A DNA stretch of 64,000 bases from positions 2,556 through 66,555 of the IMG/VR virus record IMGVR_UViG_3300018495_000012. One strand, given 5' to 3'. The position numbers were made by a program, and so were the translations under genes. The notes under the pieces were generated by a model that ran no database searches, was not told where the DNA came from, and worked only from the letters and a program-made list of their open reading frames with translations. This DNA is from a virus (taxonomy: Duplodnaviria > Caudoviricetes). Numbering within the stretch: the stretch's first letter is position 1; every line of letters starts with the position of its first letter. This document shows positions 1-64,000 of the stretch, one piece after another.

Positions 1-48
1 AAGTAACTACATAGCAGGCTTGTTGCCGGCGCCGAGGGATGATGATTA

Positions 49-1812
49 ATGGCACTTTCTAATACCGCAACACCTAAGTATTACGGAATGTTCCGCGACG
101 CAGTAATGCGTGGCGAAATACCTGTATGTGAAACTATTTCTCTAGAAATGAACCGAATAGACGCATTAATAGAAGACCCTAAATACTGGTATGACGACCA
201 AGCTGTTCAGGGTTTTATAGATTATTGTGAAAATGAGCTCACCTTAACTGACGGTGATGATCTGTATCTTCTCGATTCGTTTAAGTTATGGGCGGAGCAA
301 ATATTCGGATGGTATTACTTCACAAATCGAAGTATATACGTACCAAACGAGAATGGTCACGGCGGACATTACGTAAATAAGACTATTAAAAAACGCCTGA
401 TAAAGAAACAGTATTTAATTGTAGCCAGAGGTGCTGCTAAGTCCATGTATGCATCTTGTCTACAAAACTATTTTCTGAATGTTGACACTTCTACAACATA
501 TCAGGTTACAACTGCTCCTACAATGAAGCAGGCTGAAGAAGTAATGTCACCGATTCGCACAGCGATTACACGATCAAGAGGTCCTTTGTATAAGTTTCTT
601 ACAGAAGGTTCTCTTCAAAACACGACCGGATCCAAAGCTAATAGAGTTCGATTGGCGTCCACTAAGAAAGGTATTGAAAACTTCCTTACTGGTTCGCGAC
701 TTGAGATTCGTCCTATGACAATCGACAAGCTCCAGGGTCTTCGTGTAAAGATTGCGACGGTTGACGAATGGCTTTCCGGCGATATTAAAGAAGATCCGAT
801 AGGCGCTCTTGAACAGGGTGCTGCAAAAGAGCAAGGTTCCGCAGAAAACAACGACTACCTTATTGTAGCGATAAGCTCGGAAGGTACAGTACGTAATGGA
901 TGTGGCGATACAATCAAAATGGAATTACAGGAGATACTTAAGGGTGACTACCCTGCGAACCATGTCTCCATTTGGTGGTACAAGCTCGACTCGGTTGATG
1001 AAGTTAGTAAACCGGAAATGTGGCGAAAGGCTAATCCTAATTTAGGATTGACAGTAAGCTATGAAACTTATCAGTTGGATGTGGAAAGAGCTGAAAATAG
1101 CCCTGCCGCACGAAATGATATTTTAGCAAAACGTTTTGGAATTCCTATGGAAGGCTATACATATTTCTTTACATATGAAGAAACACTGCCTCATCGAAAA
1201 CGAGAGTTTTGGGGATTGCCGTGTTCGCTTGGAGCCGACCTTTCTCAAGGTGATGACTTTTGTGCGTTCACGTTTTTATTTCCAATGGCTCGAGGTGGCT
1301 TCGGAATTAAAACTAGAAACTACATTTCATCAACAACTTTATACAAACTACCCGCAGCTATGCGAGCTAAGTATGATCAGTTTATGAATGAAGGTAGTCT
1401 GGTTGTTCTTGAGGGTACCGTACTCGATATGATGGAAGTGTATGAAGATCTAGACAACCATATCGCTCAATGCGAGTATGACGTGCGTTGTTTTGGCTTC
1501 GACCCATATAACGCTAGAGAATTTGTAACCAGATGGGAACAAGAAAACGGATCGTTTGGAATCGAAAAAGTAATACAGGGTGCTAAGACTGAATCCGTTC
1601 CTTTGGGCGAGCTGAAGAAGCTTTCTGAAGAGCGGCTTCTTTGGTTTGACGAAGAGTTGATGTCATTCGCTCTCGGTAACTGTATTGCTCTGGAAGATAC
1701 AAACGGAAATAGAAAATTATTAAAGAAGCGATATGACCAAAAGATTGACGCTGTTGCAGCTATGCTTGACGCTTATGTCGCTTACAAACTAAACAAAGAT
1801 GCTTTTGAGTGA
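49..1812 (+). CDS. terL: Terminase large subunit
   Basis: 587 aa; Walker A-like ARGAAKS, Walker B VDEW, nuclease motifs GADLSQGDDF and KIDAVAA; lies upstream of portal. Confidence 0.93.
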   Translation: MALSNTATPKYYGMFRDAVMRGEIPVCETISLEMNRIDALIEDPKYWYDDQAVQGFIDYCENELTLTDGDDLYLLDSFKLWAEQIFGWYYFTNRSIYVPNENGHGGHYVNKTIKKRLIKKQYLIVARGAAKSMYASCLQNYFLNVDTSTTYQVTTAPTMKQAEEVMSPIRTAITRSRGPLYKFLTEGSLQNTTGSKANRVRLASTKKGIENFLTGSRLEIRPMTIDKLQGLRVKIATVDEWLSGDIKEDPIGALEQGAAKEQGSAENNDYLIVAISSEGTVRNGCGDTIKMELQEILKGDYPANHVSIWWYKLDSVDEVSKPEMWRKANPNLGLTVSYETYQLDVERAENSPAARNDILAKRFGIPMEGYTYFFTYEETLPHRKREFWGLPCSLGADLSQGDDFCAFTFLFPMARGGFGIKTRNYISSTTLYKLPAAMRAKYDQFMNEGSLVVLEGTVLDMMEVYEDLDNHIAQCEYDVRCFGFDPYNAREFVTRWEQENGSFGIEKVIQGAKTESVPLGELKKLSEERLLWFDEELMSFALGNCIALEDTNGNRKLLKKRYDQKIDAVAAMLDAYVAYKLNKDAFE

Positions 1813-2869
1813 GGTGAGCGATATAAAAATAGTATACGAAAGTCACCTTTGTCATGCCGCCAAAAGAAAGAATGTTAAGTATATCGCTAGGATCCCTACG
1901 TCTAATGGTAAGTATCGATATTTCTATACCAAAGAAGAATACGACGCTTATATGAATGGTAAAAAACCTAAAGAGTCCAAAAAATCTAAGTGGAACTCCG
2001 TTTCTAAATTCTTTAAGAACATCGTGGCTAAAGCAACTAAGCTTCTTAAAAAATCTAAAAAAGAAATCGGAGACACTATAGAAAAAGGTCGTAAATTCAT
2101 CGATGAAGTAATCTTCGGAAAGAAAAAGGGCGGGCTGTCTAGCATAAAAGAGCGAGCCGTTAAATACATAGCTAAGGTAAAAATGTCAAACGGTAAGTAT
2201 AAGTACTTTTACGATGAGGGCGCATATGAGCGCTATTTGAAGCGTATGGAGTACCAAAAGAACGAACCTGAGTTTATGAAAAAAGTTCCTAAGATTTCTG
2301 AAGATACAGCTTATACAGCAGACGAAGAAATGGCTGAAATAAATGAGGACTATTCACCGTACAATAAAGGCACAAGTCAGAACTGCACTAATTGTACAGC
2401 GGCATATGAATTACGATGTCGAGGATATGATGTTTCAGCGGCAGATTATGAAAATTATGTCATGAATTACGATAACGCTAGTATATTCAGGTTTCCTCTT
2501 TATTATAAAGATGCTAAAACTATACGACTCGATGATACCGGTAAAGAGCATAAGAGCCCTTTAAACAATACGGTAGCGTATAAGCGATATGAGTACGATT
2601 CAAGAACTGTTACTGAAGCCATACTCAAACATAGCGGTAAGAATACAAGAGGCGATATATCTGTAATGTGGAAAGAAGCCTTGGCTGGTCATTCGATGGT
2701 GTACGAAGTTGACTCAAAAGGTAAAGTCACTATCCGAGATTGCCAGACTAACAAAAAATACAACGTAGAAGACATCGTTGATAGGGTAAACGCTATCAGT
2801 ATAACCCGAACCGATAACTTAGAGTTACGAAAGGGAATACTAGATGCCGTCGAGTCGAAAGGAGGATGA
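1799..2869 (+). CDS. Putative virion-cargo protein with C-terminal papain-fold (Tox-PL-like) toxin domain
   Basis: NCTNC (2381-2395), GHSM (His 2690) and IRDCQ (Asp 2738) give a Cys-His-Asp triad; duplicated KYIAxxxxSNGKYxYFY repeat at the N-terminus; start codon uncertain. Confidence 0.65.
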   Translation: MLLSEVSDIKIVYESHLCHAAKRKNVKYIARIPTSNGKYRYFYTKEEYDAYMNGKKPKESKKSKWNSVSKFFKNIVAKATKLLKKSKKEIGDTIEKGRKFIDEVIFGKKKGGLSSIKERAVKYIAKVKMSNGKYKYFYDEGAYERYLKRMEYQKNEPEFMKKVPKISEDTAYTADEEMAEINEDYSPYNKGTSQNCTNCTAAYELRCRGYDVSAADYENYVMNYDNASIFRFPLYYKDAKTIRLDDTGKEHKSPLNNTVAYKRYEYDSRTVTEAILKHSGKNTRGDISVMWKEALAGHSMVYEVDSKGKVTIRDCQTNKKYNVEDIVDRVNAISITRTDNLELRKGILDAVESKGG

Positions 2870-2875
2870 TAGTCT

Positions 2876-3130
2876 ATGAAATTAGAAGAAGCTGTAAGTA
2901 TTATAAAAGAAGAGTATCCAAATTACAACTTAATTAGCGTCGTAGACTACGATAATTATTTTGTATTCAACATTACACCTCCTGATTACGACGTTGAAAA
3001 ATACGGGGGATGGTTTGGCGGGTTGGTAGCAATCGACAAATTGTTTAAGTTATCTATGCATTTTATACCGTTAGAACACGATCCTGTAGCCTATGCAAAA
3101 GCGGTACAAAATAATACTAAATACTTTTAG
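2876..3130 (+). CDS. Putative immunity protein for the upstream toxin
   Basis: 84 aa, 6 nt after the toxin stop, RBS AAAGGAGG; small acidic/aromatic protein; call rests on position only. Confidence 0.45.
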   Translation: MKLEEAVSIIKEEYPNYNLISVVDYDNYFVFNITPPDYDVEKYGGWFGGLVAIDKLFKLSMHFIPLEHDPVAYAKAVQNNTKYF

Positions 3131-3151
3131 ACTGGTGGGTGAAAAATCAAA

Positions 3152-4408
3152 ATGGGTTTTAAAGATAGACTCATACATGCTTGGAATGCATTTTCCAATA
3201 ACAAGGATCCCACTGTGACGTTTGATGATGTACGCGGTAGCTATTATCGCAGACCCGACAGAGTAATACTTAGTCGAGGTAATGAGCGTTCTATCGTCAA
3301 CTCGATATGCAATCGAATTGCTTTAGACGCGTCTGCTATGGATATCCAACACGTACAGTTAGACGAAAATGGAAGATTCTTAGAGGCACTGCCTACCGGT
3401 TTAAATAACTGTTTAACCATGGAGGCAAATGTCGACCAAACAGCTCGTTCTTTTAGACACGATGCTATACTATCAATGCTCGATGAGGGCGTTGTCGCGC
3501 TTGTTCCCGTCGATACCACTAAGAACCCGATGTTGACTGAATCTTATGATATAGGATCAATGCGAACGGGTAAAATCTTAGAGTGGTTCCCACGACATGT
3601 GAAAGTTCAAATCTATAACGATAGAACTGGTGAAAAACAAGAAATCAAACTTCCTAAGAGTATGGTTGCTATTGTTGAAAACCCGTTCCGATCAGTCATG
3701 AATGAACCTAACTCTACAATGCAGCGACTTATAAGAAAACTTAATCTATTAGATATTCTCGATGAGAAAAATAGTTCTGGTAAATTGGATTTGATCATTC
3801 AGTTACCGTACATAGTTAAAACTGATACTCGTCGAGCACAAGCTGAGAAAAGACGACAGGATATCGAAGATCAATTGAAAGGCCCGTACGGTATCGCTTA
3901 TACCGATGGGACTGAACGTATTACGCAGTTGAATCGTCCGGTTGAGAACAATCTAATGGGTCAGATTGAATACCTAACGAGCATGCTTTATAGCCAGTTA
4001 GGAATCACACAGACAATATTGGATGGTACAGCTAACGAAGAGACAATGCTTAACTACTACGATCGTATCATCGAACCTATTGTCGCTGCACTCGTCGATG
4101 AGATGAAGCGTAAGTTTCTCAGCAAGACTGCTAGAACTCAGATGAAATCTATTATGTACTTTAGGAATCCGTTTAAACTCGTTCCTATTAAAGATTTGTC
4201 TGAAATGGCAGATAAGATGACTCGTAATGAGATCATGACCTCTAATGAGATTAGGCAAGTAATCGGTATGAAACCGTCAGATGATCCTAAGGCTGATCAA
4301 TTGATCAACAGTAACCTTAATCATCCTGAAGAATCCCGACCTGGTTCTAATTCGGGCGGTAGCTTCGGTGACACACCGATTAGTCAATTAACAGAAGAGG
4401 AGGAATAA
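3152..4408 (+). CDS. Portal protein
   Basis: 418 aa between terminase and protease-capsid genes; HK97-like portal features (LIIQLPY, YYDRIIEPI, MTSNEIRQVIG). Confidence 0.88.
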   Translation: MGFKDRLIHAWNAFSNNKDPTVTFDDVRGSYYRRPDRVILSRGNERSIVNSICNRIALDASAMDIQHVQLDENGRFLEALPTGLNNCLTMEANVDQTARSFRHDAILSMLDEGVVALVPVDTTKNPMLTESYDIGSMRTGKILEWFPRHVKVQIYNDRTGEKQEIKLPKSMVAIVENPFRSVMNEPNSTMQRLIRKLNLLDILDEKNSSGKLDLIIQLPYIVKTDTRRAQAEKRRQDIEDQLKGPYGIAYTDGTERITQLNRPVENNLMGQIEYLTSMLYSQLGITQTILDGTANEETMLNYYDRIIEPIVAALVDEMKRKFLSKTARTQMKSIMYFRNPFKLVPIKDLSEMADKMTRNEIMTSNEIRQVIGMKPSDDPKADQLINSNLNHPEESRPGSNSGGSFGDTPISQLTEEEE

Positions 4409-4414
4409 ATCAAA

Positions 4415-6271
4415 ATGGATAATTTCGATTATCACTTTAGCGGATATGCCACTCGTAACGATTTGCTTTGTGGCGATGGTCGAACCATAAGACAAGACGC
4501 ATTTAAAGATTGCGACGGTACAACTGTGCCCTTGATATGGAACCATCAGCATAATGATCAGGACGCTGTTCTCGGACACGCGTTGCTTGAAAATCGTAAT
4601 GACGGTGTATACGCATATTGCACATTTAACGATACCGAGCAGGGTAAACACGCTAAGAAATTAGTAATGCACGGTGACGTTAGAGCGCTTTCGATTTGTG
4701 CTAATAAACTTAAGCATATTGGAAGTGATGTTGTACACGGAGTGATTCGTGAACTCAGCCTTGTATTAGAAGGCGCTAATCCTGGGGCTTATATTGATTA
4801 TGTTATGGCTCATAGTGAAGATGGCGAGGATCTCGTGTATGCGAATTATGATGAATCAGCGTTGATGGTTGTATGTCACTCAGCGGATTCAAATAAAGAA
4901 ACAAACAAGGAGAAAGAAAACATGGCTGAAGAAACGAAGGCTCCTGAAACGGAGACAAAAGAAAAAACAATCGCCGACGTTTATAACGACATGTCCGAAG
5001 AACAGCAGCTCGTTGTTCAAGCAATGATCGGCATGGCTATCGAAGACGCAAAAGGCGAAAAAGACGACGAAGAAGTTGAACATTCAGAAGGAGGAACTGA
5101 AGAAATGAAACACAATGTATTCGATAACACAGAAGAAGTAAAATCCGGTAGCGTACTTACACACGCTGACCAGGTGGAAATCCTTAACAACGCTAGAAAG
5201 ACAAGCGTTGGAAGCTTGCAGGCAGCTATTAAGATGTTCGTAGAGGAAAATGAATCACTCGCTCACGGTCTTGACCTCGGTGATGCTGACACTCTCGACG
5301 AATTGCTTCCTGACCACAAGCTCCTTAATCCCGGCGCACCTGACCTTTACGGCAGACCTGACCAGAGCTGGGTTATGGGCGTAATTAACAAGGTTAAGAA
5401 GAGCCCTTATTCTCGCATCCGTACTCGTCATGCAGATGCAACAATCGCTGACTTCAAGGCTAAAGGCTACAAGAAGGGCGAAGAAAAGAAACTCGCTGAT
5501 AACATCAAGCTTATCGGTAGAAAGACAGAACCTACAACCATTTACAAGAAAGACGAGCTCAATCGTGACGATATCATCGACATTACAGATTTCGATGTAG
5601 TTAACTACACATGGGGTCTCATGAAGGAAGGTATGTATGAAACTATCGCACTTCAGACTCTCGTAGGTGACGGTCGTGAAGCTGGTGAAGCTGATGACAT
5701 CGACGAAACAAGCATCCGTCCTATCTGGAAAGATGATGAACTCTACACACATCATGTTGATGTAGATATCGAGGCTGCTAGACAGGAACTTCAGGGTTCT
5801 AATACAAGCGCTAACTTTGGCGAGAACTATGTATATGCTGAAGCTATCATCACAGCATCTCTCTATTCTCGTGAAAAGTTCAAGGGTAGCGGTACTCCCG
5901 ACCTTTACTGCACACCTCACCTTGTTAACGTAATGCTTCTCGCTCGTGACCTTAACGGTCGTAGAATTTACGACTCTAAGGCAGACCTTGCTAGAGCTCT
6001 TAACGTTAACTCTATCATCGAAATCGAGCGGCTCGAAGGTTTGACAAGAAAAGATAAGAACGAGAACACTAAGAAACTTCTCGGTATCTTTGTAAACCTT
6101 GCAGACTACCAGTACGGTTCTACAAAGGGTGGCGAACTCACAAAGTTCAGCGACTTCGATATCGACTTCAACAAGTACAAGTACCTTATGGAAACAAGAC
6201 TTTCCGGTGCACTTGTTAAGCTCGACTCTGCTATTGCTCTCGAAGAACCCGTAGAAGAAGCAGCAGGCTGA
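4415..6271 (+). CDS. Prohead protease - major capsid protein fusion
   Basis: N-terminal HK97-type protease motifs (FSGYATR, PLIWNHQH, ALSICA), acidic linker, C-terminal HK97-fold capsid region (KYLMETRLSGAL). Confidence 0.88.
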   Translation: MDNFDYHFSGYATRNDLLCGDGRTIRQDAFKDCDGTTVPLIWNHQHNDQDAVLGHALLENRNDGVYAYCTFNDTEQGKHAKKLVMHGDVRALSICANKLKHIGSDVVHGVIRELSLVLEGANPGAYIDYVMAHSEDGEDLVYANYDESALMVVCHSADSNKETNKEKENMAEETKAPETETKEKTIADVYNDMSEEQQLVVQAMIGMAIEDAKGEKDDEEVEHSEGGTEEMKHNVFDNTEEVKSGSVLTHADQVEILNNARKTSVGSLQAAIKMFVEENESLAHGLDLGDADTLDELLPDHKLLNPGAPDLYGRPDQSWVMGVINKVKKSPYSRIRTRHADATIADFKAKGYKKGEEKKLADNIKLIGRKTEPTTIYKKDELNRDDIIDITDFDVVNYTWGLMKEGMYETIALQTLVGDGREAGEADDIDETSIRPIWKDDELYTHHVDVDIEAARQELQGSNTSANFGENYVYAEAIITASLYSREKFKGSGTPDLYCTPHLVNVMLLARDLNGRRIYDSKADLARALNVNSIIEIERLEGLTRKDKNENTKKLLGIFVNLADYQYGSTKGGELTKFSDFDIDFNKYKYLMETRLSGALVKLDSAIALEEPVEEAAG

Positions 6272-6291
6272 TAAATCGAGGATAAATTAAA

Positions 6292-6615
6292 ATGGCAAAA
6301 TGGTTTGGTAAAGTCGGCTATGCGACTACAAAAGAAACGTCTCCAGGCGTATGGAAAGAAGTAATTACTGAGCGTGAGTACTTCGGTAAAGTCATTGACG
6401 ATTCTCGCAGGTATCAAGCCGGAGATAAAGTTAATGGGGATATAACCGTTTCGAGTAAGATTAGCATCGTCTCAGATCAGTTTGCCGATGAGAATTTTCA
6501 CTCGATTCGCTATGTGAAGTTTATGGGTGCTAACTGGGCAGTTATTAATGCTCAGCCTAAGCGCCCTAGGCTAATACTGACGTTAGGGGGTTTATACAAT
6601 GGCAAGCAGGCTTAA
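6292..6615 (+). CDS. Head closure / head-tail joining protein
   Basis: 107 aa directly after capsid; beta-rich SPP1 gp16-like pattern (RYVKFMGANWAV...RLILTL). Confidence 0.65.
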   Translation: MAKWFGKVGYATTKETSPGVWKEVITEREYFGKVIDDSRRYQAGDKVNGDITVSSKISIVSDQFADENFHSIRYVKFMGANWAVINAQPKRPRLILTLGGLYNGKQA

Positions 6616-6907
6616 ACTGCATGAGGAGTTATGTACTATCCTTGGATCTAGAAATGTGTATTTTCAACCCCCTGAGTCGGTAAAAATAAATTACCCCGGC
6701 ATTGTATATTCTATAGACGGAGCGAGCATAAAACGTGCTGACAACTCTAGTTATAGAATAACAAATAAATATTCGATTACCGTGATAGATTATGATCCTG
6801 ACAGTATCTTATATTCCAAAATATTAAGTCAATTTTCGTCATGTAGTCTCGATCGTACATATGTCGCAGATAATCTTAATCACTTCGTACTTACATTATA
6901 TTACTAA
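6599..6907 (+). CDS. Tail completion / terminator protein
   Basis: 102 aa before the major tail gene; VYFQPPES...YPGIVY. Confidence 0.65.
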   Translation: MASRLKLHEELCTILGSRNVYFQPPESVKINYPGIVYSIDGASIKRADNSSYRITNKYSITVIDYDPDSILYSKILSQFSSCSLDRTYVADNLNHFVLTLYY

Positions 6908-6921
6908 AGGAGGACTATAAT

Positions 6922-7581
6922 ATGTCTAAACTCGTATGGGATAAAATCGGCGAAAGATACTACGAAACAGGCGTCAAGAATGGCGTGTTGTATGTTTTCG
7001 ACGGTGAAAACAAAAAATATGGAAAAGGCGTAACTTGGAACGGTCTTACGGCTGTTACAGAATCACCTAGCGGCGCAGAAGCTTCTCCCCTTTATGCGGA
7101 TGACATCAAATACCTCAACCTCAGATCTGTTGAGGAATTCGGTGCTACAATCGAAGCTTTCACATATCCTGATGAATTCAAGGTGTGCAATGGTGAAGCA
7201 GAACTTGCGCCCGGAGTTGTTATCGGTCAGCAGAAGAGAAGCGCTTTCGGTTTCTGCTACAGAACAACACTTGGTAACGATATCGAAGAAGGCGACTACG
7301 GCTATAAGCTCCATATCATTTATGGTTGCACAGCGGCTCCTTCCGAGAAAGCTTACGCTACAATTAACGATAGCCCCGAAGCTATCACATTCAGCTGGGA
7401 AATCACAACTACTCCCGTTGAAGTAACTGGCGGTAAGCCCACTTCTTGCATCACTATTGACTCTACAAAGGTTGATGCTGAAAAGCTTGCTACACTCGAA
7501 GCTATGCTTTACGGTTCTGAATCCGAAGAAGCTAAACTTCCTACCCCCGACGAAATTGCAGCTGTTTTCGCAGAGGGTTGA
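6922..7581 (+). CDS. Major tail (tube) protein
   Basis: 219 aa; YADDIKY, GYKLHIIYGC, TFSWEITTTP typical of Bacillota siphovirus tube proteins. Confidence 0.88.
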   Translation: MSKLVWDKIGERYYETGVKNGVLYVFDGENKKYGKGVTWNGLTAVTESPSGAEASPLYADDIKYLNLRSVEEFGATIEAFTYPDEFKVCNGEAELAPGVVIGQQKRSAFGFCYRTTLGNDIEEGDYGYKLHIIYGCTAAPSEKAYATINDSPEAITFSWEITTTPVEVTGGKPTSCITIDSTKVDAEKLATLEAMLYGSESEEAKLPTPDEIAAVFAEG

Positions 7582-7614
7582 TCAATACCTACAGCTCAAT
7601 AAACTAAACCGATT

Positions 7615-7650
7615 GGGTGCCGTATTCAGTTAGGCTGGCGGTGCCCTTTT
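7615..7650 (+). terminator. Intrinsic terminator / hairpin after major tail gene
   Basis: GGGTGCCG...CGGTGCCC stem followed by TTTT. Confidence 0.6.
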
Positions 7651-7682
7651 AATTTTTAAAAAATTTAAAGGAGAGTATAACT

Positions 7683-8117
7683 ATGTTAAGAAAGATTATC
7701 ACATTTAAAGATTACAACGGAAAAGACAGAAAAGAAGAACACTGGTTCAACTTGGAACAGCATGAAGTATATAAGCTTCAGATGGGTGTAAAAGGCGGTT
7801 TGATCGAAACTCTTAAAGAAGCTGTTAGAACTGAAGATTCACCTACAATCATCGAGTACTATGAAAAGATTATCGATGCATCATACGGCGTGAGAGGCGC
7901 TGATGGTAAGTCATTTAAGAAGTCTCCCGAAATTCTCGAAGCTTTCAAATGTACACCTGCTTACTCAGTACTGTTCATGGAAATTCTCACAAATCCTGAG
8001 GCTGCTGACGAATTCACAAGAGGAGTTATTCCTGCGGATGTTTCTGCTAAACTCCCTGCTGATTTGAACGATGCGCTTCCTGAGGACATGAGAGACGTTT
8101 TCGCAACAGGAAACTAA
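7683..8117 (+). CDS. Tail assembly chaperone
   Basis: 144 aa after tube gene, upstream of tape measure; AAxEFxRGVIP near C-terminus. Confidence 0.7.
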   Translation: MLRKIITFKDYNGKDRKEEHWFNLEQHEVYKLQMGVKGGLIETLKEAVRTEDSPTIIEYYEKIIDASYGVRGADGKSFKKSPEILEAFKCTPAYSVLFMEILTNPEAADEFTRGVIPADVSAKLPADLNDALPEDMRDVFATGN

Positions 8118-8143
8118 TATCGAAAATACCGGAGGATTGAGAA

Positions 8144-8692
8144 ATGCTTCAACTTAAAGTGCCACTAGGTCAATTAATGTGGGACCGTACAAAGGGCGAA
8201 TTTATCGAACCCGAGTACCGAATTCTTACTTTGGAGCATTCTCTTGTCTCTCTTTCAAAATGGGAGTCGAAGTGGCGAAAGCCATTTCTCGATGACAAGA
8301 GAAACATGACTACCGAAGAATCAATAGATTATATAAAGTGTATGACACTTACTCAAAACGTTCCGCCAGAGACTTATTTGCATTTAACAGACGAACATAT
8401 GGAAGAAGTATCTAAATATATAGCGGCACCAATGACCGCTACATGGTTTGCGGAAGATAAAAAAGGCGGACGCAATAGAGAGATAGTAACTTCAGAGTTA
8501 ATCTACTATTGGATGATAGCTTTGAATATACCTATGGAGTGCCAGAAATGGCATCTTAATAGATTACTAACTCTTATCCGAATATGCAATATTAAGAATG
8601 CTCCTCCTCAAAAGATGAGCAAACGAGCAACCGCTAGTCAGTATGCAAAGATTAACGCTGCTCGTAGACAAAGATTAAACTCGAAAGGATGA
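8144..8692 (+). CDS. Tail assembly chaperone II / tail-associated protein
   Basis: 182 aa with own RBS GGAGG; TSELIYYWM...WHLNRLLTLI; position before tape measure. Confidence 0.5.
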   Translation: MLQLKVPLGQLMWDRTKGEFIEPEYRILTLEHSLVSLSKWESKWRKPFLDDKRNMTTEESIDYIKCMTLTQNVPPETYLHLTDEHMEEVSKYIAAPMTATWFAEDKKGGRNREIVTSELIYYWMIALNIPMECQKWHLNRLLTLIRICNIKNAPPQKMSKRATASQYAKINAARRQRLNSKG

Positions 8693-8698
8693 TTAATT

Positions 8699-9739
8699 AT
8701 GGCAAAAGTATTTTTATCAGCAGGGCACGGCGGTAGTGACCCCGGAGCTGTTGCTTACGGGTTACTCGAGAAGAACATCAACCTTAATACCATGTTGGCG
8801 TGTAATGAAGTTCTTGTGCGCCATGGAGTAGAGACAGTTCTTTCCCGTACAAAAGATGAGAATGATCCTACATATCAGGAATGTCGCGAAGCAAATGCCG
8901 CCGGCGTAGATTTGGCGGTATCTTTTCATGCTAACGCAGGTCGAGGTGACGGTTGGGAAGGATTCCACTTTAGTACAAATGCTGACGGTAAAAGACTTGT
9001 AATGATTGCCGAAAAGTACATTAAAGAACTTGGTCAGAACAGCCGAGGCGTTAAAGTCGGCGACCATCTGTACTTCATAAAGAATACAAACATGACCGCT
9101 GTATTGTTCGAATCTTTCTTCCTTGATAACGACAAGGATAACGATATCGGTGATACCGTTGCTGAACAGAAAGCTTTCGGCGTACAGTATGCTAAGGCGA
9201 TTCTTGAGTACTTCGGAATTGCTTATAAAGATAATACCGTAAAACCTACCGTAAAAACAATTAACGAACTCGCTAAGGAAGTAATAGCTGGTAAATGGGG
9301 TAACGGAGCTGATCGTAAAGCTCGTTTAACAGAAGCTGGTTATGATTATGAAGCTGTTCAGAATGAAGTTGATGAAATGTTGACTGGTAAAACGGCTGAC
9401 ATTAAACCGATCGAACCCAAACCGGTTGAACCTAAGCCCGAACCTAAGCCTAAAAAGACCATTGACGAACTCGCTAAAGAAGTTCTTGCGGGTAAATGGG
9501 GTAACGGTAGTGCTCGTAAGAAAGCGCTTACAGAAGCTGGATATAATTATGATGCGGTTCAGGATAAAGTTGATGAACTTCTTTCCGGAACAACAAAAGA
9601 AACTAAGAAATCAATAGACGAAATCGCCAGAGAAGTAATAGCTGGTAAATGGGGTAACGGAGCTGATCGTAGAGATCGTTTGACTAAAGCTGGCTACGAT
9701 TATTCTGCGGTTCAGAAGAGAGTAAACGAACTTATGTAA
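8699..9739 (+). CDS. N-acetylmuramoyl-L-alanine amidase (Amidase_3) with three CW_7 repeats (endolysin)
   Basis: LSAGHGGSDPGA, EKNINL, VSFHANA, AVLFES; three (T/S)IxELAxEVxAGKWGNG..R...LT.AGY repeats; Pro/Lys/Glu linker. Confidence 0.92.
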   Translation: MAKVFLSAGHGGSDPGAVAYGLLEKNINLNTMLACNEVLVRHGVETVLSRTKDENDPTYQECREANAAGVDLAVSFHANAGRGDGWEGFHFSTNADGKRLVMIAEKYIKELGQNSRGVKVGDHLYFIKNTNMTAVLFESFFLDNDKDNDIGDTVAEQKAFGVQYAKAILEYFGIAYKDNTVKPTVKTINELAKEVIAGKWGNGADRKARLTEAGYDYEAVQNEVDEMLTGKTADIKPIEPKPVEPKPEPKPKKTIDELAKEVLAGKWGNGSARKKALTEAGYNYDAVQDKVDELLSGTTKETKKSIDEIAREVIAGKWGNGADRRDRLTKAGYDYSAVQKRVNELM

Positions 9740-9751
9740 GGAGACTGTCGC

Positions 9752-10129
9752 ATGATACGTATCACACACAAGGGAGACTTTTCGAAAACTACTAATTTTT
9801 TGAAAAAAGCTAAAGAGGCCAAAGTCCTTAAGATCGCACAGATCTATGGAGAAAGAGGCGTGGCTGCCCTTGCGTCTGCGACACCAGTCGATACCGGTGT
9901 TACGGCTAAGTCTTGGTACTACAAGATCGTGAGCAAGAACGGTTCGACGTCAATTACTTTTTGTAACTCAAATATTCAAAATGGGGTTCCTATAGCAATC
10001 ATATTACAGTATGGTCACGGAACTCGTAATGGTGGTTGGGTGCAGGGGCGAGATTACATCAATCCTGCGCTTAAACCCATCTTCGATGAATTAGCAAATA
10101 AAGCGTGGAAGGAGGTCACTACGTTATGA
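9752..10129 (+). CDS. HK97 gp10-like tail component
   Basis: ATPVDTG...AIILQYGHGT...DYINPAL pattern. Confidence 0.7.
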   Translation: MIRITHKGDFSKTTNFLKKAKEAKVLKIAQIYGERGVAALASATPVDTGVTAKSWYYKIVSKNGSTSITFCNSNIQNGVPIAIILQYGHGTRNGGWVQGRDYINPALKPIFDELANKAWKEVTTL

Positions 10130-13100
10130 GTAATCAAATAGATGAGAGAATAGTCTCGATGCAATTTGACAATCGGAATTTCGAAGCTAATGCTCGTACT
10201 AGCATGAGTACTCTTGACAAGTTAAAAGAGAAACTCAATTTCAAAGCAGCCGCGAAAGGTGTTGATAACCTCGACGCTGCTGTTAAGAAGGTCGATCTAT
10301 CTTCGATAGGCCAATCCGCAGATAAAGTTGGACTAAGATTCTCGGCAATGTATACAGTAGCTGATCAAACCTTCCGCAATATTATAAATTCGGCAGAACG
10401 TACAGCAACAAGGCTTGCATCAGCTTTCACGATAGACCCTGTTAAGACTGGTCTGTCGGAGTATGAGACGAAGATCAATGCCATACAGGTAATTCAGTCT
10501 AATACTCGTGGAAAGAACACGATGGAAGATATCACCTCAGCGTTGGAAGAGTTGAACACGTATGCAGATAAGACGATCTATAACTTTGCGCAAATGACGA
10601 GTAACATCGGTAAATTTGTGGCACAAGGTTTGGATGTATATAAGGCTACAAATGCTGTACAGGGTATGGCGAACTTGGCTGCTGCTTCAGGAGCAAGTGC
10701 CGAAGATATGTCTCGTGCTACCTATCAGATGTCACAGGCGTTGGGCGGTACTATCAGAAAGATAGATTGGAACTCGCTTAGAAATGCTAACATGGCTACT
10801 GTCGATCTAAAGAATACCTTGATGGATTTGGCAAGAGTTAACGGCATAGACATCGATAGTATGATTTCTAGCAAGGGAACGTTCGAGGATACTTTGGAAG
10901 AAGGATGGTTGTCCGGAGAGCTGTTTACCGAAGCCATGAATATTTATTCTGGCGTTTACGACGAAATGGAGCTGAAATCCAAAGGGTTCACCGACGAACA
11001 AGTTAAAAACTTTATGGATTTAGCAGCGAATGCGGCTTCTGCAGCGACCGAAGTTAAGACGTTCACACAGTTGTTTGATGTTCTTAAAGAGACGGCTCAG
11101 TCCGGTTGGACTCAGACATGGGAAGAAATAGTCGGTGACTTTGACAGTGCTAAGAAGACACTTACACAAGTGCAAAATTATTTTAGTGGAATCATCGACG
11201 CGATGTCTGACGCTAGAAACTTCATAGTAAGAAATGCTCTGAACTTTGCCGAGCCTTGGACGAATCTAAAGAAGAAATTAGATGAATCCGGCATTGGAAA
11301 GATTGTCGATAAAGTTGCTGATTATACAGATAAATTGCAATATTTCCAAGATATAATGCACTCCGTATGGATGGGTAACTATAAAAACTCTGATACAGGA
11401 AGATATGGTTTGTTGGACGCCGCTGGGTATGACCACAGAGTTGTTCAAGAGCTCGTAAACATCAGTGATACTCATTATAAAGAACAGGGTTGGAAGTATA
11501 CGCTTACCATCGATGATATCAGATCTGCCCATGAGAAATACGGGGTTGCTTTGGACGAAAATGGTATTGCGATGAAGGAAACAGTCATCGGAACAAAGGA
11601 TCTCACTACAGCGTTAGAACATCTATCTGACGAACAACTGAAAGAGATCGGATTGTCTGATGATGAAATAAAGATTCTAAGAGAATTACAGAGAGAATCC
11701 AAACGAACTGGTAGATCGATTGAGGACATAGGCAATGAAATGTCTAACACAACGGGTAGAATGTTATTGATCGATTCACTTAAGAATGTTTGGTCCGGTC
11801 TCTTGGGCATATTCACAGCAATAGGCGATGCTTGGAAGGAAATCTTTCCTCCATTAGGATTTGTTCAAATTTACAATGCTATAAAAGCAGTTAATAAGTT
11901 CTCAGAAAATTTAAGATTAACCGAGAAAGATACCGGCGAATTAACCGAACGAGGAAAACAATTCTACAGGATTTTCAAAGGTATATTCGCGATAATAGAC
12001 ATAGTAACAACCATTCTTGGCGGTGGATTTAAGATCGCCTTCAAAATGGCAAAAGCTATACTCGGATTGTTTAATCTTGATGTACTCGAAGCAGTCGCGC
12101 TGGTTGGCGATGCTGCTGTTAAATTTAGAGATTGGATAGATTCGATACTCGACTTTAATAAGATTTTCAAGGGTACTATAGAAATCGCTAAGAAGTCGGC
12201 TAAAGCAATCGCTAAATGGTATGAAGGGCTTAAAGAAGCCGACGACATACCAAAATATTTATACGACACTATCATAAAAGGGCTGATGAACGTAGCTTCT
12301 TCTGCTGGAGAATATGCTATGAACATTGGTAAAACGATTGTGTCTAAATTAGAGAAAGTTTTGGGTATTGATATTTCCGGAATATTTGAAAAAATATATT
12401 CTGGAATTGTTAAAGTCCTAGGTAAACTGAAAGGTCTGTTTAATCTCGACTTAAGTGGCGCTAAAAACGGAATATCCAATTGGTTTTCGGGACTTAAAGA
12501 AACAGACAATATACCTAAATACATAATTTCAGGTCTAATTAATGGACTGAAAAACGGTGCTAAAATGGCATGGGATGCTATTATCGATCTTGGCACCGGA
12601 TTGATAGACAAAATTAAGGACGTGTTGGGCATTCACTCACCCTCGACCGTATTCTTTGCTATAGGTGGTTTCATTATAGCTGGTTTGGTCGGTGGACTTC
12701 TCGCTGGTGGAAGTAGCGTTTGGGATACCATCACTGCTATCGGTGAGAAATGTATATCCATAATACAAGGCATGGATATAGGTGCTATATTGGCGTCGGT
12801 ACTTGCCGGTGGTACATTAATTGCTATATTTAAAATCGTAGACGTGTTAGATAAAATAGCCACACCTCTCGAAGGCGTTAACGATATACTTGTCAACTCT
12901 GCGAAAGTCGTAAAGAAATTCGCAGGCGTTCTCGGATCCGTGTCTAATGCGGTTAACGCATTCGCTCTGAAACAAGTAGCTATATCCATAGCTATATTAG
13001 CCGGATCGATCGCGATATTATCATTCTTAAACGTTGGAAAAGTATGGTCATCGTTTGGCGTAATAGCGGCGTTGGCTGGCATAATCGGCGGACTCATGGT

Positions 13101-16100
13101 AGCTATGGCGGCTTTACAAAAGTGGGGCGGAGATGACGCGAATAAGAGCGTTAAATCTTTAGCCGGACTGATGCTGTCATTATCGGCGATCATATTAGTA
13201 ATGGGTATCGTGGTTAAGATGCTTGGCGGCTTGGATGAGGACGAAATCAAGCAAGGATTAGGCGCGGTTTCATTATTTGTATTATACATGATCGGAATGG
13301 TTGCTAGTACAAATCTGACGTCCAATAACTCGGCTATGTTGAGTTTAGGCGATGTTCTTAGATCCGTAGCCAAAGCGTTATTATTTATGACGGTATGCGT
13401 GCTTATACTCGGTAAGATGGATCCAGATGTTCTGAAGCAAGGTATCGCAGGGATATCGGCGTTCACACTCCTAATGATAGGTATGGTCGCTATGACATGG
13501 TTAGCCGGAACCGGAGATATGGAAGCTCTCAGTAAAGTTATCAAATCCATGGGTGTAACAATGTTGCTTATGACGGCATGCGTTCTTATACTCGGTAAGA
13601 TGAATCGAGATGCGCTTATACAGGGCGGTTTAGCGATCGCCGCATTCACTGTTATTATGGCTGGTATGGTATGGATGACTAAGCTGTCAGGCGGTAAAGG
13701 CGCGCTAGAAGGTCTCGGCAAGACTCTTATGGGTATGGGTGTAGCTTTCGCAGCAATGGCCTTATGTGTGTTGATACTCGGTACTATTGATCGAGGAACT
13801 CTTATACAAGGTGGTATAGCGATAGCTGCATTTGCGGTTATTATGGCTGGTATGGTATGGATGACTAAGTTATCCGGAGGAAAAGACGCCTTAGACGGTC
13901 TTTCTAAAACACTTATCGGCATGGCTATTTGTATGGCAGTGATGGCTGGCGTAGTAGCGTTGTTGGGTATGATGAAAATCGACAATCTAATACAAGGTAT
14001 AGCAGCCGTAGGCTTCTTAACCGTATTCATGGCGTTGCTGGTATCTAGTACCAAAGATGCCAAACCGGAAAGCTTTAAAACATTAATCGCGTTAACCGCA
14101 GCAATAGCAGTGATGGCAGTTGCGATAGGCGTATTATCCATCGTTGACTGGCAGAAACTCGCTACCTCGACTGGCGCTATGATATTAATGATGGCTGCTT
14201 TGACTGGAATGTTCGTGCTTATATCAAAGAACGCTAACGGCTCAGATAAAGCTATGAAAACGTTACTCGTGATGACGGGCGTTGTAGCTGTAATAGGCGT
14301 GCTAATGTTATTACTCGGTAAATTACCTTGGAAGAACACCTTAGGCGCAGCTGGAGCTTTATCGGGATTGTTATTAGCTATGACTGGTGTATTATTCATA
14401 TTAAATAAAATAAAATTCGACGGTAAAAACGCTATAACCGGCATAGGCCTACTGACAGCATTATGCGTTCCATTATTCGGATTAGTTTTAGTACTGAAGA
14501 AAATGGGATCTGTAAAAGATGCTATAGCTAATACGGTTTCACTAACGATTTTAGTTGGCGCTATGATCGGTGTCGTTTGGGCTATAAGCAAAATAAAATT
14601 CGACGGTAAAAACGCTATAACCGGCATAGGCCTACTGACAGCATTATGCGTTCCATTATTCGGATTAGTTTTAGTACTGAAGGGTATGAAGGGTGTTGAA
14701 TACGCCATAGAACGCGCTGGTGTTCTTAGCGGATTTGTATTAGCTCTTACAGGCGTATTAGCGATATTGAACACTATGAAGTTCAACCTGAAGAACACTG
14801 CTACTGGAGTTGGCGCGTTAATCATGGTTGCAGCTTCATTGTTTGTGTTGGTAGGAGTGTTGTCGGCGATGAAAGGTGTTAAAAATGCCATACCGAATGC
14901 GCTTGCCCTCAGCGGACTTGTACTAGCTCTCACAGGTGTATTGGCGATATTAAATACCATGAAGTTCGACCTCAAGAATACCGCTACTGGTGTTGCTGGA
15001 TTAGCATTAGTCATGGCATCGTTGTTTATACTTGTCGGTGTTCTCGCATTAATGCAAGGCGTTAAAAATGCCGTACCGAACGCTATAGCGTTAGCAACAT
15101 TAACGGGTGTATTATCGTTGTTGTTAATACCGTTATGTGCTGCCGGTGTTATAATCACAGGAACCGGAGGAGCAGCTCTATTAGGTATCGCAGGATTAGC
15201 GGCTCTTATGGCATCATTGTTGATAGTAGTTGGCGTGTTAGCGCTAATGAATAAAATAGAAAATGCAGAAGCAAATGCTAATCTGTTGACTAGATTAATA
15301 GTCACGTTAACTGCTGTACTGGTCGTATTAGCAATAGTAGGACCGTTAGCATTAGTTGGCGTTGGCGCAATGGCTGCTTTATCAGCTCTGATATTAGCTT
15401 TCGGAGTATTTGCTGTAGCTATTGGAGCGCTGGTTGATAAATTCCCGCAATTGGAAACATTCCTTGATAGTGGAATGGATATTATGATCAAAATGGCTGA
15501 AGGTCTCGGCACAATGATAGGCAAGTTTATTACCGCATTTGCAGGCGAAGTTATGACACTACTCCCTCAGCTTGGAACGTGTCTGTCCATGTTTATGCTC
15601 AATGCCACACCGTTTATAGTCGGTGCTAAGATGGTTGATGGTAAAGTATTAGAAGGTGTTGGTGTATTAGCAGCTTCCGTGATATTACTTGCCGCGGCGG
15701 ACTTAATCGCAGGTATTGTATCTTTTGTACAATGCGGATCATCATTTGCAGACCTCGGAACAGAACTTTCACAGTTTATGATCAACGCAATGCCGTTTAT
15801 ACTCGGCGCTAGTTTGTTGAACGCGACTATGATGAGCGGTGTAAAATCTCTCGCTGAGACGGTATTAATCTTGACTGCGGCAGATGTTATAAACGGACTC
15901 ACAAGTTGGTTAACTGGCGGTAGCTCACTCGCTGACTTCGGCGATCAATTAGCTCCTTTTGGAGCATCTTTAGCAAAGTTCGCTGAAAACGTAAGCGGAT
16001 TGTCTGAGGATAGTCTTACTAAGGCTGGGTTGGCTGCTGATATAGTAAAGACCTTGGCTAGTGCAGCTAAAGAAATACCTAATGAAGGTGGATGGCTGGC

Positions 16101-17922
16101 TAAGATAGTCGGCGATAACTCTATCGATATGTGGGGTGAAAAGTTACCAGTACTTGCTAATGGTATTAACGGATTTATAACAAATCTCGGTACTAACTTC
16201 ACAGATGAACAGGTTAGTATTGCCGACAGAGCAGCGAACATCGTAAAGACTTTAGCTAAAGCGGCTACTGAAATACCTAATTCTGGTGGTTGGCTGGCTA
16301 AGATAGTCGGCGATAATGCTGTTGATACTTGGGGGACAAAGATCCCTAAGTTGGGTGAAGGTTTAGGTAAATTCGTAGGTCAGGTTAAGAATATAACCGA
16401 TGCTACTACAGCGAATAACGCTATAGATATACTGAAGAAACTCGTCACAGTATCTAAAGATATACCCAATTCTGGAGGACTACTGGCGGATTTAATTGGC
16501 GATAATGGTCTCGGCACTTTTGCTGAAGACTTTCCGAAAGTTGGAGCCGGTATCAACGGTTTCGTGACAAAAATCGGAGATGTTACTACTGAAAAGTTAA
16601 TCGTAGCAACAAGCGCTATTGGCGTTATAACATCTTTGATGAATATGGCTACAAATCTCAACGATGGTAAGAGCTTTGGGCAGAAGATGAAAGAATTCCT
16701 AGGTGGATCTAGTGAGCTTGAAGAATTTGCAACGAACTTACCTTTACTCGGAGTCGCTATCAATGGATTTCTTGGTGATAGAGGTATCGGTAACGTGTCT
16801 GAGGAGAAAAGCGCTCTAGTGGAATCAGTCGCTAGTATTCTTTCAACTATATTTAGTTTAATGAGTCGATATGCTAGTAACGGTTTCGACAAAACTTGCG
16901 CGTCGTTCTCTAGTATGCTTGTTTCATTAGGTCAGGATATTAGATACTTCATACAGAACGTATCAGATCTTAATACTGAACAAGCTAAAATCGCAGTGGC
17001 GAACATTGACGAGATAGCTCAAATGTTGGCTGGATTACAGAATTACGATTATACAGGTGCTAACTCGTTCATGGAGCAAATGAAGAACTTCGGTTCGCTT
17101 GCGGGTTCAGCGTTCGCTACCGGTTTATCTGGACCTGATGCGGTAGTTGCTATAAACAACGGAATAACGTCTCTTGTCAATAGCCTCAGTTTGGCACTTA
17201 CCGCGCATGAGATTACAGCACCGTTAATGTTCAGAAACTTCACTCAGCTATGCGTTAACGCGATGGTTTCGAGTGATATGATTGCAGGATTCAATCAGGC
17301 AGGAACGTCCATCGTACAGGGCGTAATACAAGGTATGTACGATCAGCAGGACGAAGCTGAAGCGGCTGCTACAGCTATAGCTAATGCTATAAACGCAGCT
17401 TATGAAGCGGCATTGTTAATCAACTCGCCGTCCAAAGTATTCTACAGATCTACTTTGTCTGTAGGAGAAGGTATCGTCAAATCATTAAACGATTCCGAAG
17501 GAGACGTATCACAGGCTGGAGCAGACATCGCTCAGTCATCGATAGACAGTGCTCGTAAGATTATGAGTAAAGTTGTCGACTACCTTAACAGCGATATCGA
17601 CAGTCAGCTCACGATAACACCGGTTCTTGATTTGTCAGAAGTTCGTTCTGGCGTATCATCAATGAACGGTCTGCTTTCTGGTAGAAGATCATTAACGATA
17701 GATACAAGAAATGTCGGCGTAGTAGCTTCATCAATGTCTCAGCGTCAAAATGGAACTTCTAATAGCGATATCGTATCGTCTATTAAAGCCCTTAGCAAAG
17801 ACTTGGCTAATATGCCTCGTGAAAGCATTAATATTAATGGTATTACTTATGACGATGGAAGTAATATCGCAGAAGCTGTTCAGACTCTTGTTAGAGCAGC
17901 TAGAATAGAAAGGAGAGTGTGA
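10126..17922 (+). CDS. Tape measure protein (~2,598 aa)
   Basis: Very long Ala/Gly/hydrophobic repeat ORF; ATG 10126 follows AAGGAGG; C-terminal SPSKVF motif. Confidence 0.93.
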   Translation: MSNQIDERIVSMQFDNRNFEANARTSMSTLDKLKEKLNFKAAAKGVDNLDAAVKKVDLSSIGQSADKVGLRFSAMYTVADQTFRNIINSAERTATRLASAFTIDPVKTGLSEYETKINAIQVIQSNTRGKNTMEDITSALEELNTYADKTIYNFAQMTSNIGKFVAQGLDVYKATNAVQGMANLAAASGASAEDMSRATYQMSQALGGTIRKIDWNSLRNANMATVDLKNTLMDLARVNGIDIDSMISSKGTFEDTLEEGWLSGELFTEAMNIYSGVYDEMELKSKGFTDEQVKNFMDLAANAASAATEVKTFTQLFDVLKETAQSGWTQTWEEIVGDFDSAKKTLTQVQNYFSGIIDAMSDARNFIVRNALNFAEPWTNLKKKLDESGIGKIVDKVADYTDKLQYFQDIMHSVWMGNYKNSDTGRYGLLDAAGYDHRVVQELVNISDTHYKEQGWKYTLTIDDIRSAHEKYGVALDENGIAMKETVIGTKDLTTALEHLSDEQLKEIGLSDDEIKILRELQRESKRTGRSIEDIGNEMSNTTGRMLLIDSLKNVWSGLLGIFTAIGDAWKEIFPPLGFVQIYNAIKAVNKFSENLRLTEKDTGELTERGKQFYRIFKGIFAIIDIVTTILGGGFKIAFKMAKAILGLFNLDVLEAVALVGDAAVKFRDWIDSILDFNKIFKGTIEIAKKSAKAIAKWYEGLKEADDIPKYLYDTIIKGLMNVASSAGEYAMNIGKTIVSKLEKVLGIDISGIFEKIYSGIVKVLGKLKGLFNLDLSGAKNGISNWFSGLKETDNIPKYIISGLINGLKNGAKMAWDAIIDLGTGLIDKIKDVLGIHSPSTVFFAIGGFIIAGLVGGLLAGGSSVWDTITAIGEKCISIIQGMDIGAILASVLAGGTLIAIFKIVDVLDKIATPLEGVNDILVNSAKVVKKFAGVLGSVSNAVNAFALKQVAISIAILAGSIAILSFLNVGKVWSSFGVIAALAGIIGGLMVAMAALQKWGGDDANKSVKSLAGLMLSLSAIILVMGIVVKMLGGLDEDEIKQGLGAVSLFVLYMIGMVASTNLTSNNSAMLSLGDVLRSVAKALLFMTVCVLILGKMDPDVLKQGIAGISAFTLLMIGMVAMTWLAGTGDMEALSKVIKSMGVTMLLMTACVLILGKMNRDALIQGGLAIAAFTVIMAGMVWMTKLSGGKGALEGLGKTLMGMGVAFAAMALCVLILGTIDRGTLIQGGIAIAAFAVIMAGMVWMTKLSGGKDALDGLSKTLIGMAICMAVMAGVVALLGMMKIDNLIQGIAAVGFLTVFMALLVSSTKDAKPESFKTLIALTAAIAVMAVAIGVLSIVDWQKLATSTGAMILMMAALTGMFVLISKNANGSDKAMKTLLVMTGVVAVIGVLMLLLGKLPWKNTLGAAGALSGLLLAMTGVLFILNKIKFDGKNAITGIGLLTALCVPLFGLVLVLKKMGSVKDAIANTVSLTILVGAMIGVVWAISKIKFDGKNAITGIGLLTALCVPLFGLVLVLKGMKGVEYAIERAGVLSGFVLALTGVLAILNTMKFNLKNTATGVGALIMVAASLFVLVGVLSAMKGVKNAIPNALALSGLVLALTGVLAILNTMKFDLKNTATGVAGLALVMASLFILVGVLALMQGVKNAVPNAIALATLTGVLSLLLIPLCAAGVIITGTGGAALLGIAGLAALMASLLIVVGVLALMNKIENAEANANLLTRLIVTLTAVLVVLAIVGPLALVGVGAMAALSALILAFGVFAVAIGALVDKFPQLETFLDSGMDIMIKMAEGLGTMIGKFITAFAGEVMTLLPQLGTCLSMFMLNATPFIVGAKMVDGKVLEGVGVLAASVILLAAADLIAGIVSFVQCGSSFADLGTELSQFMINAMPFILGASLLNATMMSGVKSLAETVLILTAADVINGLTSWLTGGSSLADFGDQLAPFGASLAKFAENVSGLSEDSLTKAGLAADIVKTLASAAKEIPNEGGWLAKIVGDNSIDMWGEKLPVLANGINGFITNLGTNFTDEQVSIADRAANIVKTLAKAATEIPNSGGWLAKIVGDNAVDTWGTKIPKLGEGLGKFVGQVKNITDATTANNAIDILKKLVTVSKDIPNSGGLLADLIGDNGLGTFAEDFPKVGAGINGFVTKIGDVTTEKLIVATSAIGVITSLMNMATNLNDGKSFGQKMKEFLGGSSELEEFATNLPLLGVAINGFLGDRGIGNVSEEKSALVESVASILSTIFSLMSRYASNGFDKTCASFSSMLVSLGQDIRYFIQNVSDLNTEQAKIAVANIDEIAQMLAGLQNYDYTGANSFMEQMKNFGSLAGSAFATGLSGPDAVVAINNGITSLVNSLSLALTAHEITAPLMFRNFTQLCVNAMVSSDMIAGFNQAGTSIVQGVIQGMYDQQDEAEAAATAIANAINAAYEAALLINSPSKVFYRSTLSVGEGIVKSLNDSEGDVSQAGADIAQSSIDSARKIMSKVVDYLNSDIDSQLTITPVLDLSEVRSGVSSMNGLLSGRRSLTIDTRNVGVVASSMSQRQNGTSNSDIVSSIKALSKDLANMPRESININGITYDDGSNIAEAVQTLVRAARIERRV
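14407..14682 (+). repeat. Perfect 93-bp direct repeat in tape measure gene (14407-14499 and 14590-14682)
   Basis: AAAATAAAATTCGACGG...GTACTGAAG identical in both copies, period 183 bp (61 aa). Confidence 0.9.
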
Positions 17923-17924
17923 GT

Positions 17925-20663
17925 ATGGCATCAGTTACGTATACAGTAAAACGTGGAGACTCTTTATGGGCGATTAGTGCTAGTAGTGAACATGGTCCTA
18001 AAATTTCAGGTAATGATATTTGGGCTAAAATCAATACTCTTAGATCGCTTAATGGAATCCCCGCGAATTCTAGTTTGATACACCCCAATCAAGTACTTAT
18101 ACTCTCAAACAGTGGTGGAGGGGCTTCGGCCTCTTCCTCTACCACTAATGATGGTATACCGAACGACCGAGTCGTCATCGACATATTATCACTGAAAGCC
18201 GATAGTACTACCGGTAGAGACGTGTATGCTCACTGGTCATGGAAGTACTACAACAAACGAGATGATCGTAGCAGCACCGGTTTGGCTACTAAAGGCTATA
18301 AAATTCGTTGGGAGTACGATACCGTTATAGATGGTAAAACCGTTACCCAATATGCGTTAAACGAAACCTCAACCCCAGGTGATACGTTTGCCGAATTCAC
18401 AATACCCGACGCTGCAAGACAGTATAACAACTGGGTTCAAGTGTTCATTGTGCCTATTTCGGAAACTTATACCGAAGGCGAGGGCGAAAACGCCACCGAA
18501 AGATCATGTATCGATGGTACGTTATATGAAGCGGGCAAACAGTATCACTTTAAAGATAATCCGCCGTTTACTCCTGACAAACCTACGTGCGAGATAGAGA
18601 ACACTACCCTTACAATGAAAATAGACGAGATTAAGAAAGAAATAGACGCATCTAGCATCATCTTTCAAGTCGTAAAGGACAATACGTCAGCTATTTATAC
18701 CTCTCCCGCTATACCGGTAGTAGCTGTTACAGATGACTACGGTAAAGTGTCACATCAGTATACAGTACCGTTAGGTTCAAATTATAAAGTTCGTGCTAAA
18801 GCGGTAGCTGCTAATGGTAAGCAAAGCGCTTGGTCTGATTTCTCTGATGAAGCTGAAACAAAACCTTCCGTACCGTCTATCAAAGATAACTATAGACGAA
18901 ACAAGTATAAAGATGGAGACGAGTATAAATACTCAGCGTATCTCGAGTGGACTCCTGTTCCGAATGCTTCGAAGTATAAAGTAGAATATACAACAGTTAG
19001 AAGCAATTTCGATAACTCAACTGGAAATGTCACTATATCCGAAACTGAGGACGCTACAACTTCTATAACGATTCTCGGCATTGAACCCGGATCTGATTAT
19101 TTCTTTAGAGTTAGAGCTATAAGTAAATCCAACTTGCAATCCGATCCTAGTGAACCTGTGATGATTCCGATAGGCGAACCTCCAGCAGCACCTCCTACGT
19201 GGTCAACATCTGATTCGGCGTTCGAAGGCGATTTGATGGAGCTGAACTGGACACATAACAGTAATGATGGATCTGCTCAGACTTTAGCTGAACTTAGTTT
19301 GAAAATAGGAGACGACGATTGGGTTTCGCACATATATGAAAACACTACTGATAGTGCGTATGCGGGACCAGATGTTGATAACGGATGGCAATACGGTCAA
19401 GGTATATCATACAAAGGTAATTTATACTTCAAAATGGATACAACGTTGCCTGTTTTCAAGAATAAGAAGATTCAGTGGAAAGTTAGAACTGCCGGTGTAA
19501 CAGATGAATTTAGCGAATCAGCATGGTCTATAGAAAGACCTATTTATATTTACGAGAAGCCGATGTTCGAGATGTCTATGACGAAAGACGAATCAGGGTT
19601 AACGGGTATGATCACAACGTTGGATTCATTTCCGTTCTATGTAAAAGGTAGAGCTGTATTTGAGTCTCAGGATTATACAATTCAAAAGCCTGTTGGTTAT
19701 CACGTACGTATAGTCTCAAATGAATTCTATACAACTGTTGATGACACCGCGATGACGAAAACGATTAACGCGGGCGACGCTGTGTATGATCGCTATCTAG
19801 ATACATCTGATTCTCTTAATCTTGAGCTTCTAGCTAACGATGTTGATTTAGAATCGGGAATGAATTATACGTTATACTGTACTATCGATTTTAATACCGG
19901 TCTGACGTTAACCGCTGAACATGAATTCTATGTCAGCTGGACCGATTCGGTATCGTACAATATTGCGGTGGATATAACGGTTGATAAAGATACATACGTA
20001 GCTCGAATCAACCCGTATTGCGTAGATAATGAAACTGGTGCGTTTGTAGATAACGTTACTTTATCTGTATATAGAAGAGAATACAATGGCTCTTATACAA
20101 CTATCGCTACTGGTATTCCTAATACGAATACGTCCGTAACGGATCCTCATCCCGCATTGGACTATGCTCGTTATCGAATCGTAGCGAAAGACTCTGTGAC
20201 AGGAGCTATCAGTTTCTATGACGCTCCGGGGCACCCTATCAAATGTCCGTCTATAATCATTCAGTGGGATGAAGAATGGACTACGTTCGATGTGTCTGAC
20301 ATTCACTCTGTAGATGGCCCTCAGTGGTCTGGTTCGTTCTTAGAACTTAAATACAACGTGGATGTTACGGATAGTAGAAACAGAGAGGTATCTATGATTC
20401 AGTATGTTGGCAGAGAAAACCCTGTGACTTACTACGGAACATATGTTACTGAAAAACCTTCTTGGAATACGACGATTCCTAAAGAAGATAAAGAGACCAT
20501 TTACGCATTGCGTAGACTGTCTATGTGGACTGGAGACGTTTACATAAGAGAACCTTCTGGAATGGGTTATTGGGCAAACGTTCAAGTGAACTTCAACCAG
20601 AAACATAAAGATGTTACGATTCCAGTTACGTTAAACATTACAAAAGTAGAAGGAGGGGTATAA
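17925..20663 (+). CDS. Distal tail / baseplate protein with N-terminal LysM and FN3-like domains
   Basis: YTVKRGDSLWAIS...IHPNQVLIL LysM; LEWTPV..YKVEY..YFFRVRA FN3 pattern; follows tape measure. Confidence 0.7.
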   Translation: MASVTYTVKRGDSLWAISASSEHGPKISGNDIWAKINTLRSLNGIPANSSLIHPNQVLILSNSGGGASASSSTTNDGIPNDRVVIDILSLKADSTTGRDVYAHWSWKYYNKRDDRSSTGLATKGYKIRWEYDTVIDGKTVTQYALNETSTPGDTFAEFTIPDAARQYNNWVQVFIVPISETYTEGEGENATERSCIDGTLYEAGKQYHFKDNPPFTPDKPTCEIENTTLTMKIDEIKKEIDASSIIFQVVKDNTSAIYTSPAIPVVAVTDDYGKVSHQYTVPLGSNYKVRAKAVAANGKQSAWSDFSDEAETKPSVPSIKDNYRRNKYKDGDEYKYSAYLEWTPVPNASKYKVEYTTVRSNFDNSTGNVTISETEDATTSITILGIEPGSDYFFRVRAISKSNLQSDPSEPVMIPIGEPPAAPPTWSTSDSAFEGDLMELNWTHNSNDGSAQTLAELSLKIGDDDWVSHIYENTTDSAYAGPDVDNGWQYGQGISYKGNLYFKMDTTLPVFKNKKIQWKVRTAGVTDEFSESAWSIERPIYIYEKPMFEMSMTKDESGLTGMITTLDSFPFYVKGRAVFESQDYTIQKPVGYHVRIVSNEFYTTVDDTAMTKTINAGDAVYDRYLDTSDSLNLELLANDVDLESGMNYTLYCTIDFNTGLTLTAEHEFYVSWTDSVSYNIAVDITVDKDTYVARINPYCVDNETGAFVDNVTLSVYRREYNGSYTTIATGIPNTNTSVTDPHPALDYARYRIVAKDSVTGAISFYDAPGHPIKCPSIIIQWDEEWTTFDVSDIHSVDGPQWSGSFLELKYNVDVTDSRNREVSMIQYVGRENPVTYYGTYVTEKPSWNTTIPKEDKETIYALRRLSMWTGDVYIREPSGMGYWANVQVNFNQKHKDVTIPVTLNITKVEGGV

Positions 20664-20664
20664 T

Positions 20665-21765
20665 ATGCCCGATTGGACAAAACCTATGCAGCAAACATTC
20701 GAATATTATACCGTTGATCCGAATACTTTAGCGGACGTAAAACGTCTTACAAACATTAAAGGCGCAGATTTCACGTATGATTTGGGAGCTGGCACATTAG
20801 GATCCGCACGATTGGATGCTACAGATACCATGAACGAATCATACGTGCGTGCGTATCTTAAAACAATTCAAAATGGAATTACAGAAAAGCACGCTTTGGG
20901 GACAGTACTTGTTCAAGCTCCGTCGATGGCATACGATGGCATGACATTCAATACGTCCATGGACTGTTACACACCGTTGATAGAGTTGAAAGAAAAAAGA
21001 CCGCCTTTAGGGTATACGATACGAAAAGGAACACGTATTATGGACGCTGCTTACGATATCGTTAGCAGGAATACCAGAGTACCTGTAACAAAAGTGGAGC
21101 CTACACTGATTAAGGACGATTCTGGAAACGTTATCGAGGACTTATCTCCGATATTACAACAGAACTTCGTTGCTAATGCCGATGAGACATGGCTTGATTT
21201 CGTTATAGCGTTAATCGATAATGCTAATTACGAGTTAGGTTTATCAGCGACAGGTCATGTTCTTTTTACGCCTAAGCAAAACTTAGAATCGATGCAACCG
21301 GTATGGACATATAACGACGACGATGAGTCTATATTATATTCCGATATAACTATGAACCATCATATCTACGATATTCCTAATGTCGTGGAAGTAATGTATT
21401 CATACGGCAACGATTACAAATATGCGATAGTAAAAAACGAAGATCCGAACAGTCCGGTATCGATAGTTAATAGAGGTCGAGAGATTCCTTATCGCGATAC
21501 AAATGCAAGTTTATTTGGATATGCGACGCAGAGTCAAGTAGAAGAATATGCGAAGCAGCTGTTGAAATCACTATCGACTATAAAGTATACATTGGCGTAT
21601 ACACACGCATATTGTCCCGTGCGAGTAGGGGATTGTGTGCGAATGAATTATACCCGAGCCGGTATAAAAAATGTAAAGGCTAGAGTCATTAGCCAAACCA
21701 TAGAATGTGAACCGGGCTGCCCGGTATCAGAAGTAGCAGAATTTACAACTAAATTATGGGGGTGA
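20665..21765 (+). CDS. Tail hub / Tal-like minor tail protein
   Basis: 366 aa; PVRVGDCVR at C-terminus; position in tail tip module. Confidence 0.6.
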   Translation: MPDWTKPMQQTFEYYTVDPNTLADVKRLTNIKGADFTYDLGAGTLGSARLDATDTMNESYVRAYLKTIQNGITEKHALGTVLVQAPSMAYDGMTFNTSMDCYTPLIELKEKRPPLGYTIRKGTRIMDAAYDIVSRNTRVPVTKVEPTLIKDDSGNVIEDLSPILQQNFVANADETWLDFVIALIDNANYELGLSATGHVLFTPKQNLESMQPVWTYNDDDESILYSDITMNHHIYDIPNVVEVMYSYGNDYKYAIVKNEDPNSPVSIVNRGREIPYRDTNASLFGYATQSQVEEYAKQLLKSLSTIKYTLAYTHAYCPVRVGDCVRMNYTRAGIKNVKARVISQTIECEPGCPVSEVAEFTTKLWG

Positions 21766-21771
21766 TATGTA

Positions 21772-23556
21772 ATGGGATTATCTAATGAACTTATTTCGCA
21801 ATTTGCTAAACTCGTATCAGAAGAGAAGAAGACTGATAACGGCACTGTCGTATACGGTAAAGTTGTCGTTGATGAAAATGGTCAGAGATATGTTCAATTA
21901 GACGGTTCTACCGAATTAACTCCGGTTACTGAGGAAGATGATTCTTCGAAGATTTCATCTACGACCGATGTTAAATCCGGGGAACGAGTATCGGTGTTAA
22001 TCAAGAACCATACAGCAACAATCACAGGCAACATATCATCTCCAGCTGCTAGAACAGGTGACGTAGTAGAAGTTAAACAAGCTCAAATTCTCCTTGCGGA
22101 TAGAATCCAAGTGCAGGAAGGGTACATTAAAGACTTACAGGCCGATACTGCTGATATTGGAGAATTAAGAGCGGCTACTGCAAAAATCGGTAAACTGGAA
22201 GCGGATAATGTAGTCATAAACAAAACATTAGAAGCTCAAAAAGCGGAGATAACTGACTTACAAGCGACAAAGATTGATGCGTCCGTAGTTGAAGCGACAT
22301 ATGCTACGATTAAGAATCTCGAAGCTGAGAGTGCCAAAGTACGTGATCTAGAGGCGGATTTTGGCGAATTCGAACAAGCTATGGTTGAGGATCTCGAAGC
22401 TACTAATGCGGAGATAACAAATCTTAAAGCTAAAGACGCTGATATAGAGAGACTTGTTGCGGACAAAGCTTCTATTGGACAACTAAACGCTACTAATGCT
22501 GAGGTTGAAAAACTTAAAGTAAAAGACGCTGAAATAGAAAGTCTTGTTGCCGATAAAGCTTCAATAGGGCAGTTAGAAGCTGTCGATGCAAAGTTCAATA
22601 GTCTCAACGCTACATATGCAACTATAGATTTCTCTAACATCAAAATGGCAGCAGTAGAAGAGCTATTTACAAAGTCAGGTATTATTAAAAATCTCGTCGT
22701 CGGAGACACAAGTATTACCGGCGAATTAGTAGGCGTAACGCTCAAAGGCGATCTAATCGAAGCTGGTACACTTAAAGCGGATAAGCTTGTGGTGAAGGGT
22801 TCAGACGGAGTATTCTACAAACTTAACGTAGAAGCTGGCGGTATATCAGCATCAGAAGCTCCCACGGATAGTCTACATGGTAGTGTCATCACTGCTAAAT
22901 CTATCACCGCTGAAAAAGTCAACGTGAAGGACTTGGTTGCTTTTAATGCGACTATAGGCGGCTTTAAAATAACTGAAAAATCAATTTATTCCGGTGTTAA
23001 AGAGTCCGTAGGTAATACGACTCCAGGTATTTATCAAGATAGCACTGGACAATTTGCTGTCGGTAATGTCGATCAATTCCTCAAGTTCTATAAGCAACCT
23101 GACGGAACGTTTAAACTAGATATTGCAGCCGATAGCATAAAAATAACAAGTAGTGGCAAGACCGTTGAAAGTATGATGAACGATGCTCAGACAGCCGTAG
23201 ACAAAGTTACGGATCTTGAAGACCGAGCGAACTCCGGCGATTTCAAAGGTGAAGACGCTACGGTTTTACGAATAGATTCGTCTAGAGGTACTGTATTTAA
23301 AAATAGTGCAGTATCGACGGTTTTGAGCGCTGTCATATACAGAGGTTCCAAACGAATCACAGACATAAATGCATTGCGAGAAGAATATGGAAACACCGCA
23401 TATCTCGAATGGCAATGGCAAAGATTGGGAGAAACCACGTTCGGCACAATCCTATCGACTGATAAACGAATTGGCAATGACGGTTTCACATTCACATTAT
23501 CACCAGAGGACGTGGATACAAAAGTTGTATTCATGTGCCAATTAGTAACAGAGTAA
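21772..23556 (+). CDS. Minor tail protein with coiled-coil segment
   Basis: 594 aa; heptad-rich middle, ITAEKVNV/TIGGF repeats typical of tail tip proteins. Confidence 0.6.
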   Translation: MGLSNELISQFAKLVSEEKKTDNGTVVYGKVVVDENGQRYVQLDGSTELTPVTEEDDSSKISSTTDVKSGERVSVLIKNHTATITGNISSPAARTGDVVEVKQAQILLADRIQVQEGYIKDLQADTADIGELRAATAKIGKLEADNVVINKTLEAQKAEITDLQATKIDASVVEATYATIKNLEAESAKVRDLEADFGEFEQAMVEDLEATNAEITNLKAKDADIERLVADKASIGQLNATNAEVEKLKVKDAEIESLVADKASIGQLEAVDAKFNSLNATYATIDFSNIKMAAVEELFTKSGIIKNLVVGDTSITGELVGVTLKGDLIEAGTLKADKLVVKGSDGVFYKLNVEAGGISASEAPTDSLHGSVITAKSITAEKVNVKDLVAFNATIGGFKITEKSIYSGVKESVGNTTPGIYQDSTGQFAVGNVDQFLKFYKQPDGTFKLDIAADSIKITSSGKTVESMMNDAQTAVDKVTDLEDRANSGDFKGEDATVLRIDSSRGTVFKNSAVSTVLSAVIYRGSKRITDINALREEYGNTAYLEWQWQRLGETTFGTILSTDKRIGNDGFTFTLSPEDVDTKVVFMCQLVTE

Positions 23557-23571
23557 AGGAGAAAATTCAAA

Positions 23572-24651
23572 ATGGCTAATATTAGATCATCAGACCAAAT
23601 TTCAATCGTAGACGTTACCGATGCTTATTCGGTCATATTGACGTCCGAAGCATATACATTTCCCGGCAGCACATCAGCCGCTATAGGAGGTAGTACGACA
23701 ACTCAGATTATAGCTATGCGCGGTGCTGAGATAATGAACGCGTCCGTAAATTTAACGAACATTACTAAACCAACAGGTGTTACAGTCGAGTCTGATAATA
23801 AGACACCTTCGCCTACATTGACGATAACAGTCGCATCATCAGTTACGTCAGCGGGAGTTGTAACTATACCCGTAACTATCGGAGATATTACTATTACAAA
23901 AGAGTTCTCATTCGCCATAGCGTTTAAAGGAGCTACCGGCGATAAAGGCGCAACTGGTAACGGTATAAAATCAACCGCTATCACGTATCAGGCTAGCTCT
24001 AATGGAGTAACTATTCCTACAGGGACCTGGAATAGCACGATTCCTACAGTAAGTGCCGGTCAGTATTTGTGGACAAAAACCGAAACCACTTACACGGATA
24101 ACACTAAGGCTACGGCATATAGTGTTGGTATGATGGGCGCTACTGGCGGAAAAGGTGATAAGGGTGATACCGGAAAAGGTGTAAAATCCACAGCGATCAC
24201 GTACCAGAAAGGAACTAGCGGTACAGAAGAACCTACTGGAACATGGGGCAGCACGATACCGACTGTCGGTGCGTCTGAATATCTTTGGACTAAAACGGTA
24301 ATTACGTATACCGATAATACCACTTCGACATCATATAGTGTTGGAATGATGGGTGCTACAGGAGCCAAAGGTGATAAGGGCGATACGGGTGATGCTGGCG
24401 CAGACGCAATTACTTTGTCTATCACTTCAAGTATGGGCACGATCTTTAAGAATGCGTCAATTGCTACAGTGTTAACAGCGCATGTATATAAGGCTGGCGT
24501 AGAGTTGAATGCATCTCAGATATCAGAACTGGGGGCTATCAAATGGTACAAAGATGGCGGTACGACAGCTGTAGGCACAGGCGCTACATTACAGATTACC
24601 GCAGGTCAAGTAACAAATAAAGCAACATATATAGCACAACTGGAGGGATGA
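23572..24651 (+). CDS. Tail fibre-like protein with short collagen-like repeats
   Basis: Gly-X-Y runs (GATGDKGATG, GAKGDKGDTG) alternating with two G(I/V)KSTAITYQ...YLWTKT modules. Confidence 0.7.
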   Translation: MANIRSSDQISIVDVTDAYSVILTSEAYTFPGSTSAAIGGSTTTQIIAMRGAEIMNASVNLTNITKPTGVTVESDNKTPSPTLTITVASSVTSAGVVTIPVTIGDITITKEFSFAIAFKGATGDKGATGNGIKSTAITYQASSNGVTIPTGTWNSTIPTVSAGQYLWTKTETTYTDNTKATAYSVGMMGATGGKGDKGDTGKGVKSTAITYQKGTSGTEEPTGTWGSTIPTVGASEYLWTKTVITYTDNTTSTSYSVGMMGATGAKGDKGDTGDAGADAITLSITSSMGTIFKNASIATVLTAHVYKAGVELNASQISELGAIKWYKDGGTTAVGTGATLQITAGQVTNKATYIAQLEG

Positions 24652-24654
24652 CGT

Positions 24655-26538
24655 ATGGCGATTAAAGCGAGTAGCAGCATAACGTTATCAAGTGTTGTTG
24701 ATGTGAAAGCAGTCTATCGTTACTATTTATTACAATCATCCACATCAAACAAACCATCTAAGCCGACAACGTATCCTCCTACTTCATCATGGAATGATAC
24801 AGAGCCGACTTATACGGACGGAAGCACTAACAGTTTATATTTTGTAGACTGTACGGTATTTAGCGATGACACATTCGCTTACTCTGAGGTATCGCTTTCG
24901 TCCTCATACGAAGCAGCTAAAGCAGCGTATAATAAAGCTGTAAATGCTCAAAATGGAGTTACTTCTCTAGGTACTAGGGTAACTAAAGCAGAAGCTTCTA
25001 TCGAACAAAACCAGGAAGCTATCAATTTACGAGCTACCAGAGAAGAAGTAACGAAACAGTTATCCGATAGAGATCCTATAGGTATAGCCACCGGTAAGGG
25101 TGTTGTACGTATCGATGATATTTCTTCAGTTACCCATGATACAACGGTCAAATTGAGGAGCGAAAATGTAATTCCATATCCATACGTAGACACTACAATG
25201 ACGTTAAGAGGTATAACATTTACAGATAATGGCGACGGCTCTATAACTATAAATGGAACGGCAACTAGAAACGCACAGTTTACTATAGCGTCTCAGATAT
25301 CTCTTGATGGTACTATATCATACAGGGGTAGTGGTGGAGTTAGCGACGATTGTTATATCTCCTTCGGTGACGAGTACGAACTTAATGAAATCGATAATGG
25401 TTCGGGCGTTACATTTATGCCAAGCAACCCTGTAGATATTACGCTTACGATAGCAAAAAATGCCACATTCGATAACGTAACAATTACACCACAGCTTACT
25501 GCCGACATCTCAAACGTTAGTGTTACTAGGTACGGAAAGAGTTTGTTAAACTTCGCGGACGCGGCACCCATAAGTAACGAGACCATATCTATAGAAGGTG
25601 ACAATGTTGTATTAAAGAATTTTGGACAGTATGGATACGGAATTACTTTTCTTCCAGATATTTTTGTTATCGGAGAGACTTATACTTGTTCAATGGAGAG
25701 TATAAGTGCACACGATAGCTCTTGGGGATGGCGAATAGGATACGAGGACGGTACAACCGATATTAAATCAACCTTATCCGCCACATTTACCATAACTAAA
25801 AAAGTAAAACGACTAAATCTTTACGTAGCATTCGGAGCGATGACGACTGTCCAGGATATAATAATCACCAAGCCACAGGTCGAATTGAGTCCAGTTGCAA
25901 CCCAATACGAACCTTATAAAGAATCGGTAACATTTACTACGAACGAGCAGGGGGCTATTAATGGTGTTACATCCACAGCCCCGACAATTACGCTCATAGT
26001 TAATAATCCGTATATCACCATCGATTGCGAGTATAACAAAAATAACGTATTTGGTGATTCGCAGGGCGTATTAACACAAACGCAAACATCCGTAGCGAAT
26101 CTATCAGTAAGAGCGGACGGTATATCTGCCGATGTTAAACGACTAACAGATCTTCAAACGGACAGTGCTAATTCGCTCGACGATCGACTAAAAGTTGTAG
26201 AAGAGAAAGCGTCCGTGTCAATGACTGAAGAAGCGGTTAATATCGCTATAGAAAAAACTATATCCGAAAACGGAGCGCCTAAGCTACAAACCAAAACCGG
26301 CTATTCGTTTGACGATGATGGAATGACCGTACAAAAAAGCAGTAATCCTGAAATGAAAACTCAAATAACAGAAGACGGAATGACCGTTAGTAAAAACGAC
26401 GTGCCAACGTTAAAAGCTGATAACACAGGAGTCGATGCGGTTAACCTACGAGCATCTACATATTTAATCGTTGGCGGAATGAGTCGTTTTCAGACGTATC
26501 AAGGCGATCGTATGGCCTGCTTCTGGCTTGGAAATTGA
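24655..26538 (+). CDS. Minor tail / receptor-binding protein
   Basis: 627 aa Thr/Ser/Asp-rich beta-type protein in the fibre module. Confidence 0.55.
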   Translation: MAIKASSSITLSSVVDVKAVYRYYLLQSSTSNKPSKPTTYPPTSSWNDTEPTYTDGSTNSLYFVDCTVFSDDTFAYSEVSLSSSYEAAKAAYNKAVNAQNGVTSLGTRVTKAEASIEQNQEAINLRATREEVTKQLSDRDPIGIATGKGVVRIDDISSVTHDTTVKLRSENVIPYPYVDTTMTLRGITFTDNGDGSITINGTATRNAQFTIASQISLDGTISYRGSGGVSDDCYISFGDEYELNEIDNGSGVTFMPSNPVDITLTIAKNATFDNVTITPQLTADISNVSVTRYGKSLLNFADAAPISNETISIEGDNVVLKNFGQYGYGITFLPDIFVIGETYTCSMESISAHDSSWGWRIGYEDGTTDIKSTLSATFTITKKVKRLNLYVAFGAMTTVQDIIITKPQVELSPVATQYEPYKESVTFTTNEQGAINGVTSTAPTITLIVNNPYITIDCEYNKNNVFGDSQGVLTQTQTSVANLSVRADGISADVKRLTDLQTDSANSLDDRLKVVEEKASVSMTEEAVNIAIEKTISENGAPKLQTKTGYSFDDDGMTVQKSSNPEMKTQITEDGMTVSKNDVPTLKADNTGVDAVNLRASTYLIVGGMSRFQTYQGDRMACFWLGN

Positions 26539-26548
26539 GGTGAGTTAA

Positions 26549-28444
26549 ATGGCATGGCAAGAAAAAATTATATATGGTGACGGTGCAAAAGGCCATCATC
26601 GATTTACATTAAAAGTCGTAGAAGATAGTACGTCGGTAATAACTAATAAATCCTATGTCCATTGGGAATTTATATTATCGCCTACCGTAAACTGGTATGA
26701 CTGGGAGTATCTAAATCAGGTTCCAGTAAACTATATCGTAAACATCAATGGTGAGCGATACGACGGAAATATTATGACCTATGATGGCGTATCAACAGTT
26801 GTAATTCGGTCCGGTAATATGTACGTCGATCATAATGCTGACGGTAATAAGCGTATAGACTTTAATTTTAGTGTATGGAGTTTGGATATATATTATCTAC
26901 CTGGCGCTGCAAGTGCTAGTGGGTATATGGACCTTACAACCATTCCAAGACACGCTAAAATTACTTCTGCTCCGACTACGCTAACCGATCTTGACACACC
27001 CACTATAAGATATTCAAACCCTGCGGGAGGCGCTGTTGAATCTCTACAGGCGTGTATTGCGTATTATATCAATGGCACTCAAGCTCTGTATGCTAGTTAT
27101 AGAGACATTGACCCCAACAAATCGGAGTATACGTTTACGGACGGATTCGATAAAGACCTTCTATACAGGTCATTTACTAATACAAATGGTCCTATAAGAG
27201 TGCAATTCTATGTGACGTCGCGTATCGGTGGGGTCACGGAATACTCGATACTTGAGGGTGATTTAACGATCGTGGACGCTGACCCTATTATAAGCTCAGA
27301 GAGTATCAACGACCGTTTTGAAGACCCTATGCTGACTAATAACAATACTGCCATCATAAGAGGCGTTAGTAACGTGGATTGTTACATACAGGCAAGCGGT
27401 AAAAAATATGCAACTATACGAGACGTTATAGTCACATGCGGAAGTAAAGCTACCAAATTACAACCGAGTAATAACGGATATGCGGGTCTAATCGAAGGTG
27501 CTGACGACGGTACTTTTATATTTACAGTAACAGACAGCAGAGGTAATGTATCATCAACTCGTGTCGATAGAGAACTTATCAATTACACGAAAATAACTTG
27601 TGAAATAGATGTCGATATGACTGTGGTTGAGAATGAAACGGCTAATGCAGAGGTCACTATTAGAGGTAATTTCTATAGGTGCGAATTCGGGTCTGGTAGT
27701 GGTAACTATAACTCCAGCTCCGTGTATTATCGGTATAAGGAAAATAACGGTGATTACATCAGAACGGAAAATTCCGACGCAGACGGATGGATTTACGCTG
27801 GTAGCTGTAGTTCAACCGAAGAAAAACGATACGTATTAACTTCGAGTATAGAAAATCTGAATAGCACAAGTGTGTATACGTTTGAAGCAAAAGCCGCGGA
27901 CTCGGTTCTCGCGGTGTCTAGTGTCCCGTATAAAGCTAATGCTATTCCTGTATTTGATTGGGGTAAAGACGATTTCTGTTTCAACGTTCCGGTCGATATA
28001 GCCGGTAACGCATGGGTGAATGGTTATGAAGTAATAACTAAGAACTATTCTGATAGAATAACGAGAGCGGTGACATCCGAAGAAGTTTCATACGCTGCAA
28101 ATTCGTATATCAATTTTTATCGGTCGGATTCGGCCTCACCCCCTAATGATATGGTGACGTTCAACGCTAGCGGTATTATAACCATTAATAGAGATATGAC
28201 CGTACTCATAAACGTGCATGTATCCGGTCATAATCCGTCAGGGAGATCGTGGATTAGATTGGTAAATGCCGTTGCTGAATGGCGTTATACACAATCGATT
28301 AATTACGGCCAATATACGACGTCTACGCTATCAATGGTTCTTTCACTTCATAAGGACGATTCAATAGGCGTTGTGACTGCGGAGGCTTTGAACATGAATA
28401 GCGCAGGTCTGTCACCGTCATACATCGAAATAATACAACTATAG
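26549..28444 (+). CDS. Siphovirus minor structural protein (DUF859-like)
   Basis: 631 aa; HNADGNK, LTTIPR, FTVTDSRG, PVFDWG motifs. Confidence 0.6.
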   Translation: MAWQEKIIYGDGAKGHHRFTLKVVEDSTSVITNKSYVHWEFILSPTVNWYDWEYLNQVPVNYIVNINGERYDGNIMTYDGVSTVVIRSGNMYVDHNADGNKRIDFNFSVWSLDIYYLPGAASASGYMDLTTIPRHAKITSAPTTLTDLDTPTIRYSNPAGGAVESLQACIAYYINGTQALYASYRDIDPNKSEYTFTDGFDKDLLYRSFTNTNGPIRVQFYVTSRIGGVTEYSILEGDLTIVDADPIISSESINDRFEDPMLTNNNTAIIRGVSNVDCYIQASGKKYATIRDVIVTCGSKATKLQPSNNGYAGLIEGADDGTFIFTVTDSRGNVSSTRVDRELINYTKITCEIDVDMTVVENETANAEVTIRGNFYRCEFGSGSGNYNSSSVYYRYKENNGDYIRTENSDADGWIYAGSCSSTEEKRYVLTSSIENLNSTSVYTFEAKAADSVLAVSSVPYKANAIPVFDWGKDDFCFNVPVDIAGNAWVNGYEVITKNYSDRITRAVTSEEVSYAANSYINFYRSDSASPPNDMVTFNASGIITINRDMTVLINVHVSGHNPSGRSWIRLVNAVAEWRYTQSINYGQYTTSTLSMVLSLHKDDSIGVVTAEALNMNSAGLSPSYIEIIQL

Positions 28445-28457
28445 GAGAAAATTCAAA

Positions 28458-28685
28458 ATGACAGAAACGATCATAGTGGCTATTTTATCGCTCGTCGGGA
28501 CCTTCATTGGTACCCTAGGTGGTATTTTAGCGGCTAATAAACTAGTAGTCTATCGAATCGATCAACTCGAGAGAAAGGTAGAAAAACACAACGGTATAAT
28601 CGAGCGTATGTACAAACTTGAAACACGCGTTGCTGTTGATGAAGAAGAGATTGAACATCTCAAGGGATATCATAAACATAACTAA
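28458..28685 (+). CDS. Small membrane/coiled-coil protein of lysis module
   Basis: N-terminal TM helix, YRIDQLERKVEKHN; directly before holin. Confidence 0.6.
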   Translation: MTETIIVAILSLVGTFIGTLGGILAANKLVVYRIDQLERKVEKHNGIIERMYKLETRVAVDEEEIEHLKGYHKHN

Positions 28686-28697
28686 AGGAGTGATATT

Positions 28698-28901
28698 ATG
28701 AAAATGTCTAACAAAACTTATGACGTACTTAAGTGGGTTGCTATGTATTTGCTTCCTGCAATAGGTACGCTTTACTTCGCTCTTGCTGGTATTTGGGGTC
28801 TCCCTTACGGCGAACAGATCGTGGGAACCATCACTGCGGTTGATACTTTCATGGGAGTTCTTCTCGGTATTAGTACTGCGAAGTATAACAAGACGAAATG
28901 A
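28698..28901 (+). CDS. Holin (Dp-1 type)
   Basis: MSNKTYDVLKW...LPAIGTLYFAL..IWGLPYGEQIVGTITAVDTFMG; two TM segments. Confidence 0.88.
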   Translation: MKMSNKTYDVLKWVAMYLLPAIGTLYFALAGIWGLPYGEQIVGTITAVDTFMGVLLGISTAKYNKTK

Positions 28902-29215
28902 ATTACGTTATTCGTGACTGCGAACTCTATCACCATGGAGTAAAAGGTATGCGCTGGGGAATTCGAAAAGATATTTCAAAAAAAAAAAAACAGCGTAAAT
29001 TAAAAAAGTCTAAACCAAAAAATCGAGTGTTTACGGACATCAATTCCGCTAGATTGGCCCGAAGAATAGCAATCGGGCAGTCTTGGCTCGAATCGAACCG
29101 TCTGCATATGCAAACCCATCTGAATAATATGCATATATTCAACCAGCAAAACGAGATAAATAACATTATCAACAATCATCAAATGATGAACATGCATATG
29201 ATGGGAATGTTCTAA
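28898..29215 (+). CDS. Small protein with ELYHHGVKGMRWG leader (DUF7211-like) and Asn/His/Met/Gln-rich tail
   Basis: 105 aa; leader motif seen directly; A13 run at 28978-28990. Confidence 0.55.
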   Translation: MNYVIRDCELYHHGVKGMRWGIRKDISKKKKQRKLKKSKPKNRVFTDINSARLARRIAIGQSWLESNRLHMQTHLNNMHIFNQQNEINNIINNHQMMNMHMMGMF

Positions 29216-29220
29216 TTTCT

Positions 29221-29245
29221 CGCGATAAATACATACTCCTTTATG
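29221..29245 (+). promoter_or_regulatory. Phage promoter-like motif copy 1
   Basis: CGCG ataaat ACA tactcct TTATG. Confidence 0.75.
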
Positions 29246-29281
29246 AGGAAACTTGTAAATTATTTTTAAGGAGATTTAATT

Positions 29282-29437
29282 ATGCTTAGAGAAATTAGAG
29301 AAGTTAAGAACGATGAAACGAGAAAAAGAGAAGAGGAAAGAGTTAGAGATAATCTGAGAAGAATAAGCTCTGGAACGACTACTACCTACGAAGAGGCGGT
29401 AGCGTTTGTACATGGTTTATTTACGGAGGAGCATTAA
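29282..29437 (+). CDS. Cassette ORF, 51 aa
   Basis: RBS AAGGAG, MLREIREVK...FTEEH; hairpin GAGGAG/CTCCTC plus U-tract overlaps the 3' end. Confidence 0.65.
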   Translation: MLREIREVKNDETRKREEERVRDNLRRISSGTTTTYEEAVAFVHGLFTEEH

Positions 29438-29459
29438 CAACTCCTCTTCTTTTTCCTTT

Positions 29460-29484
29460 CGCGATCCTTACAAGGGCTATTATG
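29460..29484 (+). promoter_or_regulatory. Motif copy 2
   Basis: CGCG atcctt ACA agggcta TTATG. Confidence 0.75.
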
Positions 29485-29506
29485 AAAACGAAAGGAGACG
29501 ATTATC

Positions 29507-29707
29507 ATGTTAGCGAAAGTTAAAGTATTAAAATTGAAACTTCAAAGTGAATACTACAAAAATTTGAGTATGTATCATTCTAAGAAATCAGAAGAATTTC
29601 TAGAGAAAGGTATGTATGAAGAATCTGAGTATCACCTCAGTTTATCAACAGCATATTTGCTTAAGCGAATTGATACGTCTATGGAGTATACTAAAGCGGT
29701 CCTTTAA
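29507..29707 (+). CDS. Cassette ORF, 66 aa
   Basis: RBS AAAGGAG; terminator AAAGCGGTCCT..AGGGCTGTTTT at the 3' end. Confidence 0.7.
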   Translation: MLAKVKVLKLKLQSEYYKNLSMYHSKKSEEFLEKGMYEESEYHLSLSTAYLLKRIDTSMEYTKAVL

Positions 29708-29722
29708 CAAGGGCTGTTTTTT

Positions 29723-29772
29723 TTTGTACATTAAGCTAGTCTACTTTTAAGCAGAACCCTTTAATGTACAAA
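29723..29772. other. attP: attP site of the large serine integrase
   Basis: Exactly 50 bp bounded by a perfect 12-bp inverted repeat TTTGTACATTAA/TTAATGTACAAA, partial inner symmetry, central TT at 29747-29748, just 3' of the integrase. Confidence 0.8.
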
Positions 29773-29810
29773 CACAATGAAACCCCGCCAATACTGGCAG
29801 GGCCCGGGGC

Positions 29811-31301
29811 TTAAGCGAATTTCCAATGAATATGGATTACTTCGCCATCTATTGATATTTTCTCTATTAATTCTCGGATAAGGAATTTAACCTCGTCCAT
29901 ATCGCCTTCGTCAATAACGTCACATAAACTCAACGCAATCTCTACAGCGTCGTCTTTTGACATCTTTTCTTGCGTATTTTCTAAGTTTCTAATTTCATTA
30001 GCAATACCTTCTTTCTCAGCAGCTAACGGTTTAATCTTGTCCTGTACAGCTTCGAAATCTATACCGCCGATTGAATACAAATCCATCAATTTACTAACTT
30101 GTGATTCTATATTTTTAATACGTTTCGCAAGTACTTTTATTTTTGCAGAATTGTCGTCCTCGAACGTTTCTATTTCGAACTCGTCTGGATGCAATGCTAG
30201 TTTTCTGATTTCACCTAAAACTTTCTCTTCTAATTCAGCAGATTTCCAGTTCTTATTCGTACAACGTTGGTCTCTCGGTATATCTTTCCATTTACCGCTA
30301 TTAGCTGTACGTTTGTAACAGGTATAGTAACCCCACTCTTTAGCTCCAGATTTAGCTAATCTATGAAAATACTTATTGTCACAATGACCACAATTAACCA
30401 TTCCTGCGATAATCGAATTTATTCTAGGCTCTCTAGCTTCGACCTCTCGATCACGTTCCTCTAATATTTCTTGGGCTTTCTCGAAGGTCTCATCGTCTAT
30501 AATCGCCGTATGGATTCCTTCATACCATTCATCTTTATAAGACACCATACCGATATAATGTTTATTTTCTAGCATATCTCTTAAATGATGCTTACCTTCC
30601 CAAGTGACACCGTTTTTACTCGTATAGCCCTTTTTGTGCAATATATTAGCTATTTGTCGTTGAGGTAATCGCAGGTTAAATAGACGGAACATTTCTTTAA
30701 CTTGCATTGCCTCATATTCGTTAATTTCTAGTTCACCATTAACCATGTCGTATCCATACGGCGTACAAGGGCTGCCGCACCAGCGACCGCTTTTAGCTCT
30801 ACCAACTTTACCAACTTCCATACGTTCTTTAATTTGTTCTCTTTCAAGTTGAGCGAAGACGCTTAGAATCCCCACCATCGCTCTCCCGAAGGGCGTACTT
30901 GTATCTAAATTCTCGGTCATACTAATGAAGTCTACGCCATTTGGTAAGAATACGTCCTCAATAAGTGTAAGAGTGTCTTTTTGTGAACGTGATAAACGGT
31001 CTAGCTTATACACTAATACAGCATCAAATCGACCACCCTCGGCATCTTTGATTAGCTCCTGTAAACCTGGACGATTTGTATCCGCACCAGAGTAACCAGC
31101 ATCTGTGTATATTTTATGAACTTCCCAACCATGCGCTTCACAATATAGCTTCATACGGTCGACCTGCTCATTAATCGAATAACCGTCTCTAGCTTGTTCT
31201 AATGTTGACACCCTTGGATACAACGCTAGTCGTTTCTTAGCTGCGCTTCGTTTTTCCGCGAGTTCTCTTCTATTCATTTCTCTTCGTTGTCTAGTAGTCA
31301 T
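29811..31301 (-). CDS. int: Large serine recombinase (integrase)
   Basis: YPRVST catalytic motif, YTDAGYSGA..NRPGL, VYKLDRLSRS, Zn ribbon CGHC..YYTC..C, coiled coil. Confidence 0.95.
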   Translation of the reverse strand: MTTRQRREMNRRELAEKRSAAKKRLALYPRVSTLEQARDGYSINEQVDRMKLYCEAHGWEVHKIYTDAGYSGADTNRPGLQELIKDAEGGRFDAVLVYKLDRLSRSQKDTLTLIEDVFLPNGVDFISMTENLDTSTPFGRAMVGILSVFAQLEREQIKERMEVGKVGRAKSGRWCGSPCTPYGYDMVNGELEINEYEAMQVKEMFRLFNLRLPQRQIANILHKKGYTSKNGVTWEGKHHLRDMLENKHYIGMVSYKDEWYEGIHTAIIDDETFEKAQEILEERDREVEAREPRINSIIAGMVNCGHCDNKYFHRLAKSGAKEWGYYTCYKRTANSGKWKDIPRDQRCTNKNWKSAELEEKVLGEIRKLALHPDEFEIETFEDDNSAKIKVLAKRIKNIESQVSKLMDLYSIGGIDFEAVQDKIKPLAAEKEGIANEIRNLENTQEKMSKDDAVEIALSLCDVIDEGDMDEVKFLIRELIEKISIDGEVIHIHWKFA

Positions 31302-31303
31302 TT

Positions 31304-31696
31304 CTACCTATCCCCTTTGTCTATGATGTCCTTTGCCAGTTGTAGGGTATTCATTACCATTTGCTTTTCAGTTTCAGAGACAATACGTTTACCGCATACC
31401 AGACGAGGCTCCTCTAATACGAATACTATCAACTGATCAATAGCTTCGCATATATCGTGAGTCTTACCGTCCGTACGCTCCATATTCTCACTTTTACCGA
31501 TAAGCCATAACGGGTTTACATTCAAAATGGCAGCTATCGTCTCTACTACTGGCAGCTTTATATTTCTTATATCTCCGTTTTCATATCGGTGTATAGTGGC
31601 TTTGCTCAATCCCGTATAAGTAGCTATATCCACTACCGATATATTTAAGGCTTTGCGTCGTTGCTGTATTCGCTTGCCTATTTCCTCGTTTTTCAT
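31304..31696 (-). CDS. XRE-family repressor (CI-like)
   Basis: HTH ISVVDIATYTGLSKATIHRYENG; divergent from Cro-like gene; co-oriented with integrase. Confidence 0.88.
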   Translation of the reverse strand: MKNEEIGKRIQQRRKALNISVVDIATYTGLSKATIHRYENGDIRNIKLPVVETIAAILNVNPLWLIGKSENMERTDGKTHDICEAIDQLIVFVLEEPRLVCGKRIVSETEKQMVMNTLQLAKDIIDKGDR

Positions 31697-31729
31697 TCTT
31701 TCACCTCCATATTTATTATAAGCTACTTT

Positions 31730-31863
31730 TTCGCATTATGCGAATTATTTATAAACGTCACGCGACTTTCATTTTCTATTCTAAGTTTTCTCACATATTG
31801 CGATTATTATACTAATTGTCGCATAACGCAACGATATTTGACACGAGGTGACGCATAATGATA
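31730..31863. promoter_or_regulatory. Putative operators of the lysis/lysogeny switch, consensus TCGCATWATGCGA
   Basis: TTCGCATTATGCGAA 31730-31744 (perfect palindrome about the centre), TCACATATTGCGA 31791, TCGCATAACGCAA 31819, ACGCATAATG 31851. Confidence 0.65.
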
Positions 31864-32082
31864 AACACTAAGGAAATTAAGAAACTACTTATAGACAAAG
31901 ATTTGGGAATAAAAGACATTGCTCTATGTTTGGGTAAATCATATTCCAGCGCATTATTAAAGATAAACGGTGAGCTTCCTATCACACTTGGCGAAGCCGA
32001 CCGAATTCAAACGTTATTAGGAATCAGCGATTGTGATTTCGGTTTTTACTTCATGAGTCATAGTCGGGAGGTGCGTGAATGA
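31858..32082 (+). CDS. Cro-like HTH protein
   Basis: 74 aa, IKDIALCLGKSYSSALLKING; RBS GAGGTG; divergent from repressor. Confidence 0.8.
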   Translation: MINTKEIKKLLIDKDLGIKDIALCLGKSYSSALLKINGELPITLGEADRIQTLLGISDCDFGFYFMSHSREVRE

Positions 32083-32202
32083 TTATACACCATATGAGCG
32101 ACGGTACGACACGTAAAAGTATAGAAGGTGTGCGTATACCTACCAATTTTGACAAAGTATACGCTTTAGCATATAAGAAACGAATTAAAGGAGAGCGTCA
32201 AA

Positions 32203-32622
32203 ATGGCAACAAAAATAAGAGCAGCAATATCTCGAAGAAATAAATACTGGATCGACAAGCATCGTCATTACGAGCTGAAGCATTTCTGTTTACAATACCC
32301 TATATGGAAGCGTACGTACGCGGCTATAGATGAACTTGGCTCATCGTTAACTGGATTAGGCAATATCGGCGGTAGCAATCTTCCAAGTGATCCTACGGTT
32401 AAGTGCGTAATGCGTAAGGCGTACTATCTCGAACGTATTAGTTTGATAGAGCAAGCTGCTAGAGAAGCGGACGAAGATTTATATTTATACATACTTAAAG
32501 CTGTGACCGAGGATTTGTCTTATACATATTTGAAAGCTAGATTAGACATACCATGCAGTAGAGACACTTATTACGACCGCTACAGACGATTCTTCTGGCT
32601 ACTAAGTGAGTCGCGAAAATGA
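32203..32622 (+). CDS. Putative phage transcriptional regulator (ArpU/RinA-like)
   Basis: C-terminal HTH-like IPCSRDTYYDRYRRFF; first gene after Cro. Confidence 0.45.
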   Translation: MATKIRAAISRRNKYWIDKHRHYELKHFCLQYPIWKRTYAAIDELGSSLTGLGNIGGSNLPSDPTVKCVMRKAYYLERISLIEQAAREADEDLYLYILKAVTEDLSYTYLKARLDIPCSRDTYYDRYRRFFWLLSESRK

Positions 32623-32636
32623 CACGTTCCTTTATG
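32612..32636 (+). promoter_or_regulatory. Motif copy 3
   Basis: CGCG aaaatg ACA cgttcct TTATG, immediately followed by AAAGGA. Confidence 0.75.
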
Positions 32637-32651
32637 AAAGGATGTGATCGT

Positions 32652-32828
32652 ATGTATATCGATATAACAAGCTTTATTATCGGAGGTATAATATGGGAAA
32701 TACTAAAACCTTACATATGTTGTAGATTGATTCCGGAGATTAAACGATCGATGGGTAAATTAAACAAAGATGGAGGGGCTAAAGAGGACTCAAAGAAACC
32801 CGAGAGATATAAAGGTGGCGTTATTTGA
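32652..32828 (+). CDS. Cassette ORF, 58 aa, hydrophobic N-terminus
   Basis: Start moved to the ATG after AAAGGATGTG; MYIDITSFIIGGIIWEIL. Confidence 0.65.
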   Translation: MYIDITSFIIGGIIWEILKPYICCRLIPEIKRSMGKLNKDGGAKEDSKKPERYKGGVI

Positions 32829-32851
32829 TTTAAATGGGGTCTACAAAAATA

Positions 32852-32893
32852 AAGACTAAGGGTCTGTCAATCGACAGGCTCTTTTCTTTTTTT
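32852..32893 (+). terminator. Terminator, near-identical copy at 33492-33531
   Basis: AAGACTA(A)GGGTCTGTCAATCGACAGGCTCTTTTCTTTTTT. Confidence 0.8.
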
Positions 32894-32934
32894 AACCTAG
32901 AGTCCATATTTCTATTCTAGATTAGTCTTGCATT

Positions 32935-32951
32935 TTCCGTACGCAGGTGAC
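32935..32951 (+). repeat. 17-bp direct repeat TTCCGTACGCAGGTGAC (second copy 36422-36438)
   Basis: Exact match; both copies followed by a related AT-rich stretch and then a CGCG motif. Confidence 0.8.
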
Positions 32952-33024
32952 CGCAAGCAATGTTATTTTTATAAAGTGAAAAATTCCCGGAAGGGAAAAT
33001 TCGAAAAACGTTTTACGTAGGAAT

Positions 33025-33049
33025 CGCGAAAGTGACAGTTCCTATTATA
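33025..33049 (+). promoter_or_regulatory. Motif copy 4
   Basis: CGCG aaagtg ACA gttccta TTATA. Confidence 0.75.
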
Positions 33050-33092
33050 GAAACGTACTAACGTTAATTTATTTGAAAGGGAGGACTTTAAA

Positions 33093-33479
33093 ATGGGTCT
33101 TAAAACTGAAATTCGTGAGGAAGTTCAAAACGAACTTAAGGAGTTACGTAAGATGCAGCTGGGTTCAGATGAATACAGAAGCACTGTCGATGGCGTAACA
33201 AAGTTAGCGGATAGAGTAATCGAGATGGATAAACTCGACAATGAGCGTCAGGTTCAAGCGGAGCTTAATGAAAAAGAGCAAGAGCTTAAACAAGCGCAAA
33301 TGAAAGAGGATAAGAAAGATCGAATTATTAAAAACTGTTTAACTGGTGTTAGTGTCGTCGGCGGTATACTGGTGACTATTTGGGGTACGATTGTATCTAT
33401 TAACTTCGAAAGAGAAGGAACATTCACGACTTCAGCAGGAAGAAAACATGTAAATAAGTTACTGTCATTCTTTAAGTAA
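33093..33479 (+). CDS. Cassette ORF, 128 aa, coiled coil plus C-terminal TM
   Basis: RBS AAAGGGAGG; VSVVGGILVTIWGTIV hydrophobic segment. Confidence 0.75.
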   Translation: MGLKTEIREEVQNELKELRKMQLGSDEYRSTVDGVTKLADRVIEMDKLDNERQVQAELNEKEQELKQAQMKEDKKDRIIKNCLTGVSVVGGILVTIWGTIVSINFEREGTFTTSAGRKHVNKLLSFFK

Positions 33480-33531
33480 CGTATACGAATCAAGACTAGG
33501 GTCTGTCAATCGACAGGCTCTTTTCTTTTTT

Positions 33532-33556
33532 CGCGTAAAATACACGCTATTGTATG
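33532..33556 (+). promoter_or_regulatory. Motif copy 5 (GTAT variant)
   Basis: CGCG taaaat ACA cgctatt GTATG. Confidence 0.65.
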
Positions 33557-33595
33557 GATCGAAAGATTACTATTTAATTATTTGGAGGTTTTATT

Positions 33596-33796
33596 ATGTT
33601 GTTTAAACCGAATGAGATATGTATCAGAAATGGAAAGCTTAACGAAGCGTCTTGGTGGACGATATGGGCAGGTCTTGTGGCTTCGACTATAGGACTTATC
33701 GGTATTACAGTCTCGCAGGCATTCGTTAAACCGGAAGAGTTTGCTGATATTATAGTTTCGGAGAGTGAACAGGAGAAAAACTACACTAACAAATAG
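33596..33796 (+). CDS. Cassette ORF, 66 aa, one TM
   Basis: RBS GGAGG; WWTIWAGLVASTIGLIGITV; terminator AGAAGGGC-TTCG-GCTCTTCT-TTTTT at 33811-33835. Confidence 0.7.
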   Translation: MLFKPNEICIRNGKLNEASWWTIWAGLVASTIGLIGITVSQAFVKPEEFADIIVSESEQEKNYTNK

Positions 33797-33835
33797 TGTA
33801 AATTCGAAACAGAAGGGCTTCGGCTCTTCTTTTTT

Positions 33836-33860
33836 CGCGACATATACAGCTCATATTATA
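33836..33860 (+). promoter_or_regulatory. Motif copy 6
   Basis: CGCG acatat ACA gctcata TTATA. Confidence 0.75.
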
Positions 33861-33877
33861 GAAAGGACGTGATATTC

Positions 33878-34039
33878 ATGATTAAAAACAGATTAAGAAC
33901 ATTTTTCTATGCAGCAGTTTATGCGATCGGAGCGGCGTTCGGTTGGAAATTATTCAACGATATGAGCGATCCGGTTAAACGAACTAAGGTTAAGAAAAAG
34001 TTCAAACGAATCAAAGAGGCTATCACAGACAAAGACTAA
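33878..34039 (+). CDS. Cassette ORF, 53 aa (below ORF-track cutoff)
   Basis: MIKNRLRTFFYAAVYAIGAAFGWKLF...TDKD; RBS AAAGGA; terminator 34047-34086. Confidence 0.7.
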   Translation: MIKNRLRTFFYAAVYAIGAAFGWKLFNDMSDPVKRTKVKKKFKRIKEAITDKD

Positions 34040-34086
34040 AAAAAAAAGAAAGGGAAGACTTGTACGCAAGCTCTTCTCTTTTTTTT

Positions 34087-34111
34087 CGCGAAATTTACAC
34101 GTATTATTATG
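34087..34111 (+). promoter_or_regulatory. Motif copy 7
   Basis: CGCG aaattt ACA cgtatta TTATG. Confidence 0.75.
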
Positions 34112-34216
34112 AAAGAATAGAGTTAGCGGAACTAACGCGAAGCTTGAAAGTAACCGAGGCTAAGCCGAAAGGCAAAGACCGGAGAGGGAAATATCGGACA
34201 CTCTATTTTTATTTTC
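34111..34216 (+). ncRNA. Candidate structured small RNA / leader
   Basis: Closing stem AATAGAG/CTCTATT plus U-tract enclosing four hairpins (GTTAG/CTAAC, AGCTT/AGGCT, GCC-GAAA-GGC, CCG/CGG). Confidence 0.55.
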
Positions 34217-34230
34217 TCCAGAGGTGACAT

Positions 34231-34590
34231 ATGAGATACCATTACGAAAAACCAACTACATATTCGTGTACGTACGGGAGCGTATTCTATTGCGATCATC
34301 CCGTGTATGACGTATGCACATTATTCAAAATAAGAAATAAAGGTTTAGCAGTAATACAGCAGCGGTACGATCCAGATACTAAAAGTACTAGTTGGAGCGA
34401 GATTGATCCATGGCTTACGGACGATTTATACTTACATCCTAAATTTAAAGAGTTCTTTGACGATCGAGCAGGACCGAGTGAGGACGGATTATATCCAACA
34501 GTTACAATTAGGCAACTTATGTGGGGATTAAAGATGAAACCACTACCTAGAAGTCGCTGGGAGACGTGTTTCGACCGTAAAAGCATCTAA
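34231..34590 (+). CDS. Hypothetical protein, 119 aa
   Basis: RBS GAGGTG; ORF track. Confidence 0.7.
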   Translation: MRYHYEKPTTYSCTYGSVFYCDHPVYDVCTLFKIRNKGLAVIQQRYDPDTKSTSWSEIDPWLTDDLYLHPKFKEFFDDRAGPSEDGLYPTVTIRQLMWGLKMKPLPRSRWETCFDRKSI

Positions 34591-34593
34591 ATT

Positions 34594-34618
34594 CGCGAGA
34601 ATTACAAGGGGTATTATG
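34594..34618 (+). promoter_or_regulatory. Motif copy 8
   Basis: CGCG agaatt ACA aggggta TTATG. Confidence 0.75.
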
Positions 34619-34650
34619 AAAGAATACTAAATTTCAGGAGGATGATTAAA

Positions 34651-34815
34651 ATGTTAGATATGCTAATGTTTGCGGTAATTTTCACTGTGGTTCAAGTAAT
34701 CGGAGGATTTATTGTATTTGGTCTGATGATGTCTAAACCATTCATGAAAATGTTTACCAAAAAATATGTAAGTCTAGCAAAAGATTTGATGGCTGAGATT
34801 GAAGATGAACTTTAA
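34651..34815 (+). CDS. Cassette ORF, 54 aa, TM
   Basis: RBS AGGAGG; MLDMLMFAVIFTVVQVIGGFIVFGLMM; terminator 34817-34847. Confidence 0.7.
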   Translation: MLDMLMFAVIFTVVQVIGGFIVFGLMMSKPFMKMFTKKYVSLAKDLMAEIEDEL

Positions 34816-34852
34816 TAGGGAATCCCGCAAGGGGTTCTTTTTTTTTATACAT

Positions 34853-34877
34853 CGCGAAAAACGCATAGTGTGTTATG
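34853..34877 (+). promoter_or_regulatory. Motif copy 9
   Basis: CGCG aaaaac GCA tagtgtg TTATG. Confidence 0.7.
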
Positions 34878-34907
34878 AAAACTATTAATTTTAGGAGGAT
34901 AATTTAT

Positions 34908-35060
34908 ATGGTTACATTATTTGTATTATTAATAATTGGAGGAATACTATTGACGGTTCTATCGGGAGCATGTGCAATACTGTTAGACCCAATTATAGCG
35001 ATTCTTATTATTTATGGATTGTACAAACTTGTAAAGAAAATTACCAAGAAAAAGAAATAA
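34908..35060 (+). CDS. Cassette ORF, 50 aa, hydrophobic hairpin with basic tail
   Basis: Start moved to the ATG after AGGAGG; MVTLFVLLIIGGILL...KKITKKKK. Confidence 0.7.
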   Translation: MVTLFVLLIIGGILLTVLSGACAILLDPIIAILIIYGLYKLVKKITKKKK

Positions 35061-35104
35061 TTCAAAAAGGGGATACTCGGAAACGAGCTATTCTCTTTTT
35101 CTTT

Positions 35105-35129
35105 CGCGCAAAACACAGCCTCTATTATG
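35105..35129 (+). promoter_or_regulatory. Motif copy 10
   Basis: CGCG caaaac ACA gcctcta TTATG. Confidence 0.75.
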
Positions 35130-35148
35130 AATAAAGGAGGTAGTGATT

Positions 35149-35250
35149 ATGAAAATATTTGATTTCTTTAAAGGCGGTCTATTAACAATGCTGGCATTTG
35201 GTTTGCTGGGATTGGTACTTATGATAGCTTTAATTGTAGCGATATTCTAA
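35149..35250 (+). CDS. Cassette ORF, 33-aa TM peptide
   Basis: RBS AAAGGAGG; MKIFDFFKGGLLTMLAFGLLGLVLMIALIVAIF. Confidence 0.7.
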   Translation: MKIFDFFKGGLLTMLAFGLLGLVLMIALIVAIF

Positions 35251-35301
35251 TCGTAATTCTATATTTCAACAAAAGAGTCTTAAACAAAGGCTCTTTTCTT
35301 T

Positions 35302-35326
35302 CGCGAAAATAACACCTCTTTTTATG
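35302..35326 (+). promoter_or_regulatory. Motif copy 11
   Basis: CGCG aaaata ACA cctcttt TTATG. Confidence 0.75.
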
Positions 35327-35355
35327 GAAGAATACTAAATAAAAGGAGATTAATT

Positions 35356-35439
35356 ATGATCAATATTTCAATAGCTATGTCAGTATTATTTGTAGGAGTT
35401 GCGTGTGCAATAAAAAGCATTATGCGTGTACTCAGATAA
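35356..35439 (+). CDS. Cassette ORF, 27-aa TM peptide
   Basis: RBS AAGGAG; MINISIAMSVLFVGVACAIKSIMRVLR. Confidence 0.6.
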   Translation: MINISIAMSVLFVGVACAIKSIMRVLR

Positions 35440-35533
35440 ACTTGACGAATGTTTGGCGAATGAAGTAAACGAATCTTATGGTTGGTAACACTTCAAATTA
35501 AGGGACTCAAACGAGCCCTTTAATTTTTTGATC

Positions 35534-35558
35534 CGCGAAATTTACAAGGGGTATTATG
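35534..35558 (+). promoter_or_regulatory. Motif copy 12
   Basis: CGCG aaattt ACA aggggta TTATG. Confidence 0.75.
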
Positions 35559-35629
35559 AGAAACAGAAGAGCTCGTTTATACGAGTAAGGGAACGTTTAC
35601 GTACCCGCAAACTGTTTCTTTTACTTTTT
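35558..35629 (+). ncRNA. Candidate three-way-junction small RNA / attenuator leader
   Basis: GAGAAACAG/CTGTTTCTT closing stem, hairpins CTCGT-TTAT-ACGAG and GGGAACG-TTTA-CGTACCC, U-tract. Confidence 0.5.
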
Positions 35630-35658
35630 ATAAAACACTTGAAAGGTGATGGGTAACC

Positions 35659-36420
35659 ATGAACAAACTATTACGTCAATCGAAGTTATTTATGAAACGC
35701 AATGCTTCAACAATTCTTACTGGAGCTGGAGCTGTAGGTGTAGTCATGACTTCGGTTATGGCTGTAAAAGCAACACCCAAAGCTTTAAGATTGTTAGAAA
35801 ATGCTAAACAAGAAAAAGGAGAGGATCTAACTACATTAGAGGTTATCAAAACGGCAGCGCCTGTTTATATTCCATCAGTACTTGTGGGTGCGGCTACGAT
35901 CACGTGCATCTTTGGAGCGAACGTATTAAATAAAAAACAGCAAGCGGCTATGATGAGCGCTTACGCATTACTCGATCAATCGTATAAAGATTACAAGAAA
36001 AAAGTAGAAGAGTTATATGGCGAAGGATCAACCAAGCAAATTGAGCAAGAGATCGTCAAGGATAAATATAACGAAAGTGACCTATCGATTGATGATAGCG
36101 ACGGTAAAGAGTTATTCTACGACGCGTTCTCAGAAAGATATTTCAGAGCTACGCTTTCGGACGTGTTAGAAGCAGAGTACGAAGTTAATCACATCCTAGC
36201 GTGTGAGTACGGTCTATATTTAAACGGTTTCTACGAGCTGTTGGGTATTGAGGAAGTAGACTACGGCAATTATATCGGATGGTCTTCTGCTGAATTATAC
36301 GAAACATATTGGAACTCTTGGATCGAGTTTGAACATCAAAAAGTAACGATGGATGACGGACTCGAATGTACAATCATCAATATTCTTACAGAACCGACAT
36401 TTGATTTCGAAAATTATTAA
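35659..36420 (+). CDS. Paralogue family member 1 (DUF6353-like)
   Basis: ILTGAGAVG..AVKATPKA, YKKKVEELYGE, LNGFYELLG..IGW shared with 36746 and 38947 ORFs. Confidence 0.65.
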   Translation: MNKLLRQSKLFMKRNASTILTGAGAVGVVMTSVMAVKATPKALRLLENAKQEKGEDLTTLEVIKTAAPVYIPSVLVGAATITCIFGANVLNKKQQAAMMSAYALLDQSYKDYKKKVEELYGEGSTKQIEQEIVKDKYNESDLSIDDSDGKELFYDAFSERYFRATLSDVLEAEYEVNHILACEYGLYLNGFYELLGIEEVDYGNYIGWSSAELYETYWNSWIEFEHQKVTMDDGLECTIINILTEPTFDFENY

Positions 36421-36467
36421 GTTCCGTACGCAGGTGACGGTTTAGCATGATATTTTGTTAACGAGGT

Positions 36468-36492
36468 CGCGAAGTAATCAGCGGCTATTATG
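36468..36492 (+). promoter_or_regulatory. Motif copy 13
   Basis: CGCG aagtaa TCA gcggcta TTATG. Confidence 0.7.
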
Positions 36493-36518
36493 AAATAATT
36501 CTAAAGGAGAGGATTAAT

Positions 36519-36683
36519 ATGAAATTTGACATCAGCAAAATCAATTGGAAGAAGGTTGCTACAATCGGAGGTTGCGTGTTTACAGGCGTATTAGCATTTG
36601 TAGGCGCAATCGATGAGCATAAGCAAGCTGAACGTGTTGAGGATATGGAAAAACGTATATCCGAACTTGAGAAAAAAGAGTAG
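36519..36683 (+). CDS. Cassette ORF, 54 aa, TM plus coiled coil
   Basis: RBS AAAGGAGAGG; MKFDISKINWKKVATIGGCVFTGVLAFVGAI; terminator 36686-36718. Confidence 0.7.
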   Translation: MKFDISKINWKKVATIGGCVFTGVLAFVGAIDEHKQAERVEDMEKRISELEKKE

Positions 36684-36745
36684 GGAGGACCCGATAATGG
36701 GGTCTTCTTTTACTTTTAATAATTTATTGAAAGGAGAGATTGACG

Positions 36746-37519
36746 ATGGGTAAACCAAACTTACAACAACTCGTCAAAAGTGCGAAAGTAACGCTTGCGA
36801 AGCATAGTCCAGAAATTCTAACTGGCATCGGCATCACAGGCTTACTTACGACAACTGTGTTAGCGGTAAAAGCCACGCCGAAAGCACTTAAATTACTTGA
36901 GGAGGTAAAGAAAAATGAGCACAAAGAGACCTTAACAGCTCTCGAGACTGTTAAGACCACTTGGAAATGTTACATTCCGGCGGCAGCTATCGGAGCAACA
37001 TCTGTAGCGTGTCTCATCGGAGCGAGCTCGGTCAGTGCAAGACGTAACGCTGCGTTAGCGACTGCGTATAAACTGTCCGAAACAGCCTTCCACGAGTATA
37101 AAAACAAAGTGGTAGAAACTATTGGCGAGAAAAAAGAGCGCCATATCCATGATGAGATCGACAAAGACCACATGGAGAAGAATCCGGTTAGTAAAAATTC
37201 AGTAATCGTTACCGGTATCGGTGATACGTTATGCTACGACCGTCTGTTTAATCAATACTTCTATTCTGATATTGAGAAAATACGAAAAGCGGTCAATGAA
37301 TTAAACCGTCAGATGTTGGTTCATGATTATGTTTCACTTGATGACTTTTATGACGAATTAAACATCCCGCATGTACAATTGGGAGACCAAATGGGATGGC
37401 GCGTGGACAAAGGCTTTATAGAAGTTGACTTCGGTTCACAATTAACTGACGACGGTCGACCGTGTGTCGTTATGCGATATTCTCTGGCACCGGACTACGG
37501 ATTCTCGTCATACACTTAA
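36746..37519 (+). CDS. Paralogue family member 2 (DUF6353-like)
   Basis: HSPEILTGIGITG..AVKATPKA, YKNKVVETIGE, LDDFYDELN..MGW. Confidence 0.65.
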   Translation: MGKPNLQQLVKSAKVTLAKHSPEILTGIGITGLLTTTVLAVKATPKALKLLEEVKKNEHKETLTALETVKTTWKCYIPAAAIGATSVACLIGASSVSARRNAALATAYKLSETAFHEYKNKVVETIGEKKERHIHDEIDKDHMEKNPVSKNSVIVTGIGDTLCYDRLFNQYFYSDIEKIRKAVNELNRQMLVHDYVSLDDFYDELNIPHVQLGDQMGWRVDKGFIEVDFGSQLTDDGRPCVVMRYSLAPDYGFSSYT

Positions 37520-37520
37520 A

Positions 37521-37545
37521 CGCGAAAAATACACGTAATATTATG
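37521..37545 (+). promoter_or_regulatory. Motif copy 14
   Basis: CGCG aaaaat ACA cgtaata TTATG. Confidence 0.75.
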
Positions 37546-37593
37546 AGCGATAAGCTTACAAAAATTTAAATTATTTTTAGGAGGAATTTTACC

Positions 37594-37764
37594 ATGAAAA
37601 AGAACAAAATTGTAGGAGCAATCTTGACAGGAGTACTCGCTATAGGAACAGCATTCGGAGTTGCAAAACTTTTGAAGAAAGACGATGAAAACGGTGACTG
37701 TGAAGCAGATAGCTGTGAAGAAGAGAACTACGACGAGGACGATTCGGAAGAAGAATCCGAATAA
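37594..37764 (+). CDS. Cassette ORF, 56 aa, TM plus strongly acidic tail
   Basis: RBS AGGAGG; MKKNKIVGAILTGVLAIGTAFGVAKLL...CEEENYDEDDSEEESE. Confidence 0.7.
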   Translation: MKKNKIVGAILTGVLAIGTAFGVAKLLKKDDENGDCEADSCEEENYDEDDSEEESE

Positions 37765-37848
37765 TGACAAATTTTGAGGCGAAACTCGAAGGGAGGTACT
37801 TGTAACAAAGTATCTCTCTTTTTGTTTTGTTGAAAGGGGGTTATTGTT

Positions 37849-38043
37849 ATAGAAAGATATATTTATGAAGGACCGGTAGAGGCGTTCGGAAAATGTATAG
37901 ACAATAACTGGCGTGGCGAGACAATGGCTGATTCGGAGGCGAAAGCTAAATGTAATCTTGCGTACCAGTACAAGAAACAAACTGGTCGTACGGCAGCCAC
38001 TCGCATAACTCTGCCAGGAAAACTTAGGAAAGGATTGGTGTAA
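37849..38043 (+). CDS. Hypothetical 64-aa ORF with apparent ATA start
   Basis: GAAAGGGGG 8 nt before ATA; open frame (M)ERYIYEGPVEAFGKC...KGLV fills the gap to the next gene. Confidence 0.5.
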   Translation: MERYIYEGPVEAFGKCIDNNWRGETMADSEAKAKCNLAYQYKKQTGRTAATRITLPGKLRKGLV

Positions 38044-38045
38044 CC

Positions 38046-38639
38046 ATGCAAGAGCATACACCTGGCAATAAAAAGAACACGACTATTGAGAAAAAAGCTA
38101 GCAAAATAGTCAGTGGTCCAGTTAAAACTAAACAAAAAAGCGAACTTAGTAAAGTCGCTAGCACTTTCATAGCAGAAGACGTGTCAAACGTTAAATCGTA
38201 TATTATTTGGGACGTGCTAATTCCTGCTGCTAAAAATACAATTCTCGATATTATTATCGACAGTGCGAATATGTTCTTCGGTGGCTCTAAGAGTCGTAAA
38301 ACAACAAATAACAACTACAACAAAGTAGCATATAACAGCCGCTTCATTGGTTCTGAAAACTCGAGGCCAGCGGAAAGAAGAGGCCCCATTATGCGATACA
38401 GTATGCTCGATATTACAGTCCCTAATCGAGGAGAAGCTGAAAAAGTAATCCGTCAGATGCGGGATTCGCTTGAGGAGTACGGCGAGGTATCGGTAGGAGA
38501 CTTGTATGATTTCTGCGGAATCGATGGCGATTATACTGATTACAAATACGGTTGGGTTAATCTCGAGAGCGCTAGAGCAGTAAGAACTAGAGACGGTTAC
38601 CTCTTAGATTTACCTAAGATTATACCGTTGAATAAATAA
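38046..38639 (+). CDS. Hypothetical protein with distant similarity to the paralogue C-terminus
   Basis: VSVGDLYDFCG..YGW resembles LNEVYDMFG..VGW. Confidence 0.55.
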   Translation: MQEHTPGNKKNTTIEKKASKIVSGPVKTKQKSELSKVASTFIAEDVSNVKSYIIWDVLIPAAKNTILDIIIDSANMFFGGSKSRKTTNNNYNKVAYNSRFIGSENSRPAERRGPIMRYSMLDITVPNRGEAEKVIRQMRDSLEEYGEVSVGDLYDFCGIDGDYTDYKYGWVNLESARAVRTRDGYLLDLPKIIPLNK

Positions 38640-38656
38640 TATTTTAGGAGACTAGT

Positions 38657-38926
38657 ATGTACGAATCACAAGATAAAATGGTATCGCATCCGTCTCATTA
38701 CCAGTCAAGTAAAGGTATCGAAGTTATCAACGTAATCGAAGCTTTTACAGAAAACTTGAAGGGTATTGAGGCGACCGATACCGGAAATATCATCAAATAC
38801 GCTTGCCGTTGGAAGGATAAGAACGGCATTCAGGATCTCGAAAAGATAATGTGGTATACACAACATCTTATCGATCATTTAAAAGAAAAAGAAATTAAAA
38901 ACGAAATGGATATTTGTTGTCCATAA
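38657..38926 (+). CDS. DUF3310 / T7 gp1.7-like nucleotide kinase family protein
   Basis: VSHPSHY..IEVI..IE..GNIIKYACRWKDKNGIQDLEK..WY. Confidence 0.8.
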   Translation: MYESQDKMVSHPSHYQSSKGIEVINVIEAFTENLKGIEATDTGNIIKYACRWKDKNGIQDLEKIMWYTQHLIDHLKEKEIKNEMDICCP

Positions 38927-38946
38927 GAAAAGGAGACGAATTAGTC

Positions 38947-39906
38947 ATGGCTAAAGGAAGAATTATGACAAATGTATCAAGAACATTCCATAAAGGTTTG
39001 TTCCAACTTAAGAAACACAGCCCTGAAATCATGGTAGTAGGCGGTACTATCGGTATGGTTGTCAGTGCTGTAATGGCATGTAAGGCTACAACAAAAGTCG
39101 ATGCTATTCTCGACAAAACAAAAGAGCAGGTAGACGGTATTCATAGAGTACTTGAAACACCCGAACTTCAGGAAAAGTATAAAAAAGAATACGGCGAAGA
39201 ATACACTGTAGAAGCAAGTAAGAAAGATCTTGCCGTAGTGTATGCTAAAACCGGTGTAGAATTCGCAAAAGTATATGGTCCGGCTGTACTTCTTGGCGCA
39301 GCTTCTGTAACAAGTATCCTTTGCGGACACAACATTCTTAACAAGCGTCATGCAGCTCTTACAGCAGCTTATGCGGTTGTGGATAACGGATTCAAAGAAT
39401 ACCGTGGAAGAGTTGTAGAGCGTTTCGGTGAAGAGCTTGATAGAGAGCTTAAATACAACATCAAATCAAAAGAAATCGAAGAAGAGGTTACGGACGAAGA
39501 AGGAAACGTAACTAAGGTTAAGAAAACTGTAGAAGTTCCTGAAATCTCACTGGATAACGAGTATGATCGTTTCTTCATGGAAGGTTGCAATGGCTGGGAC
39601 AAAGGTGATCCTATTTACAACAAGGCATTCGTTCTTCGACAGCAAGATTGGGCAAATGAGTTGTTGAGAACTCGCGGTCATTTGTTCCTTAACGAAGTGT
39701 ACGATATGTTCGGTCTATGCCGTACTCGTGCTGGTAGCACTGTAGGTTGGGTATACGATCCTGAGAATCCGGACTTGAACAACTGCGTTGACTTCGGTCT
39801 TGGAAGAGACATTGATTTCTCAAAAGGTTTATTCATCAACGGTGAAGAACGCAGCGTATTACTTCGTTTCAATGTTGACGGAAACGTGTGGGATTTGATG
39901 AAATGA
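38947..39906 (+). CDS. Paralogue family member 3 (DUF6353-like)
   Basis: HSPEIMVVGG..ACKATTK, YRGRVVERFGE, LNEVYDMFG..VGW; start moved to the ATG after AAAGGAG. Confidence 0.65.
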   Translation: MAKGRIMTNVSRTFHKGLFQLKKHSPEIMVVGGTIGMVVSAVMACKATTKVDAILDKTKEQVDGIHRVLETPELQEKYKKEYGEEYTVEASKKDLAVVYAKTGVEFAKVYGPAVLLGAASVTSILCGHNILNKRHAALTAAYAVVDNGFKEYRGRVVERFGEELDRELKYNIKSKEIEEEVTDEEGNVTKVKKTVEVPEISLDNEYDRFFMEGCNGWDKGDPIYNKAFVLRQQDWANELLRTRGHLFLNEVYDMFGLCRTRAGSTVGWVYDPENPDLNNCVDFGLGRDIDFSKGLFINGEERSVLLRFNVDGNVWDLMK

Positions 39907-40020
39907 AGGGATGGACTCAGCTTCGAAGGGTCCGGAAACTATTGGAGAGATGTGTTTGACTACCCGTGGCTTTACGCTCCGGGCGGTCTTGATTAAATTG
40001 TATTGAAAGGAGACTGGTCT

Positions 40021-40251
40021 ATGACAGGTAAAGATCTAATCATTTACATTTTACAGAATAACCTTGAAAACGTGCCGATTGACTTTTCAAACGGATTCTT
40101 AGGTTTTCTGACCGTTAAGCAAGCTGCCGTGTTACACAACGTTGGTGAAGCCACAGTTCGTATATGGCATCAGCTTAAAGCGATCGAAGGGATAATGATC
40201 GGCGACGAACTTTATATTTTACCGACTAGTAAACCAAAAATCGATATGTGA
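40021..40251 (+). CDS. Small HTH-like DNA-binding protein
   Basis: LTVKQAAVLHNVGEATVRIW (excisionase/MerR-like HTH). Confidence 0.55.
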   Translation: MTGKDLIIYILQNNLENVPIDFSNGFLGFLTVKQAAVLHNVGEATVRIWHQLKAIEGIMIGDELYILPTSKPKIDM

Positions 40252-40425
40252 TCGAATGAAAGGGGATCTTACTAATGAACCGACTTATTGCATTTTTATC
40301 GATGCTTGATCATTCATTAGATACAAAGAAAAGACGTCACATCGCAGGGGGTATTTTATTGAGCGTCTCCGTACTATTTGGCGGATTAGCATTTACCGTC
40401 ATGACATTAAAAATGGAGGATATTA

Positions 40426-41022
40426 TTGAAGATGAACAAAACGTTTAGTTATATTTTGACGTTTTCTGCGGGCGTAGCGATAGGAGTTGCTGCGTCCTGG
40501 AAATTACTCAAAGATCATTATGAAAAAATTACACAGGAGGAGATCGATTCATTTTACGATTCGTTATCTCCTTCTAAGAACCATGAGGAAGAAACTCATG
40601 AAACAGAAGTCAACGAGGTCGTAGTTGCGAAAAAAGAATACGCAGACGTACTAACAGCGACCGGATATGCAGGTAAAGAAATCACAGACGAGGAGGTGTC
40701 AGATGTGAGACCTAAAGTTATTAGCGATAGCGAATTCGCAGCTCTCGACGAAAACGAATATGACATAATCACACTTACGTATTATGCAGACGGAATTCTC
40801 TCGGACGACCGCGATGATATTATCTATGATATAGACGATATTATCGGAGAAGATTCGCTTGAAGCGTTTAAAGACGTTGACGAACGCGGTAATCCAGTAG
40901 ATACAATTTATGTTGTCAATGATGAACTGGGAACAGCGTACGAGATCTTGAGAGATAATCGTGAGTATGAATCCGTTACTAGAAAGCTCTACAGAGGGTC
41001 ACATCTGGATAACGACACATGA
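40426..41022 (+). CDS. Hypothetical acidic protein with N-terminal membrane anchor
   Basis: ILTFSAGVAIGVAASW, then Asp/Glu-rich body (LTYYADGIL.DD). Confidence 0.6.
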   Translation: MKMNKTFSYILTFSAGVAIGVAASWKLLKDHYEKITQEEIDSFYDSLSPSKNHEEETHETEVNEVVVAKKEYADVLTATGYAGKEITDEEVSDVRPKVISDSEFAALDENEYDIITLTYYADGILSDDRDDIIYDIDDIIGEDSLEAFKDVDERGNPVDTIYVVNDELGTAYEILRDNREYESVTRKLYRGSHLDNDT

Positions 41023-41567
41023 CACAAAAAGACATTATCAATGAATATTTTAATTGGTTATGCGACGTAGCATGTCAGCAAAGATTCGCAAAGCCTATAC
41101 CATTTAAAAAACTATTTACAAGGTTGCATGATACCGATTTTATATTCTTGATACCGAGGGATGAAGACCGAGCTGAAAATGGCATAAGTCTTCGTTATCA
41201 GTTCGCCGTTAATAACGGATATGAGGACTACGTCCATACAGTTCTGGATTACTTGAGAGGACCTTGTAGTGTTCTTGAAATGATGGTCGCATTAGCGATT
41301 AAAATGGAAGAGACTATGGAAGATCCCGTAAGAGGCGACAGAACTGGACAATGGTTCTGGATAATGATAAGAAACCTCGGCTTGAGTGGGATGGACGATG
41401 TGAGATTTGATAAAAAACTAGTCGATGGAATACTTGATAGATTTTTAAATCGAGCATACGACTCAGACGGAAAAGGTGGGTTATTCATAATCCATAACTG
41501 CGACGTCGACCTAAGATATGTTGAAATTTGGTATCAAATGTGCTGGTATTTAGATACTTTTGTGTGA
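41019..41567 (+). CDS. Hypothetical protein, 182 aa
   Basis: ORF track; overlaps the previous stop. Confidence 0.65.
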   Translation: MTQKDIINEYFNWLCDVACQQRFAKPIPFKKLFTRLHDTDFIFLIPRDEDRAENGISLRYQFAVNNGYEDYVHTVLDYLRGPCSVLEMMVALAIKMEETMEDPVRGDRTGQWFWIMIRNLGLSGMDDVRFDKKLVDGILDRFLNRAYDSDGKGGLFIIHNCDVDLRYVEIWYQMCWYLDTFV

Positions 41568-41592
41568 CTATTAGAAAAGGAGAAAAAGGAAT

Positions 41593-44500
41593 GTGCTTGA
41601 CTTTTTGATAATTTCAACCGAGACGAAAAAATCGGGTGCAATTGAAGTCTATCCAAAGTTTGTAATGAAAAAAAGCTCCGACCTAATGGTTCGAGGTGGT
41701 GACTTCTACGCTATTTGGTGCGAGGATAGAGGACTGTGGTCTACGGACGAACAAGACGCTATCGACCTTATAGACAGAGAGCTCGAAGCTTACGTAGAAA
41801 GACATCGTCAAGAACTAGGAAGTCGTGTAAAAATCCTATATATGTGGGATGCGGAGTCAGGCATGATCGATCGATGGCATAAATACTGTCAACAACAATT
41901 GAGAGCTTCATACACCATGTTAGATGAGAAACTTATATTTTCTAACATGGAAGCTAATAAAAAAGACTATGCAAGCAAACGATTGAATTATCCATTAGAA
42001 CCTGGAAGTATTGAGGCGTGGGATAAGCTAATCGGCACACTGTACGAGCCAGAAGAACGAGCAAAAATAGAATGGGCCATCGGAGCGATAGTTACCGGTG
42101 GTTCTAAAACTTTGCAGAAATTCATGGTTTTGTATGGTTCTGCCGGTACTGGTAAATCTACGATCATCAATGTCATCCAGCAGCTATTCGATGGATATTA
42201 TTCGGTATTTGATGCAAAAGCGCTTGGTTCATCTAACAGTGCATTCGCGTTAGAATCTTTTAGAACCAATCCGCTTGTAGCGATTCAACATGACGGTGAT
42301 TTGTCTAAGATCGAGGATAATACTAGATTGAACAGTTTGGTCTCTCATGAGCGTATGACTGTGAACGAGAAATACACAAAAACATACGACAATGACTTTA
42401 AATGTTTCTTAATCATGGGCACCAACAAACCTGTAAAGATTACAGATGCAAAATCTGGTATTATTCGACGATTGATTGATGTATCGCCATCTGGCAAAAA
42501 ACTTAACCCGAAAGAGTATAGAGCGGTTACGAAACAAGTCAGCTTTGAGCTAGGTGCTATTGCGTGTCACTGCAGGGACATATATTTAGCGAATCCGCAT
42601 AGGTATGACGATTATATTCCTATGACGATGTTCGGAGCGACTAACGACTTCTATAACTTCATTCTTGATTCGTATCATATATTTAAAAAGGAAGATGGTA
42701 CGACGATGAAAGCTGCTTGGGAAATGTATAAAAACTACTGCGATGATGCAAAGGTTCCATATCCGTTATCTCAGCGAAGCTTCAAAGAAGAACTTAAAAA
42801 CTACTTTTGGGAATACAACGATAGATTCAGTTTAGATGATGGATCCAGAGTCCGTAGTTATTACACAGGATTCAGGACTGATAAATTTGAACCTCCTGAC
42901 GAGGGTAAGAAAGAAGAACATACAGCAAAACTTATCGACTTTATATTTACAGAATCTATATTCGATAAAGAACGATTTAATTGCGTCGCTCAATATGCTA
43001 CGTCAAAGGGTACACCTACTGAAAAGTGGGACGAGGTTAAGACTAGACTATCCGAATTGGATACTTCTAAGCTTCACTTCGTAAAAGTCCCAGAGAATCA
43101 TATTGTTATTGACTTCGATCTTCGTGGTAATGATGGTAGAAAATCGCTTAAACGAAACGTCGAAGAAGCTAGTAAATGGCCGCCTACGTACGCTGAATTA
43201 AGTAAAAGTGGAAACGGTGTGCATTTGCATTATATTTATGATGGCGACGTATCTAAGCTTAGTCGAATATACGATGAAAATATTGAAGTGAAAGTATTTA
43301 CGGGCAAGAGTTCTCTTCGAAGAAAACTTACGAAGTGTAACGACTTACCTATTGCTACTATTAATTCTGGATTGCCGTTGAAAGGAGAGGATAAGTTGAT
43401 AAATTTTGAAGGCGTTAAAAACGAAAAAATGTTGAGACGGATGATATTGAAGAATCTCAACAAAGAGTATCACGATGCTACCAAACCTAGCGTGGATTAT
43501 ATTTACGCATTACTTGAAGAAGCGTATAAAAAAGGTATTGGTTACGACGTGAGTGATTTACGAAATGCAGTGTTGGCGTTTGCTGTCAATAGTACAAACC
43601 AATCTGACTACTGCATCAAACTCGTAAACAAAATGAAATTTAAATCAGAAGAGCCGTCAATCGATGAAGTTGTCGACAATGACGGTAAATACGTATTCTA
43701 CGACGTTGAGGTATTTCCTAACTTATTCCTAGTCAACTGGAAAATGCAAGGTAAGGATAAACCTGTAGTACGAATGATAAACCCGACACCGTCAGATATT
43801 GAGGAGTTGCTACACTTCAAACTGATAGGGTTCAACTGTCGTAGATACGATAACCATATGTTATATGCTCGACTTATGGGATATGACAACGAGCAGCTGT
43901 ATAAACTGTCTCAGAATATTGTTAGTGGTGTCCGAAATGCATTCTTCGGAGAAGCCTACAACATATCGTTTACGGACGTTTACGACTTTGCCGCAAAGAA
44001 GCAGTCTTTGAAGAAATGGGAAATCGAACTTGGTATTCATCACCAGGAACTTGGTTTGCCTTGGGATCAACCTGTTCCGGAAGAGATGTGGACTAAAGTT
44101 GCTGAGTACTGTGATAACGACGTAATCGCAACTGAAGCGGTATTCGAGCGTCTTGCAGGTGACTGGAAAGCGCGTCAGATACTTGCTGATATTGCAGGCG
44201 GAACCTATAACGATACGACTAACAGTCTATCTACTAAATTTATATTTGGTAACAATCGCAAACCTCAGAACCAATTCAACTATCGTAATCTAGCAGAGCC
44301 TGTTGGACCTGAGCATTACGATGAATTGGTAGAGGCTTACGGACGTACAGATTTCCGTATATTTGACGACAAAGGTCAACCTATCTATAAGACATACACT
44401 CACGGTATGCAGTTGCCTAAAGGATACAGCTTGCTTCCGTTCTTCCCCGGATACGAATTCAAGAATGGTAAGTCTACTTATCGAGGAATTGAGGTCGGCG

Positions 44501-45720
44501 AAGGCGGATGCGTAATAGCCGAACCGGGCATTCATGTTTTAATAGCATTACTCGACGTCGCATCGATGCATCCTGCTAGTATTATTGCAGAAATGCTGTT
44601 TGGTCCGGAGTTCACGAAACGATTCCAGGATATTAGAGATGCTCGTGTAGCGATCAAACATAAAGATTTCGATACCGCTAGAAGTATGCTTAATGGCGCT
44701 TTGGCTAAGTACTTGGACGATGAAGAATTAGCGTCCGACTTGGCTCAAGCTTTGAAGATCGTAATCAACTCAGTTTATGGTTTGACAGCGGCTGCATTTG
44801 AGAATCCGTTCAGAGATCCTCGTAATAAGGACAACATCGTAGCTAAGCGTGGAGCTTTGTTCATGGTAAATCTTATGTACGAAGTTCAGGCGAGAGGATT
44901 CACTGTAGCTCATATCAAGACCGACTCTATTAAGATACCTAACGCCACACCTGAAATTATTCAGTTTGTTATGGATTATGGTAAAGAATTCGGTTACACA
45001 TTCGAGCACGAGGCTACGTACGACCGTATGTGTCTTGTAAATAACGCTGTTTATATTGCTAAGTATAAAGGCGGTAAGCATGATGGCGAATGGACTGCTA
45101 CAGGCACTCAATTCCAGGTACCGTACGTATTCAAGACTCTGTTTAGCAAAGAACCTATTGAGTTTGACGATATGTGCGAAACAAAGAGCGTTAGTACAGC
45201 TATATATTTGAAACGCTCAGAAGATGAGATCACTATCGACCTCAATACCGGTAAGGAGACAGTAATACCTAAGGACAGCACTCCTGAATTCATAGGACGA
45301 GTTGGTAGATTCTGTCCGATTAAACCTGGCTGTGGCGGTAGTGAGCTATTGCGCGAAAGTAAGGATAAGGACGGTAATGTTAAATACGGAGCTGTTACTG
45401 GAGCAAAAGGCTATGAATGGCTTGAGTCCGAGGTAGTTAAGCTGCTTAATAAAGAAGCCGATATAGACCGCTCATATTACGATAAACTCGTAGACGAAGC
45501 GATTGATGCTATATCTGAATACGGCGACTTCGAATGGTTTGTTTCGGATGACGTGAGCGAACCTATAGAGCCGCCTAAAGAGGTCTTGCCTTGGTTGGTA
45601 GCTTGCGGTAAAACAACTTGCTTAGGCTGCCCTCACTTTACAAACGACCGCTTTGACATGGATTGTAAAGCTGGTTATGACAATTCAGATTTCATTAAGA
45701 TGATGACTAGTCAGGAGTGA
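41593..45720 (+). CDS. Fused SF3-type helicase / AEP-like primase / family-B DNA polymerase with 3'-5' exonuclease
   Basis: GSAGTGKST; VIDFD and SKSGNGVHLHY; FYDVEVF, GFNCRRYD, YCDNDV; LDVASMHP, KIVINSVYG, IKTDS. Confidence 0.8.
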   Translation: MLDFLIISTETKKSGAIEVYPKFVMKKSSDLMVRGGDFYAIWCEDRGLWSTDEQDAIDLIDRELEAYVERHRQELGSRVKILYMWDAESGMIDRWHKYCQQQLRASYTMLDEKLIFSNMEANKKDYASKRLNYPLEPGSIEAWDKLIGTLYEPEERAKIEWAIGAIVTGGSKTLQKFMVLYGSAGTGKSTIINVIQQLFDGYYSVFDAKALGSSNSAFALESFRTNPLVAIQHDGDLSKIEDNTRLNSLVSHERMTVNEKYTKTYDNDFKCFLIMGTNKPVKITDAKSGIIRRLIDVSPSGKKLNPKEYRAVTKQVSFELGAIACHCRDIYLANPHRYDDYIPMTMFGATNDFYNFILDSYHIFKKEDGTTMKAAWEMYKNYCDDAKVPYPLSQRSFKEELKNYFWEYNDRFSLDDGSRVRSYYTGFRTDKFEPPDEGKKEEHTAKLIDFIFTESIFDKERFNCVAQYATSKGTPTEKWDEVKTRLSELDTSKLHFVKVPENHIVIDFDLRGNDGRKSLKRNVEEASKWPPTYAELSKSGNGVHLHYIYDGDVSKLSRIYDENIEVKVFTGKSSLRRKLTKCNDLPIATINSGLPLKGEDKLINFEGVKNEKMLRRMILKNLNKEYHDATKPSVDYIYALLEEAYKKGIGYDVSDLRNAVLAFAVNSTNQSDYCIKLVNKMKFKSEEPSIDEVVDNDGKYVFYDVEVFPNLFLVNWKMQGKDKPVVRMINPTPSDIEELLHFKLIGFNCRRYDNHMLYARLMGYDNEQLYKLSQNIVSGVRNAFFGEAYNISFTDVYDFAAKKQSLKKWEIELGIHHQELGLPWDQPVPEEMWTKVAEYCDNDVIATEAVFERLAGDWKARQILADIAGGTYNDTTNSLSTKFIFGNNRKPQNQFNYRNLAEPVGPEHYDELVEAYGRTDFRIFDDKGQPIYKTYTHGMQLPKGYSLLPFFPGYEFKNGKSTYRGIEVGEGGCVIAEPGIHVLIALLDVASMHPASIIAEMLFGPEFTKRFQDIRDARVAIKHKDFDTARSMLNGALAKYLDDEELASDLAQALKIVINSVYGLTAAAFENPFRDPRNKDNIVAKRGALFMVNLMYEVQARGFTVAHIKTDSIKIPNATPEIIQFVMDYGKEFGYTFEHEATYDRMCLVNNAVYIAKYKGGKHDGEWTATGTQFQVPYVFKTLFSKEPIEFDDMCETKSVSTAIYLKRSEDEITIDLNTGKETVIPKDSTPEFIGRVGRFCPIKPGCGGSELLRESKDKDGNVKYGAVTGAKGYEWLESEVVKLLNKEADIDRSYYDKLVDEAIDAISEYGDFEWFVSDDVSEPIEPPKEVLPWLVACGKTTCLGCPHFTNDRFDMDCKAGYDNSDFIKMMTSQE

Positions 45721-46016
45721 GCACCTCGCAAAATAAAATAGACAGACTTCAGAGAATTATAATATTGCATTCTTATATTTACTATCACTTAGACGACAAC
45801 GTCCTAACCGACTTCGAATACGATTCTAAAGCGCATAGACTCGCTGCTTATAAACAGGAGTATCCTGAACTTTGGAAGAGCAGTAAGTATTACGAGCAGT
45901 TCGGAGACGATTACGATGGATCAACGGGGTTTGGTCTTTATGACAGGCTAGACCCTGAACAACAAAAAATTATACGTCATATAGCAAAATATAGACACGA
46001 AAAGGAGAAACAATAA
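45717..46016 (+). CDS. Stand-alone NAD+-dependent ligase domain Ia-like protein
   Basis: IILHSYIYYHLDDNVLTDFEYD resembles the LigA N-terminal HxYxYYxxDxPxxSDxEYD; no KxDG adenylation motif. Confidence 0.6.
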   Translation: MSTSQNKIDRLQRIIILHSYIYYHLDDNVLTDFEYDSKAHRLAAYKQEYPELWKSSKYYEQFGDDYDGSTGFGLYDRLDPEQQKIIRHIAKYRHEKEKQ

Positions 46017-46513
46017 TGGCAATTATATCACCTAGATCTCAGAGAGAAAAAAAACTTATTCACATCGAAAATTCAAGATTTATATTTAACACAAACTTTG
46101 CGGGGGATCCTGAAAAAGACAGATTCGGTTCTGACGCAAGACAGGCGAACCTTGTAATTCCTTCGTACGAGCAGGCTATGGAACTTCTCGATATGGGTCT
46201 TAAGGTTAAACAGACTAATCCTAGACCTGGCGAGGAAGAAAACTATGAACCGACATATTTCGTATCGATTAAAGCGAACTATGATTCAGACTGGCCTCCT
46301 AAGGTACATCTTATCTCAGGCGATTCCGAACCTAGATTGCTCGATGAAGAATCTGTGGGTCTTATAGACAAATGCTACGTATTGAACGTAGATGCGGTTC
46401 TTAACGTTTATGAGAATTCAAGAACTGGTACAAAATCCTTGTACGTACGAACACTGTATGTAACACAGGACGTTGAAGAAGATCCGTTTGCTGCAAAATA
46501 CGCAAGACGATAA
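46016..46513 (+). CDS. Putative single-stranded DNA-binding protein
   Basis: 165 aa beta-rich protein after the replicase; acidic C-terminal VEEDPF. Confidence 0.55.
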   Translation: MAIISPRSQREKKLIHIENSRFIFNTNFAGDPEKDRFGSDARQANLVIPSYEQAMELLDMGLKVKQTNPRPGEEENYEPTYFVSIKANYDSDWPPKVHLISGDSEPRLLDEESVGLIDKCYVLNVDAVLNVYENSRTGTKSLYVRTLYVTQDVEEDPFAAKYARR

Positions 46514-46538
46514 ATACATCCCCATGTCCCGCGTGAAA

Positions 46539-46563
46539 CGCGATAAATACATGGTCCTTTATA
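46539..46563 (+). promoter_or_regulatory. Motif copy 15
   Basis: CGCG ataaat ACA tggtcct TTATA. Confidence 0.75.
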
Positions 46564-46588
46564 GAAAACATTAAAGGAGGGCCTTGTT

Positions 46589-46738
46589 ATGGCTAAGTAT
46601 AAGATAATCAAAAAATCAACAAAGAAAGAACAAGAGGAAAAAGTCGATTATGAATATTTGATTGAGGCGGCTAAACTCTTGGGTTTTAAAAGTGTTGACG
46701 ATATGAAAGTTCATATTGATAGACATGGCGCTATTTAA
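46589..46738 (+). CDS. Cassette ORF, 49 aa
   Basis: RBS AAAGGAGG; MAKYKIIKK...RHGAI; terminator 46744-46785. Confidence 0.65.
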   Translation: MAKYKIIKKSTKKEQEEKVDYEYLIEAAKLLGFKSVDDMKVHIDRHGAI

Positions 46739-46841
46739 TAACTAAGAAAAGACTTGGTGAGAACATCACTGAGTCTTTCTTTTTTATATTCCACTACCCG
46801 TCACTTAGTCACTGGAAATACATTTAAGGGAGCTGGCTATA

Positions 46842-47204
46842 ATGACCAGAGAAATGAAGTTGTACGGAGACAAAGTTTACGGAGTAAAAGTATCAGACTA
46901 CGGATTAGAACGTGGGTATTTGGACTACAGAGCACTGGCTGGAATCTTAGAAGACGTAATCTTAAATAACACCATTCGTGCTGAAACTATGTGTGATTGG
47001 GAGATCGTGACTGGTGAATTCAAAGAAATGATATTTCAAGACTACATCATTTCAGAGCGCGGTTACGAATTCTTGAAAGATTTTACGGACGAAATTGTGT
47101 TCTATAACGAAAAGCTTGACGTTTATATTTGGGGCGTTACGCATTTCGGAACTAGCTGGGATTATGTGTTGACAGATATTCGACTAATTAAGGAGGATGA
47201 CTAA
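46842..47204 (+). CDS. Hypothetical protein, 120 aa
   Basis: ORF track; IFQDYIIS..YIWGVTHFGTSWDYV. Confidence 0.7.
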   Translation: MTREMKLYGDKVYGVKVSDYGLERGYLDYRALAGILEDVILNNTIRAETMCDWEIVTGEFKEMIFQDYIISERGYEFLKDFTDEIVFYNEKLDVYIWGVTHFGTSWDYVLTDIRLIKEDD

Positions 47205-47206
47205 TC

Positions 47207-47581
47207 ATGAAAACCGAGAAATGGTATAACAAACGATTACGTGAGTATTTTATGGATCACTATGGAGAGCATGAGTATGATTCTGAATGGTTTGTAAATC
47301 CAGCACCGAACAAATGGAAATGCTACCTACCAGGACCTCAGTTGACTATCACATTCGCTTGTGACGACGATGGTGAGGTTACAGAGTATATTCACGGTTT
47401 AAATATGAGACCCGAGGTTTTATATTCTATCGTGCAAGCTGCCGGACGTGGCATGGACGCTCTGTATGAGGATTTTATTATCCACCTTGTCGGCGAAGAA
47501 GGTTTTCAAGTATTACGAACTCACAAGAAACTATTAACTTGTGGGTCTATTAACGGGCGTAATCTATATACGCTAAATTGA
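47207..47581 (+). CDS. Hypothetical protein, 124 aa
   Basis: RBS AAGGAGG; terminator 47589-47620. Confidence 0.7.
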   Translation: MKTEKWYNKRLREYFMDHYGEHEYDSEWFVNPAPNKWKCYLPGPQLTITFACDDDGEVTEYIHGLNMRPEVLYSIVQAAGRGMDALYEDFIIHLVGEEGFQVLRTHKKLLTCGSINGRNLYTLN

Positions 47582-47644
47582 TATTTTAAGAGGGTCCGCT
47601 TCGGCGGGCTCTTTAGTTTTTATTAATGAAAAGGAGAAAAAAGT

Positions 47645-48820
47645 ATGAACGAGTTCAAAAACATAGCGACAATTGAATGGGCACATGCGTATTTGACCAA
47701 TCGTGGTTTTTCAGTTGAGTCGCACCCTGTAACTCAGCAAAACGTATCGTACGATATTTCTATTCGCAAAAACGGATTTTATAGAAAAGAACGAATCTAT
47801 GGATTATGTAATGTTTCTTATGAGGTGGCAATACAACGTTTAAATCGAATGATTCGCGATTTTGAAAAAGATTATTGTACAAGAGAAGTAAGTTCGACAT
47901 GTCCTGATCGTCATTCATGTTCTAGTTATGCATTTCGTAGGAATGGCTGCATAGGATGTTCTGAATTTGAAAAGGAGAAAAACAAAATGAAAAACATTGT
48001 ATTTGATATTTCAAGAGACGGACCGGTAGACAAGCTGGTTATGAAGGATAATGTGTACGATGTATGCGTTAAAGAAGTGGATTCTTATGGCTCACCCTAC
48101 GATACGAAAACTGTTCTTAAGGCTGAAATCACAGATAAGTCGCCGATTAGATACGAGCCTAAAATCACGACGAGAACAGACGGTATAATGGCTCAGATAG
48201 AGGCATATAAAGTTATGACCACTTACAACCCCGATCGCAAAGACTCCATCAACGAAGGTAAACTTCAGATTAAGGACGTTATATTCAATCCGCCTGCTAC
48301 TATCGTATTCTGGTCTGATGGATCAAAGACTGTAGTGAAGGCTGCGAACGAGGTATACGATCCCGAGAAGGGTCTTGCTATGGCGATTGCTAAGCGAGCT
48401 ATGGGCAACCAGGGCAACTACTTCGAAACGTTTAAGAAGTATGTTGATCCGTATAACGAGAAGTGCATCGGTGATATTTCAGAATTCGCTAGGATTTTCG
48501 CTAGTATTGTTAGTGGAAAACCTATAGCTAAAGTTAAATCCGTAGAAGAAACCGAGACTGGAGTTACTGTAAAAGCTGAACTTAACAAACCTCTTCCTGA
48601 AAAACCTTACCGCATCTGGTACTCATATTACCACTCATCGGATGGAAGCTTTGCTGGTTCAGGCGTGTATCATAAAGAATACATACGTAAGTGTGATGCT
48701 TCCAGGATCGCTAAGAAACGATATATCAGTAACGATAAAATTACAGTTCGTTGGATGGTAGCTCAGGAGAACCCTTGGATTAGCGGTGAATGGGAAAAGA
48801 AATTCGGAAGTGACAGCTGA
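47645..48820 (+). CDS. Hypothetical multi-module protein
   Basis: 391 aa; contains IKDVIFNPPATIVFWSDGSKTVVK..DPEKGLAMAIAK block. Confidence 0.65.
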   Translation: MNEFKNIATIEWAHAYLTNRGFSVESHPVTQQNVSYDISIRKNGFYRKERIYGLCNVSYEVAIQRLNRMIRDFEKDYCTREVSSTCPDRHSCSSYAFRRNGCIGCSEFEKEKNKMKNIVFDISRDGPVDKLVMKDNVYDVCVKEVDSYGSPYDTKTVLKAEITDKSPIRYEPKITTRTDGIMAQIEAYKVMTTYNPDRKDSINEGKLQIKDVIFNPPATIVFWSDGSKTVVKAANEVYDPEKGLAMAIAKRAMGNQGNYFETFKKYVDPYNEKCIGDISEFARIFASIVSGKPIAKVKSVEETETGVTVKAELNKPLPEKPYRIWYSYYHSSDGSFAGSGVYHKEYIRKCDASRIAKKRYISNDKITVRWMVAQENPWISGEWEKKFGSDS

Positions 48821-50043
48821 TGGCGATTCAGCTACGAGACTATCAGCTAGACGCTATTGAACGAATGTCTAACGGCTGCATACTCAACGGCGGAGTTGGA
48901 TCTGGTAAATCTCGTACGGCGCTTGCATACTATTACAAAGAGCAAGGCGGAGATTTGCATTCCGACCGCTATAAAGAGATGGATAAACCGAAAGACCTAT
49001 ACATAATCACTACGGCGCGAAAACGAGATACTTTGGAATGGGAAGGCGAAATGGCACCGTTCCTAATCACTACAAAACCTGACTTAGCAATCTACCATAA
49101 TCACAAGGTTGTAGTGGACTCGTGGAATAACATAAAAAAGTATCAAGATGTGTACGGGGCATTCTTTATATTTGACGAGCAGAGAGTTGTCGGTTCTGGA
49201 GCGTGGGTAAAGGCATTCTTAAAGATTGCAAGAAAAAACAAATGGATTCTTTTATCTGCGACTCCAGGAGACACTTGGACTGATTATATTCCGGTGTTTG
49301 TTGCTAATGGGTTCTATAGAAATAAAACAGAATTCATTAACAAGCATGTTATATATCGATGGGTAAATAAGAGTTATCCTAAAATCGATAGGTACATAAA
49401 CACCGGACGACTAATCAAGCTGCGAAATCAAATCTTGGTCGACATGGATTTCCATCGAAGTACGGTGTCACATCATAACGATATCTTTGTTCAGTATGAT
49501 ATTTTGAAATACAAGGAACTGACTAAGCATCGTTGGAACCCGTATACGAATGAACCGGTAATCAATGCTGCTGAGTTATGTTACACCTGGAGACGAATCG
49601 TAAACGAAGACCAATCAAGGCAAGTAGCATTGCTTGAGCTGTTCGAGAAACATCCTAAGATGATAGTCTTCTATAACTTCGATTATGAGCTTGATATTCT
49701 AAGAGGCATATTCGAAGCTTCTGGTACGACCTACGCAGAATGGAACGGACATAAGCATCAACCTATTCCGGAAGGAAAACAATGGGTTTACTTAGTTCAG
49801 TATACTGCCGGCTGTGAAGGGTGGAACTGTATAACAACTGATACGATAGTATTCTACTCTCAGAACTATAGCTATAAAGTTATGGAGCAGGCTAGAGGAC
49901 GAATCGATCGAATGAATACGCCATTTATCAATTTATATTACTATCATCTAAAGAGCAGAGCGCCTATCGACTTAGCTATTAGTAGAGCCGTAGCTTCAAA
50001 GAAGAGCTTTAATGAGTCTAGGTACGCTAGTCGCTTCGCGTAA
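48820..50043 (+). CDS. Superfamily 2 (SNF2-like) helicase
   Basis: GVGSGKS, IFDEQR, LLSATP, QARGRIDR. Confidence 0.85.
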   Translation: MAIQLRDYQLDAIERMSNGCILNGGVGSGKSRTALAYYYKEQGGDLHSDRYKEMDKPKDLYIITTARKRDTLEWEGEMAPFLITTKPDLAIYHNHKVVVDSWNNIKKYQDVYGAFFIFDEQRVVGSGAWVKAFLKIARKNKWILLSATPGDTWTDYIPVFVANGFYRNKTEFINKHVIYRWVNKSYPKIDRYINTGRLIKLRNQILVDMDFHRSTVSHHNDIFVQYDILKYKELTKHRWNPYTNEPVINAAELCYTWRRIVNEDQSRQVALLELFEKHPKMIVFYNFDYELDILRGIFEASGTTYAEWNGHKHQPIPEGKQWVYLVQYTAGCEGWNCITTDTIVFYSQNYSYKVMEQARGRIDRMNTPFINLYYYHLKSRAPIDLAISRAVASKKSFNESRYASRFA

Positions 50044-50061
50044 ATTGCATCCGATATTATG
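50037..50061 (+). promoter_or_regulatory. Motif copy 16
   Basis: CGCG taaatt GCA tccgata TTATG, followed by AAAGGA. Confidence 0.7.
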
Positions 50062-50077
50062 AAAGGATGTGTTGTAT

Positions 50078-50260
50078 ATGAAAAAACTATCAAAAGAACA
50101 GGTTGAACATCTTGTTGAAATCTGTCCGGTAATATCTCAAATAGGAGTAGCTAAAATGATATTAGCGGCAAATGGTAAACGAGTTGTAGATGAAAAATAC
50201 GATAAAGATAGTGGAATGTATACTTTCACGATTATTGAAAGGACTAATAGTCTAGGCTGA
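50078..50260 (+). CDS. Cassette ORF, 60 aa
   Basis: Start moved to the ATG after AAAGGATGTG; terminator 50246-50281. Confidence 0.65.
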   Translation: MKKLSKEQVEHLVEICPVISQIGVAKMILAANGKRVVDEKYDKDSGMYTFTIIERTNSLG

Positions 50261-50283
50261 AAAAGCTTAGGCTATTTTCTTTC

Positions 50284-50308
50284 CGCGTAAAAAACATAGT
50301 CCTTTATG
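50284..50308 (+). promoter_or_regulatory. Motif copy 17
   Basis: CGCG taaaaa ACA tagtcct TTATG, followed by AAAGGA. Confidence 0.75.
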
Positions 50309-50323
50309 AAAGGATGTGATTGT

Positions 50324-50512
50324 ATGTTTAAAGACATTTTTAGATTGAGAGAGAGGGTTTCGGATCTTGAATATGAGGTTCAATCGTTGAGGAATTTACT
50401 TAATGTAAGTATTGACACAAACAGTATGCTGGTTAAGAGGGTTCTAAAATTAGAAGACGAAATAGCTAAGATCTCTAAAACAACTCAAAATAATACTAAA
50501 ACGTCTACATAA
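50324..50512 (+). CDS. Cassette ORF, 62 aa coiled coil
   Basis: LRERVSDLEYEVQSL; terminator 50525-50560 nearly identical to 50246-50281. Confidence 0.65.
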   Translation: MFKDIFRLRERVSDLEYEVQSLRNLLNVSIDTNSMLVKRVLKLEDEIAKISKTTQNNTKTST

Positions 50513-50632
50513 ACACATAAAGACAATAGTCTAGGCTAAAGCAGCTTAGGCTATTTTCTTTTTAAATTTATATTTATAGCCCTAGCAAAGCTAGGCTTTC
50601 GGTCAAAGACCGAGAAGAAAGGAGTGATCTTT

Positions 50633-50800
50633 ACGGATTACTGTTCACAATGCGCTAAATGCGTCTATGACAAAGCACGAGGGTTGCATCGTTGCGAGGT
50701 ATTCAGGCACGAGATACTTTGGTCTGATAGATATTTAGCGTGCGATCGCTTTAATACAATTAAAAACTCACCGGAGGAAAAAGACAATGAGATGTCCTAA
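50633..50800 (+). CDS. Cys-rich 55-aa ORF with apparent ACG start
   Basis: AAGGAG 8 nt before ACG; (M)DYCSQCAKC...HRC...AC. Confidence 0.45.
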   Translation, partial: TDYCSQCAKCVYDKARGLHRCEVFRHEILWSDRYLACDRFNTIKNSPEEKDNEMS

Positions 50801-51005
50801 ATGTGGAAGAGTAGCTGGTCAGATGGACCACGTTATTACTGATGAAAACGAAGTGTACAGAGAGCTCTATTGTAAGAGTTGTAATTACAAGTTCTACACT
50901 ATCGAATATGAGGTAGAGCGTAACAACCAGTTCGCAGCGGAGTGGAAAAAGTACAGCACTAAAAAAGCTAGACAGAGAATCATTAAAGATTACGGGATAA
51001 GATAA
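50787..51005 (+). CDS. Zinc-ribbon protein
   Basis: CPKC...CKSC. Confidence 0.7.
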   Translation: MRCPKCGRVAGQMDHVITDENEVYRELYCKSCNYKFYTIEYEVERNNQFAAEWKKYSTKKARQRIIKDYGIR

Positions 51006-51064
51006 GGAGATTATTGATGAAAATTTTGAAAGGAGAAATACTTATGAAATGGAGAAAATAAAGT

Positions 51065-52009
51065 ATGGAAACATGGAAAAAAGCGGCACTTAAGTACAAA
51101 TCTAAAGGGCTGAAACTCGGAGAAATCGTAGAAATAATCGAGGAGGAATTTGGTCTCGAGAACATGTACGGACGAGTTAGTCAGTACCTACATCGTGAGA
51201 AAAAGAAGAAAAAACCCAAACTTGAAAAACGAGTATCTATCCAAAACCAAGAGCCCGAGCATTATGAGGGTAAGTGGGACGGAACAGAGACTCTTCGTTT
51301 CGCTGTAATGGGCGATACACAGGTCGGTAGTAAATACACGCAGCTTACACACCTTCATAACTTCTATGATATTTGCGAGAAGGAAGGGATTAAAGACGTG
51401 TATCATACTGGTGATCTGACGGACGGGTTGAAAATGCGTGTCGGTCACGAATATGAATTGTACGAGGTGTCCGCTGACGAAATGAGAGATGATGTGGTTA
51501 AGAACTATCCTAAACGCGATGGTATCACTACTCACTTCATTACAGGAAACCGTGATGCAAGTATTTACAAGCAAGTAGGTTACGACATTGGTCAGGCTAT
51601 TGCAATGTTGAGACCTGATATGGAGTACTTAGGACGAGATTGCGCAGTCGTTAATCTCACTCCTAACTGTACTCTCGAATTAAGACATCCCTGGGACGGT
51701 TCGGCATATTCATTGAGTTATAGACCTCAGAAGATGATCGAATCTATGGACGATGACTCTAAACCTACTATATTAGCGATAGGTCATTATCATAAACAGG
51801 GAGACTTCCTCTTTAGAGGTGTTCACGCGATGTTAACTGCTAGTTTTCAGAGTCAGACACCATTTCTTAGAGGAAAGAGTATTGCGTCTATAATCGGTGG
51901 TTATATAGTAACTATTAAGGTGGATAAGGACGGATTCATTCGCGGATTCCAGCCTGAATTTATACACTATAAGAAACCGATTAAGGACGACTATAAAAAT
52001 TTTAAATAA
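51065..52009 (+). CDS. Calcineurin-like metallophosphoesterase
   Basis: GDTQ, HTGDLTDG, TGNRD, GHYH motifs. Confidence 0.8.
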   Translation: METWKKAALKYKSKGLKLGEIVEIIEEEFGLENMYGRVSQYLHREKKKKKPKLEKRVSIQNQEPEHYEGKWDGTETLRFAVMGDTQVGSKYTQLTHLHNFYDICEKEGIKDVYHTGDLTDGLKMRVGHEYELYEVSADEMRDDVVKNYPKRDGITTHFITGNRDASIYKQVGYDIGQAIAMLRPDMEYLGRDCAVVNLTPNCTLELRHPWDGSAYSLSYRPQKMIESMDDDSKPTILAIGHYHKQGDFLFRGVHAMLTASFQSQTPFLRGKSIASIIGGYIVTIKVDKDGFIRGFQPEFIHYKKPIKDDYKNFK

Positions 52010-52027
52010 TTAAAGGAGAAAAAAACT

Positions 52028-52147
52028 ATGAACGAAACTGTATTGAAAATCATGGATTTGTTAAAGGAATCTGGAATGCCGTATCGAGTTCTTTGCGATG
52101 GAGAAACAGGCGGCTACACAATCACAATTAAAGAAAAAACTAACTAA
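52028..52147 (+). CDS. Hypothetical 39-aa protein
   Basis: RBS AAAGGAG; read manually. Confidence 0.5.
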   Translation: MNETVLKIMDLLKESGMPYRVLCDGETGGYTITIKEKTN

Positions 52148-52225
52148 TTAAAATTTTATACCACAACCCTAGTAACACTAGGGGCGCCAACCTACTGGTT
52201 GTGCGGAAAGGAGAGAATTATTGTT

Positions 52226-53023
52226 ATGAGTATTAGTATGAAAAATATTGAGAGAAGCGTGAATGCTGCGTTAGGACTTCCTACGTTTAAAAAAGAGACA
52301 CCAAAAGTAGAAATTCCCGAATGGATCTGGGTTGAAGGTTATAAAGGCACTGATAAAGATATGAAGTGCCGTGATTATCAGTATGAACTCGGTAAGCAAT
52401 TTGACATGCCTGAGGATGCTGAAATCGATTTGTGCAGTAGTGGTTTTCATTTCTGTCAGAAGCTTAAGGACGTATTTAAATACTATGATGTTAAGAACGG
52501 TAATCGTTTCTTTAAAGTAACAGCGCTTATACGTACTGGTGAGATTAAAAAATTAGATACCCCCCTCAATATTTGGTCAGTTGGTTCTTGGAGTATTGAC
52601 TCTAAAGAAACTTCGAAATCTATTGTATTCACCAGAGAGCTCACAACCGACGAAATTCTTGAAGCTAAGGAAGATTGTTCACTCGGAGATTTTACCGAGG
52701 AAGAGAAAGTTCTGATTAGAGAAGTCGGAATAGATGATATTTATAATATCAGAAAGATAGCGGATCTTGAAGCAATCGGTTACGCACACGAGGTAGCAGA
52801 TATTATCGTTAGAAGATACACTTTTGACACATATGATCTCGCCATGGCGCTTTCTAAGCAGACTGATATTTCTATGGACGCGAGGGTTATTGCCGTCTTT
52901 AGCGCACATGGCGAACGTAAAAAATATGTCGATGAGTTTGTCACAAAGAACTTTACCTTCCCTATAACAAACCCTTACATCCAACCGCTTTCAGCAACTA
53001 AGACACGCGGAAGAAAAAACTAA
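52226..53023 (+). CDS. Hypothetical protein with GYKG..DMKCR.YQY..GFHFC domain (DUF7666-like)
   Basis: Motif recognised by eye; start moved to the ATG after AAGGAG. Confidence 0.55.
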   Translation: MSISMKNIERSVNAALGLPTFKKETPKVEIPEWIWVEGYKGTDKDMKCRDYQYELGKQFDMPEDAEIDLCSSGFHFCQKLKDVFKYYDVKNGNRFFKVTALIRTGEIKKLDTPLNIWSVGSWSIDSKETSKSIVFTRELTTDEILEAKEDCSLGDFTEEEKVLIREVGIDDIYNIRKIADLEAIGYAHEVADIIVRRYTFDTYDLAMALSKQTDISMDARVIAVFSAHGERKKYVDEFVTKNFTFPITNPYIQPLSATKTRGRKN

Positions 53024-53049
53024 TTATTGATATTTAAAGGAGAAACAAA

Positions 53050-53226
53050 ATGCCTAAATCAATACTTGTAAGTTACGTAGAAAACGAGAATCCGTACGAG
53101 TCAATACTTGTTGTCGGGAAGAAGCGCAAAAACCAATCTGTTGAGATTATTAACGCGTTCTCTGGAGCTGAAGCTACGGAGCTTTGGAATAAACTCATTA
53201 CTAAGAGGGAGAAAACAAATGAGTAA
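53050..53226 (+). CDS. Hypothetical 58-aa protein
   Basis: RBS AAAGGAG; MPKSILVSY...KTNE. Confidence 0.55.
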   Translation: MPKSILVSYVENENPYESILVVGKKRKNQSVEIINAFSGAEATELWNKLITKREKTNE

Positions 53227-53386
53227 ATGTAACACTTGCAAACTCGCTTTATTCAATCCTGTATGGGGCGAATACAAATGCTCTAAGACTGGATTGATTA
53301 TATACGATATAAACACTAAGGAAGGTTGTAAGGACTATAAACAGGGCGAACCTGGAATGTCTAAGGATTTACCGGAGGAGAAGTAA
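53219..53386 (+). CDS. Small Cys-rich protein
   Basis: MSKCNTC...C...C; start moved from ORF-track 53108. Confidence 0.55.
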   Translation: MSKCNTCKLALFNPVWGEYKCSKTGLIIYDINTKEGCKDYKQGEPGMSKDLPEEK

Positions 53387-53414
53387 ATTATGAAAAGATA
53401 TTATTAAAAAAACT

Positions 53415-53439
53415 CGCGCAAAAAACATGCTCCTTTATG
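53415..53439 (+). promoter_or_regulatory. Motif copy 18
   Basis: CGCG caaaaa ACA tgctcct TTATG. Confidence 0.75.
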
Positions 53440-53465
53440 ACAATAAATTAAAGGAGAATAAAATT

Positions 53466-53621
53466 ATGAAGAAAAGAATATTATACCGTTTACTCGGTTT
53501 GGCGTTGACTATATTTTCGATATGGTTTATTCCGCATAGTGGCGGAGATGGAGGATATCTAGTATTTTCAATACCACTCGGGTTATGGATACTATTCGGA
53601 CCTAAAGAAATGTTCGATTAA
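53466..53621 (+). CDS. Cassette ORF, 51 aa, two TM helices
   Basis: RBS AAAGGAG; terminator 53630-53666. Confidence 0.7.
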   Translation: MKKRILYRLLGLALTIFSIWFIPHSGGDGGYLVFSIPLGLWILFGPKEMFD

Positions 53622-53692
53622 TTTAAAGAAAAAAGAGGGGTACTCGTAACAGGGTATCTCTCTTTTAAATTTTTGAAAGGAAGGAAAAATTG

Positions 53693-53845
53693 ATGGCTGA
53701 TGAAAAATTAAAACAAAAGGTTGAAGTGCACGAGCAAGCACTAAAGCTGCAAACTAATATTAATTACGGTTTCGTCGACCTATTAAAAGACCTTACTGCA
53801 AGAATTGAACTTTTAGAGAAGAAATTGGAGGAGAATAAGCGATGA
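53693..53845 (+). CDS. Hypothetical 50-aa coiled-coil protein
   Basis: Read manually; RBS GAAAGGAAGG. Confidence 0.55.
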   Translation: MADEKLKQKVEVHEQALKLQTNINYGFVDLLKDLTARIELLEKKLEENKR

Positions 53846-54261
53846 GTGATGGTTTGATAACTTTTGATAAGCCATTAAAGATAGATTGCTACCATTGCGG
53901 AAAATTCATAGACATTGAAAAGACGATATATATGGACAATCATCATTTCTGTCCCGACTGTTATGAAAAAATTAAAAAAGAGTCTGTAAAGAAATCATCA
54001 AAGCCCGCTACGGACGTAGACATCCACAAGATCATTGACGATGCGATGGAGAAGAAGGATCGTAGCGTTACTATATTTATCAACAAGGATGCTACTACTG
54101 TTAGCGTGTATCCATATGAGGATAAACCCTTAGCATGGGTTGAGTCTACGAAAACGAATTATTCATACCAATGCCCAACGTGTGGTGATCACTTTAGAAC
54201 ACAGTCTCCATACTGTCCAACATGCGGAGAAAAATTAAAGTTCATCAATATTTATGACTAA
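53842..54261 (+). CDS. Zinc-finger protein
   Basis: CYHC, CPDC, CPTC, CPTC. Confidence 0.7.
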   Translation: MSDGLITFDKPLKIDCYHCGKFIDIEKTIYMDNHHFCPDCYEKIKKESVKKSSKPATDVDIHKIIDDAMEKKDRSVTIFINKDATTVSVYPYEDKPLAWVESTKTNYSYQCPTCGDHFRTQSPYCPTCGEKLKFINIYD

Positions 54262-54273
54262 AGGAGAGAATTT

Positions 54274-55470
54274 ATGGCTGATGTAAAAATTTTCACTGAT
54301 AACATCGAACATGAAGCCGTCAATCAAATAAACACGCTTATTGAACAACCGGCTTTTTCGGACTGTAAAGTGCGCATCATGCCTGACGTTCATGCGGGCG
54401 CTGGATGTGTAATAGGGTTTACGGCTGATCTGGGTGACAAAGTTATTCCTAATATAGTTGGAGTCGATATTGGTTGCGGAATGTATACAATTAAACTTGG
54501 TAAATGTGATATTAACTTTGACAAGCTCGATTCTACAATTAGAGCTAAGATACCTTCAGGACGAAATGTTTACGGAAACTTGTGCCCGGACTATGTAAAA
54601 CATAGAAGTCAAGAGCTAATAGACAAGCTTAATTGTAAATATGAACTTCGTAACCGAGATTGGTTAATACATTCGTTAGGAACTCTCGGAGGAGGCAATC
54701 ATTTCATCGAAATAGACGAGGATAATAGCGGTGATAAATATCTCATCGTCCATAGCGGTAGTAGAAATCTCGGAAAACAGGTTGCTGACATATACCAAAG
54801 AAAAGCTATCACACGCTTATATTCCAAGAAAGATGAAAGAGCAGCTATAATTGAAAAACTCAAAAAAGAAGGTCGAGAAACAGAAATTCAAAACGAATTA
54901 TCCAAATTGTCGTTTAAGCAGCGAACCGCACCTCCTAAAGAACTCTGTTATCTTGAAGGGTCGGATAGAGATGATTATCTGTTCGACATGAGAATTTGTC
55001 AGAGATTTGCTAAGTGCAACCGAGAAATAATTGCTAGGCGCATTTGTATAGGCATGGGCTGGGATTGGGCTGATAACCGCGGATTTCATACAGTTCATAA
55101 CTATGTTGATAGCGACAATATGGTTCGTAAAGGTGCAATTTCTGCTAGACAAGGAGAGCTTCTACTTATACCTATAAATATGCGCGATGGTTGTATATTA
55201 GGTGTTGGTAAAGGTAATGAAGATTGGAATCATTCGGCCCCTCATGGCGCTGGACGTATTATGAGTCGTATTAAAGCCAAAGAAATGCTGTCTATAGATG
55301 ATTTTAAAGAGTCTATGAATGGTATTTTTACGACATCTGTGAATGAATTCACGATAGATGAAAGTCCAATGGCATACAAACCGATGGATGAGATTATATC
55401 GAATATCAAAGACACGGTAAACATCGTTACAATAATTAAACCTATTTATAATTTTAAAGCATGTGATTGA
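54274..55470 (+). CDS. rtcB: RtcB-family RNA ligase
   Basis: MPDVHAG, GVDIGCG, GTLGGGNHFIE, HSGSR, HNY, RKGA, SAPHGAGR, DESPMAYK. Confidence 0.95.
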   Translation: MADVKIFTDNIEHEAVNQINTLIEQPAFSDCKVRIMPDVHAGAGCVIGFTADLGDKVIPNIVGVDIGCGMYTIKLGKCDINFDKLDSTIRAKIPSGRNVYGNLCPDYVKHRSQELIDKLNCKYELRNRDWLIHSLGTLGGGNHFIEIDEDNSGDKYLIVHSGSRNLGKQVADIYQRKAITRLYSKKDERAAIIEKLKKEGRETEIQNELSKLSFKQRTAPPKELCYLEGSDRDDYLFDMRICQRFAKCNREIIARRICIGMGWDWADNRGFHTVHNYVDSDNMVRKGAISARQGELLLIPINMRDGCILGVGKGNEDWNHSAPHGAGRIMSRIKAKEMLSIDDFKESMNGIFTTSVNEFTIDESPMAYKPMDEIISNIKDTVNIVTIIKPIYNFKACD

Positions 55471-55564
55471 TATTTAAAGGAGAGAATTTATGGCTACTGA
55501 AAAGAAAAACGAAAGAAAACACGAGCTTAAGGATATTCAGCTCTTTGAAGAGGAGTAAAAAAAT

Positions 55565-55732
55565 ATGACTACACTTGAATTTGCGAAAAAATGCCTGGGT
55601 AAGGCACAGAAAAATCTCGAAAGAGCTAAGACTAGACCTGGTGTCACTAAAGAGGAACTTGATGCATTGACTGAGAAGCTTATGCATTATAAAAACATCA
55701 TTTATATTCTCGAGAGGGAGGATATGAGATGA
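55565..55732 (+). CDS. Hypothetical 55-aa protein
   Basis: RBS GAGGAG; read manually. Confidence 0.55.
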   Translation: MTTLEFAKKCLGKAQKNLERAKTRPGVTKEELDALTEKLMHYKNIIYILEREDMR

Positions 55733-56079
55733 AAGTTAGAGCCATTTGGGAATTTGATGCTGACGTGTCTGATATTTCGTCGGAGCATGTGGACGTCGAA
55801 GGACATGCAAAAGATTTGGCGAAGAACGAACTCAGTTGGTGGATGTCGGAAAGAGGATGTCTATTCGCTGACGAATTTACGTTTGAGGTTGTTAAGGAGT
55901 CGCCTGAAGATGAACGTAGTCTATATAACAGCATGTGTTGTAGCGCCATTAATGAAAACATAATATATGCCACTCAAGAAGTGTACGAACGCATGAGGGC
56001 TAATCGTAAAAACATTATAGTTGACTCTAAAGGTAAACCTCGTATGGTATTAAAAGTTATTAAGAAAGGAAATGATTGA
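55729..56079 (+). CDS. Hypothetical protein, 116 aa
   Basis: RBS GGGAGG; ORF track. Confidence 0.65.
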   Translation: MKVRAIWEFDADVSDISSEHVDVEGHAKDLAKNELSWWMSERGCLFADEFTFEVVKESPEDERSLYNSMCCSAINENIIYATQEVYERMRANRKNIIVDSKGKPRMVLKVIKKGND

Positions 56080-56205
56080 TGAGCGATAAAGATAATCCAA
56101 TAACTCGTGAAGAGCTGGAACTGATTATAAAACAAATGATTAATTTAGAAATAAGCATGTCGAATGACGGACATCCGTTTTATCGATAGAAAAGGAGAAA
56201 GATTG

Positions 56206-56520
56206 ATGACTAACTTATATTACATATGCAACATCGGGTGCGATGCCGAGACACATGGTCTTGCGCGTATATCTGATGAGGATTTCCCTAAGTTTAAAGA
56301 AATCATAGAGAACCTTAATAAGAACTCTACATATGGCTGTATGCCAAAGATCGAGGTGTATAAGATATTCGAAGGGTTAATTATGGAATACAGCGGTAAT
56401 ATTTCTGATTCTACGAACTTACATCTTGACGGGCGAGTGTATATTCTCGCGACGGGTTCTATATACAACTATAAAAACGGAAAAAACGAATTGATTGAAG
56501 GAGTTGAACGAGTAATATGA
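56206..56520 (+). CDS. Hypothetical protein
   Basis: Start moved to the ATG after AAAGGAG. Confidence 0.6.
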   Translation: MTNLYYICNIGCDAETHGLARISDEDFPKFKEIIENLNKNSTYGCMPKIEVYKIFEGLIMEYSGNISDSTNLHLDGRVYILATGSIYNYKNGKNELIEGVERVI

Positions 56521-57290
56521 TCAAACTTGAAAATACGATAACACCTTCGCCTGGACAGTGGATGATAACTGTATTAGGCGCTCGTAACGCGATGAATAGC
56601 TGGGATCGTAGCGACAGCGAGATTAAGTATGAAAACGTACGCGATTCCACTGGATATTTAGACATGGGTCCGAACGATCATGATTTACTTATGAGACTTA
56701 GAAATGCAGGTACGGATCACAGAAAATATTTGAGAATGCTGCCTGTACACGTAAACATAACAGCTCCGCTTTATTGGTGGAAGGAATTCGATACTTACAA
56801 AATCGGGACTACTGCGAACTCTTGCTCAACTATGCACAAGATTCATGAGAAGGAGTTTACTCTTGATGACTTTAGCCATGAGCATTTGCTGTACGATCAC
56901 GATGATGAGGTTTGTCCGGTTAGAGCGGGTTTATATTTTGAGGTTCGACCACCCATTAACGAAGATTTTGTATGGAACAAATTCATTTCGCCAAAAAGTG
57001 GACTCGAAATAATTATAGAACTGCTTAATACGAATCGAGAACTATTCCTTGAAACTAAAGACAAGCGTTACTGGTGGCAGATGATCCAGCTTCTTCCCAG
57101 CTCGTATAACCAGAAACGTACGGTTATGTTGAATTACGAGGTTTTGGCGAATATCTATAAGTCTCGTAAGAATCATAAACTTCAGGAATGGTTGGAGCTG
57201 TGTAAGTGGATCGAGGGGCTGCCTTATAGTGAGTTGATTACGGGTAATATCGGTAATGGCGAAGCCAGCGATGGTGGGGTGAAGGAATGA
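56517..57290 (+). CDS. ThyX-like (flavin-dependent thymidylate synthase fold) protein, divergent
   Basis: ARNAMNSW, HRKYLR, ITAPLYWWKEFDTY..NSCST, QLLPSSY; canonical RHR motif absent. Confidence 0.45.
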   Translation: MIKLENTITPSPGQWMITVLGARNAMNSWDRSDSEIKYENVRDSTGYLDMGPNDHDLLMRLRNAGTDHRKYLRMLPVHVNITAPLYWWKEFDTYKIGTTANSCSTMHKIHEKEFTLDDFSHEHLLYDHDDEVCPVRAGLYFEVRPPINEDFVWNKFISPKSGLEIIIELLNTNRELFLETKDKRYWWQMIQLLPSSYNQKRTVMLNYEVLANIYKSRKNHKLQEWLELCKWIEGLPYSELITGNIGNGEASDGGVKE

Positions 57291-57601
57291 AAGCATCTTA
57301 TGTTTTACCATCCGGTAACTATAACATTCTATTAGAAAAAGATGATCTTTTAACGTTGTTAGAAAAAGGACATATTTGTGTAACCCCGTTGAAACATGTG
57401 CCTTGTACGTCGAGTAGAGCTCTTTTCGACCCTGATAAGTCTGAAATGAATATACTCGATAAACATGACGTGCCTAACATGTTAATGTTTTATCTGGACG
57501 AACCAGTAGCAGACATTGACGCTGGGGAACATTATGTTCAGTTTCTAACTCTCAATATAGAAGACGACGTGTTGAAAGAAATCAAAAAGGAAGTGAATTG
57601 A
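57287..57601 (+). CDS. Hypothetical protein, 104 aa
   Basis: ORF track; overlapping start. Confidence 0.6.
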   Translation: MKASYVLPSGNYNILLEKDDLLTLLEKGHICVTPLKHVPCTSSRALFDPDKSEMNILDKHDVPNMLMFYLDEPVADIDAGEHYVQFLTLNIEDDVLKEIKKEVN

Positions 57602-57750
57602 TGAAAGTAGCAATATTGATATTTTGTGGTCTGGTTGCTATGTGTATCGGGTACGGTCCATTTGTGATGTCTGGTAAATTGAGCGAACAGGAGAGGAAGA
57701 GAAAACAAAGAGGAGAAAAAAATCAACACTCTAGATAATGGAGGAACTTT

Positions 57751-58410
57751 ATGAGTAATAATAACAAACAAAAGAGTTGCTGGTGGTGCCTAACTATGAT
57801 AATCGTATACGCAATTATTATATTTGTATTTACGATATTCATACACGTCAAAGTGCTCGCTATTGAGTCCGCTACATATGAACCGTCGGTAACACCGTGT
57901 GAGAGTCCGATTGTGGATACTCCTATGATTAATATTGAAGAAGAGATAGTCATCGCTGAGACAGAACCTGTCGTGCCTGCTGTGAGGTATTTTGACGTTC
58001 CGTTGAGTGAAGACTTGCAGGATCATATATTTGCAGTATGTGAGAGTTATGGTGTGGATCCTGTAGTAGTCATGGCGGTGATTAAGAAAGAATCAATGTT
58101 TAAAGCTGGTGAGATTGGCGATAGCGGAAACTCATTCGGCTTGATGCAGATTCAACCTAGATGGCATGGGGCACCCTATTCCACTAGAATGGAGAGACTT
58201 GGAGTTACTGACTTGTTAGATCCGTACCAGAACGTCATTGTTGGCATTGATATTTTGGCTGAGTTATTCAGCAAAGGCGGATCTTTGGAGTGGGTTTTGA
58301 TGTCGTACAATGGAGGTTATGCGCATGCAAACAATCATATTGCTAATGGCACTGTTAGTGATTATGTTGCTATTGTTACGAATTATATGAACACAATTGA
58401 AAGGAAATGA
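57751..58410 (+). CDS. Membrane-anchored lytic transglycosylase (SLT domain)
   Basis: N-terminal TM; AVIKKES catalytic Glu, GLMQI, SYNGG. Confidence 0.85.
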   Translation: MSNNNKQKSCWWCLTMIIVYAIIIFVFTIFIHVKVLAIESATYEPSVTPCESPIVDTPMINIEEEIVIAETEPVVPAVRYFDVPLSEDLQDHIFAVCESYGVDPVVVMAVIKKESMFKAGEIGDSGNSFGLMQIQPRWHGAPYSTRMERLGVTDLLDPYQNVIVGIDILAELFSKGGSLEWVLMSYNGGYAHANNHIANGTVSDYVAIVTNYMNTIERK

Positions 58411-58622
58411 TATTTATGGATTACAAGATGAGAGAATTAAAAAAGAACGGTGAGGGTTATGACGATCCTACCGCATATGAAGCTATTAAGAAAATAGACC
58501 CTACTGCTAGAAAACGTTATAGATTGATAGGGTGTATTTTGAGAATTTGTGAGCTTGCCGGGTACGAGGTTGTCGGGCGAATAGAGCTTAGAGATGTGAA
58601 GACTGGTAAGGTTTATAAGTGA
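58407..58622 (+). CDS. Hypothetical protein, 71 aa
   Basis: KKNGEGYDDPTAYEAI; ORF track. Confidence 0.65.
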   Translation: MIFMDYKMRELKKNGEGYDDPTAYEAIKKIDPTARKRYRLIGCILRICELAGYEVVGRIELRDVKTGKVYK

Positions 58623-58624
58623 TT

Positions 58625-58980
58625 TTTGTGGTCACTTTTATGTGTCCTGCCCACTTTTATATTTGACCACGAATCGTTGAAAAATTTACTGGTCAAAAAA
58701 AGTGGGTTTTTGCCCGGTTTTGTGAAACAAAAATGGCCAGCAAATTGGTCAAAAACTTAAACAAAAGTTTAAGAAACTTAAACAATTGTTTAAGAAACTT
58801 AAACAAAAGTTTAAGAAATTGAGGTATTTTTAGCTCTCTGGCCAAATGGTCACTTTTTTTTCTTAAAAGTTTTAAAAAATAAAAACTTAAACAATTGTTT
58901 AAGAAACTTAAACAAAAGTTTAAGAATTAAAAATATAAAAGTTTTAGCAAAAAAATCTGGCCATTTGACCAAAGTGTATT
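58625..58980. repeat. AT-rich palindromic repeat array, candidate replication origin
   Basis: Five 18-bp palindromes CTTAAAC-(AAAA/AATT)-GTTTAAG at 58756, 58777, 58798, 58886, 58907 (21-bp period), flanked by inverted AAATGGCCAG/CTGGCCATTT and TTGGTCAAA/TTTGACCAA. Confidence 0.75.
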
Positions 58981-58995
58981 TTTGAGAGGAGAATT

Positions 58996-59418
58996 ATGCA
59001 ATACAATAATAAATTTGATTCAATATTAGAACGAATGTCTAAGATATTTCCGTCGATCCATGCAAAGGTTGTGAGCTGGTATCCAAGCGATAAAAGCGAA
59101 ATCGTTGTGATTCTTGATGACGGTGTTAAGATGGCATACGAAAGTTTTGATGATACGATACGTACTATCAAGTCTGAATACATATCTTCTGAGGTTATGG
59201 ATGAGGTGTCTTACAGAAAAAAGTTTTCGGACGCTCTCCGATATCAGATGAGGATGTCAGGAATAATGCAATACGAACTTTCCGAACAGACCGGAATATC
59301 TGTACAGACACTTAGCAAGTATTTGAGAGGTACGGCTACCCCAAGCGCATACAATATATTCAAGATTGCTAATGCTCTCGGATGTCCTATTTCAAAACTT
59401 ATAAGCTACGATATTTGA
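58996..59418 (+). CDS. Protein with C-terminal XRE HTH
   Basis: MQYELSEQTGISVQTLSKYLRG..PSAYNIFKIANALG. Confidence 0.8.
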   Translation: MQYNNKFDSILERMSKIFPSIHAKVVSWYPSDKSEIVVILDDGVKMAYESFDDTIRTIKSEYISSEVMDEVSYRKKFSDALRYQMRMSGIMQYELSEQTGISVQTLSKYLRGTATPSAYNIFKIANALGCPISKLISYDI

Positions 59419-59429
59419 AAGGAGAATGT

Positions 59430-59591
59430 AATATGGGATGGGTAATTAGTTTAATGCTTTTGATAGGCGGTGCTTTTACCAAGCAGACCTATACAGGTGA
59501 CGCAATACTTATTGCGAGTGCTTTGTTCGCAATTGCTGGTTCTTTAGGCGGAGCTGCAAATATATTAGTAAGTAAGATTAATAAACATTAA
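59430..59591 (+). CDS. Small two-TM protein
   Basis: MGWVISLMLLIGG..ILIASALFAIAG; RBS AAAGGAG; terminator 59603-59640. Confidence 0.6.
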   Translation, partial: NMGWVISLMLLIGGAFTKQTYTGDAILIASALFAIAGSLGGAANILVSKINKH

Positions 59592-59656
59592 TAAGTATTG
59601 TTAGAAGGGTCCGTGTAAATCACATGGGCTCTTCATTTTTATCCGTTTTCGGCAGA

Positions 59657-59681
59657 CGCGAAAAATACATGCCCTTTTATG
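59657..59681 (+). promoter_or_regulatory. Motif copy 19 (heads the nuclease-RNA polymerase operon)
   Basis: CGCG aaaaat ACA tgccctt TTATG. Confidence 0.75.
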
Positions 59682-59759
59682 AGAGAAAGAATAAAATGCG
59701 GTTTTTTATAAACATGCACTTTCTCTTTTATCTTTTAGAAGTGAAAGGAGAGAGTCACT

Positions 59760-60068
59760 ATGGCAAGAAGTTCAAGATTGGAAAGTGGTTTCCAAGATAG
59801 ACTTGTTGGCGAACTAAAAGAGATGTTTCCTGGCTGTATGGTTTTCAAGATGGACCAGTTCCAAGGTATCCCTGATTTATTGATATTGCATGAGGATAAA
59901 TGGGCGTCACTTGAGAATAAGAAAAGTAAGGATGCTAAGAAGCAACCGAACCAGGAGTATTATGTCGACAAAATGAACAAGATGTCATTCTCACGATTCG
60001 TTTGTCCCGAAAACAAGCAAGAGGTTCTAGAAGACCTAAGCAAGCACATGAGACAAAAGGAGAGATAA
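59760..60068 (+). CDS. VRR-NUC-like PD-(D/E)XK nuclease (possible Holliday junction resolvase)
   Basis: LESGFQ, GIPDLL, LENK, QPNQEYY. Confidence 0.75.
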   Translation: MARSSRLESGFQDRLVGELKEMFPGCMVFKMDQFQGIPDLLILHEDKWASLENKKSKDAKKQPNQEYYVDKMNKMSFSRFVCPENKQEVLEDLSKHMRQKER

Positions 60069-60069
60069 T

Positions 60070-60642
60070 ATGATATTGGAATTCAACAGACATAAAAATC
60101 TCGAAGGACTACATGCCCCATTCAGCGCAAGCCAATCTAGCTGGCTTCGATATGATGATGACAAAGTACTCGAAGTGTACAGTAATAAGAAAGCTGCTGA
60201 AATGGGAACCAAGTTACACCAATGGGCAAAAGATACTATTGATTTGAAAATTAAGCAACCAAAGTCGAATAAGACTCTGTATGCGTACGTAAACGACGCT
60301 ATAGGTTTTAAGATGTCGACAGAGGTTGTTTTATTTTATTCTCCAAGATTCTTCGGCACTGCCGATGCTATTTCGTTTAAGACTATCAACGGTAGAGGAT
60401 TCTTGAGAATACACGATTTAAAAACCGGAACTACAAAAGTAAAGATGGAACAGCTTATGGTATACGCCGCTCTGTTTTGTCTTGAGTATAAGATTAAACC
60501 GGGCGATATCGACTTTGAACTGAGAATCTATCAGAACAATGAGATTATCTATCATAATCCTACAGCGGAAGACATTCTTCCTATTATGGATAAGATTAAA
60601 CATTTAGACGAACTACTGGAAAGATACGAAGAGGAGGCTTGA
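60070..60642 (+). CDS. PD-(D/E)XK exonuclease-like protein
   Basis: GTKLH, FGTADAI, IHDLKTG, QLMVYA. Confidence 0.75.
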   Translation: MILEFNRHKNLEGLHAPFSASQSSWLRYDDDKVLEVYSNKKAAEMGTKLHQWAKDTIDLKIKQPKSNKTLYAYVNDAIGFKMSTEVVLFYSPRFFGTADAISFKTINGRGFLRIHDLKTGTTKVKMEQLMVYAALFCLEYKIKPGDIDFELRIYQNNEIIYHNPTAEDILPIMDKIKHLDELLERYEEEA

Positions 60643-60646
60643 TATT

Positions 60647-63619
60647 ATGAACCCTGTGGTTGAAGAAATGTGCGCCATCCTTGATGGTGATGAAGATATG
60701 TTAATGCATATCGGCGTAAAAAGACGTTCAGGGCGTTATCCCTGGGGTTCGGGTGAAGATCCGTATCAACGCCAGAATCTCGACTTTTTAGGTAGAGTTA
60801 AAGAGATGAAGGATAAGGGAATGCGCGAACCTGAAATCGCAAAAGCCCTTGAAATAGTTAATGATTTAGGCGAACCATCAACTGGTCGTCTCAGAGCTCA
60901 GGAAAGATGGGCTAAAGATGAAGTTAAGCTTATGAATATTCAGACAGCTAAACGTTACCGCGATAAAGAAAGAATGGGTCCTACTGAAATTGGTAGAGCG
61001 ATGGGTGTTCCTGAATCTACAGTTCGTGGCTGGTTGAAAGAAGAAGCTGAACTGAAAGTTAGAGAAGCTAGACAGACTGTTGACTTCTTAAGAGACCAAG
61101 TTAATCAGAAGAAAATGGTTGACGTAGGTACAGATGTTGAGCGAGAACTTAACATATCAAAAGAAAGACTCGTTGAAGCTTTAAACGTTCTTGAGAATGA
61201 AGGCTACCATATTTACAAAGGTGGTATTCCTCAGGCGACTAACCCTGGTAAACAGACTAACCAGAAAGTGTTAGCTACTCCTGAAACAGAGTATAAAGAA
61301 ATCTATGATTTCGATAAAGTTAAATCAGTAACTGATTACATATCCAGAGATGGTGGGGAAACTTATGAAAAGAAGTTCCATTATCCTGAAAGTTTGGATT
61401 CTAAACGCCTTATGATTCGTTATAAAGAAGATGGTGGTATTGATAAAGACGGTGTTATTGAGCTTCGTAGAGGTGTCGAAGATTTGTCGCTTGGTGAGTC
61501 TAGATATTCTCAGGTTCGTATAATGGTAAACGGCACGCACTATCTTAAAGGTATGGCCGTGTATTCCGATGATATGCCTGACGGCGTCGATGTAATATTC
61601 AATACTAACAAAACTAAAGATACTCCGGCGTTAGGTCCTAAAAATAATACAGTACTTAAGATTATTAAGAATGACCCTGACAATCCGTTCGGTTCTGCAA
61701 TTAAAGATGCTGAACAAGGCGGTCAATACTGGTATACAGATAAGAATGGTAAGAAGAAGCTTGGCCTCATCAATAAGCGTGCAGATGAAGGTGACTGGGA
61801 AGAATGGAAGGATGCACTTCCATCGCAGTTCCTCGGCAAACAGAACATTACAATGATAAAGAAGCAGCTTGGTATAGCTAAGGCTGATAAGATGGCAGAG
61901 TATGAAGAGATATGTTCACTCACTAATCCTACGATTAAGAAACATATGTTGGAAGACTTTGCTAATAACTGTGACGCTGCTGCTGTACACTTAAAGGCTG
62001 CCGCATTACCTGGTCAGAAGTACCATGTGATCATGCCTATCAACACACTTAAAGATACAGAGTGCTATGCTCCGAACTATAAAGATGGAACTAAGCTTGC
62101 TCTTGTTCGTTATCCTCATGGAGGCACATTCGAAATACCGATAGTAACAGTTAACAATAAGCATGCTGCTGGTAGAAAACTTTTAGGTACTGATGCAACT
62201 GATGCGATAGGTATCAATAGTAAAGTAGCTGAAAGATTATCCGGTGCTGACTTTGACGGCGACACTGTTATGGCTATACCTACTCATGATAGTAAAGGTA
62301 GAGTTAAGATAACCAACAGAGATCAGTTACCTGGATTGATTGGCTTCGATCCTAAGATGGCATATCCTGAGCGTCCTGGTATGAAGTATATGAAGAACAC
62401 TCAGACCGAGATGGGAATAATCTCAAACCTTATTACTGATATGACATTGATAGGCGCTAACGATGCTGACTTAGCTAAAGCGGTTAGACATAGCATGGTA
62501 GTAATCGATGCGGAAAAGCATAATCTTGACTATAAGAAGAGTGAGTTGGAGAACAATATTAAAGCATTAAAAGAAAAGTATCAGATAAAAGTGGATGAGA
62601 ACGGTGAGATAAAAACCGGAGGTGCATCTACAATATTATCTAGAGCGAAGGGCGAAATGTCCATTCCTAAGAGACAAGGTACTCCTAAGATCAATATTAA
62701 AGGTAGTAAGGACTATGATCCTAGTAGACCTGAGGGATCTCTTCTGTATAAAACAGCCGATGATCTTTGGTATCCAGTACGCAAGTACGATAAGAATACC
62801 GGTGAAGTAACTCTTAGGACTGATAATGGTAAAAAAATAGTATACAACATGAACGATAAAGACGCAGTCGACATGTACAACCCCGTCAAGAGAGTTAACG
62901 ATAAGACCGGAGAGATCTACTTCACAAATAAAACTGGCGATATCACATACCGTAAGGACTATAAGAAGGACCAGAGTACCAACATGGCAGAGACAGATGA
63001 TGCATACTCCCTGGTATCACAGATGAGACACCCCAAGGAGCTCGTGTATGCTGAGTACGCTAACGATATGAAAGCCCTTGCTAATAAGGCTAGAAAAGAG
63101 ATAGTTAATACTAAGAAGATAGCCTACTCTGCATCTGCTAAAGATACATACCGTGAAGAAGTACGTTCTCTTAATGACAAGCTTGATAATGCTAGACTGA
63201 ATGCTCCTAGGGAAAGAGCTGCTCAGCGTATAGCTAACTCTGTAATTAAATCTAAGACTGAATCTAATCCTAATATGTCAAAAGAAGATTTAAAGAAAGA
63301 GAGAAATAGAGCATTAAAAGTAGCTCGTCAAGAAGTCGGCGCTATAGCTAGACGTAAGAGAAACATAGATATTACTGATAGAGAATGGGAAGCTATACAA
63401 GCTGGTGCTGTCAGTGAAAACATACTTAAGAGTATACTTAACAACACTGATGCTGACAAACTAAGACAAAGAGCAACGCCTCGCGCTACTACTTCGCTTA
63501 GTCCTGGACAGATAAGTAGAATCAAAGCTATGAGCGCATCATATACACAAGCTCAGATCGCTGAGAAGCTTAACTTGTCACCTTCCGCAGTATCGAAAGC
63601 ATTGAAAGGAGCGAATTAA
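60647..63619 (+). CDS. Single-chain double-psi-beta-barrel RNA polymerase (YonO-like)
   Basis: LSGADFDGD (DFDGD 62249-62263), LVRYP (62108), several HTH-like segments; no partner beta/beta-prime gene in the window. Confidence 0.8.
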   Translation: MNPVVEEMCAILDGDEDMLMHIGVKRRSGRYPWGSGEDPYQRQNLDFLGRVKEMKDKGMREPEIAKALEIVNDLGEPSTGRLRAQERWAKDEVKLMNIQTAKRYRDKERMGPTEIGRAMGVPESTVRGWLKEEAELKVREARQTVDFLRDQVNQKKMVDVGTDVERELNISKERLVEALNVLENEGYHIYKGGIPQATNPGKQTNQKVLATPETEYKEIYDFDKVKSVTDYISRDGGETYEKKFHYPESLDSKRLMIRYKEDGGIDKDGVIELRRGVEDLSLGESRYSQVRIMVNGTHYLKGMAVYSDDMPDGVDVIFNTNKTKDTPALGPKNNTVLKIIKNDPDNPFGSAIKDAEQGGQYWYTDKNGKKKLGLINKRADEGDWEEWKDALPSQFLGKQNITMIKKQLGIAKADKMAEYEEICSLTNPTIKKHMLEDFANNCDAAAVHLKAAALPGQKYHVIMPINTLKDTECYAPNYKDGTKLALVRYPHGGTFEIPIVTVNNKHAAGRKLLGTDATDAIGINSKVAERLSGADFDGDTVMAIPTHDSKGRVKITNRDQLPGLIGFDPKMAYPERPGMKYMKNTQTEMGIISNLITDMTLIGANDADLAKAVRHSMVVIDAEKHNLDYKKSELENNIKALKEKYQIKVDENGEIKTGGASTILSRAKGEMSIPKRQGTPKINIKGSKDYDPSRPEGSLLYKTADDLWYPVRKYDKNTGEVTLRTDNGKKIVYNMNDKDAVDMYNPVKRVNDKTGEIYFTNKTGDITYRKDYKKDQSTNMAETDDAYSLVSQMRHPKELVYAEYANDMKALANKARKEIVNTKKIAYSASAKDTYREEVRSLNDKLDNARLNAPRERAAQRIANSVIKSKTESNPNMSKEDLKKERNRALKVARQEVGAIARRKRNIDITDREWEAIQAGAVSENILKSILNNTDADKLRQRATPRATTSLSPGQISRIKAMSASYTQAQIAEKLNLSPSAVSKALKGAN

Positions 63620-63622
63620 CAG

Positions 63623-63898
63623 ATGGGTAGAGCCGTTGCATTAACAACATTCGATAATCCTTTTGATCCATTTGAACAATTCGATTCTTGGTTCTTGTTC
63701 GATGTTGAGAAAGGTTACAATTCTTGTGGTTATTTAGCAAGAATAGCAAAAACTTCTGATACATTCTCTGATGAAGAGAACAATGCAGAAATAGAAAGAG
63801 CGATTGATGAAATAATTTTGTATGATTTCTTAAACATTTATAAGAAAGTAACAAAAGAGATCGCGGATCCTCCTGAAACAACGGAGACCGACACGTAA
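63623..63898 (+). CDS. Hypothetical 91-aa protein coupled to the RNA polymerase gene
   Basis: Starts 3 nt after the polymerase stop; LTTFDNPFDPF..W..FD..KGY. Confidence 0.7.
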   Translation: MGRAVALTTFDNPFDPFEQFDSWFLFDVEKGYNSCGYLARIAKTSDTFSDEENNAEIERAIDEIILYDFLNIYKKVTKEIADPPETTETDT

Positions 63899-63903
63899 AA
63901 GCA

Positions 63904-63990
63904 TAGGGGGGGGGTAGTCTAAAAAGCACCCCCTACCCAAATCGCCGCCCTCCTAAAAAATTCCCCGGAGGAAAAATTTGAAAAAGCATT
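63904..63990. other. G/C-rich hairpin and quasi-palindrome, candidate packaging-site region
   Basis: G9 run 63906-63914 pairs with CCCCCTA 63929-63935; AAAAATTCCCCGGAGGAAAAATTTGAAAAA at 63956. Confidence 0.35.
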
Positions 63991-64000
63991 TATATTTTCA

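What the first reader, a model, noticed from the sequence alone, without database searches (positions are those of the whole stretch)
1841..60720. Shared hydrophobic-x-His motif links the capsid linker to the N-termini of RNA polymerase, toxin and a small protein
Seen: the linker between protease and capsid carries six similar sites: MAH-S (4811), VCH-S (4877), VEH-S (5081), MKH-N (5111), LTH-A (5162), LAH-G (5264). The same pattern lies near the N-terminus of three otherwise unrelated proteins: toxin LCH-A (1853), 105-aa protein LYH-HGVKG (28931) and RNA polymerase LMH-IGVK (60707). The latter two also share the following GVK. Established: prohead proteases cleave scaffolds and internal head proteins at a shared short sequence, as in T4 and phiKZ. 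Inference: this is the protease site/capsid-targeting leader, so polymerase and toxin are packaged, matured and injected.
Basis: partly seen in the sequence, partly recalled or inferred. Interest (0 to 1): 0.85.

Follow-up and report, generated by a model that had tools for sequence, protein, structure and literature searches.

The report
His-site tag on phage head cargo
This gut phage studs the spacer between its head protease and capsid protein with a conserved "hydrophobic-x-His" site, and the same site opens a short leader on a small basic protein, a toxin-like enzyme and the phage's own RNA polymerase, so these are probably loaded into the head and trimmed there, though no cleavage has been measured.

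Summary
In this window alone, the three-residue motif at the three N-termini is no better than chance: 16 of 82 genes have one in the first 25 residues. Comparison with relatives shows it is real.

- **Linker sites:** in 65 relatives of the protease-capsid fusion, 85% of linker His have L/M/I at P3, against 11-22% elsewhere. P1' is small. All six sites lie in predicted disordered or boundary segments.
- **Mature capsid:** the first residue of mature HK97 capsid aligns next to H284|G285.
- **p105** is a canonical Pfam DUF7211 protein.
- **RNA polymerase:** its invariant N-terminus (L-x-H-Y-G...W-G) is a diverged DUF7211 (hhalign P 8.5e-6).
- **Toxin family:** it keeps hydrophobic-x-His in 61 of 61 members, and four members carry canonical DUF7211 instead.
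- **Lactococcus phage 1706:** the DUF7211 protein (orf7) and the polymerase (orf75) are both annotated "structural protein".

Best reading: a site for the S78-type prohead protease that also opens a cargo leader. This resembles the T4 and phiKZ capsid-targeting leaders but uses His and a different tag. Cleavage, packaging in this phage and injection remain untested. This scan has already noted the same system on at least 12 other genomes. I found no paper on DUF7211.

The parts
4415..6271 (+). Protease-linker-major capsid fusion gene (618 aa). Protease domain is residues 1-132, linker 133-284, HK97-fold capsid domain 285-618.
   Evidence: Pfam Peptidase_S78 21.9 bits against a cut-off of 21. 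PHROG 3270 E 1e-195. The AF2 model has an ordered 1-131 and 290-615. VIA-align gives Z 16.7 to HK97 1ohg.
4805..4816 (+). Site 1, M-A-H133|S, at the end of the protease domain.
   Evidence: His 100% conserved, P3 is M/I/L, P1' is G/S/A. It is the first disordered residue of the model.
4871..4882 (+). Site 2, V-C-H155|S.
   Evidence: His 98% conserved. In relatives the consensus is (E)-L-Y-H|S/A-D-E, the same E-L-Y-H that opens DUF7211.
5075..5086 (+). Site 3, V-E-H223|S, inside an insertion present in about a quarter of relatives.
   Evidence: Where the insertion exists, P3 is V/I/L and P1' is S/N.
5105..5116 (+). Site 4, M-K-H233|N-V-F.
   Evidence: His 83% conserved. M-K-H-N-V-F is nearly invariant.
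5156..5167 (+). Site 5, L-T-H250|A.
   Evidence: His invariant, P3 is L in 62 of 65, P1' is A/S.
5258..5269 (+). Site 6, L-A-H284|G285, the proposed maturation cut that releases the mature capsid protein.
   Evidence: His invariant, P3 is L in 63 of 65. Low-confidence loop 283-287 in the model. Residue 104 of mature HK97 aligns to model residue 287, GTA capsid to 286, T5-like capsids to 287-289.
1799..2869 (+). Toxin-like protein (356 aa). It has an N-terminal leader with L17-C-H19|A (1847-1858), two K-Y-I-A-K...Y-R-Y-F-Y modules and a C-terminal papain-fold Gln_amidase domain.
   Evidence: Pfam PF15644 25.7 bits against a cut-off of 24.1. All 61 homologues with intact N-termini keep hydrophobic-x-His before the module, and 4 carry canonical DUF7211 instead.
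28898..29215 (+). p105, a small basic protein with a canonical DUF7211 leader (residues 7-25, L10-Y-H12).
   Evidence: Pfam PF23847 36.5 bits against a cut-off of 27. My own leader HMM gives E 2.9e-13. It has 20 K+R and 6 D+E.
60647..63619 (+). YonO/crAss-type single-chain RNA polymerase candidate (990 aa). The leader L19-M-H21-I-G-V-K...W-G-S-G is at 60701-60787. D-F-D-G-D is at residues 535-539.
   Evidence: PHROG 4291 E 0. DFDGD located. L-x-H-Y-G...S-G-R-Y-P-W-G is invariant in 80 relatives plus 1706 and ReqiPoco6. hhalign against DUF7211 leaders gives P 8.5e-6.
1..48 (+). The last codons of a 309-aa DUF7211 gene that lies just upstream of the terminase and mostly outside the window (genome 1675-2601).
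   Evidence: the genome search on the window's own record gave 28.8 bits, over the cut-off. The N-terminus reads G-E-L-Y-H-H-G-V-L-G-Q-K-W-G.
3152..4408 (+). Portal protein, with L7-I-H9|A-W-N-A near its N-terminus (3170-3181).
   Evidence: Pfam Phage_portal. R-L-[KQ]-H-[AG]-W-N-A-F occurs in most relatives, but the His is replaced by N, R, K or S in a minority.

Best explanation
Hydrophobic-x-His is the recognition and cleavage site of the phage's own S78-type prohead protease. This protease is made as the N-terminal domain of every capsid subunit. Inside the procapsid it cuts after His at five or six places. These cuts detach the protease, shred the scaffold-like linker, and free the mature capsid protein at H284|G285.

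The same site opens an N-terminal leader carried by otherwise unrelated proteins:
- canonical DUF7211 (E-L-Y-H-[YH]-G-h-K-G-M-K-W-G) on p105 and on a 309-aa protein encoded just upstream of the terminase;
- a diverged DUF7211 on the RNA polymerase;
- a variant leader on the toxin-like protein.

The leader marks these proteins for incorporation into the procapsid. There they are probably trimmed at the His, and later they leave with the DNA.

Shown here: the motif, its conservation, its co-occurrence with this capsid type, and where it sits in the predicted structure. Taken from GenBank annotation of a relative: the polymerase and a DUF7211 protein are present in virions. Inferred: cleavage after His, trimming of the cargo, and injection.
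For: - **Linker sites.** 339 of 398 linker His (85%) have L/M/I at P3 in 65 relatives. The figure is 22% in the protease domain, 11% in the capsid domain and 21% in other proteins. P1' is A/S/N/G. The sites are also kept in phage 1706, Streptomyces phage Bing and Gordonia phage BluerMoon.
- **Structure.** All six sites lie in low-confidence, disordered or boundary segments of the AF2 model. Mature, already processed HK97-type capsid proteins start aligning at model residues 285-290.
- **Site format.** A hydrophobic P3, any P2, a fixed P1 and a small P1' is the format of T4 gp21 (L/I-x-E) and herpesvirus assemblin (V/L-x-A|S). These are enzymes of the same fold class (from my own knowledge).
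- **Leader distribution.** 61 of 62 relatives with at least 4.5 kb of upstream sequence carry 1-5 DUF7211 genes in the head module. The density of [LMI]-x-H is 4.2-4.5 times higher in the first 30 residues of head-module genes than further in.
- **Independent sample.** I searched bacterial genomes with the DUF7211 leader. Of the loci with near-full flanks, 29 of 31 hold this capsid fusion within 10 kb, and the other two hold the portal homologue. In those fusions 88% of linker His have L/M/I at P3.
- **Each cargo family.** The toxin family keeps the site in 61 of 61 members. The polymerase family keeps L-x-H-Y-G invariant, and hhalign against DUF7211 leaders gives P 8.5e-6.
- **Virion evidence in a relative.** Phage 1706 orf7 (two DUF7211 motifs, 41.8 bits) and orf75 (the polymerase) are annotated "structural protein".
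- **Charge.** All 111 DUF7211 ORFs are net basic, as internal head proteins are.
- **Promoter-like motif.** A 19-copy + strand motif covers the early region and heads the polymerase's own operon. That fits a polymerase that arrives with the virion.
Against: - No cleavage, virion proteome or N-terminal data exist for this phage. I could not read the 1706 or ReqiPepy6 proteomics papers, so "structural protein" rests on GenBank labels. The ReqiPoco6 label is itself by similarity to 1706.
- P1' is bulky in p105 (H) and the polymerase (I here, Y in relatives). Such residues were never seen among the roughly 300 linker sites counted.
- In both leader types the His sits at a fixed distance from the following conserved module, so it could be a structural part of that module.
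- Neither Pfam's DUF7211 model nor my own leader HMM detects this window's polymerase (E 8.7) or toxin. The toxin leader against DUF7211 gives only P 0.0017.
- The phage is temperate (serine integrase and repressor), so after induction it must express the polymerase without any virion-borne copy.
- The relatives are not independent samples, and the genome search kept only the 80 best matches.
Confidence: 0.55

Rival explanations
1. The linker sites are protease sites, but the L-x-H that opens DUF7211 and the polymerase leader is not cut. It is part of a small binding module, for the portal, the capsid interior, the protease groove or DNA. That module loads or anchors the protein, and its likeness to the cleavage site is partial or reflects uncleaved docking.
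For: - P1' is bulky (Y, H, I) in DUF7211 and the polymerase but small at all linker sites.
- L, H, G, G, W and G are invariant at fixed spacing.
- The pre-His peptide can be as short as 5-6 residues.
- The module is predicted as coil with pLDDT 52-78, which fits a peptide that folds on a partner.
Against: - In the toxin family the site is kept, with small and varied P1' (A, S, G, K, W), even where the rest of DUF7211 is replaced by another module.
- Linker site 2 in relatives reads E-L-Y-H, the same four residues that open DUF7211.
Confidence: 0.25
2. The tagged proteins are packaged, but they act inside the head, for example in DNA condensation, as internal scaffold or in pressure control. 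They are not injected effectors. The toxin-like and polymerase members work mainly in the producing cell.
For: - All 111 DUF7211 ORFs are strongly basic.
- p105 has no recognisable enzymatic domain.
- The phage is temperate and must be able to express its polymerase from the prophage.
Against: - A papain-fold toxin domain followed by a co-conserved small downstream gene looks like an effector-immunity pair.
- The polymerase's own operon carries the same motif as the early genes.
Confidence: 0.1
3. The conserved linker His are not cleavage sites. They serve another role, such as metal or pH sensing or repeated scaffold-shell contacts, and the N-terminal matches are a low-information coincidence.
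For: - The bare motif is common: 16 of 82 genes in this window have one in the first 25 residues.
- M-K-H-N-V-F and the H250 helix cap are conserved beyond the tripeptide.
Against: - Five or six sites share P3, P1 and P1' in otherwise variable, disordered sequence.
- The last site coincides with the mature N-terminus of processed homologous capsids.
- There is a 4-fold N-terminal enrichment in head-module genes.
- The leader co-occurs tightly with this capsid type.
Confidence: 0.07

Closest known systems
T4 capsid-targeting sequence on internal proteins IPI-III and Alt, removed by prohead protease gp21 (L/I-x-E site); also phiKZ inner-body proteins cut by gp175 (S/A/G-x-E)
   Same: - Unrelated, mostly basic proteins share a short N-terminal leader.
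- The leader contains the same P3-x-P1 site that occurs repeatedly in the scaffold and capsid precursor.
- An enzyme-like protein and a polymerase are among the candidates.
   Different: - P1 is His, not Glu.
- The host phage is a siphophage whose protease is fused to the scaffold and capsid protein.
- The conserved part of the leader (DUF7211) lies after the presumed cut and would remain on the protein.
- The pre-site peptide can be only 5-6 residues.
- No experiment has tested it.
Pfam PF23847 (DUF7211)
   Same: p105 and the 309-aa protein upstream of the terminase match over the curated cut-off.
   Different: - Pfam gives no function, and I found no paper that mentions it.
- The polymerase and the toxin of this window do not reach the model. 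They are related only through profile-profile comparison or through their homologues.
HK97 gp4/gp5 maturation (S78 prohead protease removing the delta domain)
   Same: - The protease family is S78 and the capsid has the HK97 fold.
- A helical delta-like segment precedes the capsid domain.
- The mature N-terminus aligns with HK97 Ser104.
   Different: - Protease, delta-like linker and capsid protein form one polypeptide.
- Several internal sites end in His, whereas HK97 cuts after Lys103 (from my own knowledge).
Virion RNA polymerases of N4 and crAss-like phages; YonO of SPbeta
   Same: - It is a single-chain polymerase candidate with a DFDGD motif.
- The homologue in phage 1706 is annotated as a virion structural protein.
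   Different: - The phage is a temperate siphophage.
- The protein carries built-in HTH modules.
- Its N-terminus is a DUF7211-like leader.
- Activity, packaging and injection are untested.
MuF/SPP1 gp7-fused polymerase-independent phage head toxins of polymorphic toxin systems
   Same: A toxin domain (Tox-PL1/Gln_amidase) is encoded in the head module next to the portal, with a small downstream candidate immunity gene.
   Different: There is no MuF domain. The N-terminal carrier is the His-site leader plus K-Y-I-A-K...Y-R-Y-F-Y modules.

Membership tests
Pfam DUF7211 (PF23847) | Match to the 25-position model over the 27-bit cut-off: p105 | tested here: met
   36.5 bits, residues 7-25; 38.3 bits in the genome search.
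Pfam DUF7211 (PF23847) | Match to the model: RNA polymerase N-terminus | tested here: not met
   No Pfam hit at E up to 10. My own leader HMM gives E 8.7. The family-level profile comparison is positive (hhalign P 8.5e-6, 28 columns, a 4-residue insertion), so it is a diverged relative, not a member by the model.
Pfam DUF7211 (PF23847) | Match to the model: toxin N-terminus | tested here: not met
   No hit. hhalign of the toxin-leader family against DUF7211 gives P 0.0017, with a reversed control at 0.56. Four homologues carry true DUF7211 at the same place.
Peptidase S78 (HK97 gp4-type prohead protease) | Match to PF04586 over its cut-off, with conserved candidate catalytic His and Ser | tested here: met
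   21.9 bits against a cut-off of 21, only just over. H44, S93, H108 and S115 are invariant in 53 sequences. I did not search the protease fold on its own.
HK97-fold major capsid protein | Fold match covering the whole domain | tested here: met
   Z 16.7 to 1ohg_A (268 residues aligned, rmsd 5.2) and Z 17.6 to the GTA capsid.
Capsid-targeting leader processed by the prohead protease (T4/phiKZ type) | The same short leader on unrelated proteins, containing the site that also occurs in the scaffold and capsid precursor | tested here: met
Capsid-targeting leader processed by the prohead protease (T4/phiKZ type) | Tagged proteins are present in virions | tested here: inconclusive
   The only evidence is the GenBank label "structural protein" on 1706 orf7 and orf75. 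There are no data for this phage, and the source papers are not held.
Capsid-targeting leader processed by the prohead protease (T4/phiKZ type) | The leader is cut by the protease, and the leader is sufficient for packaging | not testable with these tools
   This needs mass spectrometry, in vitro cleavage and reporter fusions.
Two-barrel single-chain RNA polymerase (YonO/crAss gp66 type) | Catalytic DxDGD loop and family-level homology | tested here: inconclusive
   DFDGD at residues 535-539. PHROG 4291 E 0. No Pfam RdRP hit. A preprint reports HHpred 95.7% to PF05183 for the family (10.1101/842583). Activity is untested.
Gln_amidase / papain-fold toxin 1 (PF15644) | Match over the cut-off | tested here: met
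   25.7 bits against a cut-off of 24.1, residues 194-318.

The most novel reading that the evidence does not exclude
The capsid-fused protease itself receives the cargo. Any protein that opens with the ~20-residue His-site leader docks as a substrate on the several hundred protease copies lining the procapsid, is captured, trimmed and later ejected. That would be a portable, swappable protein-delivery tag shared by a siphophage lineage spanning Firmicutes and Actinobacteria. The lineage would use it to deliver its own YonO-type RNA polymerase, toxins and basic DNA-binding proteins into the host.
Probability: 0.3. Interest if true: 0.85.

Novelty: new variant of a known kind. Interest (0 to 1): 0.66.

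Why it matters
- **A function for a DUF.** It would give a function to a Pfam domain of unknown function that is common in gut Clostridia phages and in hundreds of cultured actinobacteriophages.
- **A new specificity.** It would define a new cleavage specificity, after His, for HK97-type prohead proteases.
- **A protein-delivery tag.** It would show that ordinary temperate siphophages load a changeable set of proteins, their own RNA polymerase included, into the head by means of a short tag. Such a tag could be used to package chosen proteins.
- **An old puzzle.** It would explain why phage 1706 was annotated with "structural" proteins encoded in its replication module.
- **Easy to test.** Cultured relatives exist: phage 1706, Streptomyces cluster BI phages, and Gordonia and Arthrobacter isolates.

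Tried and rejected
- **Close relatives.** Megablast of the head module against 50,697 phage records found none.
- **Pfam on the polymerase and toxin N-termini alone.** No DUF7211 hit.
- **My own DUF7211 leader HMM on all 576 six-frame ORFs of the window.** Only p105 was significant. The polymerase ranked 6th at E 8.7 and the toxin was absent.
- **Sequence search of the fusion protein against PDB chains.** Nothing relevant, so I folded it instead.
- **Papers.** "DUF7211" gave 0 papers and "GMKWG" none that was relevant. Searches for YonO plus virion, 1706 plus polymerase, and the capsid-protease fusion found no statement on cleavage sites or on a packaged polymerase in this lineage. The ReqiPepy6 proteomics paper (PMC3020559) is not held. 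I did not try to fetch the 1706 virion paper.
- **tblastn with a 41-residue leader against phage records.** Too insensitive, with 8 records hit; those I could place are in the same lineage.
- **A second leader module (K-Y-I-A-K...Y-R-Y-F-Y) in the 80 capsid loci.** Only two copies.
- **AF2 of the 46-residue leader.** It gave coil of middling confidence, which does not decide between a linear motif and a small domain.
- **Rejected: the 19-copy motif as a host sigma-A promoter.** Its two boxes are 7 bases apart, not 17.

Full report
**What the window is.** It covers bases 2556-66555 of a 66.5-kb IMG/VR virus record with direct terminal repeats. The gene order is:
- large terminase (49-1812);
- a toxin-like gene (1799-2869) and an 84-aa gene;
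- portal (3152-4408);
- a 618-aa protease-capsid fusion (4415-6271);
- tail genes with a 2605-aa tape measure;
- p105 (28898-29215);
- a serine integrase and a repressor on the minus strand;
- a long early and replication region;
- a 990-aa polymerase-like gene (60647-63619).

Homologues of the fusion protein and of the polymerase occur in nearly the same set of about 250 phage records: Arthrobacter, Gordonia, Streptomyces, Lactococcus 1706-like, Faecalibacterium FP_oengus and human gut contigs. This is the lineage described in preprint 10.1101/842583. That paper names the polymerase-like protein as its signature and says nothing about packaging.

**The observation.** Within this window the tripeptide alone is weak evidence. 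[LMVI]-x-H occurs 87 times against about 79 expected, and 16 of 82 genes have one in the first 25 residues. H-x-G-V-K, however, occurs only in p105 and the polymerase among real ORFs.

**The linker.** I fetched 80 related loci and aligned 64 non-identical fusion proteins that are 41-65% identical.
- H133, H250 and H284 are invariant. H155 is 98% conserved and H233 83%. H223 lies in an insertion that a quarter of the sequences share.
- P3 is L/M/I almost without exception, and P1' is G/S/A/N. P2' is mostly D/E at four of the six sites. The remaining sequence and the linker length (139-226 residues) vary.
- 85% of linker His have L/M/I at P3, against 22% in the protease domain, 11% in the capsid domain and 21% in other proteins.
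- The pattern holds in phage 1706 (six of six linker His) and, with one exception each (two in Bing if T and E at P1' are counted), in Streptomyces phage Bing and Gordonia phage BluerMoon.
- An AF2 model built on this alignment has an ordered protease domain (1-131) and capsid domain (290-615). All six sites fall in low-confidence, disordered or boundary segments.
- In a fold search, mature HK97 (chain starts at residue 104) aligns from model residue 287. The GTA capsid aligns from 286, and T5-type capsids, whose delta domains are removed, from 287-289.

So H284|G285 sits where processed capsid proteins begin. From my own knowledge, the format of hydrophobic P3, any P2, fixed P1 and small P1' is that of T4 gp21 and herpesvirus assemblin.

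**The N-terminal sites.**
- p105 is a canonical DUF7211 protein (36.5 bits).
- In the 6 kb upstream of the capsid gene, 61 of 62 relatives carry one to five genes that open with (D/E/N)-E-L-Y-H-[YH]-G-h-[KL]-G-[MQ]-[KR]-W-G. Their C-terminal parts are unrelated.
- This genome has one more such gene, 309 aa, just upstream of the terminase and outside the window.
- All 111 such ORFs are net basic, against 27% of other ORFs.
- Across 80 relatives plus 1706 and ReqiPoco6, the polymerase N-terminus keeps L-x-H-Y-G-h-x-R-x-S-G-R-Y-P-W-G-S-G, and some read E-L-Y-H-Y-G. Its profile aligns to the DUF7211 profile with P 8.5e-6 and a 4-residue insertion. The single sequence from this window is not detected.
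- In the toxin family, all 61 homologues with intact N-termini have hydrophobic-x-His, usually E-L-Y-H-A, before the K-Y-I-A-K...Y-R-Y-F-Y module. Four have canonical DUF7211 instead, and one is a hybrid. The profile link between this leader and DUF7211 is weak (P 0.0017).
- Linker site 2 in relatives also reads E-L-Y-H.

**Co-occurrence.** I scanned one genome per bacterial species with the DUF7211 alignment and got 75 loci, mostly in Clostridia. Of 31 loci with near-full 10-kb flanks, 29 hold the capsid fusion. The other two hold the portal homologue. In these fusions 88% of linker His have L/M/I at P3. Only the best 80 matches were kept, so this sample leans towards close relatives.

**Virion evidence.** In the GenBank record of phage 1706, orf75 (the polymerase homologue) and orf7 are labelled "structural protein". 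Orf7 lies upstream of the terminase and has two DUF7211 motifs plus further L-x-H-S sites. ReqiPoco6 gp106 carries the same label, but by similarity to 1706. I could not read the underlying papers.

**Against cleavage of the leaders.**
- P1' is H, I or Y in p105 and the polymerase, which is never seen in the linker.
- The His sits at a fixed distance from the module that follows it.
- The pre-His peptide can be only 5-6 residues, so it cannot be the targeting signal by itself.
- The leader alone folds as coil of middling confidence.

**Verdict.** The linker sites are very likely protease sites (about 0.75-0.8). Packaging of DUF7211 proteins and the polymerase is likely (about 0.65). Trimming of the cargo at the His is open (about 0.45), and so is packaging of the toxin (about 0.5).

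The mechanism resembles the T4 and phiKZ capsid-targeting leaders. It differs in using His, a different tag, and a protease fused to the capsid protein.

Earlier notes of this scan describe the same system on at least 12 other genomes. I re-derived each point here and did not rely on them.

Noticed in passing
window 29221-59682, + strand: There are 19 copies of CGCG-N7-CA-N7-TTATRR, against 1.1 expected by chance and 0 of 100 shuffles reaching 19. All are on the + strand and all lie in the non-structural half. The last one (59657) heads the operon that contains the polymerase gene. The spacing does not fit a sigma-A promoter, so it is a candidate promoter for the phage polymerase.
   Followed up: partly
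window 3170-3181 (portal residues 7-10): The portal N-terminus carries L-I-H|A-W-N-A. Most relatives read R-L-[KQ]-H-[AG]-W-N-A-F, but the His is N, R, K or S in a minority. It may be a further protease site, as in lambda gpB, or simply a conserved helix start.
   Followed up: partly
window 2876-3130: The 84-aa ORF that starts 6 bases after the toxin gene has no Pfam or PHROG match. It is co-conserved with the toxin in locus L003 (E 4e-41), so it is a candidate immunity protein.
   Followed up: partly
L085 2501-3889 (phage 1706 orf7); L054 1338-2234: Some tagged proteins carry two DUF7211 motifs (1706 orf7 at residues 32 and 181) plus further L-x-H-S sites. They look like polyproteins that would be cut into several cargo pieces.
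   Followed up: no
L166 7466-7984 (Bing gene 13); L167 7330-7941 (BluerMoon gene 21): The gene between portal and capsid in these actinophages opens with L-x-H-x-Y-D-P-V-K-x-R-E-Y-Y-L. This is a third kind of module behind the same His site.
   Followed up: no
window 60647-60700 and relatives L086-L165: The polymerase has a second conserved element, M-N-P-[IV]-A-E-E-[IM], before the His site, followed by a spacer of variable length. Its role is unknown.
   Followed up: no
window 58732-58947: A 21-base unit (AAACTTAAACAAAAGTTTAAG-like) is repeated in two clusters 109 bases apart, upstream of the nuclease-polymerase operon. This is iteron-like and may mark an origin or an operator array.
   Followed up: no
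window 29811-31696, minus strand; 8699-9739: A serine integrase and a repressor on the minus strand mark the phage as temperate. The endolysin gene sits inside the tail module rather than at the end of the late operon.
   Followed up: no

Follow-up and report, generated by a model that had tools for sequence, protein, structure and literature searches.

A multi-copy three-block promoter candidate conserved with a single-chain two-barrel RNA polymerase in siphophages of two bacterial phyla

The window (the whole 64-kb stretch of DNA that was analysed) belongs to the 66,555-bp genome of a gut phage and carries a series of short sites of the form CGCG-N6-DCA-N7-TTATR, the last of which heads an operon encoding two nucleases and a 990-aa single-chain two-barrel RNA polymerase (Table 1). 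A preliminary description of this DNA had listed 19 copies of fixed geometry, all on the + strand. An exact search returned 18 of them, all on the + strand (shuffled sequences: mean 0.08, maximum 2), and the copy at 33532 was genuine with one mismatch, GTATG instead of TTATG. When all 19 sites were turned into a weight matrix and this was applied to both strands of the whole genome, the same 19 sites were recovered with scores of 26.5–38.2, and no other position scored above 8. The head, tail, and lysis genes contained no copy, which bore out the earlier statement on the head and tail genes, and neither did the 2.5 kb of the genome outside the window. An unbiased search of the non-coding sequence by seed similarity also gave the motif as the top repeat. 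Its information peaked at CGCG (positions 1–4), an A-rich segment (5–9), A-C-A (11–13), and T-T-A-T-R (21–25), and the purines at positions 26–28 carried information as well. The motif consisted of three asymmetric blocks, CGCG, ACA, and TTATG, spaced by 10 bp or about one helical turn. Many near-identical copies before genes and in one orientation, here 19 of 19 on the + strand, are the arrangement expected of promoters of a phage RNA polymerase.

Table 1. Motif copies and neighbouring features (window coordinates)
Feature	Position	Strand	Remark
Copy 1	29221..29245	+	6 nt after last lysis-region ORF; 37 nt before 51-aa ORF
Copy 2	29460..29484	+	23 nt before 66-aa ORF 29507–29707
Cro/CI-type HTH protein	31304..31696		
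139-aa early protein	32203..32622		
Copy 3	32612..32636	+	Overlaps stop of 139-aa ORF; AAAGGA abuts final G; start codon 32652
Copy 4	33025..33049	+	Final base A; before ORF 33093–33479
Copy 5	33532..33556	+	One-mismatch variant GTATG; 11 nt after terminator 33498–33521
Copy 6	33836..33860	+	Final base A; 6 nt after terminator 33811–33830; ribosome-binding site at +3
Copy 7	34087..34111	+	120-nt structured leader, then ORF 34231–34590
Copy 8	34594..34618	+	Pattern match
Copy 9	34853..34877	+	13 nt after terminator 34817–34840
Copy 10	35105..35129	+	14-nt leader
Copy 11	35302..35326	+	Pattern match; short ORF downstream
Copy 12	35534..35558	+	63-nt three-way structure from nt 1, U-run end; upstream of DUF6353 gene 35659–36420
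Copy 13	36468..36492	+	Pattern match
Copy 14	37521..37545	+	Pattern match
Copy 15	46539..46563	+	Final base A; downstream of primase-polymerase block
Copy 16	50037..50061	+	Overlaps helicase stop; AAAGGA abuts final G
Copy 17	50284..50308	+	8 nt after terminator 50246–50276; AAAGGA abuts final G
Copy 18	53415..53439	+	Pattern match
Cro/CI-type HTH protein	58996..59418		
Copy 19	59657..59681	+	23 nt after terminator 59604–59634; heads nuclease-exonuclease-polymerase operon
Polymerase-operon leader	59681..59736	+	Purine run pairs with pyrimidine run, then U-tract; possible attenuator
VRR-Nuc-type endonuclease	59760..60068	+	First gene of operon
Cas4-type exonuclease	60070..60642	+	
990-aa single-chain two-barrel RNA polymerase	60647..63619	+	1706 family of YonO-like proteins
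91-aa protein phrog_4303	63623..63898	+	3′ of polymerase gene in annotated relatives

When start codons were counted only with a ribosome-binding site, all copies were intergenic or overlapped the upstream stop codon by no more than 10 nt, and the distance from the final G to the next such start codon was 11–120 nt; the automatic tally of start codons omitted the short ORF after copy 11. A strong hairpin with a T-run adjoined five copies (5, 6, 9, 17, and 19), and a T-run preceded several further ones. The earlier placement of the sites after terminators or stop codons and before ribosome-binding sites agreed with these positions, as did the report of AAAGGA immediately 3′ of TTATG in copies 3, 16, and 17. 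In copies 3, 6, 16, and 17 the ribosome-binding site was located at +2 to +8 from the final G, and because it begins 2–3 nt past this base, transcription probably starts at about the final G, as had been proposed. The additional proposal that an RNA stem begins at the final G was upheld for copy 12, the stem of which closes at nt 1 (z = −4.1), whereas the stem of copy 7 was present only in the centroid structure and begins at nt 4, and that of copy 19 was one of two competing pairings. The leader of the polymerase operon was kept in relatives; covariation in its hairpin was weak (2 of 9 pairs, in low-complexity arms), and we discounted it as support. No Rfam family reached its gathering score in the region 28000–64000.

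A sigma-70 (sigma-A) promoter has −35 and −10 hexamers 16–18 bp apart, and its −10 hexamer contains an invariant −11 A and −7 T, with the start 6–8 nt downstream. The sole −10-like hexamer in the motif was at positions 19–24, and ACA and CGCG ended 5 and 14 nt upstream of it, respectively, which does not correspond to the −35/−10 spacing. Position 20, equivalent to −11, was A in 10 copies, T in 8, and G in 1, so that 9 of the 19 lacked the −11 A; most copies in the phage FP_oengus read CTTTAT, and nearly all of them lacked it. Moreover, a start 6–8 nt past such a −10 hexamer would remove the ribosome-binding site from the transcripts of copies 3, 6, 16, and 17. Both the spacing and the −11 A thus gave good support to the earlier statement that the geometry is unlike that of sigma-A promoters. 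The missing −11 A and the position of these ribosome-binding sites also argue against redirection of the host RNA polymerase to the motif by another phage protein, of the activator or sigma-appropriation type, in which the upstream blocks would be the box of the factor, the third block would be a weak −10, and the two-barrel polymerase would serve the late genes only.

The motif might instead be the box of a phage repressor or activator that overlaps ordinary promoters and is itself no promoter; three blocks in a fixed, asymmetric order and 10 bp apart would be expected for a protein bound to one face of the DNA, and two Cro/CI-type HTH proteins are encoded in the window. However, the sigma-70-like promoters that would accompany such boxes were not above the shuffle level (consensus matches by region versus shuffle: 34 versus 31, 52 versus 55, and 47 versus 47). 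Each copy pointed in the direction of its gene and stood a short, fixed interval before it, conservation entered the presumed first transcribed purines and stopped at the upstream edge of the motif, and the site was retained in virulent relatives. We therefore regard the regulator box as very improbable.

The three-block geometry was found in eight further phage lineages, all of which encode an HTH-flanked two-barrel RNA polymerase and whose hosts include Faecalibacterium, Lactococcus, Arthrobacter, Gordonia, Streptomyces, and Rhodococcus, in two phyla (Actinobacteria and Firmicutes). There were about 15 copies in FP_oengus, 13 in Gordonia phage Gill, 11 in Lactococcus phage P092, and 13 in Lactococcus phage CHPC971, and the geometry also occurred in IMG/VR relatives, Arthrobacter phage Mudcat, Streptomyces phage Bilo, Rhodococcus phage ReqiPoco6, and the oral contig89. 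In each relative the motif was co-oriented with the genes and limited to the non-structural region. The copy before the polymerase operon, which had the highest weight-matrix score of the 19 and was the most conserved copy among relatives, was kept in phages with 44–60% identical polymerases, while the flanks had fully diverged. The third block was TATAAT-G in the actinophage and lactococcal relatives, compared with TTATG here. On the same host, L. lactis, P092 had the fixed version TATAATG with TTTA upstream and CHPC971 had TATAGTAG with CACA upstream; two phage genera thus used different fixed versions on one host, which indicates that the specificity is phage-encoded. The C-C upstream block was missing from P092 alone, and no lineage but P092 had an altered recognition helix in the second N-terminal HTH module of the polymerase (PGSVT versus ES[ST][VI]R), which suggests covariation of HTH and block on the basis of a single evolutionary event. 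Stretches resembling tRNA followed two P092 copies, but ARAGORN called no tRNA in P092 or CHPC971.

Recognition of the motif by the host holoenzyme alone, through its primary or an alternative sigma, could account for TATTAT at positions 19–24 in 10 of the 19 copies and for TATAAT in the relatives. We consider it extremely unlikely, because the geometry is identical in phages of Actinobacteria and Firmicutes and differs between the two phage genera on Lactococcus. Among 50 bacterial genomes tested, five had at least two exact copies within an 8-kb locus, and all five encoded the polymerase; a looser four-site cluster in a polymerase-less genome (G058) lay in a prophage from which the polymerase had been deleted. 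All clusters in bacterial genomes were within prophages of this phage lineage, a further point against recognition by the host alone. Lone consensus matches in polymerase-less bacterial genomes were rejected as host promoters: those examined lay by ABC-transporter, GNAT, or MerR genes or in an apparent terminator hairpin, lone matches were also found in Omnitrophota, Bacteroidota, and an archaeon, and from these ordinary-gene settings and unrelated phyla we read them as chance. A 1032-aa ORF downstream of one such match in Merdivicinus was discarded as a divergent polymerase, since it had no DxDGD and no similarity, and was read as a spurious frame. With a perfect TATAAT as their third block, the actinophage and lactococcal versions may receive a contribution from the host primary sigma.

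The 990-aa protein was assigned to phrog_4291 (E = 0) and showed 36–59% full-length identity with the proteins of FP_oengus, Mudcat, Gill, Bilo, P092, and 1706. The metal-binding DxDGD loop of the double-psi beta-barrel, characteristic of two-barrel RNA polymerases, was present as ADFDGD at residues 534–539 and was invariant in alignments of 25 and of 6 homologues. HTH modules were detected at the N-terminus, and one at the C-terminus was slightly under the Pfam thresholds. In the AlphaFold model (pLDDT 71), the first barrel (residues 245–390) had low confidence. The best Foldseek matches were QDE-1, Pol IV, P74 gp62, and P32 gp64, with a borderline E of 2e-3, and structural alignment with VIA-align gave Z = 12.6 for QDE-1 (rmsd 5.1 over 359 residues) and Z = 12.3 for RDR2. 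The model thus indicates that the protein folds as a two-barrel polymerase, and RNA synthesis is predicted. A sequence search of solved structures matched a small HTH protein alone. In searches of the phage collection, megablast with the polymerase region found no nucleotide relative, the relatives being found by protein comparison, and tblastn with the polymerase returned no Bacillus or SPbeta record. A search of the genome for the T7-like polymerase family gave no match, and its controls gave none either.

The motif and the polymerase co-occurred in 34 of the 37 long IMG/VR records bearing the consensus. Together with the eight further lineages and the two versions on Lactococcus, this indicates that the motif follows the polymerase rather than the host, with one exception. 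A relative with the motif and without the polymerase, the case named in the preliminary description as telling against its reading, was found once: the provirus G015 (61.6 kb, 97% complete by CheckV) had 10 exact copies in good promoter context, and protein, tblastn, and family-HMM searches found no polymerase, VRR-Nuc, or Cas4 gene in it. G015 also lacked the polymerase half of the primase-polymerase and may be decayed or helper-dependent.

The well-placed copies in G015 favour the redirected host RNA polymerase, as do the TATAAT third block of the relatives and the restriction of SPbeta YonO to a late operon. A further lead is the 139-aa protein, the first early protein, which is encoded just before the first rightward copy and conserved in the temperate clostridial branch; among named Atlas clusters, DUF722, antiterminator-Q, and DUF1492 were closest to it (at 0.92–0.93). 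However, the virulent actinophage and lactococcal lineages bear the motif but do not encode this protein, which was therefore rejected as a universal reader. No sigma region-2 domain was detected in the six-frame translation of the genome, in which the positive controls were detected. The non-structural proteins common to all compared lineages were DUF6353, phrog_4079, replication proteins, the two nucleases, the polymerase, and the 91-aa protein, and those other than the polymerase had no recognised DNA-binding domain in the lineages compared. No separate late-gene promoter was found downstream of the polymerase gene. Taken together, we consider redirection of the host enzyme unlikely. The 91-aa protein, kept in all lineages compared, is a possible accessory factor.

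We therefore favour, with moderate confidence, the interpretation that the 19 sites are promoters of the 990-aa phage polymerase and not of the host sigma-A holoenzyme. The preliminary description had proposed recognition by this polymerase, possibly with a phage factor. The promoter-like character of the sites and a start at about the final G were well supported. A phage-encoded specificity factor was well supported too, because the geometry tracks the phage lineage across two phyla and differs on the same Lactococcus host. The link to the polymerase is an argument from its occurrence in most motif-bearing records, its own HTH modules, the genome without a sigma region-2 domain, and the lack of any other universally conserved DNA-binding protein in these phages, and G015 weighs against it. 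The promoter would span approximately 25–28 bp, with the start at or beside the final G/A and running into a purine-rich sequence; the upstream pair of blocks would be contacted by the HTH modules of the polymerase, whose catalytic core would open the third, A/T-rich one. Because the polymerase gene is itself downstream of copy 19, this scheme needs pre-made enzyme. Delivery of the polymerase in the virion is probable, since the homologue in phage 1706, orf75, was deposited as 'structural protein' (EU081845), a label repeated for ReqiPoco6. In several lineages, an L-x-H-G-type motif is common to the polymerase N-terminus and the protease-capsid junction, which is suggestive only. Packed in the capsid and injected, the enzyme could fire the short early genes, arranged as promoter-gene-terminator units, at once. 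Copy 19 would then drive fresh polymerase synthesis and probably also transcription across the joined ends of the genome and along the 30-kb late block, since no strong + strand terminator followed copy 19 before the end of the late genes. The position of the polymerase behind its own promoter counts against this interpretation, as it leaves prophage induction in the temperate members unexplained.

Carried further, the same scheme leads to a more tentative proposal, namely that in this large cross-phylum siphophage lineage a single injected two-barrel polymerase carries out almost the entire programme, the phages being largely independent of the host RNA polymerase. The enzyme would be injected along with the DNA, transcribe the early cassettes, be re-made from copy 19, and read into the late genes, its own HTH readers acting in a sigma-like manner on the three-block 25-bp promoter. 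The promoter code, CGCG/ACA/TTATG with its lineage variants, could then be matched to the HTH recognition helices.

The candidate promoters resemble those of T7, T3, and SP6 in being compact (approximately 23–28 bp), in one orientation, and present in many near-identical copies with no −35/−10 pair, and the motif (...TTAT|GARA), like that of T7 (...TATA|GGGAGA), crosses the start into a purine-rich sequence. Unlike the right-hand enzymes of the T7 class, the polymerase here is of the two-barrel type, related to cellular RNA polymerases and QDE-1, and bears HTH modules; the motif differs in its three blocks, each a helical turn from the next, and in that its copies lie before early and middle genes and so serve more than late genes. 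SPbeta YonO belongs to the same superfamily, is likewise one polypeptide with a DxDGD barrel, and is encoded just upstream of the late block, with a long terminator-free late unit following (PMC5467207). In the papers found, DNA-dependent RNA synthesis was shown only for this enzyme and for no member of the 1706 family. YonO has a single mapped late start upstream of yonK, its promoter sequence and any factor requirement remaining to be determined (PMC5467207). There was no similar motif in the SPbeta yonN-yonK region and the surrounding 50-kb chunk, and the mapped YonO start therefore cannot calibrate the motif. The 1706 family forms a branch separate from YonO (PMC2919709), and the 990-aa protein is a member of it, with the same flanking nuclease genes and genome layout. 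This family supplies the 'HTH-RdRP-HTH' signature protein, with predicted polymerase activity, of a supercluster of Actinobacteria and Firmicutes phages (10.1101/842583; PMC2919709). The polymerase family was thus already known as a published prediction; the promoter motif and its cross-phylum conservation are absent from these two reports, and we found no paper describing the promoter. An injected virion enzyme that reads phage-specific early promoters without the host polymerase, as proposed here, is described for N4 vRNAP, crAss-like gp66, and the P23-45 polymerase (10.1101/2022.12.01.518664), of which the crAss-like gp66 and the tape-measure-fused P23-45 enzymes are two-barrel as well. Unlike in these systems, virion carriage is deduced here from the 1706 orf75 label and the shared N-terminal motif, and the lineage consists of temperate or virulent siphophages with 45–80-kb genomes; consensus blocks of a double-stranded type take the place of the N4 hairpins.

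Among relatives of the cellular transcription machinery, single-chain two-barrel polymerases are the simplest. The family described here is accompanied by a well-delimited promoter candidate in many copies, conserved from Clostridia to Streptomyces phages, the natural variants of which can be compared with variants of the polymerase HTH modules. Promoter recognition by a minimal RNA polymerase is therefore testable in culturable phages of Lactococcus (1706 and P092), Gordonia, Arthrobacter, and Streptomyces, and the motif makes it simple to annotate transcription units in thousands of phage genomes from gut and soil. If the polymerase does read these sites, a compact orthogonal polymerase-promoter pair would be possible.

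The pattern CGCG-N6-(A/G/T)CA-N7-TTAT(G/A) matched the window exactly 18 times, always on the + strand, compared with a mean of 0.08 matches in dinucleotide-preserving shuffles. The copy at 33532 was a one-base variant with GTATG in the third block, and the 19-copy motif of fixed geometry in the preliminary description was thus reproduced. A weight matrix derived from these 19 copies was scanned along both strands of the complete 66,555-bp genome, of which the window spans bases 2556–66555; it recovered the 19 with scores of 26.5–38.2 and gave no other score above 8. No copy had been noticed in the head and tail genes by an earlier, non-exhaustive scan; the genome-wide scan found none there, which settled this caveat. 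The motif was also the top repeat in a pattern-free seed-similarity search of the non-coding stretches. Its informative columns were CGCG at positions 1–4, an A-rich stretch at 5–9, ACA at 11–13, T at 19, TTATR at 21–25, and purines at 26–28, and the spacing of about 10 bp between the three blocks placed them on one helix face.

When gene starts were taken as start codons with a preceding ribosome-binding site, instead of the longest frames, all 19 copies were intergenic or overlapped the upstream stop codon by at most 10 nt, and such a start codon lay 11–120 nt past the final G of each copy. Hairpin-plus-T-run terminators on the + strand were enriched only at 29–60 kb (15 versus 7.8 expected, and 22 versus 11.8), and five of them ended 6–23 nt upstream of a motif copy. 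In the block of head, tail, and lysis genes, no + strand terminators were seen above background. The motif placement and terminator enrichment indicated that the 29–60 kb region is an array of units, each consisting of a promoter-like site, a small gene, and a terminator, with replication genes in between. A repressor gene and a serine integrase gene lay on the opposite strand (see the table), and an RtcB-type RNA ligase gene was found among the middle genes. Upstream of a second Cro/CI-type HTH gene there were dense repeats, comprising five to six palindromes CTTAAAC-N4-GTTTAAG and repeated TGGCCA/TGGTCA words, which could be a replication origin or an operator array; Streptomyces phage Bilo had AT-rich palindromes in the equivalent place.

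Sigma-70-type hexamer pairs occurred at shuffle level in every region scanned. The sole -10-like hexamer inside the motif was at positions 19–24, with ACA ending 5 nt and CGCG 14 nt upstream of it, and the equivalent of the -11 A was A in just 10 of the 19 copies and mostly T in the copies of Faecalibacterium phage FP_oengus. These results bore out a geometry unlike that of sigma-A promoters. In copies 3, 6, 16, and 17 (32612, 33836, 50037, and 50284), the ribosome-binding core occupied +2 to +8 relative to the final base. A start 6–8 nt past a -10 element at positions 19–24 would delete this core, so that, judging from the sequences, transcription would have to start at about the final G/A of the motif, as first proposed. 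An RNA stem closing from the final G had been described for copies 7, 12, and 19 (34087, 35534, and 59657). This held for copy 12, which was followed by a predicted 63-nt three-way structure with a closing stem from nt 1 and a U-run end (z = -4.1), but the stems after copies 7 and 19 competed with other pairings. The structure after copy 12 contained no ORF and had no Rfam match, a DUF6353 gene lay downstream, and the predicted fold may represent either a small RNA or an attenuator. The 120-nt leader after copy 7 had several hairpins, including a GCC-GAAA-GGC tetraloop; it contained no ORF, belonged to no Rfam family, and folded no better than shuffles (z = -0.96).

The 990-aa product of 60647–63619 matched phrog_4291 (E = 0), and the ADFDGD loop was invariant among the aligned homologues. 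The best alignments of its AlphaFold model (pLDDT 71) were to QDE-1 (Z 12.6 over 359 residues) and to RDR2 (Z 12.3), and the Foldseek matches also included Pol IV and two polymerases of Thermus phages, P74 gp62 and P32 gp64. In the alignment of homologues, two HTH-like segments were seen in the N-terminal part and a further one at the very C-terminal end; an N-terminal HTH was above the Pfam threshold (HTH_23, 34.2 bits), and the C-terminal one scored slightly under the Pfam thresholds for sigma-70 region 4. A "1706 family" of YonO-like proteins has been predicted (PMC2919709), and an HTH-flanked "putative RNA polymerase" has been described as the marker of a supercluster of phages from Actinobacteria and Firmicutes (10.1101/842583); neither report describes a promoter, and the study of YonO left its promoter sequence and factor requirement open (PMC5467207). 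The polymerase family is thus known already, as a prediction, and we found no published description of the promoter, its cross-phylum conservation, or the possible HTH code.

By tblastn, the polymerase protein was found in 250 phage records, with its gene at or near the right genome end in the complete records listed. In all eight further lineages that were read, the three-block geometry was kept, and the copies pointed in the direction of the genes and lay only in the non-structural region.

Positions of features in the window or in the named phage, and motif versions in further lineages
Feature or phage	Position	Motif version	Remark
Major capsid fusion protein	4415–6271		
Cro/CI-type repressor gene and serine integrase	29811–31696		Opposite strand
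139-aa first early protein	32203–32622		
Leader after copy 7	34111–34230		
RNA structure after copy 12	35558–35620		
DUF6353 paralogues	35659–36420, 36740–37519, 38914–39906		Conserved across the compared lineages; two of three without match in P092
RtcB-type RNA ligase gene	54274–55470		Pfam E = 5e-58
Dense repeats	58625–58990		
Cro/CI-type HTH gene	58996–59418		
Polymerase-operon leader	59681–59736		
Polymerase N-terminus (residues 1–40)	60647–60770		Disordered
AT-rich palindromes, Bilo (locus L022)	38817–39202		
tRNA-like stretches, P092 (locus L024)	20078–20190, 20466–20560		
Faecalibacterium FP_oengus		CGCGAAAAATACA-N7-TTTATGGAA	About 15 copies
Arthrobacter Mudcat		CGCG-N6-ACA-N5-TATAATR	At least 7 copies
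Gordonia Gill		CGCA-N6-ACACGTCCTATAATGAGACCCCTA	13 copies
Streptomyces Bilo		As Gill, looser	At least 5 copies
Rhodococcus ReqiPoco6		CGCA type	2 copies in 7 kb
Oral contig89		CGCG type	1 copy
Lactococcus P092		TTTA-N6-ACATACCCTATAATGA	11 copies
Lactococcus CHPC971		CACA-N6-ACA-N5-TATAGTAGAAAG	13 copies

IMG/VR relatives with 53–62% identical polymerases had the motif, and in most of them one copy preceded the polymerase gene by about 1 kb; the copy upstream of the polymerase operon was conserved from this phage to FP_oengus within completely diverged flanks. The motif tracked phage lineage over two bacterial phyla, and P092 and CHPC971, which share a host species, each had their own invariant version; both observations argue for a phage-encoded reader. 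In P092, a tRNA-like stretch (GCTCAGAGGTAGAGC ... GGTTCGAGTCC) lay no more than about 10 nt past two of the copies, and ARAGORN made no tRNA call for it. Taken as a whole, the sites are very probably promoters of a phage-specific transcription system.

The preliminary description had inferred recognition by the 990-aa polymerase, possibly together with a phage factor. The non-structural proteins common to all compared lineages were three DUF6353 paralogues, phrog_4079, a primase-polymerase, a helicase, two nucleases, the polymerase, and a 91-aa protein, and among these universally shared proteins only the polymerase had recognised DNA-binding modules. The DUF6353 paralogues gave no Atlas hit once their own family was excluded, and no sigma region-2 domain was detected in any frame of the genome, whereas positive controls were detected. 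In all lineages whose upstream block is of the C-C type, the helix of the second N-terminal HTH read ES[ST][VI]R, and in P092, the sole lineage with a TTTA upstream block, it read PGSVT; this single event weakly hints that the HTH and the motif may co-vary. Two HTH modules and a catalytic core would suit blocks spaced by about 10 bp on one helix face.

The consensus occurred at no fewer than 119 IMG/VR loci, and 34 of the 37 records of at least 45 kb with the motif encoded the polymerase. The other three (G002, G010, and G015) had 10–12 one-stranded copies each. G002 is half a genome, and G010 ends between helicase and terminase, the expected polymerase position. The provirus G015 (IMG/VR record 2876002861_000003), however, is a real exception: all 10 exact copies preceded a ribosome-binding site and start codon, and the lineage's early and head genes, helicase, and terminase were present, but tblastn and family HMM searches found no polymerase, VRR-Nuc, or Cas4 gene. 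It had the primase half alone of the primase-polymerase, and about 17 kb of unrelated genes (e.g., a DHH phosphoesterase) in place of the polymerase module. Among bacterial genomes, the polymerase was present in 20 of 50 tested, including all five whose 8-kb locus had two or more exact copies. The exception was a looser cluster of four sites in a Christensenellaceae MAG prophage (G058:C2:164000-194000; loci L278 and L279), in which the polymerase, small genes, and terminase were deleted between the Cas4 exonuclease and portal genes and the motif copies were kept; this deletion indicated a defective prophage. Lone consensus hits examined in polymerase-less genomes lay beside ordinary genes or within an apparent terminator hairpin, and others occurred in unrelated phyla; from these neighbours and this occurrence we read them as chance. 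The expected co-occurrence of motif and polymerase therefore held with G015 as the counterexample. The main rival explanation, in which another phage factor redirects the host polymerase to the motif, is rather unlikely in our view and draws chiefly on the well-placed copies in G015 and on a third block of TATAAT in some lineages. The motif is most likely read by the 990-aa polymerase, and this assignment, although weakened by G015, appears reasonably probable given its DNA-binding modules and the 34 of 37 records.

Copy 19 heads the operon containing the polymerase gene, so that pre-made enzyme would be needed. The homologue in phage 1706, orf75, was labelled "structural protein" by its depositors, most of its neighbours being "unknown", and this label is repeated for the ReqiPoco6 homologue. 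At the polymerase N-terminus, an acidic run followed by L-x-H and then G or Y/I-G was conserved in six lineages. In the major capsid fusion protein, L-x-H-G was conserved in four lineages where the protease-linker part joins the capsid part (around residue 290), and the likeness was seen in the present phage, FP_oengus, Bilo, and P092. The L-x-H motif may be a prohead-protease site marking capsid cargo, and together with the 1706 label it points to, without proving, capsid packaging and injection of the polymerase. The 139-aa protein, encoded directly upstream of the first rightward motif copy, was conserved in the temperate clostridial branch alone, namely in FP_oengus, G010, G015, and G058, and its nearest named Atlas clusters were DUF722, antiterminator-Q, and DUF1492 at 0.92–0.93; as a lead, it may be an early regulator and a candidate starter.

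The genome ends carry a 49-bp repeat (IMG/VR class, direct terminal repeats), and in annotated relatives, as here, a single small gene separates the polymerase gene from the late genes or the genome end. Between copy 19 and the end of the late block, a stretch that includes the polymerase gene and the genome junction, no strong + strand terminator was found; it is therefore plausible that copy 19 transcripts would run into the late genes once the genome had circularised. In the polymerase-operon leader, a purine run can pair with a downstream pyrimidine run that is followed by a U-tract, resembling a terminator, and in this phage an alternative leaves the pyrimidine run free to pair with the ribosome-binding site. 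In relatives (loci L003, L009, L011, L016, and L021), the hairpin and U-tract recurred. From its sequence, this leader may act as an attenuator that gates expression of the polymerase and the late genes, and its conserved hairpin and U-tract could thereby gate late read-through.

Follow-up and report, generated by a model that had tools for sequence, protein, structure and literature searches.

The window analysed here, a stretch of 64,000 nucleotides from the genome of an uncultured gut phage of the class Caudoviricetes, carries close to the right genome end a gene for a 990-residue protein that an earlier note had described as a single-chain RNA polymerase with several built-in HTH modules. 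The features on which our analysis rests are the following, with positions counted along the window:

29221..59686, plus strand: 19 copies of a promoter-like motif, CGCG-N6-nCA-N7-TTATGAAA
59604..59634, plus strand: strong terminator-like hairpin of 13 pairs, insulating the polymerase operon from upstream transcription
59655..59686, plus strand: motif copy 19, at the head of the polymerase operon and 990 nt before the polymerase start codon
59760..60642, plus strand: upstream operon genes, a 102-aa nuclease-like ORF (59760-60068) and an exonuclease (60070-60642)
60647..63619, plus strand: RNA polymerase gene, 990 aa (ORF call, P0001)
60695..60781, plus strand: conserved disordered N-terminal peptide LMHIGVKRRSGRYPWGSGEDPYQ, residues 17-45
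60785..61282, plus strand: N-terminal DNA-binding arm with an HTH-like pair (residues 47-90), an HTH_23 domain (100-132) and a winged-helix-like segment (160-212)
61379..63106, plus strand: two-barrel catalytic core, residues 245-820
61547..61555, plus strand: KGM (K301-M303) in the first, beta-like barrel, invariant in 60 relatives
62108..62116, plus strand: RYP, residues 488-490, with R488 and P490 invariant in 60 relatives
62246..62263, plus strand: ADFDGD metal-binding loop, residues 534-539, with D535, D537 and D539 invariant in 60 relatives
63107..63616, plus strand: C-terminal arm, helical, with an HTH at its end (residues 965-988, nt 63539-63610)
63623..63898, plus strand: conserved acidic ORF of 91 aa directly downstream of the polymerase (phrog_4303, E 3.9e-35)
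63905..63951, no strand: G-run/C-run element and predicted right cohesive end (...ATCGCCGCCCT), aligning with right ends

As in its relatives, no other large gene separates the polymerase gene from the right genome end. The exonuclease in front of it matches phrog_3953 (E 1.4e-73), the 102-aa ORF we take to be a VRR-Nuc protein from the annotation of relatives, and the 91-aa ORF, which starts 4 nt after the polymerase stop codon, is present in every relative examined; the order exonuclease, polymerase, small ORF is kept in Gordonia, Arthrobacter, Streptomyces and Lactococcus phages. In alignment, the predicted right end matches the right-hand physical ends of four isolate genomes, and the next base is the first of the virus record. 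The phage is temperate, encoding a large serine integrase (29811-31301, minus strand) and a repressor (31304-31696, minus strand) further to the left. Promoters of the sigma-70 type were not enriched over shuffles, either in front of the polymerase operon or within the switch region, and no terminator was found after the operon. A palindrome of the repressor gene, TTCGCATTATGCGAA, was also sought near the polymerase operon and had no further copies above chance. The nearest genome matches of the phage are Clostridia/Eubacteriales MAGs, and near-identical DNA was not found among phage isolates.

The 990-aa protein matches PHROG 4291 with 1157 bits and aligns over its full length (1039 columns) with orf75 of Lactococcus phage 1706 at 38% identity; identity is 36% to the homolog in P078, 40-44% to the listed actinophage proteins and at most 59% to the best match in an isolate or deposited phage. 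Relatives occur in 250 phage isolates (tblastn, E 1e-5) and in at least 8000 protein clusters. By sequence, the polymerase is thus a diverged member of the 1706 orf75 / PHROG 4291 family and not a new kind: the family, which includes an actinophage supercluster, Lactococcus phages and Faecalibacterium phage Oengus, shares with it the N- and C-terminal HTHs, the DFDGD, RYP and KGM motifs and the N-terminal peptide, and nothing beyond sequence divergence sets it apart. Oengus is temperate, like the phage studied here (PMC5883640). Family members are annotated as 'HTH domain-containing' or 'putative RNA polymerase' proteins. The DxDGD loop and the HTH at each end have been described in silico (Koert et al., 2021; bioRxiv 10.1101/842583), and the family is also in print in Ruprich-Robert and Thuriaux, 2010 (PMC2919709); a biochemical report on any member was not found in the literature searched. 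An early/middle, non-virion two-barrel phage RNA polymerase is likewise already known from P23-45, namely gp64 (PMC10770324). The novelty suggested in the earlier note was overstated. The polymerase family itself had been predicted in print, and what is new here are the findings on the promoter-like motif.

Conservation was assessed in an alignment of 60 relatives with 44-61% identity to the polymerase. The ADFDGD and RYP motifs named in the earlier note lie where it had placed them, with their key residues invariant. The metal-binding loop (GADFDGD, residues 533-539) belongs to the beta'-like barrel and is the sole D-F-D-G-D in the genome, all ORFs having been scanned, and KGM we equate, by motif likeness and without superposition, with the lysine motif of the beta subunit. 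The arginine and proline of RYP are among the eight universal residues of two-barrel polymerases (PMC2919709). The structure check found the two-barrel fold, with the eukaryotic RNA-silencing polymerase QDE-1 and the plant enzyme RDR2 as the closest solved structures (10-16% identity). These enzymes use no promoters and lack HTH arms, and since they also copy RNA or single-stranded DNA, the fold alone cannot fix the template. In our best explanation, the 1706 orf75 / PHROG 4291 family is a distant sister of SPbeta YonO and of the eukaryotic QDE-1/RDR enzymes.

Several HTH modules are indeed built into the chain, to differing degrees of definition. The segment GPTEIGRAMGVPESTVRGWL, which starts at residue 110 (nt 60974), lies within the HTH at residues 100-132, which Pfam assigns to HTH_23 at 34.2 bits (cut-off 24.6). 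The third segment, RELNISKERLVEALNVLENEGY, matches only TrmB, and weakly (E 0.18), but appears winged-helix-like in the structure model, where a helix (172-184) is followed by a beta hairpin (188-210); the secondary structure of the model also indicates a further HTH-like pair at residues 47-90. At the other end, YTQAQIAEKLNLSPSAVSKAL starts at residue 966 (nt 63542), and the HTH at 965-988 scores 24.8 bits for Sigma70_r4_2 (cut-off 25.7) and 23.2 bits for Sigma70_r4, matches that cover 21-24 residues and fall below both curated cut-offs. As it matches HTH_3, MarR and many other HTH families as well, unrelated ones scoring just as high, it is a generic HTH just under threshold. The same Pfam HTH pairs are precomputed on nearly all of 120 listed relatives. 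A sigma-like origin of the arms was rejected: PDB profile searches with the N-arm and C-arm alignments returned generic HTH proteins only (resolvase, transposase, lambda CI and a tandem-HTH protein, E between 0.003 and 1), with no sigma factor among the matches of the C-arm. Bacterial sigma-70 combines region 2, which recognises the -10 element, with region 4, whereas the polymerase lacks regions 2 and 3; the likeness of the C-terminal HTH to region 4 consists of the score on the models and the proposed role in promoter recognition, and is at most a functional analogy.

The candidate target of these arms is the motif found in 19 copies, starting at positions 29221, 29460, 32612, 33025, 33532, 33836, 34087, 34594, 34853, 35105, 35302, 35534, 36468, 37521, 46539, 50037, 50284, 53415 and 59657. 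A strict pattern yields 18 matches, all on the plus strand, against 0.15 expected. The copies are confined to the early/middle region at 29-60 kb and absent from the structural module, which bears out the suggestion that the targets are early or middle rather than late. Text searches for the motif and for promoter descriptions in actinophage papers gave nothing relevant in the literature covered, and no RNA sequencing runs holding the phage were found.

The motif geometry recurs as TCGC-N6-TACA-N5-TATAATGA in Arthrobacter, Streptomyces and Gordonia phages, and Lactococcus phages have the same geometry but an altered upstream part. The polymerase operon has a copy at its head in 70 of 80 relatives, mostly 0.9-1.5 kb and at most 1.8 kb before the gene; the lytic actinophages Gordon and OlympicHelado have strong copies only at 19-27 kb on its upstream side. 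When the motif alone was used as a query, 50 IMG/VR records were recovered, and all 22 of those with at least 90% completeness encode the polymerase. Judged by these sequences, the family moves between bacterial phyla in company with one promoter-like sequence, which the polymerase probably reads; the co-occurrence could instead reflect shared ancestry of the whole phage lineage. Covariation of HTH residues with promoter bases could not be shown; a single hint comes from phage P078, where the second HTH has a different recognition helix and the promoter a different upstream element. Among the 80 closest relatives there is hardly any change at the informative promoter positions, and independent changes between clades are too few. 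For the proposal that the HTHs replace a sigma factor and read a three-part promoter, the tight link between motif and polymerase, a comparative one, has held up, whereas a specific relation of the HTHs to sigma has not.

Taking fold, motifs and HTH modules together with the way the promoter-like motif is placed and co-inherited, we consider it reasonably probable that the gene product is a single-chain, DNA-dependent two-barrel RNA polymerase that acts independently of sigma in the early/middle phase and drives its own operon. We infer its activity, its template, the assignment of arms to promoter elements and the start site along the following lines. The arms would do the job of a sigma factor by binding the duplex parts of the promoter of about 30 bp, in which TCGCG is followed 10 bp on by TACA and 9 bp further by the TATTATGA block, spacings that would turn all three blocks to the same side of the helix. 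Melting would affect the last, A/T-rich block, and synthesis would start in the purine run just downstream. From 19 such promoters the enzyme would drive small-gene cassettes, replication genes and its own operon, the latter amounting to positive feedback, and as no terminator follows the operon, transcription may run on through the joined cos site and reach the late genes. The only promoter of the operon is of the phage type and lies behind a strong terminator, which leaves this model without an explanation for the first round of expression.

That difficulty would be solved if the same enzyme, acting on the same promoters, were packed in the capsid through its N-terminal peptide and injected, so that it, and not the host RNA polymerase, starts the early programme and the polymerase operon. 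The LMHIGVK leader noticed earlier is real and conserved throughout the family: in the alignment of 60 relatives (consensus LxHYG..SGRYPWGSG..PYQ), G23, S28, G29, R30, G34 and G36 are invariant and H21 nearly so, yet the peptide is disordered in the model (pLDDT below 55), as a docking signal would be. Between the gene and the right genome end there are 332 nt, and virion RNA polymerases with the two-barrel fold are known in crAss-like phages and P23-45 (PMC10770324). The pattern L-x-H-x-G-V-K, along with a loose ...WG likeness, is common to the polymerase N-terminus and a DUF7211 protein of the phage (28898-29215), and a DUF7211 protein of phage 1706, orf7, is given as structural in its record. 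Against this, the likeness is not significant by sequence comparison: the N-terminal family profile matches the phage DUF7211 protein over 8 residues with 2.0 bits (E 6.6, 979 ORFs), and Pfam DUF7211 (PF23847) has no match at E 0.1 on residues 1-68 of the polymerase and none on the 1706 N-terminus. Moreover, orf75 is not among the proteins given as structural in the 1706 record, and the polymerase gene closes a replication/nuclease module, neither lying among the head and other structural genes nor being fused to one, unlike what is expected of virion-packaged phage RNA polymerases such as N4 vRNAP, crAss-like gp66 and P23-45 gp96. A tape-measure-fused second polymerase as in P23-45 was ruled out, as no ORF of the genome, the tape measure included, holds another DxDGD loop; a literature search for virion proteomics of relatives yielded nothing usable. 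The virion-borne use suggested in the earlier note therefore finds no support, and we regard delivery in the capsid as unlikely. A fuller version, in which the HTH arms alone pick the promoter without sigma or any host factor and a few molecules enter with the DNA via the N-terminal peptide, seems to us more doubtful still. If it were true, the early/middle programme, including the polymerase operon, would need no host RNA polymerase, and a self-amplifying loop would have to be kept shut for lysogeny.

Alternatively, the motif may be used by the host RNA polymerase, perhaps with the HTH arms as an activator, and the core may serve another task, for instance RNA synthesis on broken or single-stranded DNA in the manner of QDE-1, or replication priming. 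The structural matches to QDE-1 and RDR2 would fit, as would the constant neighbourhood of the exonuclease and the small nuclease-like ORF near a helicase, and the last motif block is a perfect TATAAT in actinophages and in P078. However, the spacings of 5 bp between TACA and TATAAT and of 13-14 bp between TCGC and TATAAT do not fit a sigma-A promoter, and the nearest phage relative to have been characterised, YonO, transcribes DNA processively (PMC5467207). About half of the copies in this phage and nearly all operon promoters in the 70 relatives lack the -10 consensus A, and the conservation of one motif of about 30 bp across phages of Streptomyces, Lactococcus and Clostridia hosts points to a phage-encoded reader, all of which makes the host enzyme an improbable user of the motif. 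Very improbable is a polymerase that is the catalytic core only, with promoter choice left to a separate phage protein such as the 91-aa product and the HTHs secondary: the AR9 non-virion RNA polymerase (PDB 7s01) does use a separate promoter-specificity subunit, and the 91-aa ORF is highly conserved in its place behind the polymerase, but its product is acidic and matches no DNA-binding family, and the polymerase itself carries about four HTH-type modules conserved throughout the family. A predicted complex of polymerase residues 91-990 with the 91-aa protein (score 0.13, mark 0.32) counts neither way.

The preferred reading, a sigma-independent early/middle polymerase, is best placed by comparison with two characterised phage enzymes. 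YonO of SPbeta, a proven processive DNA-dependent RNA polymerase that transcribes a late operon from one start site (PMC5467207), is likewise a single-chain two-barrel enzyme with a DxDGD loop from a temperate siphophage; the phage studied here differs in having 19 early/middle promoter-like copies and fused HTH arms. YonO has been put in a different family from 1706 orf75 (PMC2919709), and no Bacillus or SPbeta record appears among the 250 tblastn matches (E 1e-5), from a collection in which the presence of SPbeta is unconfirmed. The gp64 protein of P23-45 (gp62 in P74-26), of about 600 aa, lacks HTH arms, and a second RNA polymerase, carried in the virion and fused to the tape measure, activates its gene, whereas the phage studied here encodes no second DxDGD protein. 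How single-chain two-barrel RNA polymerases find their promoters has been stated as open for YonO (PMC5467207). The present family, very common in gut and soil viromes and mostly annotated as 'HTH DNA-binding protein', offers a clean handle on this question, with DNA-binding modules built into an enzyme of about 1000 aa, a sharp promoter consensus of about 30 bp in 8-19 copies per genome, and cultured relatives on the tractable hosts Arthrobacter, Gordonia, Streptomyces and Lactococcus. Should the polymerase read its promoters unaided, it would represent the two-barrel counterpart of T7 RNA polymerase, of use in studying how transcription initiation evolved and for orthogonal gene expression in Gram-positive bacteria.

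The IMG/VR virus record (L006) comprises 66,555 bp, of which the window covers bases 2556-66555, and a 49-bp end repeat indicates that the assembly is closed. The nearest genome-borne relatives reside in Clostridia/Eubacteriales MAGs. A large serine integrase and a repressor, both facing the early region, indicate a temperate phage:

29811-31301, minus strand, large serine integrase
31304-31696, minus strand, repressor

The ORF at 60647-63619 (+) encodes a predicted polymerase of 990 residues, and all sequence features quoted in the earlier note were found at the positions it gave. Pfam detects HTH modules alone in this protein, while PHROGs assigns residues 13-728 to phrog_4291, 'RNA-dependent RNA polymerase', with 1157 bits. 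In an alignment of 60 relatives (44-61% identity), R488, P490, D535, D537, D539 and K301-G302-M303 are invariant. The AlphaFold2 model, for which this alignment served as input, reaches a pLDDT of 85.8 and a pTM of 0.75, and in a Foldseek search of the PDB every match at E < 1e-3 is a two-barrel polymerase, headed by QDE-1 (1.8e-7) and followed by plant RDR2 and Thermus phage gp64/gp62. Taken together, these results uphold the proposed two-barrel fold, and the Pfam matches and helical arms of the model likewise support the built-in HTH modules:

Residues 1-45, disordered segment (AlphaFold2 model)
Residues 47-245 and 821-990, helical arms bearing the HTH modules (AlphaFold2 model)
Residues 100-132, HTH_23 (Pfam, above threshold)
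Residues 965-988, Sigma70_r4/r4_2 and many other HTH families (Pfam, just below threshold)

The polymerase gene is a further member of a known, purely predicted family, so that the novelty suggested in the earlier note does not hold. Using tblastn, full-length relatives were found in 250 of 50,697 phage records (Arthrobacter 95, Gordonia 55, Streptomyces 54, Lactococcus 13, Faecalibacterium 2, and others). In all of them the gene sits close to the right end of the genome, and its usual annotation is 'HTH DNA-binding protein'. A large protein database holds at least 8000 family clusters at 90% identity, and 2263 representatives at 50% identity reach E 1e-3 or better. The polymerase shares 38% full-length identity with orf75 of Lactococcus phage 1706, the type of one among five YonO-like families (Ruprich-Robert and Thuriaux 2010, PMC2919709). 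Koert et al. (2021, bioRxiv 10.1101/842583) described the same family, in an actinophage supercluster and in phages of Lactococcus and Faecalibacterium, as a signature gene of the phage group; they noted HTHs at either end, a DxDGD loop and, by HHpred, a match with RdRP PF05183. Phage Oengus is a known temperate carrier (PMC5883640). A biochemical study of any family member was not found in the literature.

A repeat search followed by a pattern search of the window identified 19 copies of the promoter-like motif CGCG-N6-nCA-N7-TTATGAAA, all on the plus strand between 29,221 and 59,657; its strict form gives 18 matches versus 0.15 in shuffles. Neither the structural module (1-29 kb) nor the 2.9-kb stretch from the polymerase to the terminase gene yielded a copy in the pattern search, in line with the expectation of early or middle rather than late targets. 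Many copies sit directly after a terminator T-run and ahead of a ribosome-binding site, which suggests that they act as promoters; these putative promoters would serve small cassettes, replication genes and the polymerase operon itself. The sequence TTTTATG, which lacks the A of the -10 consensus, stands in about half of the window copies and in nearly all of the relatives' operon promoters. The early region also contains three DUF6353 paralogues (35659-36420, 36740-37519 and 38914-39906), of which at least the first two have a motif copy less than 300 nt upstream.

The most useful result is the co-inheritance of polymerase and promoter across phyla; it makes a clear bench test possible. The geometry TCGC-N6-TACA-N5-TATA(A/G)TGA is common to several relative phages:

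Arthrobacter phage Gordon, 9 copies, 0 on the reverse strand (PWM)
Streptomyces phage OlympicHelado (high-GC genome), 11 forward, 0 reverse
Gordonia phage Duffington, 8 forward, 0 reverse, 0 in a reversed-pattern control
Lactococcus phages P078 and 1706, TTTACA-N5-TATA(A/G)T retained, upstream block changed

In IMG/VR, an exact pattern with 16 specified bases matches at least 114 stretches. Among the first 50 matching records the polymerase is encoded in 36, including 22 of the 22 rated at least 90% complete by CheckV; the other 14 are fragments, at most 66% complete. Conversely, 80 IMG/VR loci retrieved via the polymerase yield 209 forward versus 4 reverse matches to a PWM built from the window's own copies. 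In 70 of these loci (relatives 48-64% identical) the polymerase start is preceded by a copy at a distance of 0.9-1.8 kb, and at least six of the other 10 carry less than 1 kb upstream of the gene. In contrast, the strong copies in the lytic actinophages Gordon (record L008, 10014-14589) and OlympicHelado (record L009, 5888-13744) cluster where the early region begins, at a distance of 19-27 kb upstream of the polymerase gene, with none before the polymerase operon. The autoregulatory promoter may be confined to one branch.

That a signal of about 30 bp stays nearly unchanged across hosts of two phyla with very different GC argues for a phage-encoded reader. With 5 bp between TACA and the A/T block, and 13-14 bp between TCGC and that block, the signal is not spaced like a sigma-A promoter, and no sigma factor was found among 20 early ORFs. 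The polymerase is the lineage's only conserved multi-HTH protein. Since the motif blocks are spaced 10 and 9 bp, all three would lie on one helix face, a layout that suits a row of HTH modules. On these sequence grounds, we infer that the polymerase could be the reader. No covariation signal bearing on this was obtained, and profile comparison relates the arms to HTHs in general rather than to sigma factors in particular. The link to the promoter drawn in the earlier note is supported, with the arms as putative readers.

The polymerase operon has a phage-type promoter only, behind a 13-pair terminator hairpin, so the first polymerase must be made or brought by something. Leaky host transcription could possibly yield it, as could a further factor. 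Delivery in the virion would also solve the problem and has some circumstantial support: the conserved, disordered N-terminal peptide of the polymerase shares L-x-H-x-G-V-K with the DUF7211 protein at 28898-29215, and a DUF7211 protein of phage 1706 is recorded as structural. We nevertheless consider it unlikely: the resemblance falls short of significance (2.0 bits, E 6.6), Pfam reports no DUF7211 match for the polymerase, the gene lies outside the head module, and the 1706 record does not enter that phage's own polymerase as structural. The virion-borne role put forward earlier is accordingly not sustained. DUF7211 is a short tag that also occurs inside orf7 of phage 1706, structural according to that record.

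28898-29215, DUF7211 ORF, 105 aa, after the lysis genes (Pfam 36.5 bits, ELYHHGVKGMRWGIRK)
58996-59418, XRE-type HTH gene, 140 aa, just upstream of the polymerase operon (Pfam HTH_3, E 8e-13)

Directly upstream of the XRE-type gene and the operon, five perfect 18-bp palindromes CTTAAACAAnnGTTTAAG occur at 58756-58924 in 21-bp phase (0.49 expected by chance). Gene and palindromes may belong to the control of the polymerase operon; the array could be an operator for a polymerase switch or a replication origin.

Two features follow the polymerase gene:

63623-63898, acidic 91-aa ORF (phrog_4303), starting 4 nt after the polymerase stop codon
63905-63951, G-run, C-run, then …ATCGCCGCCCT, aligning with the physical right ends of Duffington, Gordon, OlympicHelado and P078

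The first base of the virus record directly follows 63951, and 63905-63951 is likely a cos site conserved across phyla. By this alignment, 332 nt lie between the end of the polymerase gene and the right cohesive end, with the 91-aa ORF as the sole ORF in between. This ORF comes after the polymerase in all relatives examined and shows strong conservation (DNPFDP…W..FD.EKGY…ERAIDEI). By analogy with lambda, the right cohesive end is the one that leaves the capsid first. No plus-strand terminator was found between the polymerase operon and the late genes, so on circular or concatemeric DNA the operon transcript could enter the late module, and such readthrough could set late timing. Just left of the window, at record bases 50-190, a TGGTATAAT extended -10-like box ahead of the first gene of the late module is flanked by an approximately 28-nt inverted repeat (GATAGTGTTTAAA…TTATAAGACC and complement), a possible late promoter of the host type together with a site for a regulator.

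Elsewhere, the 356-aa ORF at 1799-2869, located between those for terminase and portal, carries a C-terminal papain-fold glutamine deamidase toxin domain (Pfam Gln_amidase, 25.7 bits). The replication genes include an RtcB-type RNA ligase (54274-55470; phrog_1075, E 5e-130) as well as a DNA-ligase N-terminal Ia domain that stands alone (45717-46016; Pfam Nlig-Ia).

Among characterized enzymes, YonO has been proven to transcribe the late genes of SPbeta in a DNA-dependent manner, with one mapped start site and a manner of promoter recognition that is unknown (PMC5467207). P23-45 gp64, a non-virion two-barrel enzyme, serves early and middle genes through a phage-specific motif (PMC10770324), so that early or middle targets are not the different use of this enzyme class that had been suggested. 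A second polymerase, present in the virion as a tape-measure fusion, switches gp64 on (PMC10770324), whereas the ORFs of the present phage genome include no second polymerase of that kind. The 1706 orf75 / PHROG 4291 family differs from both YonO and gp64 in its HTH arms, which are fused to the enzyme, and in an operon that is probably autoregulated.
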